64,000 nt of DNA, from NCBI GenBank assembly GCA_019828565.1, contig JAHDYR010000004.1, positions 124,001 through 188,000 on the forward strand. The letters run 5' to 3'. This DNA is from Carpediemonas membranifera BICM. Its lineage: Eukaryota; Protista; Fornicata. How positions within the stretch are numbered: position 1 is the stretch's first letter; every line of letters begins with the position of its first letter. This document shows, one piece after another, positions 1 through 64,000 of this stretch. The translations under genes were made by a program, and so were the position numbers. The notes under the pieces were generated by a model. It saw only the letters and a program-made list of their open reading frames with translations. It was not told the origin of the DNA and made no database searches.

Positions 1-3000
1 CATGCGAGGATGGCTGAAGTGCATCCAGACGATGAAGGGTCACACCGCTGAGGTGCTCAGCGTCGCCTTCCTCCCTGACGGCACCATGGTCACTGGGTCA
101 TGGGATGGGACGACCAAGCTGTGGGACAAGCGCGGCGCCTGCAAGATGACGATGGAGCATGGTGGGAAGGTTCGGTGCATCGCCGTCTCCCCGGACGGGT
201 CGACCATCGCCTCGGGCGGTGATGACCACAAAGATCAAGCTGTGGGACCAGTCCGGCAGACTCGTCAAGACGCTCGAGGGACACACAAAATAATGTGTGG
301 AGCCTCGCCTTCTCCCCAGACGGCAAGACGCTGGTGTCCGGATCCGATGACAAGACAGTCAGGTCGTGGGACGTCGCCACCGGCGTGTGCAGGACGATGG
401 AAGGGCACTCAGATTTGGTGCTCTCCGTCGCCATCTCCCCTGACGGCAAGACCATCGTCTCTGGATCAAAGGACAAGACAATCCAAGGTGTGGGTCGCTG
501 GAGTCGGGCAGACTCGAGCAGACTCTGGAGGGCCACACGAATTCTGTCTTCTCCCGTCGCCATCTCCCCGGACGGCGCTCTGCTGGCCTCTGGGTCGTGG
601 GACAGCACCATCAGACTCTGGGACACCCAGGACCTGGGAGTGCGTCGCCGTCCTCAGGGGGCACACGCACTTGTCTTCAGCGTCGCCTTCTCGCCCGACG
701 GCAGGGACCCTCGCCTCTGGGTCTGGTGACAACACCAAGCTCTGGAGCATCGCTAGCGGCAGAGTGCTTCGCTACGCTCAGGGGTCATGCCGATAAGGTG
801 TGGAGCGTCGCCTTCTCCCCAGACAGGGTCGACCCTGCTCTCTGGATCTGACGACAAAACCGCCAAGCAGTGGTCCCTTGGTCGCTCTCCCGAGCTCACC
901 GCCCTCGACCAGACCCTCGCCGAGGCCTGTCCCGGCCGCGGCCATCGTCCGCCTCGAGGGGCACCGTCGCCGACCTCACCCGCGTCCTCGACCACCTCTC
1001 GGCGCGGCCCAGAGGAGTTCAGCATGAGGCTGACTGAGGCCCGACCTCACTGTCACGATGAGGGTATGGCAAGCTGGCCGCCGACAAGCCCGGCAGCGCC
1101 ATCGACGATCTGCTCGCTGCCTGGAATGCGAGGATGGCTGAGTGCATCCACACGATGAAGGGTCACACCAACTGGGTGTTCAGCGTCGCCTTCCTCCCTG
1201 ACGGCGCCATGGTCACTGGGTCATGGGATGGGACGACCAAGCTGTGGGACAAGCGCGGCGTGTGCCAAGATGACGATGGAGCATGGCGGGTCTGTTCGGT
1301 GCATCGCCGTCTCCCCGGACGGGTCGACCATCGCCTCGGGCGGTGATGACCACAAGATCAAGCTGTGGGACCAGACCGGCAGACTCGTCAAGACGCTCGA
1401 GGGGCACACCAATGATGTGAGAAGCGTCGCTTTCTCCCGAGACGGCAAGACGCTGGTGTCCGGATCCGATGACAAGACAGTCAGGACGTGGGACGTCGCC
1501 ACCGGCGAAGTGCAGGACGATGGAAGGGGCACTCCCATTTGGTGCTCTCCGTCGCCATCTCCCCTGACAGCAAGACCATCGTCTCTGGATCAAAGGACAA
1601 GACAATCAAGGTGTGGGTCGCTGAGTCGGGCAGACTCGAGGCAGACTCTGGAGGGCCACACGAATTCTGTCTTCTCCGTCGCCATCTCCCCGGACGGCGC
1701 TCTGCTGGCCTCTGGGTCTGGCGACAACACCATCAGACTCTGGGACACCCAGGACCTGGGAGTGCGTCGCCGTCCTCAGGGGGCACGCGAGTTCTAGCAG
1801 TGTCGCCTTCTCGCCCGACGGCAGGACCCTCGCCTCTGGGTCTGGTGACAACACGCAAGCTCTGGAGCATCGCTAGCGGCGGAGTGCTTCGAGACGCTCA
1901 GGGGGCCATGACGATTGGGTCCCGCTGCGTCGCCTTCTCCCCGGACGGGTCGACCCTGCTCTCTGGATCTGACGACAAAACCGCCAAGTAGTGGTCCCTT
2001 GGTCGCTCTCCCCGAGCTCACCGCCCTCGACCAGACCCTCGCCGAGCCTGTCCCGGCCGCGGCCATCGTCCGCCTCGAGGGGCACCGTCGCCGACCTCAC
2101 CCGCGTCCTCGACCACCTCTCGGCGCGGCCCCGAGAGTTCAGCATGAGGGCTGACTGAGCCCGACCTCACTGTCACGATGAGGTATGGCAAGCTGGCCGC
2201 CGACAAGCCCGACAGCGCCGTCGACGCCATGCTCGCTGCCTGGCATGCGAGGATGGCTGAGTGCATCCACACGATGAAGGGTCACACCGATGACGTGACC
2301 AGCGTAGCCTTCCTCCCCTGACGGCGCCATGGTCGCTGGGTCATGGGATGGGACGACCAAGCTGTGGGACAAGCGCGGCGTGTGCACGACGATGGAGCAT
2401 GGCGGGTCTGTTCGGTGCATCGCCGTCTCCCCGGACGGGTCGACCATCGCCTCGGGCGGTGATGACCACAAGATCAAGCTGTGGAGGCGCGGCAGACTCG
2501 TCAAGACGCTCGAGGGGCACACCAGGGATGTGAAGCGTCGCCTTCTCCCCAGACGGCAAGACGCTGGTGTCCGGATCCGATGACAAGACAGTCAGGTCGT
2601 GGGACGTCGCCACCGGCGTGTGCAGGACGATGGAAGGGGCACTCAGATTTGGTGCTCTCCGTCGCCATCTCCCCTGACGGCAAGACCATCGTCTCTGGAT
2701 CAAGGACAAGACAATCAAGGTGTGGGACGCTGGAGTCGGGCAGACTCGAGCAGACTCTGGAGGGCCACACGAGTTATCTCGCCACAGTCGCCATCTCCCC
2801 GGACGGCGCTCTGCTGGCCTCTGGGTCGTGGGACAGCACCATCAGACTCTGGGACACCAGGACCTGGGAGTGCGTCGCCGTCCTCAGGGGGCACACGCAC
2901 TTTGTCTTCAGCGTCGCCTTCTCGCCCGACGGCAGGACCCTCGCCTCTGGGTCTGGTGACAACACCATCAAGTTCTGGAGCATCGACAGCGGCGAGTGCT

Positions 3001-6000
3001 TCAAAAGCAGCTCAGAGGTCACACAGATTGGGCGAACAGTGTCGTCTTCTCTCCCAGACGGGTCGACCCTGCTCTCTGGGTCAAGGACAACACCGCCAAG
3101 CAGTGGCCCTCCATCAAGTCGCCAGAGATCGGGGAGGTCTGCGCCCAGCCCACACTCGGCGCCGACATCCGCCTGCCGTCCGACGACTCGCCCCTCTACC
3201 TCGCCGACCTGGCGCGGGTCGTCATCCACATCCTCGCCACGGGCCTGCCCCGCTCCTTCAAGATGAGGCTGGCCTTCCCTCCCGCGACAATCACGTTGGA
3301 CAAGAACAGGTATTTCCAAGACGAGGCGCCGATAATTCTGAGGCTGACAGAGCTGATCAAATCTTTCAACACCCACATATCTCAGCGTATGGCCGAGAAG
3401 ATCCTCCGCGAGCTTTCAGCTGTCGTGAATACGATCACCGCCGACTCGGCTCCGGAGTCCCTGCGCGCCTTAGTGCGTCGTCTCGACCAATACAAAGAGC
3501 ACCGCGAGATGCAGCTGGGGATGGGCCCCGTTCGTCTGCCGTGCGTGACCCTGTTCTGCGGAGGCACCTCGCCGTGGCCGCGTTTGCCCAAGACTTCCTT
3601 GACCTCGTCGACGGGGGCATGAGCCCAAAGATCGCTGTCACCGCTCTGAAAACACTCCGACGGTGCCACACCCGCCGACTATCACGACGCTTCGGAGCTC
3701 GTGCAGACCGCCATCGACGCGTTCATCGCCCAGCCGACGTCCCAGCACGCCGAGCGTATTCCCACGAGCTACACCCACGCCGGCCTGATTCGCGCGCTGG
3801 CGTACACGAAGGAGTACATGGAGGACGCCGAGGAGGAGCTCGCCGAGTACCTGGCGGCCGTCCCCGAGCCTGACCCCCTCGCCATCCTCGTCGAGGCCCG
3901 GATCCGCGGGTCAGCCCCCCTCACGCGGTTCTTCTGCGAGACATTCCCGCAGCTGGCAGAGATTCGCGACGGCCGATGAGCGGTCAACCGACGACAACGA
4001 AGCCGAGCCTCAGCCGCAGCCGGAGTCAGAGGACGACCGCATCCAGCAGGCCTGGGAGCAGTACGGCATGGCCAGCGCCGCGATGGACGAGCTGCTAGCG
4101 ATGAGCGGCATGCGCGCGCTGAAGAGGGAGTGCATCGACATCGCTCAGCAGATCCGCGTCCGCAACGACCCGCGCACTGCGCAGCTCTACGCCGCCACGC
4201 CGATGCAGCTCAACTTCATCCTCAGCGGCAACCCTGGCACGGGCAAGAGCACGTGCGCTAAAGCTGATCCACCGCTTCCTGGCGGACATCGGCGCTCGCG
4301 ATGACACGTTCACCGAGCGCAACGGCGGCACCCTCGCCGACACGTCGCCGCTGGACATCACGAAGGAGTTGGACAGCCTCTTCCCGGCCGGCTTCAGGGG
4401 CACCGTCTTCATCGACGAGGCCTACCAGCTGAACCCCGCCCAGAAGAAGTCGGGCAAGTCAGTCATGGACCGCATCCTGGACGTGGCCGAGACGCGCCGC
4501 GGCGACGTCACGATCATCCTGGCAGGCTACAAGGACGACATGAAGGACCTGCTGGCGACGAGACCCGGGTCTGAACAGCCGCTTCTCGCGCCAGTTCGTG
4601 CTCGAGGACTTCGACAAGGACACGCTGCAGGAGATGTTCACCCAGCTGGCGACCAAGCAGGGCTGGTCCCTCGCCCCGGCAGTTGCCGAGATCGCTGGCC
4701 GTCGCCTCGAGGCGCTTCAAGTCGCGCGACACCTTCGCCAACGGCCGCACCGTCCGCAACATGTTCAGCCAGGCCATCGAGGCTGCGGCCAAGCGCCTCA
4801 TCTTGGGCGGCGAGCACATGCTGCTGCCCGAGGACATCCTCGGACCAGCGCCATCGGCCGACTCGAACCCCGAGCTGCGCCGTCTCCTGGCCGAGCTGGA
4901 CGGCTTGACCGGGCTTGGCGAGGTGAAGGAGGCTGTCCGGGGTCTGCTTCAGACGGCGAAGGTCAACTACGACAACGAGCTCCACCTCCGCCCGCTGCAC
5001 GCCTTCGCACTCAACCGCCTCTTCTTCCGGAAACCCTGGGACGGGCAAGACGACCGTCGCACGCCTGTACGGCCAGATCTTGAAGCACACGGGCCTGCTC
5101 AGCAGCGGCGAGGTCATCGAGAAGCGGCCCAGCGACCTGGTCGGCGACGCCGTGGGGGCAGAGCCGGTCGAGAACGAAAGGCCGCGATCGAGGAGCGCGC
5201 GGCAAAGGTGCTGCTCATCGACGAGTGCTACTCCCTCGACGACGGCGTGTACGGCAAGGAGGCGCTTGACACGATCGTTGAGCGCGTGCACAACAAGCCC
5301 GGCGACGACATCGCGGTGCTCATGCTCGGCTACGAGGAGCCCATCCGCCGCATGCTGCGCAACCAGAACGCGGGGCTGGCGAGCCGCTTCGACCCCGAGC
5401 GCGTTCATCTTTGCCGACTTCGACGACACCGCGCTCGAGGGCCATCCTGAAGCACGCCATCGCCGAAAGCGGCCTCGCGTGCCGCAGAGCTGTCGTTGTC
5501 AGCGCGATACAGCTGCTGGCCAAGGAGCGCGTCAAGCCCAACTTTGGCAACGCCCGCGCTGTGGTCAACCTCGTGAACAAGGCGAAGCGCCACATGATCC
5601 AGCGCGATCAACCTCGCGAAAGATCGCAGTTGCTGATCTCACGCAGGCTGACGACAGCAAGGACCCGTTCGAGCCGCTCGACGGCCTGTACAAAGTCAAC
5701 CACATCCGGCAGAGGCTCGAGGGACCTCGTCCGTATCAAGCAGGGCATGGAGCGGAACGGCAAGTCAGCCGCCTCAATGCTGGTCCGCAACTACGTCTTC
5801 TCGGGCTCCCCGGGCACAGGCAAGACGACCATCGCGCGGTGCATGGCCAAGATCCTCTACCGCCTGGGTGTGCTGGCAACCGACACGTGCAAGGAGGTCG
5901 TCGCACGCGACATGATGGCAAGAGCTACGTGGGGCAGACGCCGGGCCGAGTCAAGGAGCTGATGGACGAGGCGGTCGGCGGCGTCTTCTTCGTGGACGAG

Positions 6001-6797
6001 GCTTACGGCCTTGGAGAGGGCATGTTCGGCAAGGAGGCGATCGAGACGATGCTCAGCGAGATGACGTCGGACAAGCACAAGGGCAAGACCGTCGTCGTCC
6101 TGGCGGGCTACCGCGCCGATCTCGACCGCATGATGGACGTCAACGCCGGCGTCCGCTCGCGCTTCACCGAGCCGATCGACTTCCCCGACTGGTCGGCGGC
6201 CGACTGCACCAGCTTCATCGCGGGCAAGCTCGAGGGGAGCACCTCAAGTTCGGCTCAAACAGGCAAGGCCGCTCTGCGCAGCCACATCGAGGCCGTTGTT
6301 GGCCGGGCTTCCTGGGCCAACGCACGAGACGCCAACACGATCTTCGAGGACCTGCTACGCCAGCAGGGCGATCCGCGCCGCTTCGGTCGTCGAGGCTGAA
6401 CCTTCGATCGCGGCCGATGACGTCGACGCCGCCATGGTCCGAGTGCAAGCCCGGAACCACGCCCTGAGAGCGCCAGCCTGCCGCATCTCGTCGAGGAGCA
6501 GCCAGTCGCCCTCGCCACCGACAGCGAGGTCCAGCCCAGACGCGAGACGCGGCAGGACGTCAGAGTTGAGCAAGTCGAGGAAGTCGGCAGAGACTGTCGA
6601 TGTGGTGACTCGCGTTGAAGCGCGACGAGGGCGTAACTCGGCGAGATCTGGGAGGAGCTGGAGCTGGCCAAGCGCGAGGAGCAGCGCCGTCAGGGAGGGA
6701 GGAGGAGCGGCGTCTGCGAGAGATCGAGGAACAACTCAAGCGTGAGAAAGAGGAGAAGGCGCGCCGCGAGCTCCGAGGCGCCAGGAAACAGGGAGGC

Positions 6798-6854
6798 TGA
6801 GAGCCAGTGCAGTTTATGTAAACAGATCTACCTGCGCAAGCCAACAATGGCACA
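6798..6854 (+). repeat. 5' LTR (57 bp), copy 1
   Basis: TGAGAGCCAG...AATGGCACA, identical to 36003-36059; preceded by AGGC. Confidence 0.9.
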
Positions 6855-9800
6855 ATATCGATATTCTGCTTCTACAGAATCACACAGTGGTCTATCCGTG
6901 ATAGACGTCTCTTCCCTCACAACGGGGTACGAGATCTGGTTACGGGAAGTCGGTAACGTCAAAAGACCCCGTTCTTTCCCCACGCATTCACGGCAAAGAC
7001 CCTCGAGCTTCTACAAGCCACATGGCGGCCCACCTCCACGTTCCCGACCTTCCGAGTCGTTCTGGGACTCCCTTATCCCTGACGTGGTCTCGCAGGCACA
7101 TACGCCAAGCAAGAACCTGACAGACACGCCACGTCGTGCCGCGCAAAGATACCGCGCGATCATCGACGCTCTGCAGGACGATCTCTTCTTGCTCTGTGCT
7201 GCAGCCGCCAAGCACCTATAAGGACAGCCCGCTTCTCGACCCGGCGATGCGCCGGATGCAGAGCTATTTACGACCGCGCCGAGGCCGAGCTGAACGATAA
7301 GCTCGCCAGCCTCTGCACGGCCAGCCACGACCGCCACGAGGGCGGACCCGGATGCGACCCTCACCTTCGCGACGCTAACGAACCCCCTGGACGACAAACC
7401 GGCCCGATCGGCCGCGGATGTCGCGAGAATCATCAACTCTCTCCCGTCAGCGGCAGCGGCCGCCCCCTCCGCCCCGTGTCCGTGCGTGACCAGCTTCGCG
7501 CCGAGGCCAGGACCATCCTGCCTCACCTGTACCTTACCCTGATGCCAACACTCGACCGCGGTGCACGCCTCAAGGCCATCACAAGCAAGAGCGCACCAGC
7601 TGTACGGCCAGAACGCGGCCCACCGCCTTAACACTCTGCGCCTGCAGAAGGCGTGCGACAGGGTACAACCCGTCGTCGAGGCCGATGGCTACCATAAGAT
7701 CCCCGACAGCGCCCTCCGCGCTGCAGTCCGAACTGTCCGCCCTCCAAAGGGGATACGACGACGACGCGATCCCGCTATACGAGGCGCTGATCGAGGCGGG
7801 ATTCGGACGGCAGCTGGCGTCCCGCCCGCGACTGCATGAACACCCTCTCGACCCTCGAGACCGACCATCTCGGCCAGATCGTCGTCCCCAATGGCGCGAG
7901 TCGGACCTCCGCGCCTGTTCGCCGCGGACGACCGCGTTATCTCCGTGGGCAAGATCGCCACCATGTCCATCACTCCCTGGCATGGATGGCCGAAAACCGT
8001 CACGCTCGACTGGGACGTCCACATGATCACAGGGCACCAGCGACAGGATGCTGATCGGCAAGGACCTCCTCCAGGCACATCGGCTGCGTCCTCAGCGACC
8101 GCCTACTGATACTCCCGTCCGAGAAGCCGGATGATAAAGGACGATCTAGAAGAGCACAACATGATCGACGCCGACGTCTTCGAAGCGGCGTCAGCCTCGG
8201 ACTCGAAGCATTCGCTCGCCGTCACGATCCCCGGACGACCACGGCACCGAGTTCGCCAACAAGGTCCGAAGCATCGTCGAGGAGTTCGATGAGGTGTTCG
8301 ACCCAGCTCTCCCGCCCGAAGGCAGCAAACTACAGCCTCACAAGATCGAACTCACACGCGATTTTTCACCTCAAGTGCCGTCCTCGACAGCTTGTCGGAG
8401 AGGCTGGCTCAAACCGCCCTCTCCGAGATCGAGAAGATGAAGAAGCTCGGCATCATACGAGGACAGCCAGTCCGAGCACGCCAGCCGCCTACGATGGCAG
8501 CCAAGGAAAAGAACGGCGAACCCGCTTCTGCGTCGCATTCAACGATCTTAACGACGCCACGAAGGACGACGCCTTTCCCTCCCCGATCTGAGGGACCTGC
8601 CCCACGAAGCCGGCGGATGCTCTTACTTTGCATCACTCGATCTCCGGTCCGGATACTGGCAGCAGCTGATGGAGCCGGCCAGCATCCCCTTACCTCGTTC
8701 GTAGTCCCCGGGCGCAATTCCGAGTTCCTCAGGGTCCGTTTGGACTTAAGAACGCCCCCTCAAGTTTCAACGAGCGATGGAGGCCGTGCTAGATGGCATC
8801 CCCGGCCACCGGGTCTACGTGGATGACATGATTCCTCTACGCACGGACCGAAGAAGGATTCCTCAACGCCCTGAGACTCACCCTCCAGAGAGCCAAGGAC
8901 AACCGCCTGCGCCTCCGTGCGGATGGAAAATGTACCATCGGCGCCGCCGAAGTGGAGGTCTGCGGTTCATCATCAACAGCTCCGGCCGCTCAGGTGAGCC
9001 CAGGCCGCGTCGCCGCGCTGGAAGGAGCTGCCCGCCCCACCACCGTCACAGAGCTCAGACGCACGATGGGCCGAGTTTAACCACCTCGCAAACTACGCTC
9101 CCACCAGCTCAGCTCCAGCCACAGCCCCCTCAGCGCCCTCCTCAGGGGTCACCCAGAAGCTAGACAAGCTCCCTTGGACTGAGGAACACGACAAGGCATT
9201 CGCGGCTCTGAAGGGCTGTGCACCGACAACAAGGCATTGGCACTGCAACCTGACCTGCAAGTGGACACCGCGAGACGGGCGCGTCCACAATCGCAGCCGG
9301 CGGAGTGCTGTGGCAGCACGAGGGCGACACGAAGAAACCCTCGCGTGCTTCTCAAGAAGACGTTCACGAGGACCAACGCCGCTGGGCGACGGTCGAGCAA
9401 GAGCTCTACGCAGTCATATACTGCATCACCCGGCCAGAGTTTAGCCAGATTCTCAAGCTGGAAGCCATTCACCGTACTCACGAGATCCACAGAACATCGT
9501 GTGGATGATTCGCAAGGCTGAGGAAGGGACGCGCAAGCTCACGCGATGGAGACTCATCCTATCCGAGTACCCCTTCGACATCATGCATATCGCAGGGGAC
9601 AAATAACGTCGTCGCGGACGCCCTCTCTCCCGACCCAGCGGCGCGGCGATCAGCGAAATCGCCAGCAGCACCCACCGCTTCGACATTCAGCAGGCCCACG
9701 CTGGAGCCAACGGCCATGCTTCGATCAAACAAACGATCGCCCATCTCAAGGAAGCCGGCAAGACCTGGTCTTCCCATGAACTCAGACGTCGCGGAGCACG

Positions 9801-11041
9801 TCGCGACTTACCCAGTCTGCCAGAAGCTCAAATCCACCCCCATCGCCAAGGCCCAGTGGCACTACGACCCAGAAGACCCGCCCATTCGAGGCGGTGCAGA
9901 TGACACGCTCGGCCCGCTTCCGAAAGACGAATGGCCTCGCTCACGTGATCGTGTTCATCGACGTCTTCAGCAGAGTTCACTGTGCTCAAGCCGGTTCGCG
10001 TCAACCTCGGCAGAAGAAGCCGCCGACGCGATGCTCCAGGTGTGGTCGCTCTTCGCGCACCCAGCCTGATCCAGACAGACCAGGGAGAGTCAGTTCAGAA
10101 CTCAACCATCGCCGCTCTCAACAAGAAGATCAGCCTGAACCACAGGTTCTCCACGGCGTACCACCCACAGAGTAACGGCGTTGTCGAGAGTCAATGGGAC
10201 CCATCATGCGCAGACTGCGCGCCTGCTACTAGGCTCAGAAACGACCGACTGGCCCGCACTTATCCCAATCGTACAGCACATTATCAACGCACTTCCGACA
10301 CACTCGGCCTACCGGCTTCCGCCGTTCGAGGCTGCTTTCGGACCACGTCCGTCGCGCTCACGGCCCTCCCGGAGTCACGCATCATCAGCGCCGCCAAAGG
10401 CGACCTGGTACACCTACCATCCAGGCCATTAACGCATTTCCACACCGACATACAGGCCATGCACGACGCAGCCCGCGCGAAGATCGCCGCATACAGAGCG
10501 TCACAAGGCCGCACAAAACCCAACCGGCGGACAGCTTCGACTGGAAACTCCGAACGCCTGAGTGCTCCTGAGATATCCCTCGCCCGAGGCCCCATCCAAG
10601 ATTCTGCCTCCAGTCCGCGGCCCGCTACAACTCCTCAGGGAAGGGAAGAGCCCCACACATTCGTCCTCCGTGACCTCGTCACCAAAGGGTCGAGCTGCGT
10701 CGTCCACCAGGGACCGCCTCGTTCGCTTCGACCCAGGCAGCAGCAGACCTCAAGACACTCGAGCGCATCGCCGCATACGAACAAGACGAACAACAAGTCT
10801 CCGCGCATCGTCGGCCACCGCGAGCGCAACCGACGCCTCGAGGCTCCTCGTCCACTGGGAAGGCCTAGAAGACTCCGAGGACTCGTACATTCCGTATAAC
10901 GCATGTACGACCGCCTCGCCGCCCTGGATGACTGACCTACGCCTCAGCCCCAGGTCTCACGCCCCTCTTCGCACGTTACGAGCGGAAGTTCCGAGGGCAA
11001 TGGCCGCCGTTAGCTGGCTAGCTTCGCCTTGAGGAGGGAAG

Positions 11042-11101
11042 TGAGAGCCGAGTGCGGTTTATGTAAACAGGAGTCTACCTGCGCAAGCCAACAATGGCAC
11101 A
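11042..11101 (+). repeat. 3' LTR, copy 1 (a few probable read errors)
   Basis: Matches the 57-bp LTR with three extra bases and one substitution; preceded by purine tract GAGGAGGGAAG and followed by AGGC. Confidence 0.85.
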
Positions 11102-11644
11102 AGGCTGAGGAGAGGCGCCGGAAAGAAGAGGAGGCTCGTCGTCTGCGGGGAGATCGAACAACTCAAGCGTGAGAAAGAGGAGAAGCGCGCCGTGAGGCTC
11201 GGCGAGCGCCAGCAGCGGAGGCCGAGGAGAGGCGCCGGAAGGAGGCGGCCATTCAGCAGAGACTGAGGCAGATCGGGCGGTGCCCCGTTGGATTCGAGGT
11301 GGATCAAGGTCGGCGGCGGGTTACCGGTGGTGCTGGCGGCAGCCGCCGTCGAGAGCGACGCCGAAGTGTTTGTCTGAGTAGTAAAGATTCCAAGCAGGCG
11401 ATCCCAGACCGCACGCTCGGCTAGATCGGTAAAGTGATTGATGGGCAGACACGCTCTCCCGGGGCCTGTCGCTGGTCTCGTTGACTCGCCTCAATGTCGA
11501 CCTCATCTCATGAGGTGGCATCATCGCGGATTCCATCGGCTGGGCCAGAGTCGCATCCGAAGATGTCGAGAAAGACTGGCGAGGGTAATGGCCGAATGTC
11601 AGACCAGTGGTAGTTGGCTCAGCATTTACACCCGCCCCGACCCA

Positions 11645-13343
11645 TCACCAGTCCTCCTCCGTCACAGGCCCGGGCTGGACTCCCGTCGCCCGCCTGAACG
11701 CGGCCGTCTCCCCACATCGCCCTCATCGGGGCGGTGACCATCTCAGGGCCGACGAGCCCGAGCTCCTCGTGCGTGTTGCGGCCCAGGGCGCACCAGCCGA
11801 AGGCTGTGGCCAGCTCCAGTGAGCGGTCGTTCGAGTCTGCCCCGGACGGCCGTGACGACCTCAGGGGAAGTCCCACTCGACGTACTCCTCTCGTTGTGGA
11901 CGAAGATGCCGTAGGACCCGCTGTCCGTCCGCCCGCACGAACACCGCAGGAACTCGCTATCGAAGTCGTAGTGCAGGAAGGCGCGGCGCACCTGCCAGGA
12001 AGCGTGACCGGGAACGGCGTGGCGCTCTCCAGAGTGGATGTTAAGGTAGGGGCGAAGCCACGCCTGACCGAGCCAGCGTAGGTGCAGCCCGCGGTCGAGT
12101 CGCGGCGAATGCCGTAAACTGCTCGTGGAACCAAAATGCAGTCGACTGGGAAAGGAAGCCAGGCGAACGTGCGTACGGGTGCAGTGTGGCTGAGCCGAGC
12201 TGGCCGAAGCCGTTGTACCCGACAGTCAAATGCCGGGTCCCACGGACCAGCGCGGTCTGGCGAAGCTGCTATACAGGGCAGTGGGCATAAAGTCGACGGG
12301 CAGAGCGACAGGGGTGAAGTCCTGGATGAACCGGATCAGCGGCCCGACCCCGAGGGAGCCGTGAATGTTGCTGCCGCGAGGCCACCACGCCCCGCAGGGG
12401 TGACAATAAAGCGTGTGTAGCGCTTCCCAGGAGAGCTAACGGCGAGGTCGGCCTCGCGCCAGTGAGGCAGCAGGGTCTGCTCGAACTTCGCGATGCGGGG
12501 TGCGGTCTCAAACGTCACGCGGGCAGGGGGTGATTCGTGTGTGACCCACGTCCACAAGCCCGCTCGTCGTCTACGGCGTCCCCATTTGAACACCCGTGTG
12601 CCGTCTCAGCGACCATGCAGTGGAAGACGTGCAGGGCAATGACAGGGGGGGGCAGGCGTACTCTGGTGAGCGGCTCGGGGTCCAGTGGCTGGGCTCGTTC
12701 GTTCTTGGCACAAACCTGCGCGAAGGAGTCGAGCGGCGTAGTGGGTGTATTCAATCGAGAGTCAAGCCGCTTTCAGATTCCTCGGTCACACGACCTGCAG
12801 TCTTACAGGCCTCATTCCATGTGAAGAAAAGCTTCTTGCAGAGGAACCAGAGCTCAGGGGCGTTGGGGCCGAGGGCTGGAGCCCATGCCCGCCCCGGCCT
12901 GCATTAGTGTGAGACCAGATAGTACCCTGGGGGAGGGGTGTATATGCGGTCGGGGAGCTGCCTCGTTGGGCTTAGGGGGATGTTCATGCTCAAGCGTGGA
13001 TCATTTTGCAAAATTGACATGATTCGATGGATGATCAGTTGAGCGTTTTCTCGTTATTGAAACGCAAGAGTGAGAGAGCATCGGTGAGATGTTCAATAGT
13101 CTCGATTTCTTTGGGAAAAGGCTGTTCTACGCTGATTAGTTCGCCTAAACCAAATGCACGATCCAACAGGCGAGGAATATCTCGGGATATGCGCAGTAAT
13201 GCGCCATGTGCTTCTTTCAGTATCGTATTCATCTGCCGCAGTATGTGGTATCGTGCGCAGGCGTAGTTTTTTGCATGATGAATGTTGATCAGGCTCGTGG
13301 CGGCAACTGTGCCGAGTTCTGATCCAAAAGAAAAAGTGCTCAT
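11645..13343 (-). CDS. RCC1/BLIP-II-like repeat protein, copy 1 (frameshifted in this assembly)
   Basis: Fragments GYNGFGQLG, GRNTHEELG and FAQVCAKNERAQPLDPEPLTRVRLPP; twin of 40805-42483. Confidence 0.6.
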
Positions 13344-13530
13344 ACTCTTGTATTATCTCTTGATAACTAGCAGGTCAGCTGACAGCGTGTCTCTGTCCTT
13401 CCCTTCTCTTCTTCTACTTCTACTTTTTGAAGTCGACCTACCTCGTTTCTGACTGAACAAGAATAGATTCACCCGCAAATGAATGAATCATTCAGATCGC
13501 CCAATAAACCTCCAGTATACAAACACATCT

Positions 13531-14393
13531 TTACTCGGCGTTCCTGGCCTTAAGCTGGGCCGCCAGGGAGCTCTGGAGGGCGGCCATCCGCTGGGTCTGG
13601 CTGGCACCCGCCGCATCCCGGAGTTCACCCAGGACGTCCTTGGCCTTGCCGAAGTACACGGACTGCAGGCTGTTCCGCATCTGGTTCTCCATTGTCTCGA
13701 CCATCTTGCCCATGTTCACCACGTGGTCGTGCCAGCCAGAGCCTGCCTTGAGGTTGTTCTCCTCGCCTCTGGGTGTAGCCGCCGGCGAGGGCTCTTGAGG
13801 CCGGTAGCCGCTGGCGTTCATGGAGAAGCACGGTGGTAGCTCAGGGGCGGTAAGGCGAACTTATCGCCCTCGGGGACGACCTCGAAGACGTGGATGGAGT
13901 CCCACACACCCTGGTCCAGGCCGCGGTGGCCCCTCGCCGACCTTGTGGATGAATACGCCCATGGCAAAGGCCCCGTCCTCGGTGGCGGGGTCCCAGGCGT
14001 AGACGGAGCACACGCCGCTCTCGGCAGTACAGCTTCGTGAAGGTGGCGAAGATGTCGTTGGCCTCAACCTCGAGCTGGCGGAGGTTGTCCGGGGGAAGGA
14101 CGGCGTCCTCGAGCGGAGGCTCGTACTCGTTGGAGAAGGGCGAACGGTAGCTGTCAGCGTCGCGGTTATAGTCGCAGAGAACGAAATCACGGCCGGTCTT
14201 AGCGCACTTCTTCACCTGGAGGGGCTGATCGATGGATGTAAGCCAATCGTCGGTAAGATCCGGGCAAAGGCTGCACAGATGGCCGACCAGCTCCGGGATT
14301 TTGGTAGGGAGCGAGACGGCGAACAAAGGTCAAGACCTGCTTCGTACCTGTATAATCGCCATACTGCGAAACAAACTGCATATCTTCAGTCAT
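13531..14393 (-). CDS. CAPZB: F-actin capping protein beta subunit, copy 1 (29-nt intron 14348-14376)
   Basis: IDQPLQV...LCDYNRDADSYRSPFSNEY and HVVNMGKMVETMENQMRNSLQSVYFGKAKD are CapZ-beta signatures; indels split the ORF. Confidence 0.9.
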
Positions 14394-14657
14394 TGTTCTA
14401 TGAGGGTCGTTTTTGCTATGATGATCATCTGATTTTCATGAGACAACATAACAAACGTAAATCCGAGGAAAAAGCCAGAATAAGCGCAAATTGGTTTCTC
14501 TTGCTACATTTAAAAAGTACTCGGAGCACCCGCTTCCACCCGCTCTCGTTGTGGACGAAGATGCCGTAGGACCCGCCGCCGTCCGCCCGCACGAGCACCC
14601 ACAGGAACTCACGGTGGGCGAGATTGCGACTAAGATCATTTACAACGCTACCATATA

Positions 14658-16674
14658 TCACAACCTTGCCCTCAGTAGTCGAAACCGGTCCTGGTTTTGG
14701 GCCGCCGCACCGTCTTCTTGGGCAGCCCAGGCGCTTCCCGTTTCACCCCGCGTGGTGCCCGTCCCGGCGGTCGCAGTGGCCGGGCGACGGGTCGACACGC
14801 TCTTCCGGGGCCTGTCGCTGGTGACCGACGGGGCCCGCTGAGACCTGACGCCGCTCTCCTCAAGCTGCTCCTTGACGAGGTCCCTGATGAGCGTGGCGAG
14901 CTCGCTCATGTTGGGGGGGCCGTTACAGGGCCGGCGGAGGCCCTCGCCGGCGATGGCTCGGACTCGGTCGACTCGTCCAGACTCAGTCTCCCGTAGTCAG
15001 AGTCGTATCTGACTCCAGACCTCTTGGATCGCCTCATCGTGGTCAGCTCCTGCTCAAGTGTGCTGCTCCTGGCTCTGGTGTCATCAGCACGGCCCTGAGC
15101 TGGATGACCTCCGTCTCCATGGTCTTAGTCGATGCCTTATGCTGCGCATATTCCACCTTGAGCGCCTCGAGCGCGGCAGAAGCAATCCTTGGCCCTGCTG
15201 GCACTCCGTTCCGCCGTCTCATTGGCCCGCTGGACGGTGTCTTCCATCTTCGCCTTCTCCCCGGCCATCTTATCAACCCGCTCAACCGCCTCCTGCAACT
15301 TCTTTCTGCAGCTCCAGAACCAGGCTGCCCTGGTCATTCCCTACTCCGCTGTAGCTCCGTCCGGTTCTTATCCGCCTCCGCCCTCGCTGCACTGGAGGCT
15401 CTTCTCACACTCGTCGAGCTGAGCACGAAGCTGGTCGAGCACGACGGGGTTGGCTGGGTGGACCTCGGTCTGTCGCCTGAGCCGGTTGTACTCGAGCTCT
15501 ATGGCCTGCTTGTCGGCCCTCGAGTCGGGCTTTGAGTCTCCCCTCAGTTCAGTGATCGTGTGCTGGGCCATCGAAATAGATTCATCCCTCGCATCTGAGA
15601 TACGGCGGGGGATCTCGTCGATCACCGCCTGCATCTCATCGATAGTCTCGCGTGCTTCGAAGTACTTCTTCTCGATCCGCTGCCGCTCGCTCTGCTCAGC
15701 CTCTAGCCGAGCCGATCCTGATGTTTTGAGTCGCCCCTGACGTCGTCCATCTCAATCCTGGCGTCCCTGAGCGCTGTGGAGAGCTCCTCTATTCTTGCCG
15801 AGTACTTGTTCTTGACTTCGTCAATGGCGTGTTCGCTGCTCAGCTCGGCCTTAGAGAACTGAGCTTCCATCTGTCTCACGCGTGTGGCCGCGTCGACCAG
15901 GCTCTGGTTCAGCTCCTGGACACGCGCCTCGAGCCCGGGAACCTTGGCTGCCTCGACTTCCAAGCCCTTCTTCTCCACGACGACACGCTTGAGTTCGGCC
16001 CTGTATGACTCCTCCGTCTCGGTCAGGCGGCCGTTGGCGTTTTCAAGCCGAGTCTGGGCGTCTGCGCTGCTGTGTTGGAGGGCCGTGCGGAGCTCGTCGA
16101 TCTCCTTGGTGTGCTCCGTCTCGACCGTCCGAGCGCGCTTCTGGAGCATCTCAATAGTGGTAGTAGCGGCGTGAAGCTCTACCTTCGCTGCATGACAGGC
16201 GTTGTGGGCTGCTTCGAGCTCGCCCTTGAGCTTTCCGATACGGGTGGCGGCGTCCTTTTTGGGAGACTTCAAGCGCGCTTTCGAGTGTGGTGATTCGGCG
16301 CTGCGTCTCGCGCTGAAGCTCATCACGGGCCTTCGCTAGCCCATCAACTTGCTGCTGCAACTCGTTCACCTTTGAACTCTCGCTGGCCAGCCTGCTCTGA
16401 GCAGCGGAAGCCTCGGCGCGGAATTGGGTCGACGACGCCTCTAGGGTTTTCCAGATTCTTCTCATTCTCCTCCCGCTCGCGAGCAAGCTTAGCCTGAACG
16501 TCTGCAAAGCTCCTTTTCCTTCTTGGCGAGGCGGTGCTCGAGGGACTCCTGGATCTCGACGTAGAACGTCTGCTGCTGCTGGAGACGTGCCTGTGTCTTC
16601 ACCAGCTCTTCGCTGAGATACTTGGCCGTGATCGTTCTCTCAATTTTCTCCTCCGAAGAGAGATCCTGGTCCAT
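14658..16674 (-). CDS. Long coiled-coil hypothetical protein, copy 1 (frameshifted)
   Basis: Consecutive E/K/R/A-rich heptad fragments from MDQDLSSEEK to FRLLRARL; twin of 43794-45804. Confidence 0.65.
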
Positions 16675-16839
16675 GGTGGATGAAGCCTCGTTGTCTAAAA
16701 TGAAGTGATCACTAAATCTCGAGGGTCTGAACCCACGTGGCGCAGGTGAGGTGTCTGCGATGGCGTCGCATGCAGTGTCTCAACTCAGGTCGGAATTCTT
16801 GGATCTGTCTGATCAAATTTTCCCAAATCTCACTGCTGA

Positions 16840-17280
16840 ATGGTCAAAGCGGCAAAGAAAGAGGCTAAGGTGCTCCAAACTCCTGTTCTACGAAGCAAAG
16901 CTTCGCCGATAAGGAAGAATCCTGGCAGCAAGGGCCCGACAAAGCTTACTCGAAAGAAGATCGCAATACAGCTCCTCAGAGAAGAGAATGAAGGCCATAC
17001 GGACAAAGCAATCATTGAACACAAGAAAACATTGGTCGATACGTTCACTCCTAAGGTCAGAAAGTCGAAAGTAGGCGCTAACAATCTCGTTCTTCAGAGC
17101 GCCACGCCTCTAATTGCCCTTGAGCGAAACGACGAGCCGCCTTCTCCAGTGATGACGCGCACCCCAACACTCTCTGCGCTTGTGGGAAAGGCCAACATGC
17201 CCGATATTCAGAAGAACGCGTCCCATATTGATGCCATGCGCAAGGCCATCAAGCGAGCGGGCAAGACCGCCAGCCGGTGA
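16840..17280 (+). CDS. Hypothetical basic protein (146 aa), copy 1
   Basis: ATG-started K/R-rich ORF, identical in both duplicate copies, divergent from the coiled-coil gene. Confidence 0.55.
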   Translation: MVKAAKKEAKVLQTPVLRSKASPIRKNPGSKGPTKLTRKKIAIQLLREENEGHTDKAIIEHKKTLVDTFTPKVRKSKVGANNLVLQSATPLIALERNDEPPSPVMTRTPTLSALVGKANMPDIQKNASHIDAMRKAIKRAGKTASR

Positions 17281-17580
17281 GACCCAGGAGCAGGTTATAC
17301 TGCCCTCGACAGCGTCTATCTTACCATAAACTACACTCCCTGACAGCCGTGTCCGATGCGTGCCTCCCGCACTCGCGAACATGTGGTATTGACCTGCCGC
17401 CGCAAAGGGGGCCATGCAGCATCATGTATCTACCACTCGTCATTTTTCTGCCAGACTCGTGATCTTATCCTTGCGTGAGGGTGGGTGCTTTGGCCTCGTG
17501 CGATCTGGCCGAGGAAGGAGGCTCATCATTTGATTGGCGGCATCACCCCGCAGTGGGCGGCGAGTCACGCCATCTCGACG

Positions 17581-20500
17581 ATGGCTGCCACCAGAGACAC
17601 CTGGACAAACACGAACTTTTGGGACGTCACGATGTCGGACTGCTCAAAGTCGCAAACACCATCCAAATTCAGCGAGATGAATCAGCGACGATGCAGAAAG
17701 TTCGTTCCACGCCTCCCACTTACGCAGCTGGTACGTTCCCAATCCCGTTGGTGCAGAGATGCAGCCCGCGGCGAGTTCAAGAGCGCTTACGCAGTAGATC
17801 TGAGCAATGGTGCGTCCTCCCCGAGAATCTCACGCAGCAGCGAGTGCAGAGCAGTAGAGGACATGATCAGCGACGCCACGACGCGCATCTTCGCCCCAGA
17901 TAGCAAGCTCCACCTCAATCCCATCGGATCCTCGCCCCTCACCGCTACAGACCTCACCCGCGTCCTCGACCACCTCTCGACGCGGCCCAGAGAGTTCAGC
18001 ATGAGGCTGACTGAGCCCGACCTCACTGTCACGATGAGGTATGGCAAGCTGGCCGCCGACAAGCCCGACAGCGCCGTCGACGACCTGCTCGCTGCCTGGA
18101 ATGCGAGGATGGCTGAGTGCATCCAGACGATGAAGGGTCACACCAACTGGGTGATCAGCGTCGCCTTCCTCCCCGACGGCGCCATGGTCACTGGGTCATG
18201 GGATGGGACGACCAAGCTGTGGGACAAGCGCGGCGTGTGCAAGACGACGATGAAGCATAGCGGGGCTGTTCGGTGCATCGCCGTCTCCCCGGACGGGTCA
18301 ACCATCGCATCGGGCGGGACTGACCGCAAGATCAAGCTGTGGAGGCGCGGCAGACTCGTCAAGACGCTCGAGGGGCACACCAGGGATGTGAGAAGCGTCG
18401 GTTTCTCCTCAGACGGCAAGACGCTGGTGTCCGGATCATATGACAACACAGTCAGGACGTGGGACGTCGCCACCGGCGTGTGCAGGACGATGGAAGGGCA
18501 CTCAGATTTGGTGCTCTCCGTCGCCATCTCCCCTGACGGCAAGACCATCGTCTCTGGATCAAAGGACAAGACAATCAAGGTGTGGGTCGCTGAGTCGGGC
18601 AGACTCGAGCAGACTCTGGAGGGCCACACGAATTCTGTCGCCGCCGTCGCCATCTCCCCGAACGGCGCTCTGCTGGCCTCTGGGTCTGGCGACCACACCA
18701 TCAGACTCTGGGACACCAGGACCTGGGAGTGCGTCGCCGTCCTCAGGGGGCACGCGAGCTTTGTCCGCAGCGTCGCCTTCTCGCCCGACGGCAGGACCCT
18801 CGCCTCTGGGTCTTGGGACAACACCATCAAGCTCTGGAGCATCGCTAGCGGCGAGTGCTTCGAGACGCTCAGGGGCCATGACGATTGGGTCCGCTGCGTC
18901 GCCTTCTCCCCGGACGGGTCGACCCTGCTCTCTGGATCTGACGACAAAACCGCCAAGTAGTGGTCCCTTGGTCGCTCTCCCGAGCTCACCGCCCTCGACC
19001 AGACCCTCGCCGAGCCTGTCCCGGCCGCGGCCATCGTCCGCCTCGAGGGCACCGTCGCCGACCTCACCCGCGTCCTCGACCACCTCTCGGCGCGGCCCCG
19101 AGAGTTCAGCATGAGGCTGACTGAGCCCGACCTCACTGTCACGATGAGGTATGGCAAGCTGGCCGCCGACAAGCCCGACAGCGCCGTCGACGATCTGCTC
19201 GCTGCCTGGCATGCGAGGATGGCTGAGTGCATCCAGACGATGAAGGGTCACACCGATGACGTGCTCAGAGTCGCCTTCCTCCCCGACGGCGCCATGGTCA
19301 CTGGGTCATGGGATGGGACGACCAAGCTGTGGGGCAAGCGCGGCGTGTGCACGACGACGATGGAGCATGGCGGGGAAGTTTTGTGCATCGCCGTCTCCCC
19401 GGACGGGTCGACCATCGCCTCGGGCGGTGATGACCGCAAGATCAAGCTGTGGGACCAGACCGGCAGACTCGTCAAGACGCTCGAGGGGCACACCGATGTT
19501 GTGAACAGCCTCGCCTTCTCCCGAGACGGCAAGACGCTGGTGTCCGGATCCGATGACAAGACAGTCAGGACGTGGGACGTCGCCACCGGCGCGTGCAGGA
19601 CGATGGAAGGGCACTCAGATTGGGTGCTCTCCGTCGCCATCTCCCCTGACGGCAAGACCATCGTCTCTGGATCGTCTGATGACACGATCAAGGTGTGGGA
19701 CGCTGAGTCGGGCAGACTCGAGCAGACTCTGGAGGGCCACACGAGTTATCTCACCACCGTCGCCATCTCCCCGGACGGCAAGACCCTCGCCTCTGGGTCT
19801 TGGGACAACACCACCAAGCTCTGGAGCATCGACAGCGGCGAGTGCTTCGAGACGCTCAGGGGTCATGCCGATAAGGTGTGGAGCGTCGCATTCTCCCCCA
19901 GACGGGTCGACCCTGCTCTCTGGATCTTCCGACAAGACCGTCAAGCAGTGGCATATCAAGCACTCGCCAGAGATCGAGGAGGTCTGCGCCCGACCCACAC
20001 TCGGCGCCGACATCCGCCTGCCGTCCGACGACTCGCCCCTCTACCTCGCCGACCTGGCGCGGGTCGTCATCCACATCCTCGCCACGGGCCTGCCCCGCTC
20101 TTTTGAGATGAGGCTGGCCCACCCCCGAATGCACCGTCTCTCTTGGTCCTACCGGATTCACGTCGAGCCAAGCCGCCGATGTTGAAGCCCTTCTCGAGCT
20201 ACTCAACCGCCACCTCGTGATGCAGAAACTGTTGACTGAAACACGTGCTCTCGACGCCGTTGACGAAGCGCTGTACGTGGCCGCGGCTCTGAGCGACGCC
20301 AAGCGCCTGCTGGCCGCCGCCGGCCCGCACGCGGAGCAGCACGAGGCGCGAGTGCTCGCGCTGAGGACCGACCTCGCCCGCCTCCAGCCCGTGCAGGCGC
20401 TCGCCAAGGACCCGATGCCCGCGCTCAGGGGCCGCGTCAAGGAGGCGCTGGAGAGGAGCGACGAGCTCCACGCGCACATCATCAGCGGCGACGTCGCCAA

Positions 20501-22202
20501 GATGCGCTCGAAGACGCTGCTCCGGAGTGTCAAGTTCGGCCCCGTCGTCCTCAACTGCCTCGACCGCGAGGGTCGGTCGCCGCTGCACAGCGCGTTCGTG
20601 CACGACCAGCCGCAGGCCTTCGCGGCGCTGCTCAAGGCCGGCTGCCTGCTCGACGACGCCTTCCCGGACGGCCACCCGCTGCTGGCCGCCGTCGCCAAGC
20701 CGCCGATGCTGGCCGCGATGCTGGCCGCGAGGGTTGACATCGACACCGTCAGCCGGAACACGACTGCGCTCGTGGTCGCCATCCAGGGCGGCCACTGGGA
20801 CTCCGCGACGAAGCTGCTCGCCCGCGGCGCCGACCCCCTCCTCCCGCCGGTCGGCGTCAACGCGCTGCAGGCCGTCAAGGGCGTGGCCGACCCGCTCATG
20901 GCCGGCGTGATCCGGGCCGCCATCAACGACGCCCTGACGAAGCAGCTCAGCGACGACATCACGCAGGGCGACACCGCTGCCGTGAAGCGCCTGCTCGTGG
21001 CGGGCGTGTCCGCGAACGGCGTGGACGGCAAGATGCCGCCGCTCTTCGCTGCCGTCAAGGCGGGCAACTTCGACATCGTCAGCCTGCTGCTGAAGCACGG
21101 CGCCGACCGGGCCGCGACGTACAAGGGCAAGACGGCTGCGCAGACAGTCAAGAAGGGCAGCAACCTGCAGTATCTCCTGATCCAGGACCAGACGCCCGAG
21201 CCGCTCGTGCAGCCCGACCTCAACGCGGACATCACGAAGCCGGCGGGCAGCATCGCGTTCAGCCAGGCCGACCGCATCGGCGAGGGCGGCATGGCGGCCG
21301 TCTTCCGCGGCACGTACGGCGGCACCGACTGCGCCGTCAAGGTCGTCGCGCGGGCCGACCTGAACGCGGTGCAGGCCGACCGACTCCAGAGCGAGATCTT
21401 CATCCACAAGCAGCTGCGCCACAGCAACGTCGTCGCGCTCTACGCGCTCGAGCAGGACGACCGGGAGATCCGGCTCGCGCTCGAGCTCGCGTCGGGGTCG
21501 CTCTCGGCGCTGCTGCTCTCGAAGGCCGACCTGCCCTGGGACGCGCGGCTGAAGTTCGCGCGCGACATCGCGGCGGCCATGGCGTTCATCGCGGGCGAGG
21601 GCTACGAGCACAGGGACCTCAAGTCGCTCAACATCCTCGTCGCGAACAAGAAGGCCAAGATCAGCGACTTTGGGCTGACCGCGCGGCTCGACCAGCGCGT
21701 GGCGGACGTCGAGGGCTCGTGGCCGTGGATGGCGCCCGAGCGCTTCGACGGCGTGGGCGGCGAGAAGGCCGACGTCTTCGCCTTCGGCATCACGCTCTGG
21801 GAGATCGCCGCGCGCGACATCCCGTACCGCCAGGAGCGCCTCGGGCTCGACACCATCCGCGCGCACGTGCGGGCTGGCTACCGGCCGATGACCCCCGCGG
21901 GCACGCCGGCGGCCGTGGGCGAGCTGATCCGCCGCTGCGTGGCGCCCGACCCGCGCGACCGCCCCACCTTCGCGGAAGTCGTCGCCGCGCTGCCCGACAG
22001 CGTCGCGACCGAGATGTACACGGAGAGCGCCGTGCGCAACCACGAGGTCGACACCTTCGCGAACGCCAGCGCGCCCTGGATGACGCTGTCCGAAGACGAG
22101 AGAGCAGCCGCGCTCGCCGCGATGGGCACGGTCACCGCGACATACCGCACGAACGCGCCCAGCGCCCCGGGCCTGCGCACGCTGAACGACATGTATAGGT
22201 AA
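17581..22202 (+). CDS. WD40-array (2 cassettes) / ankyrin / TKL-like kinase gene, copy 1; in-frame TAG at 18958-18960
   Basis: Cassettes start at 18109 and 19219; ankyrin-like motifs SPLHSA, TALVVA, PPLFAA; kinase motifs GEGGMAAV, AVK, HRDLKSLN, DFG, WMAPE. Start set at first family ATG (MAATRD). Confidence 0.8.
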
Positions 22203-22569
22203 AGAGATTGGCTCAGCATTTACACCCGCCCCGACCCATCGCCAGGCCTCCTCCGTCACTCATAAGCTTGGAACACGTTGAAGCGCTTCTGAGCCATCAA
22301 CTCGAAGGCCACAGCAAATGTGCGCCTGTCAACCGGGACTCGGCCACCCAAGCACACCACCACATGGTCGCATTGAGTCATCGCTTCCATCGGCTGTCAA
22401 CAGGTACGATCGGTGTCATGACAACACAGTACACTGTTTTGGACCATCATTCAGGAGCCGAGGGTGGAGATGTCGGGCCGGCACTCAAGATAGCGCCCTC
22501 GCTGCGTCGGCGCTGCATGCCACCGTTGCTGACTCGGCCGAGTTGACACGAAGAACGGGCGCGTCGACG

Positions 22570-23986
22570 ATGGACGAGGCACCACGGCAGAACGCTGTGG
22601 TTAACGATGAGGTGAATAGCAATACAGAGACATCAATGCACTGGGCGTGCTGGAACGGCGATCTTGCCCGCGTGCAGAAGCTTATCGATGCAGGCGAAAG
22701 AATGTCGAAGGATTCAGCGCAAATGACGCCCCTAGCACGCGCAGCCCAGCAAGGCCACGCAGCAGTAGTGGACTTCCTGCTCTCCGACCCAGTTGGCGCC
22801 CCTGCACATTGAGGGAGAAAGAAGCCAACGCCCTCACCCCCTCCACCTGGCCATCCAGGGCGACTACCCGGTCACCGCCGGCCTCTTGGTCACTAGAGGC
22901 GCAGACATCAACTCCAGGGACGCCCAGGGCCGCACCCCGCTCCACTGGGCGTGCGAGCAGGGGTCGCCCCATCTTGTGCGGCTCCTGGCAACACACGGCG
23001 CCGACCTAGAGGCCACTGACGCTAGGAAGCGGACCCCTCTCCACGCAGCGGTCATGGGCGGGAACTACGAGAACGTGGTCTTCCTCGTGGGCCGGGGCGT
23101 GGCGCTCGAACCACTAGACCTGGACGGTGCCACGCCCGCAAGACTTGCTGAGGCAAAGCAGCTCCAGGGCCTTGTGTACGGTATTCGAAGAGGGCAGACG
23201 GCCTGGTGGCATCGTGTGAGGCGTGCCCCGGTCGGCTTGCTGGTGTACTTCGCTGGCCTTGTCGCGGCGATCGTCACGACGTTCCTTTTCGGGGTTATAC
23301 CCTCACCCCACCCCATTTACGTGTTTATATTCGCGGTTTTGCCCACCGTAGCAGCCCTCGTTCTTCTAGTAATCACCAATCGAGCGAACCCCGGCGTTAT
23401 CACCAACGACGACCCACACTCAAAGATCGACTACACGAAGGAGCAGCCGATCTGCGAGTCCTGCCACGTCAGAAAGCCCCTCCGCAGCAAGCACTGCCGT
23501 TCGTGCGACGTGTGTATCAGGCGGCACGACCACCACTGCGTCTGGACAAACTGCTGCATCGGTGCGGGTAATATCCGGCAGTTTATGGCAATGCTACTTG
23601 CCACCATGGTCGCGCTTGCGGTCACGACTGTTCTTCCCTTGACTATGGTTGTCTGCCACGTCGGCGGACTCGAAGGCAGTCTGTGGGCAAAGCTGTGGAG
23701 GATTGCGGTGCTCAGATCAGGGACGGTGGTCATGGCTGCCATCGCTGGGGCCACGTTGCCTTTCGTTTATCGTTTGTTCCATCAGCAGGTCAAGAATATT
23801 TTGACAAATCTGACGACTAATGAGGCAATCAATTGGATGCGATATGACTACATCAGATACGAGAATGGCGTCTGGCACAACCAGTTTGACCATGGATGGC
23901 GGTCTAATCTGGCCGATTTCTTCGCAGGTTACCCCAACAGCGGCGCCGCGTTCCCGGCCACGGCGCACACAGAGGAGTTGGTGTAG
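22570..23986 (+). CDS. Ankyrin-repeat DHHC palmitoyltransferase (Akr1/ZDHHC13-17-like), copy 1
   Basis: Ankyrin TPLHWAC and TPLHAA; CESCHVRKPLRSKHCRSCDVCIRRHDHHCVWTNCCIG; hydrophobic segments; NLTTNE motif; homopolymer frameshifts near 22800-22840. Confidence 0.9.
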
Positions 23987-24489
23987 TGTTTATACGTGTG
24001 TATATGTGCAAGAGATGTCAATACCGGCTTGGGGATACGCTCAATCGACTCCCAGTACAAGTCGACTCCGCCTTAGCATCGCCGTCGACGCCAGCGGCTC
24101 CTGTTCAGACAGCAGCGAGTACTACCTGTGACAGGAGTTCACAAGCATCGTTAACACGCTCAGCATGCGCAAGATCCGCCTGGCCACCCGATCCCGCCTC
24201 AGAGCCGACAACGACGCCATGTCGTCCCTCAACCCGACCCCCGCAGCGCTTCCCGCGGTCTATAGGGGAAGTCCTCCTCGTCTCCGACGATCACGCCCCG
24301 AGCAGCCCTCACTCTTCCACCCATTGATGAGCTCTCCGCGCAGTTTAGCAAGAGTCGGAGCAGAATACCGTCCGGTCCAGGGTCAAGACAGCATGCCAGG
24401 CGCCGCTCAGACATCCCTACGCTGCCACTGTTCAGGCTGGGGGGCGTCGGCGAGATTGATGAGAAGACGACGACACCTCGATTAGTAAC

Positions 24490-25827
24490 TTGATGGCCAC
24501 ACCGAGAACGGGGCAGCACAGGGATGAGACTCTCTCAGAATGCGCGGATGAGATCAAGAATGCAGCCGGGGATCGTGCCAGGTTCATGAGGTCACATCGC
24601 GTCGAGGTGAAGCACGTGCGCACGATGAAGCGGACTATAGTTCTCAAACACGCGTTATCAGTGGAGCTGAAGGCAGTGGTATCGCCCACACCGTATGTGG
24701 TCACATGCGGGTCGGGCAGCAATTTCCTGGTGGACGCAGCAAGCTCGATCGAGGCGTTCAGGTCAGCGAAGGTGCTAGAAATCACTACGGCGCAGATTAC
24801 GGCCACGCAGCGGACAAAGGAGCGCATGGAAGCCTTGGAGAGCGCGCACTGCTCCGCCTACCCCCACGTGAAGGGCCGCAGACGCACCGGAATTGTCGGG
24901 TACACCAACACGCTCGCCCGGCAGGTCCGCAAGCTCGAGGCCGAGAAGGAGGCAGCGCTGCGTGAGTCCATGGACGCAGCGAAGGCCCACCGCCAGGCCA
25001 TCGGGTCGCTTTCATACATTGGTGGGCAACGAGACGACCCGCCCAACCTCACTGTGAAACCTCTGCAGGGTCGGGACTTCCAGGTCACCTCGCTCTCCCC
25101 CAGTGGCCCCAGACTGGACACGAGGGAGAGTCTCCGGCGTATGGCCACCAGCAAGGGCGACCTGACTCTCGACTCGACTGTGAGAATGATCCAGCGGCAT
25201 TGGAGGGCCTGGGTCGAACGGAAGAGGCGGGCAAGGTACGCTATAGCCGGGGGGATGCTCGTGGGCATATGGAGGGACAGGCGGGGCGTCGGGGGCGGCA
25301 AGAACAGGACGCTCGAGACGCTTTTATATTTATTCCATCGCATTTATTTTATTATGGGCGAGAGGCTGCCCGACTCACTATGGAAGTACGCCAGTCCAAT
25401 ACAGCAGCGCCGCTTCATGCTCCAGCTGGAGTCGAGGGGCTTCATCCCTTCGCAGGTTAAGGAAGCCACTGAGCGCGAGAGGGAGCTCGACAAGAGGCTG
25501 AAGGAGTACGAGAACAAGGACGCGTTGCTCAGGCGGTCCATTCTCGAGCGTGCGGCGAGCACCACTGCCGCGGAGGAGACCCCCGACGAGAAGCTCTCCT
25601 CTGGGTTCAAGCGGTACCTTGGACACACCCCCGGCGGGAAGAGCCGAGACCTCCTCTACGAGGCGTCAGGCCTTGTGTTCGGCGGGAAGCGCTCGAACGC
25701 CCTTTCCAAGGCGATGACTGCCGGCTCCGTCATGGGCGTGGCGACCGTGCTCGGGCAGCGGGGCGGGTACGAGCAGAGCTTCATGAACACGCCCACAGCC
25801 ACGCAGATGAGCTTCACTAGACGGTAA
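24490..25827 (+). CDS. IQ-motif hypothetical protein, copy 1 (may extend upstream to ~24015)
   Basis: 445-aa ORF with IQ-like VRMIQRHWRAWVERKR and coiled-coil stretches. Confidence 0.6.
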   Translation: MMATPRTGQHRDETLSECADEIKNAAGDRARFMRSHRVEVKHVRTMKRTIVLKHALSVELKAVVSPTPYVVTCGSGSNFLVDAASSIEAFRSAKVLEITTAQITATQRTKERMEALESAHCSAYPHVKGRRRTGIVGYTNTLARQVRKLEAEKEAALRESMDAAKAHRQAIGSLSYIGGQRDDPPNLTVKPLQGRDFQVTSLSPSGPRLDTRESLRRMATSKGDLTLDSTVRMIQRHWRAWVERKRRARYAIAGGMLVGIWRDRRGVGGGKNRTLETLLYLFHRIYFIMGERLPDSLWKYASPIQQRRFMLQLESRGFIPSQVKEATERERELDKRLKEYENKDALLRRSILERAASTTAAEETPDEKLSSGFKRYLGHTPGGKSRDLLYEASGLVFGGKRSNALSKAMTAGSVMGVATVLGQRGGYEQSFMNTPTATQMSFTRR

Positions 25828-27057
25828 ATCCTTTGGCCGCTGCCTCGCCTCTACATGGCCTGATCGACGGCACGATAGTCTCCCCGGGACGTCCACAGCA
25901 TGCGGCTGTCCTCGCGTGCTTCCATCTCCCACATGCCATCCATCGGGGTGAGCACCGGCCCCTCCGCCATCAGACAGCTCCATGGCGACACCGCCGACCC
26001 CAGCCTGGTTGTTACTAACAGGGCCGGGTACTTTAGCCTCTACGACCCTCGCGCCGATACCTGGGGTGAGGCTGTGAGGGCACACCGACATGCTCTCAAC
26101 ACTCTCGATGTCTCGCCGCATGGGGAGATACTCAGCTCGGGTCGGGACTCGACCGTCAAGCTGTGGGACGCGAGACATCTTACTCGGCCCCTGACGGTCT
26201 TCTCGAACCATAGGTGTCAGCGATCAATGCTGGCTGCCTCGTTCTCGGCCCAAGGCCACATCATCGCCGGCGACGAGCGCGGTGGGGCAGTTGTGTACCA
26301 CAACAACGGCTCGTTCAACAGCCACCCCCACAGAGACCACATCCTGCCCGACGCAGAGCAGGGCGCCCACGTGCTCACGGCTGTAGGGACGAAGCTCGTG
26401 GCTGTGACGGGAGACAGATCGAGGCAACTCGTCGTGTGCGACCTGGGGCCGAGGAAGGAGGCTCATCATTTGATTGGCGGCATCACCCCGCAGTGGGCGG
26501 CGAGTCACGCCATCTCGACGATGGCTGCCACCAGAGACACCTGGACAAACACGAACTTTTGGGACGTCACGATGTCGGACTGCTCAAAGTCGCAAACACC
26601 ATCCAAATTCAGCGAGATGAATCAGCGACGATGCAGAAAGTTCGTTCCACGCCTCCCACTTACGCAGCTGGTACGTTCCCTATCCCGTTGGTGCAGAGAT
26701 GCAGCCCGCGGCGAGTTCAAGAGCGTTTACGCAGTAGATCTGAGCAATGGTGCGTCCTCCCCGAGAATATCACGCAGCAGCGAGTGCAGAGCAGTAGATG
26801 ACATGATCAGAGACGCCACGACGCGCATCTTCGCCCCAGAGGACAAGCTCCACCTCAAGCCCATCGGATCCACGCCCCTCACTGCTACAGACCTCACCCG
26901 CGTCCTCGACCACCTCTCGACATTGGACGGGCTGCCCAGAGAGTTCAGCATGAGGCTGACTGAGCCCGACCTCACTGTCACGATGAGGTATGGCAAGCTG
27001 GCCGCCGACAAGCCCGACAGCGCCGTCGACGATCTGCTCGCTGCCTGGCATGCGAGG

Positions 27058-30000
27058 ATGGCTGAGTGCATCCAGACGATGAAGGGTCACACCGATGACG
27101 TGTTCAGCGTCGCCTTCCTCCCCTGACGGCACCATGGTCACCGGGTCATCAGATGGGACGACCAAGCTGTGGGACAAGCGCGGCGTGTGCAAGATGACGA
27201 TGGAGCATGGCGGGGCTGTTCGGTGCATCGCCGTCTCCCCGGACGGGTCGACCATCGCCTCGGGCGGGACTGACCGCAAGATCAAGCTGTGGAGGCGCGG
27301 CAGACTCGTCAAGACGCTCGAGGGACACACCGATATTGTGAACAGCCTCGCCTTCTCCCGAGACGGCAAGACGCTGGTGTCCGGATCCGATGACAAGACA
27401 GTCAGGTCGTGGGACGTCGCCACCGGCGTGTGCAGGACGATGGAAGGGCACTCAGATTGGGTTCTCTCCGTCGCCATCTCCCCCGACGGCAAGACCATCG
27501 TCTCTGGATCAAAGGACAAGACAATCAAGGTGTGGATCGCTGAGTCGGGCAGACTCGAGCAGACTCTGGAGGGCCACACGAATTCTGTCGCCGCCGTCGC
27601 CATCTCCCCGGACGGCGCTCTGCTGGCCTCTGGGTCTGGCGACAAGACCATCAGACTCTGGGACACCAGGACCTGGGAGTGCGTCGCCGTCCTCAGGGGG
27701 CACGCGAGCTTTGTCTTCAGCGTCGCCTTCTCGCCCGACGGCAGGACCCTCGCCTCTGGGTCTTGGGACAACACCACCAAGCTCTGGAGCATCGACAGCG
27801 GCGAGTGCTTCGAGACGCTCTGGGGTCATGACAGAGATGTGAACAGCGTCGCCTTCTCCCCAGACGGGTCGACCCTGCTCTCTGGATCTGACGACAAAAC
27901 CGCCAAGCAGTGGTCCCTTGGTCGCTCTCCCGAGCTCACCGCCCTCGACCAGACCCTCGCCCAGCCTGTCCCGGCCGCGGCCATCGTCCGCCTCGAGGGC
28001 ACCGTCGCCGACCTCACCCGCGTCCTCGACCACCTCTCGACACGGCCCAGAGAGTTCAGCATGAGGCTGACTGAGCCCGACCTCACTGTCACGATGAGGT
28101 ATGGCAAGCTGGCCGCCGACAAGCCCGACAGCGCCGTCGACGATCTGCTCGCTGCCTGGCATGCGAGGATGGCTGAGTGCATCCAGACGATGAAGGGTCA
28201 CACCGCTGAGGTGCTCAGCGTCGCCTTCCTCCCCTGACGGCACCATGGTCACTGGGTCATGGGATGGGACGACCAAGCTGTGGGACAAGCGCGGCGTGTG
28301 CACGACGATGGAGCATGGCGGGAAGGTTCGGTGCATCGCCGTCTCCCCGGACGGGTCGACCATCGCCTCGGGCGGTGATGACCACAAGATCAAGCTGTGG
28401 GACCAGACCGGCAGACTCGTCAAGACGCTCGAGGGGCACACCAATAATGTGTGGAGCCTCGCCTTCTCCCCGAGACGGCAAGACGCTGGTGTCCGGATCC
28501 TGGGACAAGACAGTCAGGTCGTGGGACGTCGCCACCGGCGCGTGCAGGACGATGGAAGGGCACTCAGATTTGGTGCTCTCCGTCGCCATCTCCCCGACGG
28601 CAAGACCATCGTCTCTGGATCAAGGGATAAGACGATCAAGGTGTGGATCGCTGAGTCGGGCAGACTCTGGAGGGCCACACGAATTCTGTCTTCTCCGTCG
28701 CCATCTCTCCGGACGGCGCTCTGCTGGCCTCTGGGTCTGGCGACAAGACCATCAGACTCTGGGACACCAGGACCTGGGAGTGCGTCGCCGTCCTCAGGGG
28801 GCACACGCACTATGTCAACAGCGTCGCCTTCTCGCCCGACGGCAGGACCCTCGCCTCTGGGTCTGATGACAACACCATCAAGCTCTGGAGCATCGACAGC
28901 GGCGAGTGCTTCGAGACGCTCAGGGATCATGCCGATAAGGTGTGGAGCGTCGCCTTCTCCCCGGACGGGTCGACCCTGCTCTCTGGATCTGACGACAAAA
29001 CCGCCAAGCAGTGGTCACTTGGTCGCTCTCCCGAGCTCACCGCCCTCGCCCAGACCCTCGCCCAGCCTGTCCCGGCCGCGGCCATCGTCCGCCTCGAGGG
29101 CACCGTCGCCGACCTCACCCGCGTCCTCGACCACCTCTCGACGCGGCCCCGAGAGTTCAGCATGAGGCTGACTGAGCCCGACCTCACTGTCACGATGAGG
29201 TATGGCAAGCTGGCCGCCGACAAGCCCGACAGCGCCGTCGACGATCTGCTCGCTGCCTGGCATGCGAGGATGGCTGAGTGCATCCAGACGATGAAGGGTC
29301 ACACCGCTGAGGTGCTCAGCGTCGCCTTCCTCCCTGACGGCACCATGGTCACTGGGTCATGGGATGGGACGACCAAGCTGTGGGACAAGCGCGGCGCCTG
29401 CAAGATGACGATGGAGCATGGTGGGAAGGTTCGGTGCATCGCCGTCTCCCCGGACGGGTCGACCATCGCCTCGGGCGGTGATGACCACAAGATCAAGCTG
29501 TGGGACCAGTCCGGCAGACTCGTCAAGACGCTCGAGGGACACACAAATAATGTGTGGAGCCTCGCCTTCTCCCCAGACGGCAAGACGCTGGTGTCCGGAT
29601 CCGATGACAAGACAGTCAGGTCGTGGGACGTCGCCACCGGCGTGTGCAGGACGATGGAAGGGCACTCAGATTTGGTGCTCTCCGTCGCCATCTCCCCTGA
29701 CGGCAAGACCATCGTCTCTGGATCAAAGGACAAGACAATCAAGGTGTGGGTCGCTGAGTCGGGCAGACTCGAGCAGACTCTGGAGGGCCACACGAATTCT
29801 GTCTTCTCCGTCGCCATCTCCCCGGACGGCGCTCTGCTGGCCTCTGGGTCGTGGGACAGCACCATCAGACTCTGGGACACCAGGACCTGGGAGTGCGTCG
29901 CCGTCCTCAGGGGGCACACGCACTTTGTCTTCAGCGTCGCCTTCTCGCCCGACGGCAGGACCCTCGCCTCTGGGTCTGGTGACAACACCAAGCTCTGGAG

Positions 30001-32340
30001 CATCGCTAGCGGCGAGTGCTTCGCTACGCTCAGGGGTCATGCCGATAAGGTGTGGAGCGTCGCCTTCTCCCCAGACGGGTCGACCCTGCTCTCTGGATCT
30101 GACGACAAAACCGCCAAGCAGTGGTCCCTTGGTCGCTCTCCCGAGCTCACCGCCCTCGACCAGACCCTCGCCGAGCCTGTCCCGGCCGCGGCCATCGTCC
30201 GCCTCGAGGGCACCGTCGCCGACCTCACCCGCGTCCTCGACCACCTCTCGGCGCGGCCCAGAGAGTTCAGCATGAGGCTGACTGAGCCCGACCTCACTGT
30301 CACGATGAGGTATGGCAAGCTGGCCGCCGACAAGCCCGACAGCGCCATCGACGATCTGCTCGCTGCCTGGAATGCGAGGATGGCTGAGTGCATCCACACG
30401 ATGAAGGGTCACACCAACTGGGTGTTCAGCGTCGCCTTCCTCCCTGACGGCGCCATGGTCACTGGGTCATGGGATGGGACGACCAAGCTGTGGGACAAGC
30501 GCGGCGTGTGCAAGACGACGATGGAGCATGGCGGGTCTGTTCGGTGCATCGCCGTCTCCCCGGACGGGTCGACCATCGCCTCGGGCGGTGATGACCACAA
30601 GATCAAGCTGTGGGACCAGACCGGCAGACTCGTCAAGACGCTCGAGGGGCACACCAATGATGTGAGAAGCGTCGCTTTCTCCCGAGACGGCAAGACGCTG
30701 GTGTCCGGATCCGATGACAAGACAGTCAGGACGTGGGACGTCGCCACCGGCGAGTGCAGGACGATGGAAGGGCACTCCCATTTGGTGCTCTCCGTCGCCA
30801 TCTCCCCTGACGGCAAGACCATCGTCTCTGGATCAAAGGACAAGACAATCAAGGTGTGGGTCGCTGAGTCGGGCAGACTCGAGCAGACTCTGGAGGGCCA
30901 CACGAATTCTGTCTTCTCCGTCGCCATCTCCCCGGACGGCGCTCTGCTGGCCTCTGGGTCTGGCGACAACACCATCAGACTCTGGGACACCAGGACCTGG
31001 GAGTGCGTCGCCGTCCTCAGGGGGGCACGCGAGTTCTAGCAGTGTCGCCTTCTCGCCCGACGGCAGGACCCTCGCCTCTGGGTCTGGTGACAACACCAAG
31101 CTCTGGAGCATCGCTAGCGGCGAGTGCTTCGAGACGCTCAGGGGCCATGACGATTGGGTCCGCTGCGTCGCCTTCTCCCCGGACGGGTCGACCCTGCTCT
31201 CTGGATCTGACGACAAAACCGCCAAGTAGTGGTCCCTTGGTCGCTCTCCCGAGCTCACCGCCCTCGACCAGACCCTCGCCGAGCCTGTCCCGGCCGCGGC
31301 CATCGTCCGCCTCGAGGGCACCGTCGCCGACCTCACCCGCGTCTCGACCACCTCTCGGCGCGGCCCCGAGAGTTCAGCATGAGGCTGACTGAGCCCGACC
31401 TCACTGTCACGATGAGGTATGGCAAGCTGGCCGCCGACAAGCCCGACAGCGCCGTCGACGCCATGCTCGCTGCCTGGCATGCGAGGATGGCTGAGTGCAT
31501 CCACACGATGAAGGGTCACACCGATGACGTGACCAGCGTAGCCTTCCTCCCTGACGGCGCCATGGTCACTGGGTCATGGGATGGGACGACCAAGCTGTGG
31601 GACAAGCGCGGCGTGTGCACGACGATGGAGCATGGCGGGTCTGTTCGGTGCATCGCCGTCTCCCCGGACGGGTCGACCATCGCCTCGGGCGGTGATGACC
31701 GCAAGATCAAGCTGTGGAGGCGCGGCAGACTCGTCAAGACGCTCGAGGGGCACACCAGGGATGTGAGAAGCGTCGCCTTCTCCCCAGACGGCAAGACGCT
31801 GGTGTCCGGATCCGATGACAAGACAGTCAGGTCGTGGGACGTCGCCACCGGCGTGTGCAGGACGATGGAAGGGCACTCAGATTTGGTGCTCTCCGTCGCC
31901 ATCTCCCCTGACGGCAAGACCATCGTCTCTGGATCAAAGGACAAGACAATCAAGGTGTGGGACGCTGAGTCGGGCAGACTCGAGCAGACTCTGGAGGGCC
32001 ACACGAATTCTGTCTTCTCCGTCGCCATCTCCCCGGACGGCGCTCTGCTGGCCTCTGGGTCGTGGGACAGCACCATCAGACTCTGGGACACCAGGACCTG
32101 GGAGTGCGTCGCCGTCCTCAGGGGGCACACGCACTTTGTCTTCAGCGTCGCCTTCTCGCCCGACGGCAGGACCCTCGCCTCTGGGTCTGGTGACAACACC
32201 ATCAAGTTCTGGAGCATCGACAGCGGCGAGTGCTTCAAAACGCTCAGAGGTCACACAGATTGGGCGAACAGTGTCGTCTTCTCTCCAGACGGGTCGACCC
32301 TGCTCTCTGGGTCAAAGGACAACACCGCCAAGCAGTGGCC
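27058..32340 (+). repeat. Tandem array of five ~1.11-kb WD40-propeller cassettes
   Basis: Spacings 1111, 1101, 1110 and 1107 bp; each has 7 WD40 blades plus a ~80-aa linker. Confidence 0.95.
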
Positions 32341-35300
32341 CTCCATCAAGTCGCCAGAGATCGAGGAGGTCTGCGCCCAACCCACACTCGGCGCCGACAT
32401 CCGCCTGCCGTCCGACGACTCGCCCCTCTACCTCGCCGACCTGGCGCGGGTCGTCATCCACATCCTCGCCACGGGCCTGCCCCGCTCCTTCAAGATGAGG
32501 CTGGCCTTCCCTCCCGCGACAATCACGTTGGACAAGAACAGGTATTTCAAGACGAGCGCCGATAATTCTGAGCTGACAGAGCTGATCAAATCTTTCAACA
32601 CCCACATATCTCAGCGTATGGCCGAGAAGATCCTCCGCGAGCTTTCAGCTGTCGTGAATACGATCACCGCCGACTCGGCTCCGGAGTCCCTGCGCGCCTT
32701 AGTGCGTCGTCTCGACCAATACAAGAGCACCGCGAATGCAGCTGGGGATGGGCCCCGTTCGTCTGCCGTGCGTGACCCTGTTCTGCGGAGGCACCTCGCC
32801 GTGGCCGCGTTTGCCCAAGACTTCCTTGACCTCGTCGACGGGGGCATGAGCCCAAAGATCGCTGTCACCGCTCTGAAACACTCCGACGGTGCCACACCCG
32901 CCGACTATCACGACGCTTCGGAGCTCGTGCAGACCGCCATCGACGCGTTCATCGCCCAGCCGACGTCCCAGCACGCCGAGCGTATTCCCACGAGCTACAC
33001 CCACGCCGGCCTGATTCGCGCGCTGGCGTACACGAAGGAGTACATGGAGGACGCCGAGGAGGAGCTCGCCGAGTACCTGGCGGCCGTCCCCGAGCCTGAC
33101 CCCCTCGCCATCCTCGTCGAGGCCCGGATCCGCGGGTCAGCCCCCCTCACGCGGTTCTTCTGCGAGACATTCCCGCAGCTGGCAGAGAGATTCGCGACGG
33201 CCGATGAGCGGTCAACCGACGACAACGAAGCCGAGCCTCAGCCGCAGCCGGAGTCAGAGGACGACCGCATCCAGCAGGCCTGGGAGCAGTACGGCATGGC
33301 CAGCGCCGCGATGGACGAGCTGCTAGCGATGAGCGGCATGCGCGCGCTGAAGAGGGAGTGCATCGACATCGCTCAGCAGATCCGCGTCCGCAACGACCCG
33401 CGCACTGCGCAGCTCTACGCCGCCACGCCGATGCAGCTCAACTTCATCCTCAGCGGCAACCCTGGCACGGGCAAGAGCACGTGCGCTAAGCTGATCCACC
33501 GCTTCCTGGCGGACATCGGCGCTCGCGATGACACGTTCACCGAGCGCAACGGCGGCACCCTCGCCGACACGTCGCCGCTGGACATCACGAAGGAGTTGGA
33601 CAGCCTCTTCCCGGCCGGCTTCAGGGGCACCGTCTTCATCGACGAGGCCTACCAGCTGAACCCCGCCCAGAAGAAGTCGGGCAAGTCAGTCATGGACCGC
33701 ATCCTGGACGTGGCCGAGACGCGCCGCGGCGACGTCACGATCATCCTGGCAGGCTACAAGGACGACATGAAGGACCTGCTGGCGACGAACCCGGGTCTGA
33801 ACAGCCGCTTCTCGCGCCAGTTCGTGCTCGAGGACTTCGACAAGGACACGCTGCAGGAGATGTTCACCCAGCTGGCGACCAAGCAGGGCTGGTCCCTCGC
33901 CCCGGCAGTTGCCGAGATCGCTGGCCGTCGCCTCGAGCGCTTCAAGTCGCGCGACACCTTCGCCAACGGCCGCACCGTCCGCAACATGTTCAGCCAGGCC
34001 ATCGAGGCTGCGGCCAAGCGCCTCATCTTGGGCGGCGAGCACATGCTGCTGCCCGAGGACATCCTCGGACCAGCGCCATCGGCCGACTCGAACCCCGAGC
34101 TGCGCCGTCTCCTGGCCGAGCTGGACGGCTTGACCGGGCTTGGCGAGGTGAAGGAGGCTGTCCGGGGTCTGCTTCAGACAGCGAAGGTCAACTACGACAA
34201 CGAGCTCCACCTCCGCCCGCTGCACGCCTTCGCACTCAACCGCCTCTTCTTCGGAAACCCTGGGACGGGCAAGACGACCGTCGCACGCCTGTACGGCCAG
34301 ATCTTGAAGCACACGGGCCTGCTCAGCAGCGGCGAGGTCATCGAGAAGCGGCCCAGCGACCTGGTCGGCGACGCCGTGGGGCAGAGCCGGTCGAGAACGA
34401 AGGCCGCGATCGAGGAGGCGCGCGGCAAGGTGCTGCTCATCGACGAGTGCTACTCCCTCGACGACGGCGTGTACGGCAAGGAGGCGCTTGACACGATCGT
34501 TGAGCGCGTGCACAACAAGCCCGGCGACGACATCGCGGTGCTCATGCTCGGCTACGAGGAGCCCATCCGCCGCATGCTGCGCAACCAGAACGCGGGGCTG
34601 GCGAGCCGCTTCGACCCCGAGAGCGCGTTCATCTTTGCCGACTTCGACGACACCGCGCTCGAGGCCATCCTGAAGCACGCCATCGCCGAAAGCGGCCTCG
34701 CGTGCCGCAGAGCTGTCGTTGTCAACGCGATACAGCTGCTGGCCAAGGAGCGCGTCAAGCCCAACTTTGGCAACGCCCGCGCTGTGGTCAACCTCGTGAA
34801 CAAGGCGAAGCGCCACATGATCCAGCGCGATCCAACCTCGCGAAAGATCGCAGTTGCTGATCTCACGCAGGCTGACGACGGCAAGGACCCGTTCGAGCCG
34901 CTCGACGGCCTGTACAAGGTCAACCACATCCGGCAGAGGCTCGAGGACCTCGTCCGTATCAAGCAGGGCATGGAGCGGAACGGCAAGTCAGCCGCCTCAA
35001 TGCTGGTCCGCAACTACGTCTTCTCGGGCTCCCCGGGCACAGGCAAGACGACCATCGCGCGGTGCATGGCCAAGATCCTCTACCGCCTGGGTGTGCTGGC
35101 AACCGACACGTGCAAGGAGGTCGTCGCACGCGACATGATGGCAGGCTACGTGGGGCAGACGCCGGGCCGAGTCAAGGAGCTGATGGACGAGGCGGTCGGC
35201 GGCGTCTTCTTCGTGGACGAGGCTTACGGCCTTGGAGAGGGCATGTTCGGCAAGGAGGCGATCGAGACGATGCTCAGCGAGATGACGTCGGACAAGCACA

Positions 35301-36002
35301 AGGGCAAGACCGTCGTCGTCCTGGCGGGCTACCGCGCCGATCTCGACCGCATGATGGACGTCAACGCCGGCGTCCGCTCGCGCTTCACCGAGCCGATCGA
35401 CTTCCCCGACTGGTCGGCGGCCGACTGCACCAGCTTCATCGCGGGCAAGCTCGAGGGGAGCACCTCAAGTTCGGCTCAAACGAGCAGGCCGCTCTGCGCA
35501 GCCACATCGAGGCCGTTGTTGGCCGGGCTTCCTGGGCCAACGCACGAGACGCCAACACGATCTTCGAGGACCTGCTACGCCAGCAGGCGATCCGCGCCGC
35601 TTCGGTCGTCGAGGCTGAACCTTCGATCGCGGCCGATGACGTCGACGCCGCCATGGTCAAGTGCAAGCGGAACCACCCTGAGAGCGCCAGCCTGCCGCAT
35701 CTCGTCGAGGAGCAGCCAGTCGCCCTCGCCACCGACAGCGAGGTCCAGCCCAGACGCGAGACGCGGCAGGACGTCAGAGTTGAGCAAGTCGAGGAAGTCG
35801 ACGAGACTGTCGATGTGGTGACTCGCGTTGAGCGCGACGAGGGCGTAACCGACGAGATCTGGGAGGAGCTGGAGCTGGCCAAGCGCGAGGAGCAGCGCCG
35901 TCGGGAGGAGGAGGAGCGGCGTCTGCGAGAGATCGAGGAACAACTCAAGCGTGAGAAAGAGGAGAAGGCGCGCCGCGAGCTCGAGCGCCGGAAACGGGAG
36001 GC

Positions 36003-36059
36003 TGAGAGCCAGTGCAGTTTATGTAAACAGATCTACCTGCGCAAGCCAACAATGGCACA
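36003..36059 (+). repeat. 5' LTR (57 bp), copy 2
   Basis: TGAGAGCCAGTGCAGTTTATGTAAACAGATCTACCTGCGCAAGCCAACAATGGCACA; TG...CA ends. Confidence 0.95.
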
Positions 36060-39000
36060 ATATCGATATTCTGCTTCTACAGAATCACACAGTGGTCTAT
36101 CCGTGATAGACGTCTCTTCCCTCACAACGGGGTACGAGATCTGGTTACGGGAAGTCGGTAACGTCAAAAGACCCCGTTCTTTCCCCCACGCATTCACGGC
36201 AAAGACCCTCGAGCTTCTACAAGCCACATGGCGGCCCACCTCCACGTTCCCGACCTTCGAGTCGTTCTGGGACTCCCTTATCCCTGACGTGGTCTCGCAG
36301 GCACAACACGCCAAGCAAGAACCTGACAGACACGCCACGTCGTGCCGCGCAAGATACCGCGCGATCATCGACGCTCTGCAGGACGATCTCTTCTTGCTCT
36401 GTGCTGCAGCCGCCAACACCTATAAGGACAGCCCGCTTCTCGACCCGGCGATGCGCCGGATGCAGGCTGTTTACGACCGCGCCGAGGCCGAGCTGAACGA
36501 TAAGCTCGCCAGCCTCTGCACGGCCAGCCACGACCGCCACGAGGCGGACCCGGATGCGACCCTCACCTTCGCGACGCTAACGAACCCCCTGGACGACAAA
36601 CCGGCCCGATCGGCCGCGGATGTCGCGAGAATCGTCAACTCTCTCCCGTCAGCGGCAACGGCCGCCCCTCCGCCCCCGTGTCCGTGCGTGACCAGCTTCG
36701 CGCCGAGGCCAGGACCATCCTGCCTCACCTGTACCTTACCCTGATGCCAACACTCGACCGCGGTGCACGCCTCAAGGCCATCACAAGCAAGGGCACCCAA
36801 CTGTACGGCCAGAACGCGGCCCACCGCCTTAACACTCTGCGCCTGCAGAAGGCGTGCGACGGGTACAACCCCGTCGTCGAGGCCGATGGCTACCATAAGA
36901 TCCCCGACAGCGCCCTCCGCGCTGCGGTCCGGTCTGTCGCCCTCAAGGGATACGACGACGACGCGATCCCGCTATACGAGGCGCTGATCGAGCGGGATTC
37001 GGACGGCAACTGGCGTCCCGCCCGCGACTGCATAGACGCCCTCTCGACCCTCGAGACCGACCATCTCGGCCAGATCGTCGTCCCCAATGGCGCGAGTCGG
37101 ACCTCCGCCTGTTCGCCGCGGACGACCGCGTTATCTCCGTGGGCAAGATCGCCACCATGTCCATCACACTCCCTGGCATGGATGGCAAAACCGTCACGCT
37201 CGACTGGGACGTCCACATGATCACAGGCACCAGCGACAGGATGCTGATCGGCAAGGACCTCCTCAGGCACATCGGCTACGTCCTCAACGACCGCCTACTG
37301 ATACTCCCGTCCGAGAAGCCGGATGATAAGGACGATCTAGAAGAGCACAACATGATCGACGCCGACGTCTTCGAAGCGGCGTCAACCTCGGACTCGAAGC
37401 ATTCGCTCGCCGTCACGATCCCGGACGACCACGGCACCGAGTTCGCCAACAAGGTCCGAAGCATCGTCGAGGAGTTCGATGAGGTGTTCGACCCGGCTCT
37501 CCCGCCCGAAGGCAGCAAACTACAGCCTCACAAGATCGAACTCACACGCGATTTTTCACCTCAAGTGCCGTCCTCGACAGCTTGTCGGAGAGGCTGGCTC
37601 AGCCGCCCTCTCCGAGATCGAGAAGATGAAGAAGCTCGGCATCATACGAGACAGCCAGTCCGAGCACGCCAGCCGCCACACGATGGCAACCAAGAAGAAC
37701 GGCGAACCCCGCTTCTGCGTCGCATTCAACGATCTTAACGACGCCACGAAGGACGACGCCTTTCCCCTCCCCGATCTGAGGGACCTGCCCCACGAAGCCG
37801 GCGGATGCTCTTACTTTGCATCACTCGATCTCCGGTCCGGATACTGGCGGCAGCTGATGGAGCCGGCCAGCATCCACCTTACCTCGTTCGTAGTCCCCGG
37901 GCACCAATTCGAGTTCCTCAGGGTCCCGTTTGGACTTAAGAACGCCCCCTCCAAGTTTCAACGAGCGATGGAGGCCGTGCTAGATGGCATCCCCGGCCAC
38001 CGGGTCTACGTGGATGACATATTCCTCTACGCACGGACCGAAGAAGGATTCCTCAACACCCTGAGACTCACCCTCCAGAGAGCCAAGGACAACCGCCTGC
38101 GCCTCCGTGCGGACAAATGTACCATCGGCGCCGCCGAAGTGGAGGTCTGCGGATTCATCATCAACAGCTCCGGCCGCTCGGTGAGCCCAGGCCGCGTCGC
38201 CGCGCTGAAGGAGCTGCCCGCCCCCCACCACCGTCACAGAGCTCAGACGCACGATGGGCAAGTTTAACCACCTCGCAAACTACCTCCCGCAACTCAGCTC
38301 AGCCACAGCCCCCCTCAACGCCCTCCTCAAGGGGTCACCCAAGAAGCTAGACAAGCTCCCTTGGACTGAGGAACACGACAAGGCATTCGCGGCTCTGGAA
38401 GGAGCTGTGCACCGACAACAAGGCATTGGCACTACCCAACCCTGACCTGCAAGTGGACACTTGAGACAGACGCGTCCACAATCGCAGCCGGCGGAGTGCT
38501 GTGGCAACACGAGGGCGACACGAAGAAACCCCTCGCGTACTTCTCAAAGACGTTCACAGAGACCCAACGCCGCTGGGCGACGGTCGAGCAAGAGCTCTAC
38601 GCAGTCATATACTGCATCACCCGGCCAGAGTTTAGCCAGATTCTCAAGCTGAAGCCATTCACCGTACTCACAGATCACAAGAACATCGTGTGGATGATTC
38701 GCAAGGCTGAGGAAGGGACGCGCAAGCTCACGCGATGGAGACTCATCCTATCCGAGTACCCCTTCGACATCATGCATATCGCAGGGACAAATAACGTCGT
38801 CGCGGACGCCCTCTCCCGCCCCAGCGGCGCGGCGATCAGCGAAATCGCCAGCAGCACCCACCGCTTCGACATTCAGCAGGCCCACGCTGGAGCCAACGGC
38901 CATGCTTCGATCAAACAAACGATCGCCCATCTCAAGGAAGCCGGCAAGACCTGGTCTTCCATGAACTCAGACGTCGCGGAGCACGTCGCGACTTACCCAG

Positions 39001-40180
39001 TCTGCCAGAAGCTCAAATCCCACCCCATCGCCAAGGCCCAGTGGCATACGACCCAGAAGACCCGCCCATTCGAGGCGGTGCAGATAGACACGCTCGGCCC
39101 GCTTCCAAAGACGAATGGCCTCGCTCACGTGATCGTGTTCACCGACGTCTTCAGCAAGTTCACTGTGCTCAAGCCGGTTGCGTCAACCTCGGCAGAAGAA
39201 GCCGCCGACGCGATGCTCCAGGTGTGGTCGCTCTTCGGCGCACCCAGCCTGATCCAGACAGACCAGGGAAGTCAGTTCAAGAACTCAACCATCGCCGCTC
39301 TCAACAAGAAGATCAGCCTGAACCACAGGTTCTCCACGGCGTACCACCCACAGAGTAACGGCGTTGTCGAGAGAGTCAATGGGACCATCATGCGCAGACT
39401 GCGCGCCCTGCTACTAGACTCAGAAACGACCGACTGGCCCGCACTTATCCCAATCGTGCAACACATTATCAACACTTCGACACACTCGACTACCGGCTTC
39501 ACGCCGTTCGAGCTGCTTTTTCGGACACACGTCCGCGCTCACGGCCCTCCCGGAGTCACGCATCATCAGCGCCGCCAAGGCGACGCAAGACACACCTACC
39601 ATCCAGGCCATTAACGCATTCCACACCGACATACAGGCCATGCACGACGCAGCCCGCGCGAAGATCGCCGCATACGAGCGTCACAAGGCCGCACAAACCC
39701 AACCGGCGGACAACTTCGACTGGAAACTCGAACGCCTAGTGCTCCTGAGATATCCTCACAAGGCCCCATCCAAGATTCTGCCTCCAGTCCGCGGCCCGCT
39801 ACAACTCCTCAGGGAAGGGAAGAGCCCCCAACACATTCGTCCTCCGTGACCTCGTCACCAAGTCCGAGCTGCTCGTCCACCAGGACCGCCTCATTCGCTT
39901 CGACCCAGGCACAGCAGACCTCAAGACACTCGAGCGCATCGCCGCATACGAACAAGACGAACAACAAGTCTCCGCCATCGTCGGCCACCGCGAGCGCAAC
40001 CGACGCCTCGAGCTCCTCGTCCACTGGGAAGGCCTAGAAGACTCCGAGGACTCGTACATTCCGTATAACGCATATTACGACCGCCTCGCCGCCCTGGATG
40101 ACTACCTACGCCTCAACCCAGGTCTCACGCCCCTCTTCGCACGTTACAAGCGGAAGTTCCGGGGCAATGGCCGCCGTTAG
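36052..40180 (+). CDS. Gag-Pol polyprotein (gag-like, protease remnant, RT, RNase H, integrase, chromodomain); several 1-bp frameshifts
   Basis: ATG in ACAATGG context inside the LTR; MLIGKDLL (37241); LDLRSGYW, PFGLKNAP, YVDD (38007); ETDAS, TDHKN, NVVADALSR; IDTLGP, TDQGSQF, SNGVVER; IVGHR...LVHWEGLEDSEDSY; TAG at 40178-40180. Confidence 0.9.
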
Positions 40181-40197
40181 CTGGCTAGCTTCGCCTT

Positions 40198-40208
40198 GAG
40201 GAGGGAAG
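40198..40208 (+). other. Polypurine tract
   Basis: GAGGAGGGAAG directly abuts the 3' LTR. Confidence 0.85.
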
Positions 40209-40265
40209 TGAGAGCCAGTGCAGTTTATGTAAACAGATCTACCTGCGCAAGCCAACAATGGCACA
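40209..40265 (+). repeat. 3' LTR (57 bp), copy 2
   Basis: Identical to 36003-36059; followed by AGGC. Confidence 0.95.
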
Positions 40266-40804
40266 AGGCTGAGGAGAGGCGCCGGAAAGAAGAGGAGGCT
40301 CGTCGTCTGCGGGAGATCGAGGAACAACTCAAGCGTGAGAAAGAGGAGAAGTCGCGCCGTGAGCTCGAGCGCCAGCAGCGGGAGGCCGAGGAGAGGCGCC
40401 GGAAGGAGGCGGCCATTCAGCAGAGACTGAGGCAGATCGGGCGGTGCCCCGTTGGATTCGAGTGGATCAAGGTCGGCGGCGGGTACCGGTGTGCTGGCGG
40501 CAGCCACTTCGCGAGCGACGCCGAAGTGTTTGTCTGAGTAGTAAAGATTCCAAGCAGGCGATCCCCAGACCGCACGCTCGGCATAGATCGGTAAAGTGAT
40601 TGATGGGCAGACACGCTCTCCCGGGGCCTGTCGCTGGTCTCGTTACTCGCCTCAATGTCGACCTCATCTCATGAGGTGGCATCATCGCGGATTCCATCGA
40701 CTGGGCCAAGTCGCATCCGAAGATGTCGAGAAAGACTGGCGAGGGTAATGGCCGAATGTCAGACCAGTGGTAGTTGGCTCAGCATTTACACCCGCCCCGA
40801 CCCA

Positions 40805-42483
40805 TCACCAGTCCTCCTCCGTCACAGGCCCGGGCCGGACCTCCGTCGCCCGCCTGAACGCGGCCGTCTCTCCCACATCGCCCTCATCGGGGCGGTGACC
40901 ATCTCAGGGCCGACGAGCCCGAGCTCCTCGTGCGTGTTGCGGCCCAGGCCGTACCAGCCGAAGGCTGTGGCCAGCCAGTAGCGGTCGTTCGAGTCTGCCC
41001 GGACGGCCGTGACGACCTCGGGGAAGTCCCACTCGACGTACTCGCTCTCGTTGTGGACGAAGATGCCGTAGGACCCGCTGCCGTCCGCCCGCACGAACAC
41101 CCACAGGAACTCGCTATCGAAGTCGTAGTGCAGGAAGGCGCGGCGCACCTGCCAGGGAAGCGTGACCGGGAACGGCGTGGCGCTCTCCTCCGAGTGGATG
41201 TTAAGGTAGGGGCGAAGCCACGCCCTGACCGAGCCAGCGTAGTGCAGCCCGCGGTCAGTCACGGCGAATGCCGTAAACTGCTCGTGGAACCAAATGCAGT
41301 CGACTGGGAAAGGAAGCCAGGCGAACGTGCGTACGGGTGCAGTGTGGCTGAGCCCGAGCTGGCCGAAGCCGTTGTACCCACAGACAAATGCCTGGGTCCC
41401 ACGGACCAGCGCGGTCTGGCCGAAGCTGCTATACAGGGCAGTGGGCATAAAGTCGACGGGCAGAGCGACAGGGGTGAAGTCCTGGATGAACCGATCGGGC
41501 AGCCCGACCCCGAGGGAGCCGTGAATGTTGCTGCCGCAGGCCACCACGCCCGCAGGGGTGACAATAAAAGCGTGTGTAGCGCTTCCCAGGAGGCTAACGG
41601 CGAGGTCGGCCTCGCGCCAGTGAGGCAGGGTCTGCTCGAACTTCGCGATGCGGGGTGCGGTCTCAAACGTCACGCGGGCAGGGGTGATTCGTGTGTGACC
41701 CACGTCCACAAGCCCGCTGTCGTCTACGGCGTCCCATTTGAACACACCGTGTGCCGTCTCAGCGACCATGCAGTGGAAGACGTGCAGGGCAATGACAGGG
41801 GGCAGGCGTACTCTGGTGAGCGGCTCGGGGTCCAGTGGCTGGGCTCGTTCGTTCTTGGCACAAACCTGCGCGAAGAGTCGGCCAGCGTAGTGGGTGTATT
41901 CAATCGAAGTCAAGCCGCTTTCAGATTCCTCGGTCACACGACCTGCAGTCTTACAGGCCTCATTCCATGTGAAGAAAAGCTTCTTGCAGAGGAACCAGAG
42001 CTCAGGGGCGTTGGGGGCCGAGGGCTGGGCCCATGCCCGCCCCGGCCTGCATTAGTGTAGACCAGATAGTACCCTGGAGGAGGGTGTATATGCGGTCGGG
42101 GAGCTGCTCGTTGGGCTTTAGGGGGATGTTCATGCTCAAAGGTGGATCATTTTGCAAAATTGACATGATTCGATGGATGATCAGTTGAGCGTTTTCGTTA
42201 TTGAAACGCAAGAGTGAGAGAGCATCGGTGAGATGTTCAATAGTCTCGATTTCTTTGGGAAAAAGGCTGTTCTACGCTGATTAGTTCGCCTAAACCAAAT
42301 GCACGATCCAACAGGCGAGGAATATCTCCCGGGATATGCGCAGTAATGCGCTGTGCTTCTTTCAGTATCGTATTCATCTGCCGCAATGTGGTATCGTGCG
42401 CAGGCGTAGTTTTTTGCATGAATGTTGATCAGGCTCGTGGCAGCAACTGTGCCCGAGTTCTGATCCAAAGAAAAGTGCTCATA
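40805..42483 (-). CDS. RCC1/BLIP-II-like repeat protein, copy 2 (core ORF 40822-41937; both ends uncertain because of indels)
   Basis: VVACGSNIHGSLG, FVCGYNGFGQLG and YGLGRNTHEELG are RCC1-type repeats; the frame continues upstream (APELWFLCKKLFF) toward ORF fragments at 42002-42483. Confidence 0.7.
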
Positions 42484-42672
42484 CTCTTGTATTATCTCTT
42501 GATAACTAGCAGGTCAGCGCTGACAGCGTGTCTCTGTCCCTTCCTTCTCTTCTACTTCTACTTTTTTGAAGTCGACCTACCTCGTTTCTGACTGAACAAG
42601 AATAGATTCACCCGCAAAATGAATGAATCATTCAAAAATCGCCCAATAAACCTCCAGTATACAAACACATCT

Positions 42673-43527
42673 TTACTCGGCGTTCCTGGCCTTAAGCTGG
42701 GCCGCCAGGGAGCTCTGGAGGGCGGCCATCCGCTGGGTCTGGCTGGCACCCGCCGCATCCCGGAGTTCACCCAGGACGTCCTTGGCCTTGCCGAAGTACA
42801 CGGACTGCAGGCTGTTCCGCATCTGGTTCTCCATTGTCTCGACCATCTTGCCCATGTTCACCACGTGGTCGTGCCAGCCAGAGCCTGCCTTGAGGTTGTT
42901 CTCCGCCTGCTGGGTGTAGCTGCCGGCGAGGGTCTTGAGGCCGGTGCCGCTGGCGTTCATGGAGAGAAGCACGGTGGTAGTCAGGCGGTAGGCGAACTTA
43001 TCGCCCTCGGGGACGACCTCGAAGACGTGGATGGAGTCCCACACACCCTGGTCCAGGCCGCGGTGGCCCTCGCCGACCTTGTGGATGAATACGCCCATGG
43101 CAAAGGCCCCGTCCTCGGTGGCGGGGTCCCAGGCGTAGACGGAGCACACGCCGCTCTCGTAGTACAGCTTCGTGAAGGTGGCGAAGATGTCGTTGGCCCT
43201 CAACCTCGAGCTGGCGGAGGTTGTCCGGGGAAGGACGGCGTCCTCGAGCGGAGGCTCGTACTCGTTGGAGAAGGGCGAACGGTAGCTGTCAGCGTCGCGG
43301 TTATAGTCGCAGAGAACGAAATCACGGCCGGTCTTAGCGCACTTCTTCACCTGGAGGGGCTGATCGATGGATGTAAGCCAATCGTCGGTAAGATCCGGGC
43401 AAAGGCTGCACAGATGGCCGACCAGCTCCGGGATTTTTGGTAGGAGCGAGACGGCGAACAAGGTCAAGACCTGCTTCGTACCTGTATAATCGCCATACTG
43501 CGAAACAAACTGCATATCTTCAGTCAT
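42673..43527 (-). CDS. CAPZB: F-actin capping protein beta subunit, copy 2 (29-nt intron 43482-43510)
   Basis: CapZ-beta motifs LCDYNRDADSYRSP, SVYAWD, WDSIHVFEV, YRLTTTVLL; splicing gives N-terminus MTEDMQYEAGLDLVRRL. Confidence 0.95.
   Translation of the reverse strand: MTEDMQFVSQYGDYTGTKQVLTLFAVSLLPKIPELVGHLCSLCPDLTDDWLTSIDQPLQVKKCAKTGRDFVLCDYNRDADSYRSPFSNEYEPPLEDAVLPRTTSASSRLRANDIFATFTKLYYESGVCSVYAWDPATEDGAFAMGVFIHKVGEGHRGLDQGVWDSIHVFEVVPEGDKFAYRLTTTVLLSMNASGTGLKTLAGSYTQQAENNLKAGSGWHDHVVNMGKMVETMENQMRNSLQSVYFGKAKDVLGELRDAAGASQTQRMAALQSSLAAQLKARNAE
43482..43510 (-). other. 29-nt spliceosomal intron in CAPZB
   Basis: GTTTGTTTCGCAGTATGGCGATTATACAG; removal restores the conserved LDL.RRL frame; same sequence at 14348-14376. 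Confidence 0.75.
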
Positions 43528-43793
43528 TGTTCTATGAGGGTCGTTTTTTTGCTATGATGATCATCTGATTTTTCATGAGACAACATAACAAACGTAAATC
43601 CGAGGAAAAAGCCAGAATAAGCGCAAATTGGTTTCTCTTGCTACATTTAAAAGTACTCGGAGCACCCGCTTCCACCCGCTCTCGTTGTGGACGAAGATGC
43701 CGTAGGACCCGCCGCCGTCCGCCCGCACGAGCACCCACAGGAACTCACGGTGGGCGAGATTGCGACTAAGATCATTTACAACGCTACCATATA

Positions 43794-45804
43794 TCACAAC
43801 CTTGCCCTCAGTAGTCGAAACCGGTCCTGGTTTTGGGCCGCCGCACCGTCTTCTTGGGCAGCCCAGGCGCTTCCCGTTTCACCCGCGTGGTGCCCGTCCC
43901 GGCGGTCGCAGTGGCCGGGCGACGGGTCGACACGCTCTTCCGGGGCCTGTCGCTGGTGACCGACGGGGCCCGCTGAGACCCTGACGCCGCTCTCCCTCAA
44001 GCTGCTCCCTTGACGAGGTCCCCTGATGAGCGTGGCGAGCTCGCTCATGTTGGGGGCCGTTACAGGGCCGGCGGAGGCCCTCGCCGGCGATGGCTCGGAC
44101 TCGGTCGACTCGTCCAGACTCAGTCTCCCGTAGTCAGAGTCGTATCTGACTCCAGACCTCTTGGATCGCCTCATCGTGGTCAGCTCCTGCTCAAGTGTGC
44201 TGCTCCTGGCTCTGGTGTCATCAAGCACGGCCCCTGAGCTGGATGACCTCCGTCTCCATGGTCTTAGTCGATGCCTTATGCTGCGCATATTCCACCTTGA
44301 GCGCCTCGAGCGCGGCAGAAGCGTCCTTGGCCCTGCTGGCACTCCGTTCCGCCGTCTCATTGGCCCGCTGGACGGTGTCTTCCATCTTCGCCTTCTCCCC
44401 GGCCATCTTATCAACCCGCTCAACCGCCTCCTGCAACTTCTTCTGCAGCTCCAGAACCAGGCTGCCCTGGTCATTCCTACTCCGCTGTAGCTCCGTCCGG
44501 TTCTTATCCGCCTCCGCCCTCGCTGCACTGAGGCTCTTCTCACACTCGTCGAGCTGAGCACGAAGCTGGTCGAGCACGACGGGGTTGGCTGGGTGGACCT
44601 CGGTCTGTCGCCTGAGCCGGTTGTACTCGAGCTCTATGGCCTGCTTGTCGGCCTCGAGTCGGGCTTGAGTCTCCCTCAGTTCAGTGATCGTGTGCTGGGC
44701 CATCGAAATAGATTCATCCCTCGCATCTGAGATACGGCGGGGGATCTCGTCGATCACCGCCTGCATCTCATCGATAGTCTCGCGTGCTTCGAAGTACTTC
44801 TTCTCGATCCGCTGCCGCTCGCTCTGCTCAGCCTCTAGCCGAGCCGATCCTGATGTTTGAGTCGCCCTGACGTCGTCCATCTCAATCCTGGCGTCCCTGA
44901 GCGCTGTGGAGAGCTCCTCTATTCTTGCCGAGTACTTGTTCTTGACTTCGTCAATGGCGTGTTCGCTGCTCAGCTCGGCCTTAGAGAACTGAGCTTCCAT
45001 CTGTCTCACGCGTGTGGCCGCGTCGACCAGGCTCTGGTTCAGCTCCTGGACACGCGCCTCGAGCCCGGGAACCTTGGCTGCCTCGACTTCCAAGCCCTTC
45101 TTCTCCACGACGACACGCTTGAGTTCGGCCCTGTATGACTCCTCCGTCTCGGTCAGGCGGCCGTTGGCGTTTTCAAGCCGAGTCTGGGCGTCTGCGCTGC
45201 TGTGTTGGAGGGCCGTGCGGAGCTCGTCGATCTCCTTGGTGTGCTCCGTCTCGACCGTCCGAGCGCGCTTCTGGAGCATCTCAATAGTGGTAGTAGCGGC
45301 GTGAAGCTCTACCTTCGCTGCATGACAGGCGTTGTGGGCTGCTTCGAGCTCGCCCCTTGAGCTTTCCGATACGGGTGGCGGCGTCCTTTTGGGAGACTTC
45401 AAGCGCGCTTTCGAGTGTGGTGATTCGGCGCTGCGTCTCGCGCTGAAGCTCATCACGGGCCTTCGCTAGCCCATCAACTTGCTGCTGCAACTCGTTCACC
45501 TTTTGAACTCTCGCTGGCCAGCCTGCTCTGAGCAGCGGAAGCCTCGGCGCGGAATTGGGTCGACGACGCCTCTAGGGTTTCCAGATTCTTCTCATTCTCC
45601 TCCCGCTCGCGAGCAAGCTTAGCCTGAACGTCTGCAAGCTCCTTTTTCCTTCTTGGCGAGGCGGTGCTCGAGGGACTCCTGGATCTCGACGTAGAACGTC
45701 TGCTGCTGCTGGAGACGTGCCTGTGTCTTCACCAGCTCTTCGCTGAGATACTTGGCCGTGATCGTTCTCTCAATTTTCTCCTCCGAAGAGAGATCCTGGT
45801 CCAT
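43794..45804 (-). CDS. Long coiled-coil hypothetical protein (~670 aa), copy 2 (frameshifted)
   Basis: Chain of heptad-rich ORF fragments 45619-45804, 45281-45499, 44221-45456, 43794-44561. Confidence 0.7.
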
Positions 45805-45970
45805 GGTGGATGAAGCCTCGTTGTCTAAAATGAAGTGATCACTAAATCTCGAGGGTCTGAACCCACGTGGCGCAGGTGAGGTGTCTGCGATGGCGTCGCA
45901 TGCAGTGTCTCAACTCAGGTCGGAATTCTTGGATCTGTCTGATCAAATTTTTCCCAAATCTCACTGCTGA

Positions 45971-46411
45971 ATGGTCAAAGCGGCAAAGAAAGAGGCTAAG
46001 GTGCTCCAAACTCCTGTTCTACGAAGCAAAGCTTCGCCGATAAGGAAGAATCCTGGCAGCAAGGGCCCGACAAAGCTTACTCGAAAGAAGATCGCAATAC
46101 AGCTCCTCAGAGAAGAGAATGAAGGCCATACGGACAAAGCAATCATTGAACACAAGAAAACATTGGTCGATACGTTCACTCCTAAGGTCAGAAAGTCGAA
46201 AGTAGGCGCTAACAATCTCGTTCTTCAGAGCGCCACGCCTCTAATTGCCCTTGAGCGAAACGACGAGCCGCCTTCTCCAGTGATGACGCGCACCCCAACA
46301 CTCTCTGCGCTTGTGGGAAAGGCCAACATGCCCGATATTCAGAAGAACGCGTCCCATATTGATGCCATGCGCAAGGCCATCAAGCGAGCGGGCAAGACCG
46401 CCAGCCGGTGA
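45971..46411 (+). CDS. Hypothetical basic protein (146 aa), copy 2
   Basis: Identical to 16840-17280. Confidence 0.55.
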   Translation: MVKAAKKEAKVLQTPVLRSKASPIRKNPGSKGPTKLTRKKIAIQLLREENEGHTDKAIIEHKKTLVDTFTPKVRKSKVGANNLVLQSATPLIALERNDEPPSPVMTRTPTLSALVGKANMPDIQKNASHIDAMRKAIKRAGKTASR

Positions 46412-46708
46412 GACCCAGGAGCAGGTTATACTGCCCTCGACAGCGTCTATCTTACCATAAACTACACTCCCTGACAGCCGTGTCCGATGCGTGCCTCCCG
46501 CACTCGCGAACATGTGGTATTGACCTGCCGCCGCAAAGGGGGCCATGCAGCATCATGTATCTACCACTCGTCATTTTCTGCCAGACTCGTGATCTTATCC
46601 TTGCGTGAGGTGGGTGCTTGGCCTCGTGCGATCTGGCCGAGGAAGGAGGCTCATCATTTGATTGGCGGCATCACCCCGCAGTGGGCGGCGAGTCACGCCA
46701 TCTCGACG

Positions 46709-49700
46709 ATGGCTGCCACCAGAGACACCTGGACAAACACGAACTTTTGGGACGTCACGATGTCGGACTGCTCAAAGTCGCAAACACCATCCAAATTCAG
46801 CGAGATGAATCAGCGACGATGCAGAAAGTTCGTTCCACGCCTCCCACTTACGCAGCTGGTACGTTCCCAATCCCGTTGGTGCAGAGATGCAGCCCGCGGC
46901 GAGTTCAAGAGCGCTTACGCAGTAGATCTGAGCAATGGTGCGTCCTCCCCGAGAATCTCACGCAGCAGCGAGTGCAGAGCAGTAGAGGACATGATCAGCG
47001 ACGCCACGACGCGCATCTTCGCCCCAGATAGCAAGCTCCACCTCAATCCCATCGGATCCTCGCCCCTCACCGCTACAGACCTCACCCGCGTCCTCGACCA
47101 CCTCTCGACGCGGCCCAGAGAGTTCAGCATGAGGCTGACTGAGCCCGACCTCACTGTCACGATGAGGTATGGCAAGCTGGCCGCCGACAAGCCCGACAGC
47201 GCCGTCGACGACCTGCTCGCTGCCTGGAATGCGAGGATGGCTGAGTGCATCCAGACGATGAAGGGTCACACCAACTGGGTGATCAGCGTCGCCTTCCTCC
47301 CCGACGGCGCCATGGTCACTGGGTCATGGGATGGGACGACCAAGCTGTGGGACAAGCGCGGCGTGTGCAAGACGACGATGAAGCATAGCGGGGCTGTTCG
47401 GTGCATCGCCGTCTCCCCGGACGGGTCAACCATCGCATCGGGCGGGACTGACCGCAAGATCAAGCTGTGGAGGCGCGGCAGACTCGTCAAGACGCTCGAG
47501 GGGCACACCAGGGATGTGAGAAGCGTCGGTTTCTCCTCAGACGGCAAGACGCTGGTGTCCGGATCATATGACAACACAGTCAGGACGTGGGACGTCGCCA
47601 CCGGCGTGTGCAGGACGATGGAAGGGCACTCAGATTTGGTGCTCTCCGTCGCCATCTCCCCTGACGGCAAGACCATCGTCTCTGGATCAAAGGACAAGAC
47701 AATCAAGGTGTGGGTCGCTGAGTCGGGCAGACTCGAGCAGACTCTGGAGGGCCACACGAATTCTGTCGCCGCCGTCGCCATCTCCCCGAACGGCGCTCTG
47801 CTGGCCTCTGGGTCTGGCGACCACACCATCAGACTCTGGGACACCAGGACCTGGGAGTGCGTCGCCGTCCTCAGGGGGCACGCGAGCTTTGTCCGCAGCG
47901 TCGCCTTCTCGCCCGACGGCAGGACCCTCGCCTCTGGGTCTTGGGACAACACCATCAAGCTCTGGAGCATCGCTAGCGGCGAGTGCTTCGAGACGCTCAG
48001 GGGCCATGACGATTGGGTCCGCTGCGTCGCCTTCTCCCCGGACGGGTCGACCCTGCTCTCTGGATCTGACGACAAAACCGCCAAGTAGTGGTCCCTTGGT
48101 CGCTCTCCCGAGCTCACCGCCCTCGACCAGACCCTCGCCGAGCCTGTCCCGGCCGCGGCCATCGTCCGCCTCGAGGGCACCGTCGCCGACCTCACCCGCG
48201 TCCTCGACCACCTCTCGGCGCGGCCCCGAGAGTTCAGCATGAGGCTGACTGAGCCCGACCTCACTGTCACGATGAGGTATGGCAAGCTGGCCGCCGACAA
48301 GCCCGACAGCGCCGTCGACGATCTGCTCGCTGCCTGGCATGCGAGGATGGCTGAGTGCATCCAGACGATGAAGGGTCACACCGATGACGTGCTCAGAGTC
48401 GCCTTCCTCCCCGACGGCGCCATGGTCACTGGGTCATGGGATGGGACGACCAAGCTGTGGGGCAAGCGCGGCGTGTGCACGACGACGATGGAGCATGGCG
48501 GGGAAGTTTTTGTGCATCGCCGTCTCCCCGGACGGGTCGACCATCGCCTCGGGCGGTGATGACCGCAAGATCAAGCTGTGGGACCAGACCGGCAGACTCG
48601 TCAAGACGCTCGAGGGGCACACCGATGTTGTGAACAGCCTCGCCTTCTCCCGAGACGGCAAGACGCTGGTGTCCGGATCCGATGACAAGACAGTCAGGAC
48701 GTGGGACGTCGCCACCGGCGCGTGCAGGACGATGGAAGGGCACTCAGATTGGGTGCTCTCCGTCGCCATCTCCCCTGACGGCAAGACCATCGTCTCTGGA
48801 TCGTCTGATGACACGATCAAGGTGTGGGACGCTGAGTCGGGCAGACTCGAGCAGACTCTGGAGGGCCACACGAGTTATCTCACCACCGTCGCCATCTCCC
48901 CGGACGGCAAGACCCTCGCCTCTGGGTCTTGGGACAACACCACCAAGCTCTGGAGCATCGACAGCGGCGAGTGCTTCGAGACGCTCAGGGGTCATGCCGA
49001 TAAGGTGTGGAGCGTCGCATTCTCCCCAGACGGGTCGACCCTGCTCTCTGGATCTTCCGACAAGACCGTCAAGCAGTGGCATATCAAGCACTCGCCAGAG
49101 ATCGAGGAGGTCTGCGCCCGACCCACACTCGGCGCCGACATCCGCCTGCCGTCCGACGACTCGCCCCTCTACCTCGCCGACCTGGCGCGGGTCGTCATCC
49201 ACATCCTCGCCACGGGCCTGCCCCGCTCTTTTGAGATGAGGCTGGCCCACCCCGAATGCACCGTCTCTCTTGGTCCTACCGGATTCACGTCGAGCCAAGC
49301 CGCCGATGTTGAAGCCCTTCTCGAGCTACTCAACCGCCACCTCGTGATGCAGAAACTGTTGACTGAAACACGTGCTCTCGACGCCGTTGACGAAGCGCTG
49401 TACGTGGCCGCGGCTCTGAGCGACGCCAAGCGCCTGCTGGCCGCCGCCGGCCCGCACGCGGAGCAGCACGAGGCGCGAGTGCTCGCGCTGAGGACCGACC
49501 TCGCCCGCCTCCAGCCCGTGCAGGCGCTCGCCAAGGACCCGATGCCCGCGCTCAGGGGCCGCGTCAAGGAGGCGCTGGAGAGGAGCGACGAGCTCCACGC
49601 GCACATCATCAGCGGCGACGTCGCCAAGATGCGCTCGAAGACGCTGCTCCGGAGTGTCAAGTTCGGCCCCGTCGTCCTCAACTGCCTCGACCGCGAGGGT

Positions 49701-51331
49701 CGGTCGCCGCTGCACAGCGCGTTCGTGCACGACCAGCCGCAGGCCTTCGCGGCGCTGCTCAAGGCCGGCTGCCTGCTCGACGACGCCTTTCCCGGACGGC
49801 CACCCGCTGCTGGCCGCCGTCGCCAAGCTGCCGATGCTGGCCGCGATGCTGGCCGCGAGGGTTGACATCGACACCGTCAGCCGGAACACGACTGCGCTCG
49901 TGGTCGCCATCCAGGGCGGCCACTGGGACTCCGCGACGAAGCTGCTCGCCCGCGGCGCCGACCCCCTCCTCCCGCCGGTCGGCGTCAACGCGCTGCAGGC
50001 CGTCAAGGGCGTGGCCGACCCGCTCATGGCCGGCGTGATCCGGGCCGCCATCAACGACGCCCTGACGAAGCAGCTCAGCGACGACATCACGCAGGGCGAC
50101 ACCGCTGCCGTGAAGCGCCTGCTCGTGGCGGGCGTGTCCGCGAACGGCGTGGACGGCAAGATGCCGCCGCTCTTCGCTGCCGTCAAGGCGGGCAACTTCG
50201 ACATCGTCAGCCTGCTGCTGAAGCACGGCGCCGACCGGGCCGCGACGTACAAGGGCAAGACGGCTGCGCAGACAGTCAAGAAGGGCAGCAACCTGCAGTA
50301 TCTCCTGATCCAGGACCAGACGCCCGAGCCGCTCGTGCAGCCCGACCTCAACGCGGACATCACGAAGCCGGCGGGCAGCATCGCGTTCAGCCAGGCCGAC
50401 CGCATCGGCGAGGGCGGCATGGCGGCCGTCTTCCGCGGCACGTACGGCGGCACCGACTGCGCCGTCAAGGTCGTCGCGCGGGCCGACCTGAACGCGGTGC
50501 AGGCCGACCGACTCCAGAGCGAGATCTTCATCCACAAGCAGCTGCGCCACAGCAACGTCGTCGCGCTCTACGCGCTCGAGCAGGACGACCGGGAGATCCG
50601 GCTCGCGCTCGAGCTCGCGTCGGGGTCGCTCTCGGCGCTGCTGCTCTCGAAGGCCGACCTGCCCTGGGACGCGCGGCTGAAGTTCGCGCGCGACATCGCG
50701 GCGGCCATGGCGTTCATCGCGGGCGAGGGCTACGAGCACAGGGACCTCAAGTCGCTCAACATCCCTCGTCGCGAACAAGAAGGCCAAGATCAGCGACTTT
50801 GGGCTGACCGCGCGGCTCGACCAGCGCGTGGCGGACGTCGAGGGCTCGTGGCCGTGGATGGCGCCCGAGCGCTTCGACGGCGTGGGCGGCGAGAAGGCCG
50901 ACGTCTTCGCCTTCGGCATCACGCTCTGGGAGATCGCCGCGCGCGACATCCCGTACCGCCAGGAGCGCCTCGGGCTCGACACCATCCGCGCGCACGTGCG
51001 GGCTGGCTACCGGCCGATGACCCCCGCGGGCACGCCGGCGGCCGTGGGCGAGCTGATCCGCCGCTGCGTGGCGCCCGACCCGCGCGACCGCCCCACCTTC
51101 GCGGAAGTCGTCGCCGCGCTGCCCGACAGCGTCGCGACCGAGATGTACACGGAGAGCGCCGTGCGCAACCACGAGGTCGACACCTTCGCGAACGCCAGCG
51201 CGCCCTGGATGACGCTGTCCGAAGACGAGAGAGCAGCCGCGCTCGCCGCGATGGGCACGGTCACCGCGACATACCGCACGAACGCGCCCAGCGCCCCGGG
51301 CCTGCGCACGCTGAACGACATGTATAGGTAA
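46709..51331 (+). CDS. WD40-array (2 cassettes) / ankyrin / TKL-like kinase gene, copy 2; in-frame TAG at 48086-48088
   Basis: Twin of 17581-22202; cassettes at 47237 and 48347; same kinase motifs; frame is open upstream to an ATG at 46487. Confidence 0.8.
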
Positions 51332-51699
51332 AGAGATTGGCTCAGCATTTACACCCGCCCCGACCCATCGCCAGGCCTCCTCCGTCACTCATAAGCTTGG
51401 AACACGTTGAAGCGCTTCTGAGCCATCAACTCGAAGGCCACAGCAAATGTGCGCCTGTCAACCGGGACTCGGCCACCCAAGCACACCACCACATGGTCGC
51501 ATTGAGTCATCGCTTCCATCGGCTGTCAACAGGTACGATCGGTGTCATGACAACACAGTACACTGTTTTTGGACCATCATTCAGGAGCCGAGGGTGGAGA
51601 TGTCGGGCCGGCACTCAAGATAGCGCCCTCGCTGCGTCGGCGCTGCATGCCACCGTTGCTGACTCGGCCGAGTTGACACGAAGAACGGGCGCGTCGACG

Positions 51700-53117
51700 A
51701 TGGACGAGGCACCACGGCAGAACGCTGTGGTTAACGATGAGGTGAATAGCAATACAGAGACATCAATGCACTGGGCGTGCTGGAACGGCGATCTTGCCCG
51801 CGTGCAGAAGCTTATCGATGCAGGCGAAAGAATGTCGAAGGATTCAGCGCAAATGACGCCCCTAGCACGCGCAGCCCAGCAAGGCCACGCAGCAGTAGTG
51901 GACTTCCTGCTCTCCGACCCAGTTGGCGCCCCTGCACATTGAGGAGAAAGAAGCCAACGCCCTCACCCCCTCCACCTGGCCATCCAGGGCGACTACCCGG
52001 TCACCGCCGGCCTCTTGGTCACTAGAGGCGCAGACATCAACTCCAGGGACGCCCAGGGCCGCACCCCGCTCCACTGGGCGTGCGAGCAGGGGTCGCCCCA
52101 TCTTGTGCGGCTCCTGGCAACACACGGCGCCGACCTAGAGGCCACTGACGCTAGGGAAGCGGACCCCTCTCCACGCAGCGGTCATGGGCGGGAACTACGA
52201 GAACGTGGTCTTCCTCGTGGGCCGGGGCGTGGCGCTCGAACCACTAGACCTGGACGGTGCCACGCCCGCAAGACTTGCTGAGGCAAAGCAGCTCCAGGGC
52301 CTTGTGTACGGTATTCGAAGAGGGCAGACGGCCTGGTGGCATCGTGTGAGGCGTGCCCCGGTCGGCTTGCTGGTGTACTTCGCTGGCCTTGTCGCGGCGA
52401 TCGTCACGACGTTCCTTTTCGGGGTTATACCCTCACCCCACCCCATTTACGTGTTTATATTCGCGGTTTTTGCCCACCGTAGCAGCCCTCGTTCTTCTAG
52501 TAATCACCAATCGAGCGAACCCCGGCGTTATCACCAACGACGACCCACACTCAAAGATCGACTACACGAAGGAGCAGCCGATCTGCGAGTCCTGCCACGT
52601 CAGAAAGCCCCTCCGCAGCAAGCACTGCCGTTCGTGCGACGTGTGTATCAGGCGGCACGACCACCACTGCGTCTGGACAAACTGCTGCATCGGTGCGGGT
52701 AATATCCGGCAGTTTATGGCAATGCTACTTGCCACCATGGTCGCGCTTGCGGTCACGACTGTTCTTCCCTTGACTATGGTTGTCTGCCACGTCGGCGGAC
52801 TCGAAGGCAGTCTGTGGGCAAAGCTGTGGAGGATTGCGGTGCTCAGATCAGGGACGGTGGTCATGGCTGCCATCGCTGGGGCCACGTTGCCTTTCGTTTA
52901 TCGTTTGTTCCATCAGCAGGTCAAGAATATTTTGACAAATCTGACGACTAATGAGGCAATCAATTGGATGCGATATGACTACATCAGATACGAGAATGGC
53001 GTCTGGCACAACCAGTTTGACCATGGATGGCGGTCTAATCTGGCCGATTTCTTCGCAGGTTACCCCAACAGCGGCGCCGCGTTCCCGGCCACGGCGCACA
53101 CAGAGGAGTTGGTGTAG
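51700..53117 (+). CDS. Ankyrin-repeat DHHC palmitoyltransferase (Akr1/ZDHHC13-17-like), copy 2
   Basis: Same ankyrin, DHHC cysteine-rich and TTNE motifs as 22570-23986; homopolymer frameshifts. Confidence 0.9.
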
Positions 53118-53618
53118 TGTTTATACGTGTGTATATGTGCAAGAGATGTCAATACCGGCTTGGGGATACGCTCAATCGACTCCCAGTACAAGTCGACTCC
53201 GCCTTAGCATCGCCGTCGACGCCAGCGGCTCCTGTTCAGACAGCAGCGAGTACTACCTGTGACAGGAGTTCACAAGCATCGTTAACACGCTCAGCATGCG
53301 CAAGATCCGCCTGGCCACCCGATCCCGCCTCAGAGCCGACAACGACGCCATGTCGTCCCTCAACCCGACCCCGCAGCGCTTCCCGCGGTCTATAGGGAAG
53401 TCCTCCTCGTCTCCGACGATCACGCCCCGAGCAGCCCTCACTCTTCCACCCATTGATGAGCTCTCCGCGCAGTTTAGCAAGAGTCGGAGCAGAATACCGT
53501 CCGGTCCAGGGTCAAGACAGCATGCCAGGCGCCGCTCAGACATCCCTACGCTGCCACTGTTCAGGCTGGGGGGCGTCGGCGAGATTGATGAGAAGACGAC
53601 GACACCTCGATTAGTAAC

Positions 53619-54957
53619 TTGATGGCCACACCGAGAACGGGGCAGCACAGGGATGAGACTCTCTCAGAATGCGCGGATGAGATCAAGAATGCAGCCGGGG
53701 ATCGTGCCAGGTTCATGAGGTCACATCGCGTCGAGGTGAAGCACGTGCGCACGATGAAGCGGACTATAGTTCTCAAACACGCGTTATCAGTGGAGCTGAA
53801 GGCAGTGGTATCGCCCACACCGTATGTGGTCACATGCGGGTCGGGCAGCAATTTCCTGGTGGACGCAGCAAGCTCGATCGAGGCGTTCAGGTCAGCGAAG
53901 GTGCTAGAAATCACTACGGCGCAGATTACGGCCACGCAGCGGACAAAGGAGCGCATGGAAGCCTTGGAGAGCGCGCACTGCTCCGCCTACCCCCCACGTG
54001 AAGGGCCGCAGACGCACCGGAATTGTCGGGTACACCAACACGCTCGCCCGGCAGGTCCGCAAGCTCGAGGCCGAGAAGGAGGCAGCGCTGCGTGAGTCCA
54101 TGGACGCAGCGAAGGCCCACCGCCAGGCCATCGGGTCGCTTTCATACATTGGTGGGCAACGAGACGACCCGCCCAACCTCACTGTGAAACCTCTGCAGGG
54201 TCGGGACTTCCAGGTCACCTCGCTCTCCCCCAGTGGCCCCAGACTGGACACGAGGGAGAGTCTCCGGCGTATGGCCACCAGCAAGGGCGACCTGACTCTC
54301 GACTCGACTGTGAGAATGATCCAGCGGCATTGGAGGGCCTGGGTCGAACGGAAGAGGCGGGCAAGGTACGCTATAGCCGGGGGGATGCTCGTGGGCATAT
54401 GGAGGGACAGGCGGGGCGTCGGGGGCGGCAAGAACAGGACGCTCGAGACGCTTTTATATTTATTCCATCGCATTTATTTTATTATGGGCGAGAGGCTGCC
54501 CGACTCACTATGGAAGTACGCCAGTCCAATACAGCAGCGCCGCTTCATGCTCCAGCTGGAGTCGAGGGGCTTCATCCCTTCGCAGGTTAAGGAAGCCACT
54601 GAGCGCGAGAGGGAGCTCGACAAGAGGCTGAAGGAGTACGAGAACAAGGACGCGTTGCTCAGGCGGTCCATTCTCGAGCGTGCGGCGAGCACCACTGCCG
54701 CGGAGGAGACCCCCGACGAGAAGCTCTCCTCCGGGTTCAAGCGGTACCTTGGACACACCCCCGGCGGGAAGAGCCGAGACCTCCTCTACGAGGCTTCAGG
54801 CCTTGTGTTCGGCGGGAAGCGCTCGAACGCCCTTTCCAAGGCGATGACTGCCGGCTCCGTCATGGGCGTGGCGACCGTGCTCGGGCAGCGGGGCGGGTAC
54901 GAGCAGAGCTTCATGAACACGCCCACAGCCACGCAGATGAGCTTCACTAGACGGTAA
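53619..54957 (+). CDS. IQ-motif hypothetical protein, copy 2 (one frameshift near 53990)
   Basis: Twin of 24490-25827; IQRHWRAW motif. Confidence 0.6.
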
Positions 54958-55028
54958 ATCCTTTGGCCGCTGCCTCGCCTCTACATGGCCTTATCGACGG
55001 CACGATAGTCTCCCGGGACGTCCACAGC

Positions 55029-58000
55029 ATGCGACTGTCCTCGCATGCTTCCATCTCCCACATGCCATCCATCGGGGTGAGCATCGGCCCCTCCGCCATC
55101 AGACAGCTCCATGGCGACACCGCCGACCCCAGCCTGGTTGTTACTAACAGGGCCGGGTACTTTAGCCTCTACGACCCTCGCGCCGATACCTGGGGTGAGG
55201 CTGTGAGGGCACACCGACATGCTCTCAACACTCTCGACGTCTCGCCGCATGGGGAGATACTCAGCTCGGGTCGGGACTCGACCGTCAAGCTGTGGGACGC
55301 GAGACATCTTACTCGGCCCCTGACGGTCTTCTCGAACCATAGGTGTCAGCGATCAATGATGGCTGCCTCGTTCTCGGCCCAAGGCCACATCATCGCCGGC
55401 GACGAGCGCGGTGGGGCAGTTGTATACCACAACAACGGCTCGTTCAACAGCCACCCCCACAGAGACCACATCCTGCCCGACGCAGAACAGGGCGCCCACG
55501 TGCTCACGGCTGTAGGGACGAAGCTCGTGGCTGTGACGGGAGACAGATCGAGGCAACTCGTCGTGTGCGACCTGGGGCCGAGGAAGGAGGCTCATCATTT
55601 GATTGGCGGCATCACCCCGCAGTGGGCGGCGAGTCACGCCATCTCGACGATGGCTGCCACCAGAGACACCTGGACAAACACGAACTTTTGGGACGTCACG
55701 ATGTCGGACTGCTCAAAGTCGCAAACACCATCCAAATTCAGCGAGATGAATCAGCGACGATGCAGAAAGTTCGTTCCACGCCTCCCACTTACGCAGCTGG
55801 TACGTTCCCAATCCCGTTGGTGCAGAGATGCAGCCCGCGGCGAGTTCAAGAGCACTAACACAGTGGATCTCAACAATGGTGCGTCCTCCCCGAGAATCTC
55901 ACGCAGCAGCGAGTGCAGAGCAGTAGATCACATGATCAGAGACGCCACGACGCGCGTCTTCGCCCCAGAGGACAAGCTCCACCTCAATCCCATCGGATCC
56001 TCGCCCCTCACCGCTACAGACCTCAGCCGCGTCCTCGACCACCTCTCGACATTGGACGGGCTGCCCAGAGAGTTCAGCATGAGGCTGACTGAGCCCGACC
56101 TCACTGTCACGATGAGGTATGGCAAGCTGGCCGCCAACAAGCCCGACAGCGCCATCGACGATCTGCTCGCTGCCTGGAATGCGAGGATGGCTGAGTGCAT
56201 CCACACGATGAAGGGTCACACCAACTGGGTGTTCAGCGTCGCCTTCCTCCCTGACGGCGCCATGGTCACTGGGTCATGGGATGGGACGACCAAGCTGTGG
56301 GACAAGCGCGGCGCCTGCAAGATGACGATGGAGCATGGTGGGACTGTTCGGTGCATCGCCGTCTCCCCGGACGTGTCGACCATCGCCTCGGGCGGGACTG
56401 ACCGCAAGATCAAGCTGTGGGACCAGACCGGCAGACTCGGCAAGACGCTCGAGGGGCACACCAATAATGTGAGAAGCCTCGCCTTCTCCCGAGACGGCAA
56501 GACGCTGGTGCCCGGATCCGATGACAAGACAGTCAGGACGTGGGACGTCGCCACCGGCGAGTGCAGGACGATGGAAGGGCACTCAGATTGGGTGCTCTCC
56601 GTCGCCGTCTCCCCCGACGGCAAGACCATCGTCTCTGGATCATGGGATTATACCATCAAGGTGTGGATCGCTGAGTCGGGCAGACTCGAGCAGACTCTGG
56701 AGGGCCACAAGAATCCTGTCAACGCCGTCGCCATCTCCCCGGACGGCGCTCTGCTGGCCTCTGGGTCTGGCGACCACACCATCAGACTCTGGGACACCAG
56801 GACCTGGGAGTGCGTCGCCATCCTCAGGGGGCACACGCACTATGTCAACAGCGTCGCCTTCTCGCCCGACGGCAGGACCCTCGCCTCTGGGTCTGGTGAC
56901 AACACCATCAAGTTCTGGAGCATCGACAGCGGCGAGTGCTTCAAAACGCTCAGAGGTCACACAGATTGGGCGAACAGTGTCGTCTTCTCCCCGGACGGGT
57001 CGACCCTGCTCTCTGGGTCAAAGGACAAGACCGCCAAGCAGTGGTCCCTTGGTCGCTCTCCCGAGCTCACCGCCCTCGACCAGACCCTCGTCCAGCCTGT
57101 CCCGGCCGCGGCCATCGTCCGCCTCGAGGGCACCGTCGCCGACCTCACCCGCGTCCTCGACCACCTCTCGACGCGGCCCAGAGAGTTCAGCATGAGGCTG
57201 ACTGAGCCCGACCTCACTGTCACGATGAGGTATGGCAAGCTGGCCGCCGACAAGCCCGATAGCGCCATCGACGCCATGCTCGCTGCCTGGCAAGCGAGGA
57301 TGGCTGAGTGCATCCAGACGATGAAGGGTCACACCGATGGCGTGATCAGCGTCGCCTTCCTCCCCGACGGCGCCATGGTCACTGGGTCATGGGATGGGAC
57401 GACCAAGCTGTGGGACAAGCGCGGCGTGTGCACGACGACGATGGAGCATGGTGGGAAGGTTCGGTGCATCGCCGTCTCCCCGGACGGGTCAACCATCGCC
57501 TCGGGCGGTGATGACCGCAAGATCAAGCTGTGGAGGCGCGGCAGACTCGTCAAGACGCTCGAGGGACACACCAGGGATGTGAGAAGCCTCGCATTCTCCC
57601 CAGACGGCAAGACGCTGGTGTCCGGATCATATGACAAGACAGTCAGGTCGTGGGACGTCGCCACCGGCGAGTGCAGGACGATGGAAGGGCACTCAGATTG
57701 GGTGCTCTCCGTCGCCATCTCCCCCGACGGCAAGACCATCGTCTCTGGATCATGGGATTATACCATCAAGGTGTGGGTCGCTGAGTCGGGCAGAGTCGAG
57801 CAGACTCTGGAGGGCCACACGAATTCTGTCGCCGCCGTCGCCATCTCCCCGGACGGCGCTCTGCTGGCCTCTGGGTCATTGGACAAGACCATCAGACTCT
57901 GGGACACCAGGACCTGGGAGTGCGTCGCCGTCCTCAGGGGGCACGCGAGTTCTGTCCGCAGTGTCGCCTTCTCGCCCGACGGCAGGACCCTCGCCTCTGG

Positions 58001-60401
58001 GTCTTGGGACAACACCATCAAGTTCTGGAGCATCGACAGCGGCGAGTGCTTCGAGACGCTCAGGGGTCATGACAATATTGTGCGCTGCGTCGCCTTCTCC
58101 CCAGACGGGTCGACCCTGCTCTCTGGATCTGACGACAAGACCGCCAAGCAGTGGCCCTCCACTAACTCACCAGAGATCGAGGAGGTCTGCGCCCGACCCA
58201 CACTCGGCGCCGACATCCGCCTGCCGTCCGACGACTCGCCCCTCAACATCCGCGACCTGGCGTGGGTCGTCATCCACATCCTCGCCACGGGCCTGCCCCG
58301 CTCCTTCGAGATGAGGCTGGCCCACCCCGAATGCACCGTCTCTCTTGGTCCTACCGGTTTCACGACGAGCCAAGCCGCCGATGTTGAAGCCCTTCTCGAG
58401 CTACTCAACCGCCACCCTATGTTACTGACACTGTTGGCTGAAACACGTGCTCTCGACGCCGTTGACGAAGCGCTGTACGTGGCCGCGGATCTGAGCGACG
58501 CCAAGCGCCTGCTGGCCGCCGCCGGCCCGCACGCGACGCAGCACGAGGCGCGAGTGCTCGCGCTGAGGACCGGCCTCGCCCGCCTCCAGCCCGTGCAGGC
58601 GCTCGCCAAGGACCCGATGCCCGCGCTCAAGGGCCGCGTCAAGGAGGCGCTGGAGAGGAGCGACGAGCTCCACGCGCACATCATCAGCGGCGACGTCGGC
58701 AAGATGCGCTCGAAGACGCTGCTCAGAGACAAGCTGTTCGGCCCCGTCGTCCTCAACTGCCTCGACCGCGAGCGCCGGTCGCCGCTGCACAGCGCATTCG
58801 TGCACGACCAGCCGCAGGCCTTCGCGGCGCTGCTCAAGGCCGGCTGCCTGCTCGACGACGCCTTCCCGGACGGCCACCCGCTGCTGGCCGCCGTCGCCAA
58901 GCCGCCGATGCTGGCCGCGATGCTGGCCGCGAGGGTTGACATCGACACCGTCAGCCGGAACACGACTGCGCTCGTGGTCGCCATCCAGGGCGGCCACTGG
59001 GACTCCGCGACGAAGCTGCTCGCCCGCGGCGCCGACCCCCTCCTCCCGCCGGTCGGCGTCAACGCGCTGCAGGTCGTCAAGGGCGTGGCCGACCCGCTCA
59101 TGGCCGGCGTGATCCGGGCCGCCATCAACGACGCCCTGACGAAGCAGCTCAGCGACGCCATCACGCAGGGCGACACCGCTGCCGTGAAGCGGCTGCTCGC
59201 GGCGGGCGTGTCCGCGAACGGCGTGGACGGCAAGATGCCGCCGCTCTTCGCTGCCGTCAAGGCGGGCAACTTCGACATCGTCAGCCTGCTGCTGAAGCAC
59301 GGCGCCGACCGGGCCGCGACGTACAAGGGCAAGACGGCTGCGCAGACAGTCAAGAAGGGCAGCAACCTGCAGTATCTCCTGATCCAGGACCAGACGCCCG
59401 AGCCGCTCGTGCAGCCCGACCTCAACGCGGACATCACGAAGCCGGCGGGCAGCATCGCGTTCAGCCAGGCCGACCGCATCGGCGAGGGCGGCATGGCGGC
59501 CGTCTTCCGCGGCACGTACGGCGGCACCGACTGCGCCGTCAAGGTCGTCGCGCGGGCCGACCTGAACGCGGTGCAGGCCGACCGACTCCAGAGCGAGATC
59601 TTCATCCACAAGCAGCTGCGCCACAGCAACGTCGTCGCGCTCTACGCGCTCGAGCAGGACGACCGGGAGATCCGGCTCGCGCTCGAGCTCGCGTCGGGGT
59701 CGCTCTCGGCGCTGCTGCTCTCGAAGGCCGACCTGCCCTGGGACGCGCGGCTGCAGTTCGCGCGCGACATCGCGGCGGCCATGGCGTTCATCGCGGGCGA
59801 GGGCTACGAGCACAGGGACCTCAAGTCGCTCAACATCCTCGTCGCGAACAAGAAGGCCAAGATCAGCGACTTTGGGCTGACCGCGCGGCTCGACCAGCGC
59901 GTGGCGGACGTCGAGGGCTCGTGGCCGTGGATGGCGCCCGAGCGCTTCGACGGCGTGGGCGGCGAGAAGGCCGACGTCTTCGCCTTCGGCATCACGCTCT
60001 GGGAGATCGCCGCGCGCGACATCCCGTACCGCCAGGAGCGCCTCGGGCTCGACACCATCCGCGCGCACGTGCGGGCTGGCTACCGGCCGATGATCCCCGC
60101 GGGCACGCCGGCGGCCGTGGGCAAGCTGATCCGCCGCTGCGTGGCGCCCGACCCGCGCGACCGCCCCACCTTCGCGGAGGTCGTCGCCGCGCTGCCCGAC
60201 AGCGTCGCGACCGAGATGTACACGGAGAGCGCCGTGCGCAACCACGAGGTCGGCACCTTCGCGAACGCCAGCGCGCCCTGGACGCTGTCCGAAGACGAGA
60301 GAGCAGCCGCGCTCGCCGCGATGGGCACGGTCACCGCGACATACCGCACGAACGCGCCCAGCGCCCCGGGCCTGCGCACGCTGAACGACATGTATAGGTA
60401 A
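55029..60401 (+). CDS. Intact WD40-array (2 cassettes) / ankyrin / TKL-like kinase protein with an extra divergent N-terminal WD40 segment
   Basis: Uninterrupted ORF (open from 54963, first ATG 55029); cassettes at 56187 and 57300; adaptor, ankyrin repeats and a complete kinase motif set. Confidence 0.92.
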   Translation: MRLSSHASISHMPSIGVSIGPSAIRQLHGDTADPSLVVTNRAGYFSLYDPRADTWGEAVRAHRHALNTLDVSPHGEILSSGRDSTVKLWDARHLTRPLTVFSNHRCQRSMMAASFSAQGHIIAGDERGGAVVYHNNGSFNSHPHRDHILPDAEQGAHVLTAVGTKLVAVTGDRSRQLVVCDLGPRKEAHHLIGGITPQWAASHAISTMAATRDTWTNTNFWDVTMSDCSKSQTPSKFSEMNQRRCRKFVPRLPLTQLVRSQSRWCRDAARGEFKSTNTVDLNNGASSPRISRSSECRAVDHMIRDATTRVFAPEDKLHLNPIGSSPLTATDLSRVLDHLSTLDGLPREFSMRLTEPDLTVTMRYGKLAANKPDSAIDDLLAAWNARMAECIHTMKGHTNWVFSVAFLPDGAMVTGSWDGTTKLWDKRGACKMTMEHGGTVRCIAVSPDVSTIASGGTDRKIKLWDQTGRLGKTLEGHTNNVRSLAFSRDGKTLVPGSDDKTVRTWDVATGECRTMEGHSDWVLSVAVSPDGKTIVSGSWDYTIKVWIAESGRLEQTLEGHKNPVNAVAISPDGALLASGSGDHTIRLWDTRTWECVAILRGHTHYVNSVAFSPDGRTLASGSGDNTIKFWSIDSGECFKTLRGHTDWANSVVFSPDGSTLLSGSKDKTAKQWSLGRSPELTALDQTLVQPVPAAAIVRLEGTVADLTRVLDHLSTRPREFSMRLTEPDLTVTMRYGKLAADKPDSAIDAMLAAWQARMAECIQTMKGHTDGVISVAFLPDGAMVTGSWDGTTKLWDKRGVCTTTMEHGGKVRCIAVSPDGSTIASGGDDRKIKLWRRGRLVKTLEGHTRDVRSLAFSPDGKTLVSGSYDKTVRSWDVATGECRTMEGHSDWVLSVAISPDGKTIVSGSWDYTIKVWVAESGRVEQTLEGHTNSVAAVAISPDGALLASGSLDKTIRLWDTRTWECVAVLRGHASSVRSVAFSPDGRTLASGSWDNTIKFWSIDSGECFETLRGHDNIVRCVAFSPDGSTLLSGSDDKTAKQWPSTNSPEIEEVCARPTLGADIRLPSDDSPLNIRDLAWVVIHILATGLPRSFEMRLAHPECTVSLGPTGFTTSQAADVEALLELLNRHPMLLTLLAETRALDAVDEALYVAADLSDAKRLLAAAGPHATQHEARVLALRTGLARLQPVQALAKDPMPALKGRVKEALERSDELHAHIISGDVGKMRSKTLLRDKLFGPVVLNCLDRERRSPLHSAFVHDQPQAFAALLKAGCLLDDAFPDGHPLLAAVAKPPMLAAMLAARVDIDTVSRNTTALVVAIQGGHWDSATKLLARGADPLLPPVGVNALQVVKGVADPLMAGVIRAAINDALTKQLSDAITQGDTAAVKRLLAAGVSANGVDGKMPPLFAAVKAGNFDIVSLLLKHGADRAATYKGKTAAQTVKKGSNLQYLLIQDQTPEPLVQPDLNADITKPAGSIAFSQADRIGEGGMAAVFRGTYGGTDCAVKVVARADLNAVQADRLQSEIFIHKQLRHSNVVALYALEQDDREIRLALELASGSLSALLLSKADLPWDARLQFARDIAAAMAFIAGEGYEHRDLKSLNILVANKKAKISDFGLTARLDQRVADVEGSWPWMAPERFDGVGGEKADVFAFGITLWEIAARDIPYRQERLGLDTIRAHVRAGYRPMIPAGTPAAVGKLIRRCVAPDPRDRPTFAEVVAALPDSVATEMYTESAVRNHEVGTFANASAPWTLSEDERAAALAAMGTVTATYRTNAPSAPGLRTLNDMYR

Positions 60402-61009
60402 AGAGATTGGCTCAGCATTTACACCCGCCCCGACCCATCGCCAGTCCTCCTCCGTCACAGGCCCGGGCCGGACCTCCGTCGCTCGCATTTGCAGCCCATT
60501 CAAGATTCCCATCACTTTCCCATGAGTACATTGTCATTCCACCGCTGTGAACATCCATATGCAGCTTGCGGTCTGTGACCGAGCAACGGGTTGACGAGAG
60601 CATCACGTTGGATCAGATTCCTCTCAGCCAGCATTGAGTTATAGCATGGCGTCCGTTTGGACGAACCAATCTTCTATCATGCGGTAAGGCAGGGGCAATG
60701 ATGTTGACCAACACATCCAGTGGCGTGAAATCAAAAGACTCGCTGCATACTCGGTACATCTTGCACGCGATACGGTTGTGGTGGCATCTCGTGGTAATTC
60801 TTTTGAATTGCCTAATCTTGGACAGCACGGGAGACGACTCCATGACCAATGTGACCATATTTCATGAAAAGCAGGGAAAATGGGTCAACCCAGCTTCATA
60901 CTTCAGGTTTCTTCATTTGTTTGATTTGATGGCGAATCATTCAGATATCAAATCGCGATGTCAGGCACTCGAGGACCCACTCGGATATCACTGGTCAAAA
61001 GAACATCAA

Positions 61010-62196
61010 ATGTCTCTTAACCGCGTCTTCATGTCCCCAGCCCGCTACGTTCAGGGTTTGTACACAGCTTTTATCGCTTTTGTCCTTTAACGGCGATCAT
61101 TGCCGTTAACGGCATGTGATGAACAGAATCATCATCTAACAAAGGCCCCCACTGTCTAGAGAAGCTCAAGGAGTACACCGACAAGATCGTTGATAAGCTT
61201 ATCATCGCCATTTCAGCTGGTGGCAAGAAGCGCCTGGAGAAAACACTGATGTCTTCCTTCGACGACAACAAGCCCACTCTCCACGTCTTCAACGGCGAGT
61301 GCAGCCAGACTGAGATCAATCGCCTTACCGATCTGATCAGAACTGGCGGCTACAACGTCGTCTGTTCCGTCGGTGGCGGCAAGCTGCACGACCTCGCCAA
61401 GGCCGCTGCCTTCCACACCAAGCAGCCCTGCGTCATCGTCCCCACTGCATGCTCGAACGATGCTCCCTGCACTGCCGTCTCCGTGATCTACACCGAGGAG
61501 GGCGTCGTCGAGAGCTTCCTCTTCACGGACTCCCCCAGGCTCGTGCTCGTCGATACTGATATCATCGCCAAGGCCCCCGTCCGCACCCTTGTCGCCGGAA
61601 TGGGCGATGCCCTGGCCACCTACATTGAGGCGCGCGCCTCCAAGCAGAAGGACTGCCAGACTGCAGCCGGCGGGATCGCTGGCGTGACCGGCATTGCCCT
61701 CGCTCGGCTCTGCTATGACACTTTGCTCGCCGACTCGGTCAAGGCCAAGCTCTCCAACGAGGCTGGGGTCCCCTCCGTTGCTCTCGAGAACGTTGTGGAG
61801 GCTGCCACCCTCCTCTCCGGGCTCGGCTTCGAGTCGGGTGGGCTGGCTGCCGCTCACGCCGTCCACACCGGCCTGACTGTCCTCGAGGAGTCCCACGCCT
61901 ACCTCCACGGCGAGAAGGTCGCCTTCGGAGTGATGACGCAGCTTTTCATGGAGAACGCCCCCATGGAGGAGATCGAGACTGTGGCCAACTACTGCCTCTC
62001 CGTCGGCCTCCCCATTGCTCTCAGTGACATCGGTCTGACTCATGCCTCTGACGAGGCCCTCATGAAGGTCGCCGCTGTCGCCGCTGCACCCCACGACACC
62101 GCCGTCAACTTGCCCTTCCACGTCTCTGCAGAGACTGTATTTGCCGCACTCAAGGCCACCGACGCCTACGGCCGCATGAAACACACCCAGCGTTAA
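61010..62196 (+). CDS. gldA: Glycerol dehydrogenase (exons 61010-61055 and 61145-62196)
   Basis: Spliced N-terminus MSLNRVFMSPARYVQGPHCLEKL resembles the GldA start (SP..Y.QG); VGGGK, PTACSNDAPCTA, GMGDALAT, SGLGFESGGLAAAHAVH, LHGEKVAFG. Confidence 0.93.
61056..61144 (+). other. 89-nt spliceosomal intron in gldA
   Basis: GTTTGT donor, CTAAC-AAAG branch/acceptor, in-frame stop inside; splicing joins G|GC in the frame of ORF 61249-62196. Confidence 0.88.
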
Positions 62197-62327
62197 CCTG
62201 GGAGTGTTATAAATCGAGCATTTAAACGTTTCCTGCTTGGTGTCTAGTTGTGGCACTAGACAAGATAAGACTGTCCCAGCGCCTTGGTCATCCCCATTCT
62301 CATTGACATTATGAGGACCCAGCAGCC

Positions 62328-62855
62328 TTAGGCGACCCGCCTCCGTCCGCCGTCGGACTGACCAGACTCATGCGCCGCGACCATGTTACGGAACCGCCTG
62401 CTCTGCTGCTGCTCTCGCTGCAGTGCGGAAAACGAATCGGCAGGGTCAGGGTCGAACGAGTCGATCAAGGCGTCCGTCATCCCGGGGGGGAGCCCACCTC
62501 GGCCCACAAAGATGAGGTCTAGTATTTCCTCCGCACTAAGCTGGCCGTGGAGAGCAAGGTTCTCGATCTCCTCGGGGGTGAGACGCTGCCGAGGTCCCCG
62601 GTTGTTACGGACGTCCTGGCCAGGCAAAGAATGGCCGGCGGGGCGGGGGGCCGGGATCGGCAAGTCTATGAGATTACCAGTGCTACGATCGGATATTTGG
62701 AAGCTGATGTCGTCCCCAGCTTGAGAAATGCGAAGACGAGTCACGTGAATGCCATGAGCGCTACGTGGCGGCAAAACATTAGCATCTCCGGCCTGATAGT
62801 TATAGATATGCCGTTGAATATCCTTCCGATTCATGTTTGGTGAGACAAGTCCCAT
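62328..62855 (-). CDS. Hypothetical protein (start at 62855 or 62834)
   Basis: ORF fills the gap between gldA and TAM41 without overlap when started at these ATGs; no recognisable motif. Confidence 0.5.
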   Translation of the reverse strand: MGLVSPNMNRKDIQRHIYNYQAGDANVLPPRSAHGIHVTRLRISQAGDDISFQISDRSTGNLIDLPIPAPRPAGHSLPGQDVRNNRGPRQRLTPEEIENLALHGQLSAEEILDLIFVGRGGLPPGMTDALIDSFDPDPADSFSALQREQQQSRRFRNMVAAHESGQSDGGRRRVA

Positions 62856-62921
62856 TCTTGCTCCGTTTGCTTGTTTCGGAAACGCTGTACAACTTTTACA
62901 AAGACCTATCCAACCATCTGC

Positions 62922-63944
62922 ATGCCGCTCGATCCTCACGTTACAGAGCAACTCATCAACCGTTTCAGCTATAGTGGGCTACGCGTCGTCATTGGCTACG
63001 GCTCGCAGGTGATTAAGCAAGCTTCCGAGCTGAAATCGTCTCTCATCGATGTTCTCGTCGTTGTCGACGATGCTCACCTTGCCAACTGGCATACGCAGAA
63101 CATGCAGATGCATGGATCCGATTACTCTCTCCTTTGCCGTGTTCTCCCCCGCAACTGGCTCATTAAGGTACAAAACGCCGCTGGCGGTGTCCTCTTCAAC
63201 CCCGACGTCGCTCTGACCGAGGGCTCCGAGACGCACATCAAATACGGCGTCATCTCGTGGAAAACACTCCTCTCCGACCTCGGAGGCTGGTCCAAGGGTA
63301 TGTACCTTGCCGGCCGTCTCCAGAAGCCCGTCGATCTCCTCTACGTCGAGGACTCGGTCAAGGACGAGCTCGACCATGCCATCAGGGTCAACAGACGTGC
63401 TGCCGCTTGCACTTCCCTCCTCAAACGGGACTCGCTCCTCACGGACCGGCAGCTGCTCACGGACATCATGGGCCTCAGCTACCTCGGAGATCCCCGTATG
63501 AAGTTCGCTGAGAACCCCATGAAGGTGACCAACATTGTCACCGCCCAGATTGAGTATCTCAGACAGATTTACCACCCGATTTTGAAGGAGGATCTCGGCC
63601 TCACCGTTTTGGCAGCCGGTGAAGATTTTGAGATCGACCAGAGCAGTGCCTCTGGTACTATGCTGGCCCAACAGTGCCCCCACTTCACCTCCCGTCTTGT
63701 GAAGGGCTCGACCGTCACGGTCGGGTCGACCATTGTCAGGGACGGGTCGGCGTTCGGGGACGTGACACAGCGCCAGGCGGTCATTGATGCGGCGATCTCG
63801 AACATCGTAGGGCCGGTGGCGGGGCGTCAGACCCTCAAGGGGGGCATAACCTCCCCTATTCTGAGGATGATCCCATATATCTGGGCGAAGATCAAGAAGA
63901 GCCGCGAGGGCCGGCGTGAGGCGGGCAGGGTGAAACTGAACTAA
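62922..63944 (+). CDS. TAM41: Tam41/Mmp37 mitochondrial-type phosphatidate cytidylyltransferase
   Basis: IGYGS, IKYGVIS, YLAGRLQKPV and LSYLGDPRMKFAENPMKVTNIV are Tam41-family motifs. Confidence 0.9.
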   Translation: MPLDPHVTEQLINRFSYSGLRVVIGYGSQVIKQASELKSSLIDVLVVVDDAHLANWHTQNMQMHGSDYSLLCRVLPRNWLIKVQNAAGGVLFNPDVALTEGSETHIKYGVISWKTLLSDLGGWSKGMYLAGRLQKPVDLLYVEDSVKDELDHAIRVNRRAAACTSLLKRDSLLTDRQLLTDIMGLSYLGDPRMKFAENPMKVTNIVTAQIEYLRQIYHPILKEDLGLTVLAAGEDFEIDQSSASGTMLAQQCPHFTSRLVKGSTVTVGSTIVRDGSAFGDVTQRQAVIDAAISNIVGPVAGRQTLKGGITSPILRMIPYIWAKIKKSREGRREAGRVKLN

Positions 63945-64000
63945 ATGAATGTACGCTTGGTTCGACGAGAAGTGGTGCTATGGGGTGGGCAACTGAGGGC

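Follow-up and report, generated by a model that had tools for sequence, protein, structure and literature searches.

The window, a 64,000-nt stretch of DNA from the free-living protist Carpediemonas membranifera, contains 14 cassettes (1113 nt, 371 aa), each comprising a linker (L) domain of ~90 aa and a seven-bladed WD40 propeller, in five arrays and of nine distinct types. An earlier note on this DNA had these counts right for the whole window but placed them all in 25900-60401, an interval that contains nine cassettes in three genes. (All features given below are on the + strand.) The intact gene of the interval (55932..60401, ~1490 aa, with neither a signal peptide nor a membrane span seen) has the order L, seven-bladed propeller, L, seven-bladed propeller, terminal L, ankyrin repeats and TKL kinase. 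The reference cassette (56067..57179) runs from the second half of one L domain through seven blades to the first half of the next, and the gene's terminal cassette (57180..58157) was used for the structure model. A diverged terminal L domain (58167..58460) links the propeller array to the effector, i.e. ankyrin repeats (58779..59330, end approximate) and a predicted TKL-type protein kinase (59475..60190, end approximate; PF07714, E 2e-42), whose Gly loop, AVK, HRDLK and DFG are intact; judged from sequence, the catalytic motifs are kept in 10 copies of the family kinase. The start at 55932 agrees with the annotated start of paralog P0122 and with the point near 55870 where contig depth jumps. 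A further open frame upstream (54951..55931), whose WD40 segment is degenerate and unrelated, is in frame with this gene; as a receptor N-terminus the segment was rejected because paralogs are without it and contig depth is low, and the frame is probably not part of the receptor.

The other two arrays of the interval each carry a TAG stop, and one has a retrotransposon as well. The latter gene (26803..36003) combines five tandem cassettes (26938..32341, with starts at ~26938, 28049, 29150, 30260 and 31367), a terminal L domain (32351..32644) and a tandem trio of SpoVK/CbbX-type AAA+ domains whose Walker A and B motifs are intact (33455..35500, end approximate). Its stop, a CAG-to-TAG change at the end of blade 7 (31227..31229), recurs at 1989, 18958 and 48086 and lies within a tract of at least 271 nt common to a kinase-gene cassette, so that one stop-containing tract is present in two genes. 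A gypsy-type retrotransposon that has RNase H, integrase and 57-bp direct repeats (36004..40266) splits the tail within its 3' coiled coil, and the displaced 3' end, with coiled coil and Cys/His motif, is at 40267..40537. In the two-cassette ankyrin-kinase gene (46991..51331) the stop is at 48086, and one blade is missing from the second propeller. Hexamitids use a code in which TAG specifies Gln. Such a reading is unsupported for Carpediemonas, because TAA, TAG and TGA all end genes here.

Beyond the interval are a segmental copy of the 46991 gene with 0 substitutions in its cassettes (17863..22202) and a noisy one of the AAA gene that retains the last three cassettes (2..3109). More broadly, 1-29014 of the window duplicates 29261-58154 at 97.8%, with numerous indels, and the window's copy counts and frameshifts are therefore partly assembly noise. 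The window frameshift is an extra G in a homopolymer, and the homopolymer frameshifts of the AAA gene are probably assembly errors. A supposed blade 6 frameshift shared within one cassette type was discarded, being an in-frame loss of 3 nt. Clean segmental copies agree, with few exceptions, at 0-2 substitutions and show almost no differences at the hot spots of variation. A 14-nt patch in the AAA gene (32006..32020), in which 7 substitutions change SYLAT to NSVFS, is the sole difference from the clean segmental copy at C5:90994, with SYLAT kept in two other copies.

The family is far from confined to the window. Cassette sequence counts cover C5:1-258000, in which there are 43 cassettes of 21 distinct types, and further cassettes were located beyond C5:258000 and on other contigs. 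Array size among paralogs ranges from one to five cassettes (in one assembly), the arrays read as continuous open frames, and the domain order is L, propeller(s), L and a C-terminal effector. The tails are ankyrin-TKL kinase, carried by most members, or triple SpoVK/CbbX AAA, the same upstream block preceding either; IBR and RhoGEF tails are also seen. AAA_lid_6 and Walker A/B accompany the three AAA domains of the AAA tail, whose P-loop matches to STAND models are sub-threshold only. As the earlier note stated, there is no NACHT or NB-ARC domain, whether in the family proteins, the window or the genome; NLR immune receptors are likewise undetectable in the genome, and no cell-death effector domain was found in the family. 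The unnamed L domain has 150+ genomic matches, is restricted to C. membranifera among the sequences checked, and has no match in Pfam, PDB or Atlas; a fold search gave a best Z of 5.3 from a model of pLDDT 53, and TM by query below 0.5 in Atlas. Expression is putative, from runs that we guess to be RNA. A description of the family was absent from the literature covered by an incomplete search.

The earlier proposal that an entire propeller together with its linker forms the conserved unit is borne out by the same blade being 86-94% identical between cassettes and different blades only 53-69%; with blades of one propeller so unlike, copy changes keep propellers whole. The modelled propeller has seven four-stranded blades (pLDDT ~98; rmsd 0.8-1.0 A to 7big and 5yzv), and the variable sites fall in d-a and b-c loops of this confident model, i.e. 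on the WD40 top face where the earlier note had put them. They correspond to R1-2, R1 and D-1 of PMC3419727 and, again as anticipated, to HET-E positions 10, 11, 12, 14, 30 and 32 (PMC12222747). All the post-GH and post-SGS variants listed earlier are present, and each loop has 3-13 alleles.

For quantification, 42 codons were chosen beforehand: GH+1, +2, +3 and +5 and SGS+1 and +3 in each blade. At these, which match the Podospora selected positions, identity between types is 71%, and elsewhere 96%, so that the scaffold, described before as almost invariant, is highly conserved but not invariant. Variation is decidedly uneven, with mean entropy among the 21 types of C5:1-258000 being 1.21 bits at the 42 codons, 0.14 for other propeller codons and 0.13 for linker codons (1.02, 0.12 and 0.10, respectively, for the window's nine types alone); the 1.21 bits were reached by 0 of 100,000 random site sets. 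All 18 of the most variable sites are within the chosen set. Hypervariability 'only' at the binding face was, however, an overstatement: the concentration there is real, yet the 42 codons, 11% of sites, hold 53% of the entropy, and variation elsewhere includes codons 142, 165, 201 and 287.

Nor is the variation mostly synonymous. Change at top-face residues outpaces the synonymous background, with hot-spot amino-acid changes at 1.50 per site and synonymous changes at 0.49 in the flanks, 0.21 in the rest and 0.12 in the linker (these being counts rather than a formal codon-model test), an excess of 2.6-fold locally and 3-12-fold against background. Between hot spots the ratio is 0.25, that of purifying selection. 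Among HET-E-equivalent positions, diversifying change is clear at 12, 14 and 30, and pooled N/S at 10, 11 and 32 is 0.82. Part of the hot-spot signal may be local mutation, since synonymous density beside hot spots is also raised, by 2-4 times.

The copies exchange short tracts, a mosaicism that the earlier note missed along with the C-terminal effector swap, the genome-wide extent of the linker-domain family and the broken state of copies in the window. At least 48 recombination points between cassettes were found, incompatibility reaches its plateau by 30-60 nt, and each cassette can be described as 8-32 donor segments with few private bases. Exact matching of variable motifs from blade to blade is limited to one 16-nt case (blades 3 and 7), the long shared stretches being in scaffold.

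The reading favored here, at a probability of roughly 0.6, is of a Carpediemonas-specific cytosolic sensor-effector family, (L-WD40x7)n-L-effector, diversified for non-self sensing, with the immune function being putative. Gene conversion and unequal crossover in the duplicated cluster would homogenise the scaffold and remix binding-face alleles, and diversifying selection would maintain these alleles, giving each propeller a different specificity. Receptors would be clustered on binding a foreign or altered protein, whether of a virus, an intracellular bacterium or another non-self source, perhaps, to guess from the architecture, via L-L contacts, and clustering would activate the kinase or the AAA ring.

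Rather unlikely is that the diversification, though real and selected, serves a non-immune role such as endogenous cargo sorting, handling of prey molecules or kin or mating recognition. Many different endogenous partners bind WD40 top faces (PMC3419727), tails of the kinase, IBR and RhoGEF kinds are compatible with general signalling, and the lack of a cell-death effector domain fits too. However, endogenous partners normally lead to conservation instead of so many alleles per loop, ATPase-bearing, NLR-like proteins are enriched for high internal conservation (PMC13449251), and species restriction together with pseudogenised copies matches a conflict system. Quite unlikely is a more elaborate possibility, a complete NOD-independent innate recognition pathway in this unicellular metamonad, in which propellers would signal through homotypic L domains to L-only adaptors and L-kinases, and targeted micro-conversion or mutagenesis of binding loops would actively renew the repertoire inside clonal populations.

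That programmed or locally targeted mutagenesis, beyond selection alone, generates the loop variants is very unlikely. In its favor, besides the raised synonymous density beside hot spots, are the T-ending alleles at GH+2, GH+3 and SGS+1 (44:11 against 28:145 elsewhere, p 6e-18) where effector DNA has a GC3 of 0.94, and the 24 of 103 allele steps that need two or three base changes. However, with gene conversion, linked synonymous diversity should be raised around selected sites, and the segmental copies are, as noted, nearly always identical at hot spots. Mutagenesis of the kind associated with diversity-generating retroelements was rejected: an adenine-only pattern is absent, fitting at best 92 of 119 alleles, with 19 sites incompatible with one template codon and TGG common, and a search for the accessory protein Avd found no bAvd in the genome. 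The retroelement near the cassettes is, as described above, of gypsy type. Neutral decay of a recently amplified repeat, with top-face sites merely unconstrained, is highly improbable; stops, the retroelement, large segmental duplications and the pN/pS values (~0.8-0.9 for the linker, ~0.74 for the effector tail) are in keeping with it, but not the hot-spot excess over synonymous change or the constraint on intervening codons. Scarcely credible is an assembly artefact, with a few true cassettes scrambled by nanopore errors and by polishing with short reads. Repeats of this kind are difficult to assemble (PMC12222747), the duplicate copies are rich in indels and the patch at 32006 could reflect mis-polishing, but the variants swap whole codons, in frame and at structural positions, agreement among clean segmental copies is close and three variant haplotypes are present in short-read contigs, so that artefact could alter copy number and single combinations but not the allele pool.

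To our knowledge, little is known of how free-living protists sense viruses and other intracellular invaders. With the sensor-effector reading, a cultured species without detectable NLRs offers a concrete candidate recognition system, and what looks like a non-self sensing repertoire that evolved independently, its putative function being read from sequence, converges on the WD40 residues that fungi diversify while differing in repeat unit and effectors. The L domain may serve as a signalling adaptor, and the propellers amount to a natural library of candidate binders on one scaffold.

By analogy, the family, which is not one of NLRs, may work like fungal hypervariable WD40 sensors without the NACHT switch. 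The Podospora anserina HNWD/NWD proteins (HET-D, HET-E and HET-R) similarly combine a homogenised WD40 sensor scaffold with diversifying selection at the same positions of the repeat, and sequence is exchanged both inside a gene and from one gene to another (PMC4986451, PMC12222747, PMC13449251). However, the Carpediemonas proteins have neither NACHT nor HET domain, and their effector is C-terminal whereas in Podospora an N-terminal HET effector precedes a C-terminal sensor. The fungal unit is a single 42-aa repeat, 80-100% identical per gene, in contrast to a 371-aa propeller plus L domain whose blades differ as described, and the Carpediemonas diversity is among paralogs of one genome. In other lineages, NLR-like proteins of high internal conservation (PMC13449251) also combine near-identical repeats with an ATPase or kinase, but here the ATPase is a triple SpoVK/CbbX AAA+ rather than STAND, and most members have a kinase. 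Brown algal ROCO-LRR and NB-ARC-TPR proteins (PMC3341825) are likewise candidate immune receptors that lie outside animals and land plants and were proposed on the basis of repeat shuffling; what is described there is exon shuffling, whereas Carpediemonas has continuous frames, WD40 repeats and mixing inside the repeat. By both sequence and structure, the propeller is matched best (~35-55% identity) by repetitive bacterial WD40 proteins, e.g. cyanobacterial kinase-WD40 and a Thermomonospora WD40 (PDB 5yzv), though the match is limited to the propeller, the L domain having no non-Carpediemonas match among those checked, and no transfer is claimed because any two ideal WD40 repeats will look similar. 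Oomycetes, chytrids, haptophytes and bacteria have tandem triple SpoVK/CbbX AAA+ modules, some of which go by the name NFX1-type zinc finger protein, and these are alike over the whole three-domain module at 30-44% identity; in Carpediemonas, by contrast, the module is fused behind variable propellers.

Variation among the cassettes is concentrated at the top face of the propeller. Forty-two codons were fixed from the WD40 motif (GH+1, +2, +3, +5 and SGS+1, +3 in every blade), following the Podospora sites and after the alignment had been seen, not by rank of variability; by correspondence they are positions 10, 11, 12, 14, 30 and 32 of the HET-E repeat, which are high dN/dS sites (PMC12222747). 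Among 21 cassette types, mean entropy at these codons is 1.21 bits versus 0.14 and 0.13 elsewhere, median identity between types is 70.6% versus 96.1%, all 18 of the most variable sites belong to the set, and none of 100,000 random site sets matched its entropy. The earlier note's description, hypervariable only at the binding face, is right as to concentration, but ‘only’ is too strong, as the set holds 53% of the entropy, with some of the outside variation near the c-d loop. An AlphaFold2 model (pLDDT about 98) gives a seven-blade propeller, at about 1 Å rmsd from solved propellers, and the 42 codons fall in two of its loops, d-a and b-c, and at the start of strand a. PMC3419727 describes top-face hot spots R1-2, R1 and D-1; by our own mapping, done via secondary structure, these correspond to GH+3, GH+5 and SGS+1.

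At these 21 hot-spot codons, 76 amino-acid and 7 synonymous changes are needed (1.50 versus 0.58 per site), by a conservative tally of distinct changes rather than a formal codon model. Flanking codons, whose ratio of 0.25 denotes purifying selection, reach a synonymous density of 0.49; the remaining propeller and the linker stand at 0.21 and 0.12. For the other half of the pre-chosen set, also 21 codons, the ratio is 0.82, and the amino-acid excess is therefore concentrated in three canonical positions. Pairwise counts concur (pN 0.316 at the face versus 0.030 elsewhere), and entropy, change counts and structure mapping support a top-face location and an excess of amino-acid change. T-ending alleles stand at 44:11 for GH+2, GH+3 and SGS+1, compared with 28:145 elsewhere in the propeller; GC3 in the effector part of a receptor gene is 0.94. 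The bias could reflect escape of polymorphic patches from GC-biased conversion, retained ancestral codons or local mutagenesis. A diversity-generating retroelement does not fit as the source of the loop variants.

The 1113-nt unit (reference 56067-57179) recurs within a 24,237,836-base, 69-contig assembly of this free-living metamonad, which is probably haploid (PMC8516963). The 14 copies in five arrays reported earlier require the whole window, 25900-60401 holding nine in three genes; the family stands, and all the variant motifs listed were found. C5:1-258000 has 43 cassettes, 21 distinct types once segmental copies are set aside, and others are located on C5, C63, C8 and C26. The region consists of large, nested direct and inverted duplications (12-51 kb, 97-99.7% identity), which may be real or uncollapsed assembly; 29261-58154 repeats window 1-29014, the latter copy having abundant indels. 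C. membranifera has no ORC/Cdc6-type replication complexes and perhaps relies on recombination to replicate (PMC8516963), a trait that could favour such duplications. Adjacent cassettes at C5:221784 and C5:222897, which differ by one base, are either an assembly repeat or the product of a whole-cassette duplication that took place very recently.

Exchange between copies is mosaic. Fourteen loops have 3-13 alleles each, combined in many ways; four-gamete incompatibility is 0.19 within 10 nt and levels off near 0.6 by 30-60 nt. The data require no fewer than 48 recombination points, a count inflated by recurrent mutation at hot spots. Each type can be divided into 8-32 segments (median 43 nt) that also occur unchanged in other types, and private bases total 57 over all types. 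Only a 14-nt patch separates the 31367 cassette from its clean segmental copy; the patch changes SYLAT to NSVFS, which the cassettes just upstream also carry, and may stem from mis-polishing or from a recent conversion. A kinase gene and an AAA gene share a tract of 271 nt or more that contains a CAG-to-TAG stop, an independent marker of inter-gene exchange. Propellers are conserved as whole units, identity being 86-94% for the same blade between cassettes and 53-69% for different blades.

Two runs, apparently a single data set deposited twice, gave contigs spanning most of the gene. Three linked variant sets on these contigs are identical to alleles of the assembly (TDDVLR, VGFSS, ASFVRS), and a further two probably derive from diverged paralogs. 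Since the contigs, about 10 Mb with uneven cover, resemble RNA (a guess), the receptor genes are likely expressed.

Effectors are modular. From likely ATG starts at 17863, 26803, 46991 and 55932, the last agreeing with the annotated start of paralog P0122, arrays run to a diverged L (linker) domain and then either ankyrin repeats with a TKL kinase (motifs intact in 10 copies) or three SpoVK/CbbX AAA+ domains whose Walker motifs are intact. The receptor proteins showed no membrane span. A 98.9% identical 2.5-kb block precedes both AAA gene 26803 and kinase gene 55932, suggesting that crossovers inside the arrays exchange the effectors. The AAA gene has a TAG stop at 31227 and, in its tail, a gypsy-type retrotransposon (36004-40266; RNase H, integrase, 57-bp direct repeats), also copied in 1-29014; the C5:74138 copy is without the element at the corresponding point. 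The gene at 46991 carries TAG and has lost one blade; that at 55932 is intact. Some receptor genes are immediately preceded, in the same frame, by degenerate WD40 open frames (54951-55931, 25879-26802), which have scant contig cover. A 454-aa open frame without Pfam match (24463-25827, copy near 53592-54957) was duplicated along with the receptor genes. Housekeeping neighbours are an ankyrin-DHHC palmitoyltransferase (22769-23986), F-actin capping protein beta (42673-43551), iron-containing alcohol dehydrogenase (61123-62196) and Tam41 (62844-63944).

The L domain is species-restricted. A profile built from four variants has 150 or more genomic hits, spread over 17 contigs. In a set of 1.8 billion proteins it finds 27 representatives, and all 20 of those checked are from C. 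membranifera; structural and family searches with this domain, a predicted small alpha/beta fold, gave no reliable match. Architectures follow L-WD40x7-(L)n-effector, with kinase, IBR or RhoGEF tails: kinase plus IBR in P0128, kinase plus RhoGEF in P0132 and IBR alone in P0147. Propeller-free proteins (P0129, P0139, P0141, P0145, P0144), with L domains only (13 in P0129) or L-L-kinase, are candidate adaptors, and the spread of L across architectures would resemble homotypic adaptor systems.

We put at roughly 0.6 the probability that conversion and diversifying selection maintain a pool of propeller binding specificities, in which ligand binding would activate the kinase or AAA ring against non-self. 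No published description of a Carpediemonas WD40 receptor family was found in the literature searched. An unrelated metagenomic protein (P0224, JGI) likewise has WD40 repeats fused to a triple SpoVK-type AAA module. The propellers would work similarly to those of Podospora HNWD sensors (PMC4986451, PMC13449251). Unlike HNWD, however, the Carpediemonas family repeats no single blade as its unit and has no detectable NLR domains, the absence of NACHT and NB-ARC noted earlier now extending to the whole genome.

Follow-up and report, generated by a model that had tools for sequence, protein, structure and literature searches.

Background

Gene-conversion cassette systems, e.g. donor-cassette antigenic variation, move variable cassettes by homology, and the exchange ends at short conserved flanks. 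In the WD40 NLR families of fungi (hnwd / HET-D/E of Podospora anserina) repeats evolve in concert, both within and between paralogues (PMC1805685, PMC2873952), and the domain architectures of fungal NLR repertoires are assorted combinatorially (PMC4986451). The locus described here, from the deep-branching, free-living protist Carpediemonas membranifera, resembles these fungal families in several respects. As in hnwd / HET-D/E, its WD40 units are near-identical, whether compared inside one paralogue or across several, and move from locus to locus, and its paralogues are clustered with a variable number of repeats. As in fungal NLR families generally, its repeat domains are assorted with different enzymatic or signalling domains.

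The window, i.e. the whole 64,000-nt stretch that was analysed, covers positions 124,001 to 188,000 of contig JAHDYR010000004.1 (C5) of C. membranifera BICM. The published assembly of 24.2 Mb in 69 contigs was made from Nanopore R9.4 and Illumina reads (PMC8516963), and the genome searched here amounts to 24.24 Mb in the same number of contigs. A literature search for Carpediemonas together with WD40 returned nothing on this gene family, and the genome paper (PMC8516963) is silent on it. The original prediction, made from the window alone, was that five genes share an adaptor of 156 nt that joins one WD40 sensor array to either of two C-terminal effector tails at a fixed switch point, a plug-in architecture likened to effector shuffling in NLR-like proteins.

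Five genes with a common junction

The sequence ATGAGGCTGGCC has five exact copies in the window, all on the + strand (starts 3263, 20108, 32495, 49236 and 58311), against an expected count of 0.54; none of 100 shuffles reached five. In the alignment, approximately 156 nt on the 5' side of the junction are almost invariant in all five copies, and the copies are unalignable from the first codons on the 3' side. Translation through the junctions gives LATGLPRSF[KE]MRLA, continued by FPPATITL at 3275 and 32507 and by HPECTVSL at 20120, 49248 and 58323. The predicted sharing of the adaptor by five genes, with sharp divergence past ATGAGGCTGGCC, is thus borne out by exact matches, alignment and translations, and Pfam agrees with the two tails proposed for the window, i.e. 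three AAA+ modules in two genes and ankyrin repeats with a kinase in three. Coordinates are collected in Table 1.

Upstream of the junction lie arrays of a 1110-nt repeat unit, comprised of an ~85-aa domain (the module, see below) and ~285 aa of WD40. These units are 87-100% identical, within genes as well as between genes. Periodic dips of identity are seen inside the propeller, which is probably seven-bladed, judging from unit length. Gene 5 displays the full order of parts: an N-terminal region, two module-plus-propeller units, a T-type module, a helical spacer, ankyrin repeats and a TKL-type kinase.

The five junctions do not count as independent cases, being copies of just two types that arose through a recent segmental duplication of ~29 kb inside the window, in which 3275-8209 and 32507-37400 are 98.1% identical and, in a second block, 7543-17269 and 36745-46400 are 96.5% identical. 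The kinase tails of the window are ~98% alike.

Table 1. Features of the window that bear on the junction
Feature	Position	Strand	Remarks
Adaptor, gene 1	3119..3274	+	AAA tail from 3275; frame breaks soon 3' of the junction
Adaptor, gene 2	19964..20119	+	Ank-kinase tail 20120-22259; assembly has one extra C just past the junction
Adaptor, gene 3	32351..32506	+	5' half (helix 0, strand 1, helix 1, strand 2) of the terminal T-type module
Adaptor, gene 4	49092..49247	+	Ank-kinase tail 49248-51388
Adaptor, gene 5	58167..58322	+	Module HMM match, alignment, translation; AlphaFold2 model of 58167-58451
Gene 3 head	26833..32350	+	Five ~1110-nt units, each a module and a WD40 propeller
Gene 3 head modules (starts)	26833, 27926, 29027, 30137, 31245	+	Module HMM; repeat spacing 1101-1113 nt
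ATGAGGCTG	32495..32503	+	Encodes Met-Arg-Leu in the conserved LPRxFxMRL core; DNA similarity ends here on the 3' side
Module 3' half, AAA-class-specific	32507..32629	+	Predicted strand 3, strand 4, helix 2; module HMM, second-half HMM, AlphaFold2
Tail class A, gene 3	32507..36744	+	~310-aa spacer with no assigned domain, then three CbbX/SpoVK/EccA-like AAA+ modules
Gene 5	54963..60401	+	1812 codons; sole uninterrupted frame of the five genes

Within 60 nt on the 3' side of the junction the frame is broken in two of the five copies, by an extra C at 20120 and by indels past 3275. Short-read unitigs bear on two further breaks, both in gene 3; the unitig evidence consists of two rows that are seemingly one data set (X1 = X2). 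Unitigs with an extra C after 31342 (the frame break of a gene 3 module) and with an extra G after 35454 (the frame break of tail A) differ from the assembly exactly where its frame breaks. At least some of the frame breaks are likely to be assembly errors, or intact versions sit in other copies. The AAA-tail unitig begins at 32493 and none bridges the junction, unitigs ending where the graph branches, and the word depth is 86-110 over the adaptor vs 29 over the AAA tail. An intron at the junction was considered and rejected, as frames run straight through it, over the 1812 codons of gene 5 and over 1000-2374 aa at other loci. In an Rfam scan the window gave no RNA family.

The adaptor is half of a repeat module

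The 156 nt do not form the self-contained adaptor that had been proposed. They are the first half of an alpha/beta repeat domain of ~85 aa, the module, whose second half sits in the seemingly divergent tail; module HMM, alignment, two AlphaFold2 models and a second-half HMM agree on this. The module HMM, built from three seeds, has one match before every propeller and before every tail in all five genes. In gene 3 this gives six starts, those of the head and that of the terminal copy at 32351 (Table 1). Its matches extend ~35 residues to the 3' side of the junction in both the AAA and the Ank-kinase classes, and in the terminal copy of gene 3 the match spans 32351-32629.

An alignment of 21 diverse modules has D30, L31, P44, F47, M49, L51 and P54 as invariant or nearly invariant residues; the junction falls between A52 and F53, and the conserved P54 thus lies 3' of it. 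For the class A copy AlphaFold2 predicts a single compact domain (pLDDT 91.7, and 93-95 across the junction) with helices at 2-8, 28-41 and 73-94 and strands at 16-19, 46-53, 55-60 and 66-68. For the class B copy (58167-58451) the predicted elements follow the same order (pLDDT 91.1). In both models the junction is placed between strand 46-53 and strand 55-60/61, i.e. in the turn of a predicted beta-hairpin (strands 2 and 3) in the middle of the domain. An HMM built from second halves only, with class A left out, matches class A from 32510 onward with an i-E of 0.003 among 2835 pieces, and an HMM made solely from the second halves found in front of propellers failed to pick it up. Homology of the class A second half is therefore suggested rather weakly by sequence and leans in part on AlphaFold2.

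Within the window, 17 of the 18 modules, with all three types (N, I and T) among them, carry an identical ATGAGGCTG. The frame-broken copy g1_I2 gave no match to the ATGAGGCTG search pattern. The second half that stands before a propeller is alike in N- and I-type modules, and T-type first halves always come after a last propeller. Across the genome there are at least 150 module matches on at least 16 contigs. Not all of them accompany propellers: eight modules stand in a row before Ank-kinase in P0001, 12 stand alone in P0006 and seven occur in tandem in the RhoGEF protein P0010. That the module also stands between propellers, and in other proteins is repeated in tandem, further contradicts the notion of a separate adaptor.

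Searched with a profile, 1.84 billion representative proteins yielded 31 matches, 20 of which were looked up, and all 18 that fit the module are from Carpediemonas membranifera. On these profile matches the module appears, as detected so far, to be confined to that species. The two others, P0026 (metagenome) and P0027 (SRA), are unrelated and their matches spurious; they are tandem-repeat proteins that repeatedly match just 28-41 profile positions. No Pfam model covers the module. Structure searches with the module model returned no credible relative from the PDB by Foldseek (best E 0.67), from the VIA wide fold search (best Z 4.7) or from the ESM atlas (TM at most 0.51). Such weak scores from so small a domain (a predicted model of 95 residues) do not prove a new fold.

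Tails across the genome

The genome search with the 156-nt query, proposed as a check together with a survey of downstream domains, was positive. It found at least 27 near-full copies, plus shorter and more distant matches. Near-full copies are mostly on C5 at 6-325 kb, with others on C26, C49, C63, C8 and C54. Translation, along with Pfam on longer stretches and on annotated paralogues, distinguishes at least five tail architectures that start at about the same point. These include three AAA modules (class A); ankyrin repeats with a TKL kinase (class B), reached directly or past extra module copies; an atypical (APH/Kdo-like) kinase with an IBR zinc finger; an atypical kinase with RhoGEF (P0010); and a microbial-type PARG-like domain with an atypical kinase (L040). 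The possibility that only two tails exist is contradicted by this count, and the combinatorial reading, for which more than two tail types at the shared junction had been named as support, is strengthened.

In class A, Pfam assigns PF00004 three times (2.8e-37) and AAA_lid_6 (PF17866; 1e-16). The nearest solved relatives of these AAA modules are EccA1 (9lur) and CbbX (3zuh, 3syk), a likeness at domain level only, and the top NCBIfam models, TIGR02881, TIGR03922 and TIGR02880 (spore_V_K, EccA and CbbX), score under their equivalog cut-offs. With an AAA core, AAA_lid_6 and nearest relatives all within it, tail A belongs to the CbbX/SpoVK/EccA clade. Weak nSTAND3 and AAA_16 rows were rejected; neither has a passing stretch and both overlap the Walker-A sites of the AAA modules. 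Downstream of 20120, 49248 and 58323 Pfam finds ankyrin repeats and a PF07714/PF00069 kinase. The kinase of tail B is of TKL type by its full-length profile match to PF07714 (5.8e-43; profile positions 4-258 of 258).

An identity cliff between tail classes

Within a tail class, DNA identity is 0.94-0.97 and does not drop at the junction. Between tail classes it is 0.91-0.94 over the adaptor and 0.35-0.5 directly after. Third codon positions display the same cliff, with a between-class identity of 0.94 in the adaptor vs 0.24-0.46 in the second half of the module, where amino-acid identity is 0.18-0.39. Since third positions are so alike in the adaptor and saturated in the tails, the adaptors must share recent ancestry and the tails, with the half-module attached to them, must be old. 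Purifying selection alone cannot yield this contrast between classes.

The cliff lies at +1 for class A vs all other classes, at +6 or +7 among classes B, C and D, at +18 for class B vs L019 and at -2 for the divergent L024. Of the fixed switch point originally proposed, what stands is a boundary near one place for all class pairs; it is a zone from -2 to +18 nt rather than a point. Matches of distant paralogues to the adaptor at DNA level (q87-156, q101-156) all stop at q156, and the cliff falls where the conserved core of the module (ATGAGGCTG) ends on its 3' side.

Adaptor haplotypes are mosaics common to several tail classes. L013, with an AAA tail, has the adaptor haplotype of the kinase genes L010, L011 and L014 (d=1). 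The adaptor of L005 (class C) is nearest to those of the class A AAA genes (d=2), and that of L007 (class D, atypical kinase and IBR) is nearest to that of L012 (class B, Ank-kinase). L017, a kinase gene, has the upstream haplotype of AAA genes. Inside the 156 nt all four gametes occur in 40 of 91 informative-site pairs. As adaptor and propeller haplotypes are common to several tail classes, heads and tails are being recombined.

The 'old' paralogue L028 was considered as an unexchanged control and is just partly useful for that purpose. Its amino-acid identity is 0.60 before and 0.53 after the junction, and its third-position identity is 0.69 before vs 0.32 after; with synonymous identity still higher upstream, it gives no clean unexchanged control.

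Origin of the switch point

A limit to homology-dependent exchange, reached where the conserved core ends, is the best explanation of the sharp switch point, and a purpose-built plug is not needed. The whole account, in which the adaptor is a half-module, heads are exchanged, tails are old and the cliff falls where the core ends, is probably correct. In this family one module stands ahead of each WD40 propeller and of each C-terminal tail, and the propeller cassettes, together with the first half of the terminal module, are kept near-identical among clustered paralogues. Homologous recombination or gene conversion would swap heads, whichever tail follows, and every tail, with its own module second half, is old and diverged. 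Exchange tracts would begin in the near-identical propellers and run into the terminal module. There the LPRxFxMRL core (ATGAGGCTG), the most conserved motif, would be the last block where paralogous DNA can pair, and conversion tracts from the propellers would for that reason end in it. The outcome is variable propeller heads combined with at least five enzyme tails. Gene conversion is the presumed mechanism, on the strength of a footprint in a single assembly. The module could serve as a hinge or structural spacer, and the tails could be controlled by the propellers, acting as binding surfaces.

Three other explanations need to be weighed. One holds the boundary to be a plug-in joint under selection, with the module's first half co-adapted to the propeller and its second half to the tail, such that selection, and not a loss of homology, fixes the boundary and any head can drive any output. 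It is consistent with a boundary between -2 and +18 nt for all class pairs, with each half of the module going with its neighbour (N and I second halves before propellers, T first halves after the last propeller) and with a joint common to at least five tail architectures. Against it, the boundary lies inside a compact predicted domain, in what is modelled as a hairpin, which would be an odd site for a functional module boundary, and the end of the conserved DNA core is by itself enough to predict where the boundary falls. Such a joint is compatible with homology-limited exchange; as an explanation in its own right it is rather unlikely.

Much less probable still are the two explanations that dispense with exchange or with the junctions themselves. 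That some junctions are absent from the cell, the cliff being an artefact of a long-read assembler that collapsed or chimerically joined repeats, draws on an assembly from Nanopore R9.4 reads, on short-read unitigs that have indels relative to it at 31342 and 35454, on the want of a unitig bridging the junction and on repeats with many frame breaks. It is nevertheless very improbable, as the WD40-AAA junction occurs at five loci with differing flanks and variants, kinase-class junctions occur at at least 12 loci on several contigs, and frames continue uninterrupted through the junction (1812 codons in the window, 1000-2374 aa elsewhere). The excess of unitig depth over the adaptor (86-110, vs 29 over the AAA tail) is what a real shared repeat predicts. 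The other supposes a single old fusion per tail class, with the adaptor kept by purifying selection alone and no ongoing exchange; the ending of the adaptor in the module's most conserved motif would suit it. It is scarcely tenable in view of a third-position identity between classes of 0.94 in the adaptor and saturation just past it, of haplotypes that cross tail classes, and of four gametes in 40 of the 91 site pairs.

Homology-limited exchange, as the preferred reading, has counterpoints of its own. The cliff is within 20 nt for all class pairs, and purely passive tract ends might spread wider; selection for a fixed boundary may add to the homology limit, and the two are not separable here. 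Near-identical repeats may also have been mis-polished or partly collapsed, creating some of the mosaics. A bolder extension, in which the LPRxFxMRL core (ATGAGGCTG) is a dedicated recombination joint for frequent, possibly regulated or somatic re-assortment of heads with kinase, ATPase or ubiquitin-ligase outputs, is improbable. DNA transactions in the organism are reported to depend on recombination, Ku-dependent end joining being absent (PMC8516963). If true, a dedicated joint would make the family a cassette-based repertoire for recognition, NOD-less and founded on a domain that occurs nowhere else.

Comparison with known systems

The family illustrates the construction of a large and rapidly evolving set of receptor-like genes in a deep-branching, free-living protist in which no NLR is detectable. 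To those who study how immunity evolved it offers a candidate repertoire for recognition that has no nucleotide-binding switch. For protein evolution it offers a clean natural case of domain reassortment, with a breakpoint inside a fold whose halves are of very different ages. It also carries a warning: a sharp 'switch point' follows from the end of homology and is, alone, no evidence of a designed adaptor. Of the plug-in architecture first envisaged there remains one head (propellers and 156 nt) carried by different C-terminal enzyme tails, for which a purpose-built plug is superfluous.

A six-frame search of the whole genome found neither NACHT nor NB-ARC (no PF05729 or PF00931 at E<=0.001). 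Both are also absent from the ORF Pfam tables, among the best 25 rows, which are largely WD40; the region before the propellers is covered mainly by the genome-wide search. The analogy with NLR proteins therefore stands for the evolutionary design, in which heads are joined to different tails, and fails for the central NACHT or NB-ARC NTPase that characterises NLR/STAND proteins, none being detectable in the genome. Their other trait, a repeat domain combined with variable signalling domains, is present as propeller arrays with at least five tails, these being C-terminal. The hnwd-type combination of near-identical repeats and exchange between loci is present as well, in units of 87-100% identity, nearest neighbours across tail classes, mosaics and four gametes.

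Tail A resembles the CbbX/SpoVK/EccA AAA+ clade in having PF00004 with AAA_lid_6, and differs from it in that one chain has three modules, fused behind WD40 propellers. The movement of variable cassettes between loci by homology, ending at conserved blocks, may be likened to that in gene-conversion cassette systems. Unlike in those systems, the footprint in C. membranifera is one of germline paralogue exchange, read in one assembly, with no sign of programmed, expressed-site-directed or somatic exchange.

The closest correspondence is with the fungal WD40 families, and here the differences are specific. In hnwd a single 42-aa blade is exchanged, whereas in C. membranifera the exchanged unit is a whole propeller with its module (1110 nt). 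The signalling domains of NLR/STAND proteins are N-terminal, whereas the variable partners in C. membranifera (kinases, 3xAAA, IBR, RhoGEF, PARG-like) are C-terminal. In contrast with fungal NLR proteins, the boundary of exchange runs through a species-restricted domain. That the adaptor is half of a module, that the halves differ greatly in age and that the edge of the conserved core explains the switch point are new here. The evolutionary design itself is already known from the fungal WD40 NLR families, to which C. membranifera adds the size of the unit, the kinds of C-terminal partner and a species-restricted module at the boundary.

Module repeats and breakpoints

The module, an alpha/beta repeat domain of about 85 aa that precedes every propeller and every tail in the family, also occurs outside propeller-tail genes. 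P0006 (KAG9393451.1, 1678 aa), a protein from the module profile search, consists of 12 tandem modules and nothing else; P0020 and P0024 are likewise built from tandem modules only, and no Pfam domains were found in any of the three. In C. membranifera, then, the module serves as a general repeat, not just as a propeller-tail connector. Identity cliffs at two further loci, L006 and L019, fall at positions within the module that differ from the reported junction, thus the reported site is not unique as a within-module breakpoint.

P0010 (KAG9396441.1, 2314 aa) is an unusual chain in which WD40 propellers and seven modules are combined with an atypical kinase plus a RhoGEF domain. The tail at locus L040 carries a microbial-type PARG-like (macro-fold) domain followed by an atypical kinase, and is frame-shifted relative to the adaptor in the assembly.

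Coordinates of features in the window and at other module loci
Feature	Coordinates	Strand	Detail
Ty3/gypsy-type retroelement remnants	window 37479-39614		RVT_1, RT_RNaseH, integrase zinc-binding and core domains
Second copy of remnants	within window 7543-17269		
Ankyrin-repeat DHHC palmitoyltransferase gene	window 22793-23986		
Ankyrin-repeat DHHC palmitoyltransferase gene	window 52353-53117		
L040 tail	L040:4357-8910	-	G000:C26 (another contig), ~713-718 kb
Identity cliff inside module	L006:385-627		after EPDLTV
Identity cliff inside module	L019:2545-2811		after DLTRVLD

Genomic surroundings and assembly accuracy

Ty3/gypsy-type remnants lie immediately 3' of both AAA-tail genes and are included in the ~29-kb duplicated block. 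Family members are interspersed with the DHHC genes, the downstream one of which is a duplicated copy adjoining the gene 5 N-terminus.

Short-read unitigs carry one extra base exactly at each of two assembly frame breaks, a C at window 31342 and a G at 35454, which suggests homopolymer indel errors in these repeats in the Nanopore-based assembly. Between genes 2 and 4, window 17940-20120 and 47068-49248 (~2.2 kb) share 100% identity, and the sole difference between the two stretches is a one-base homopolymer difference just 3' of the junction at 20120.
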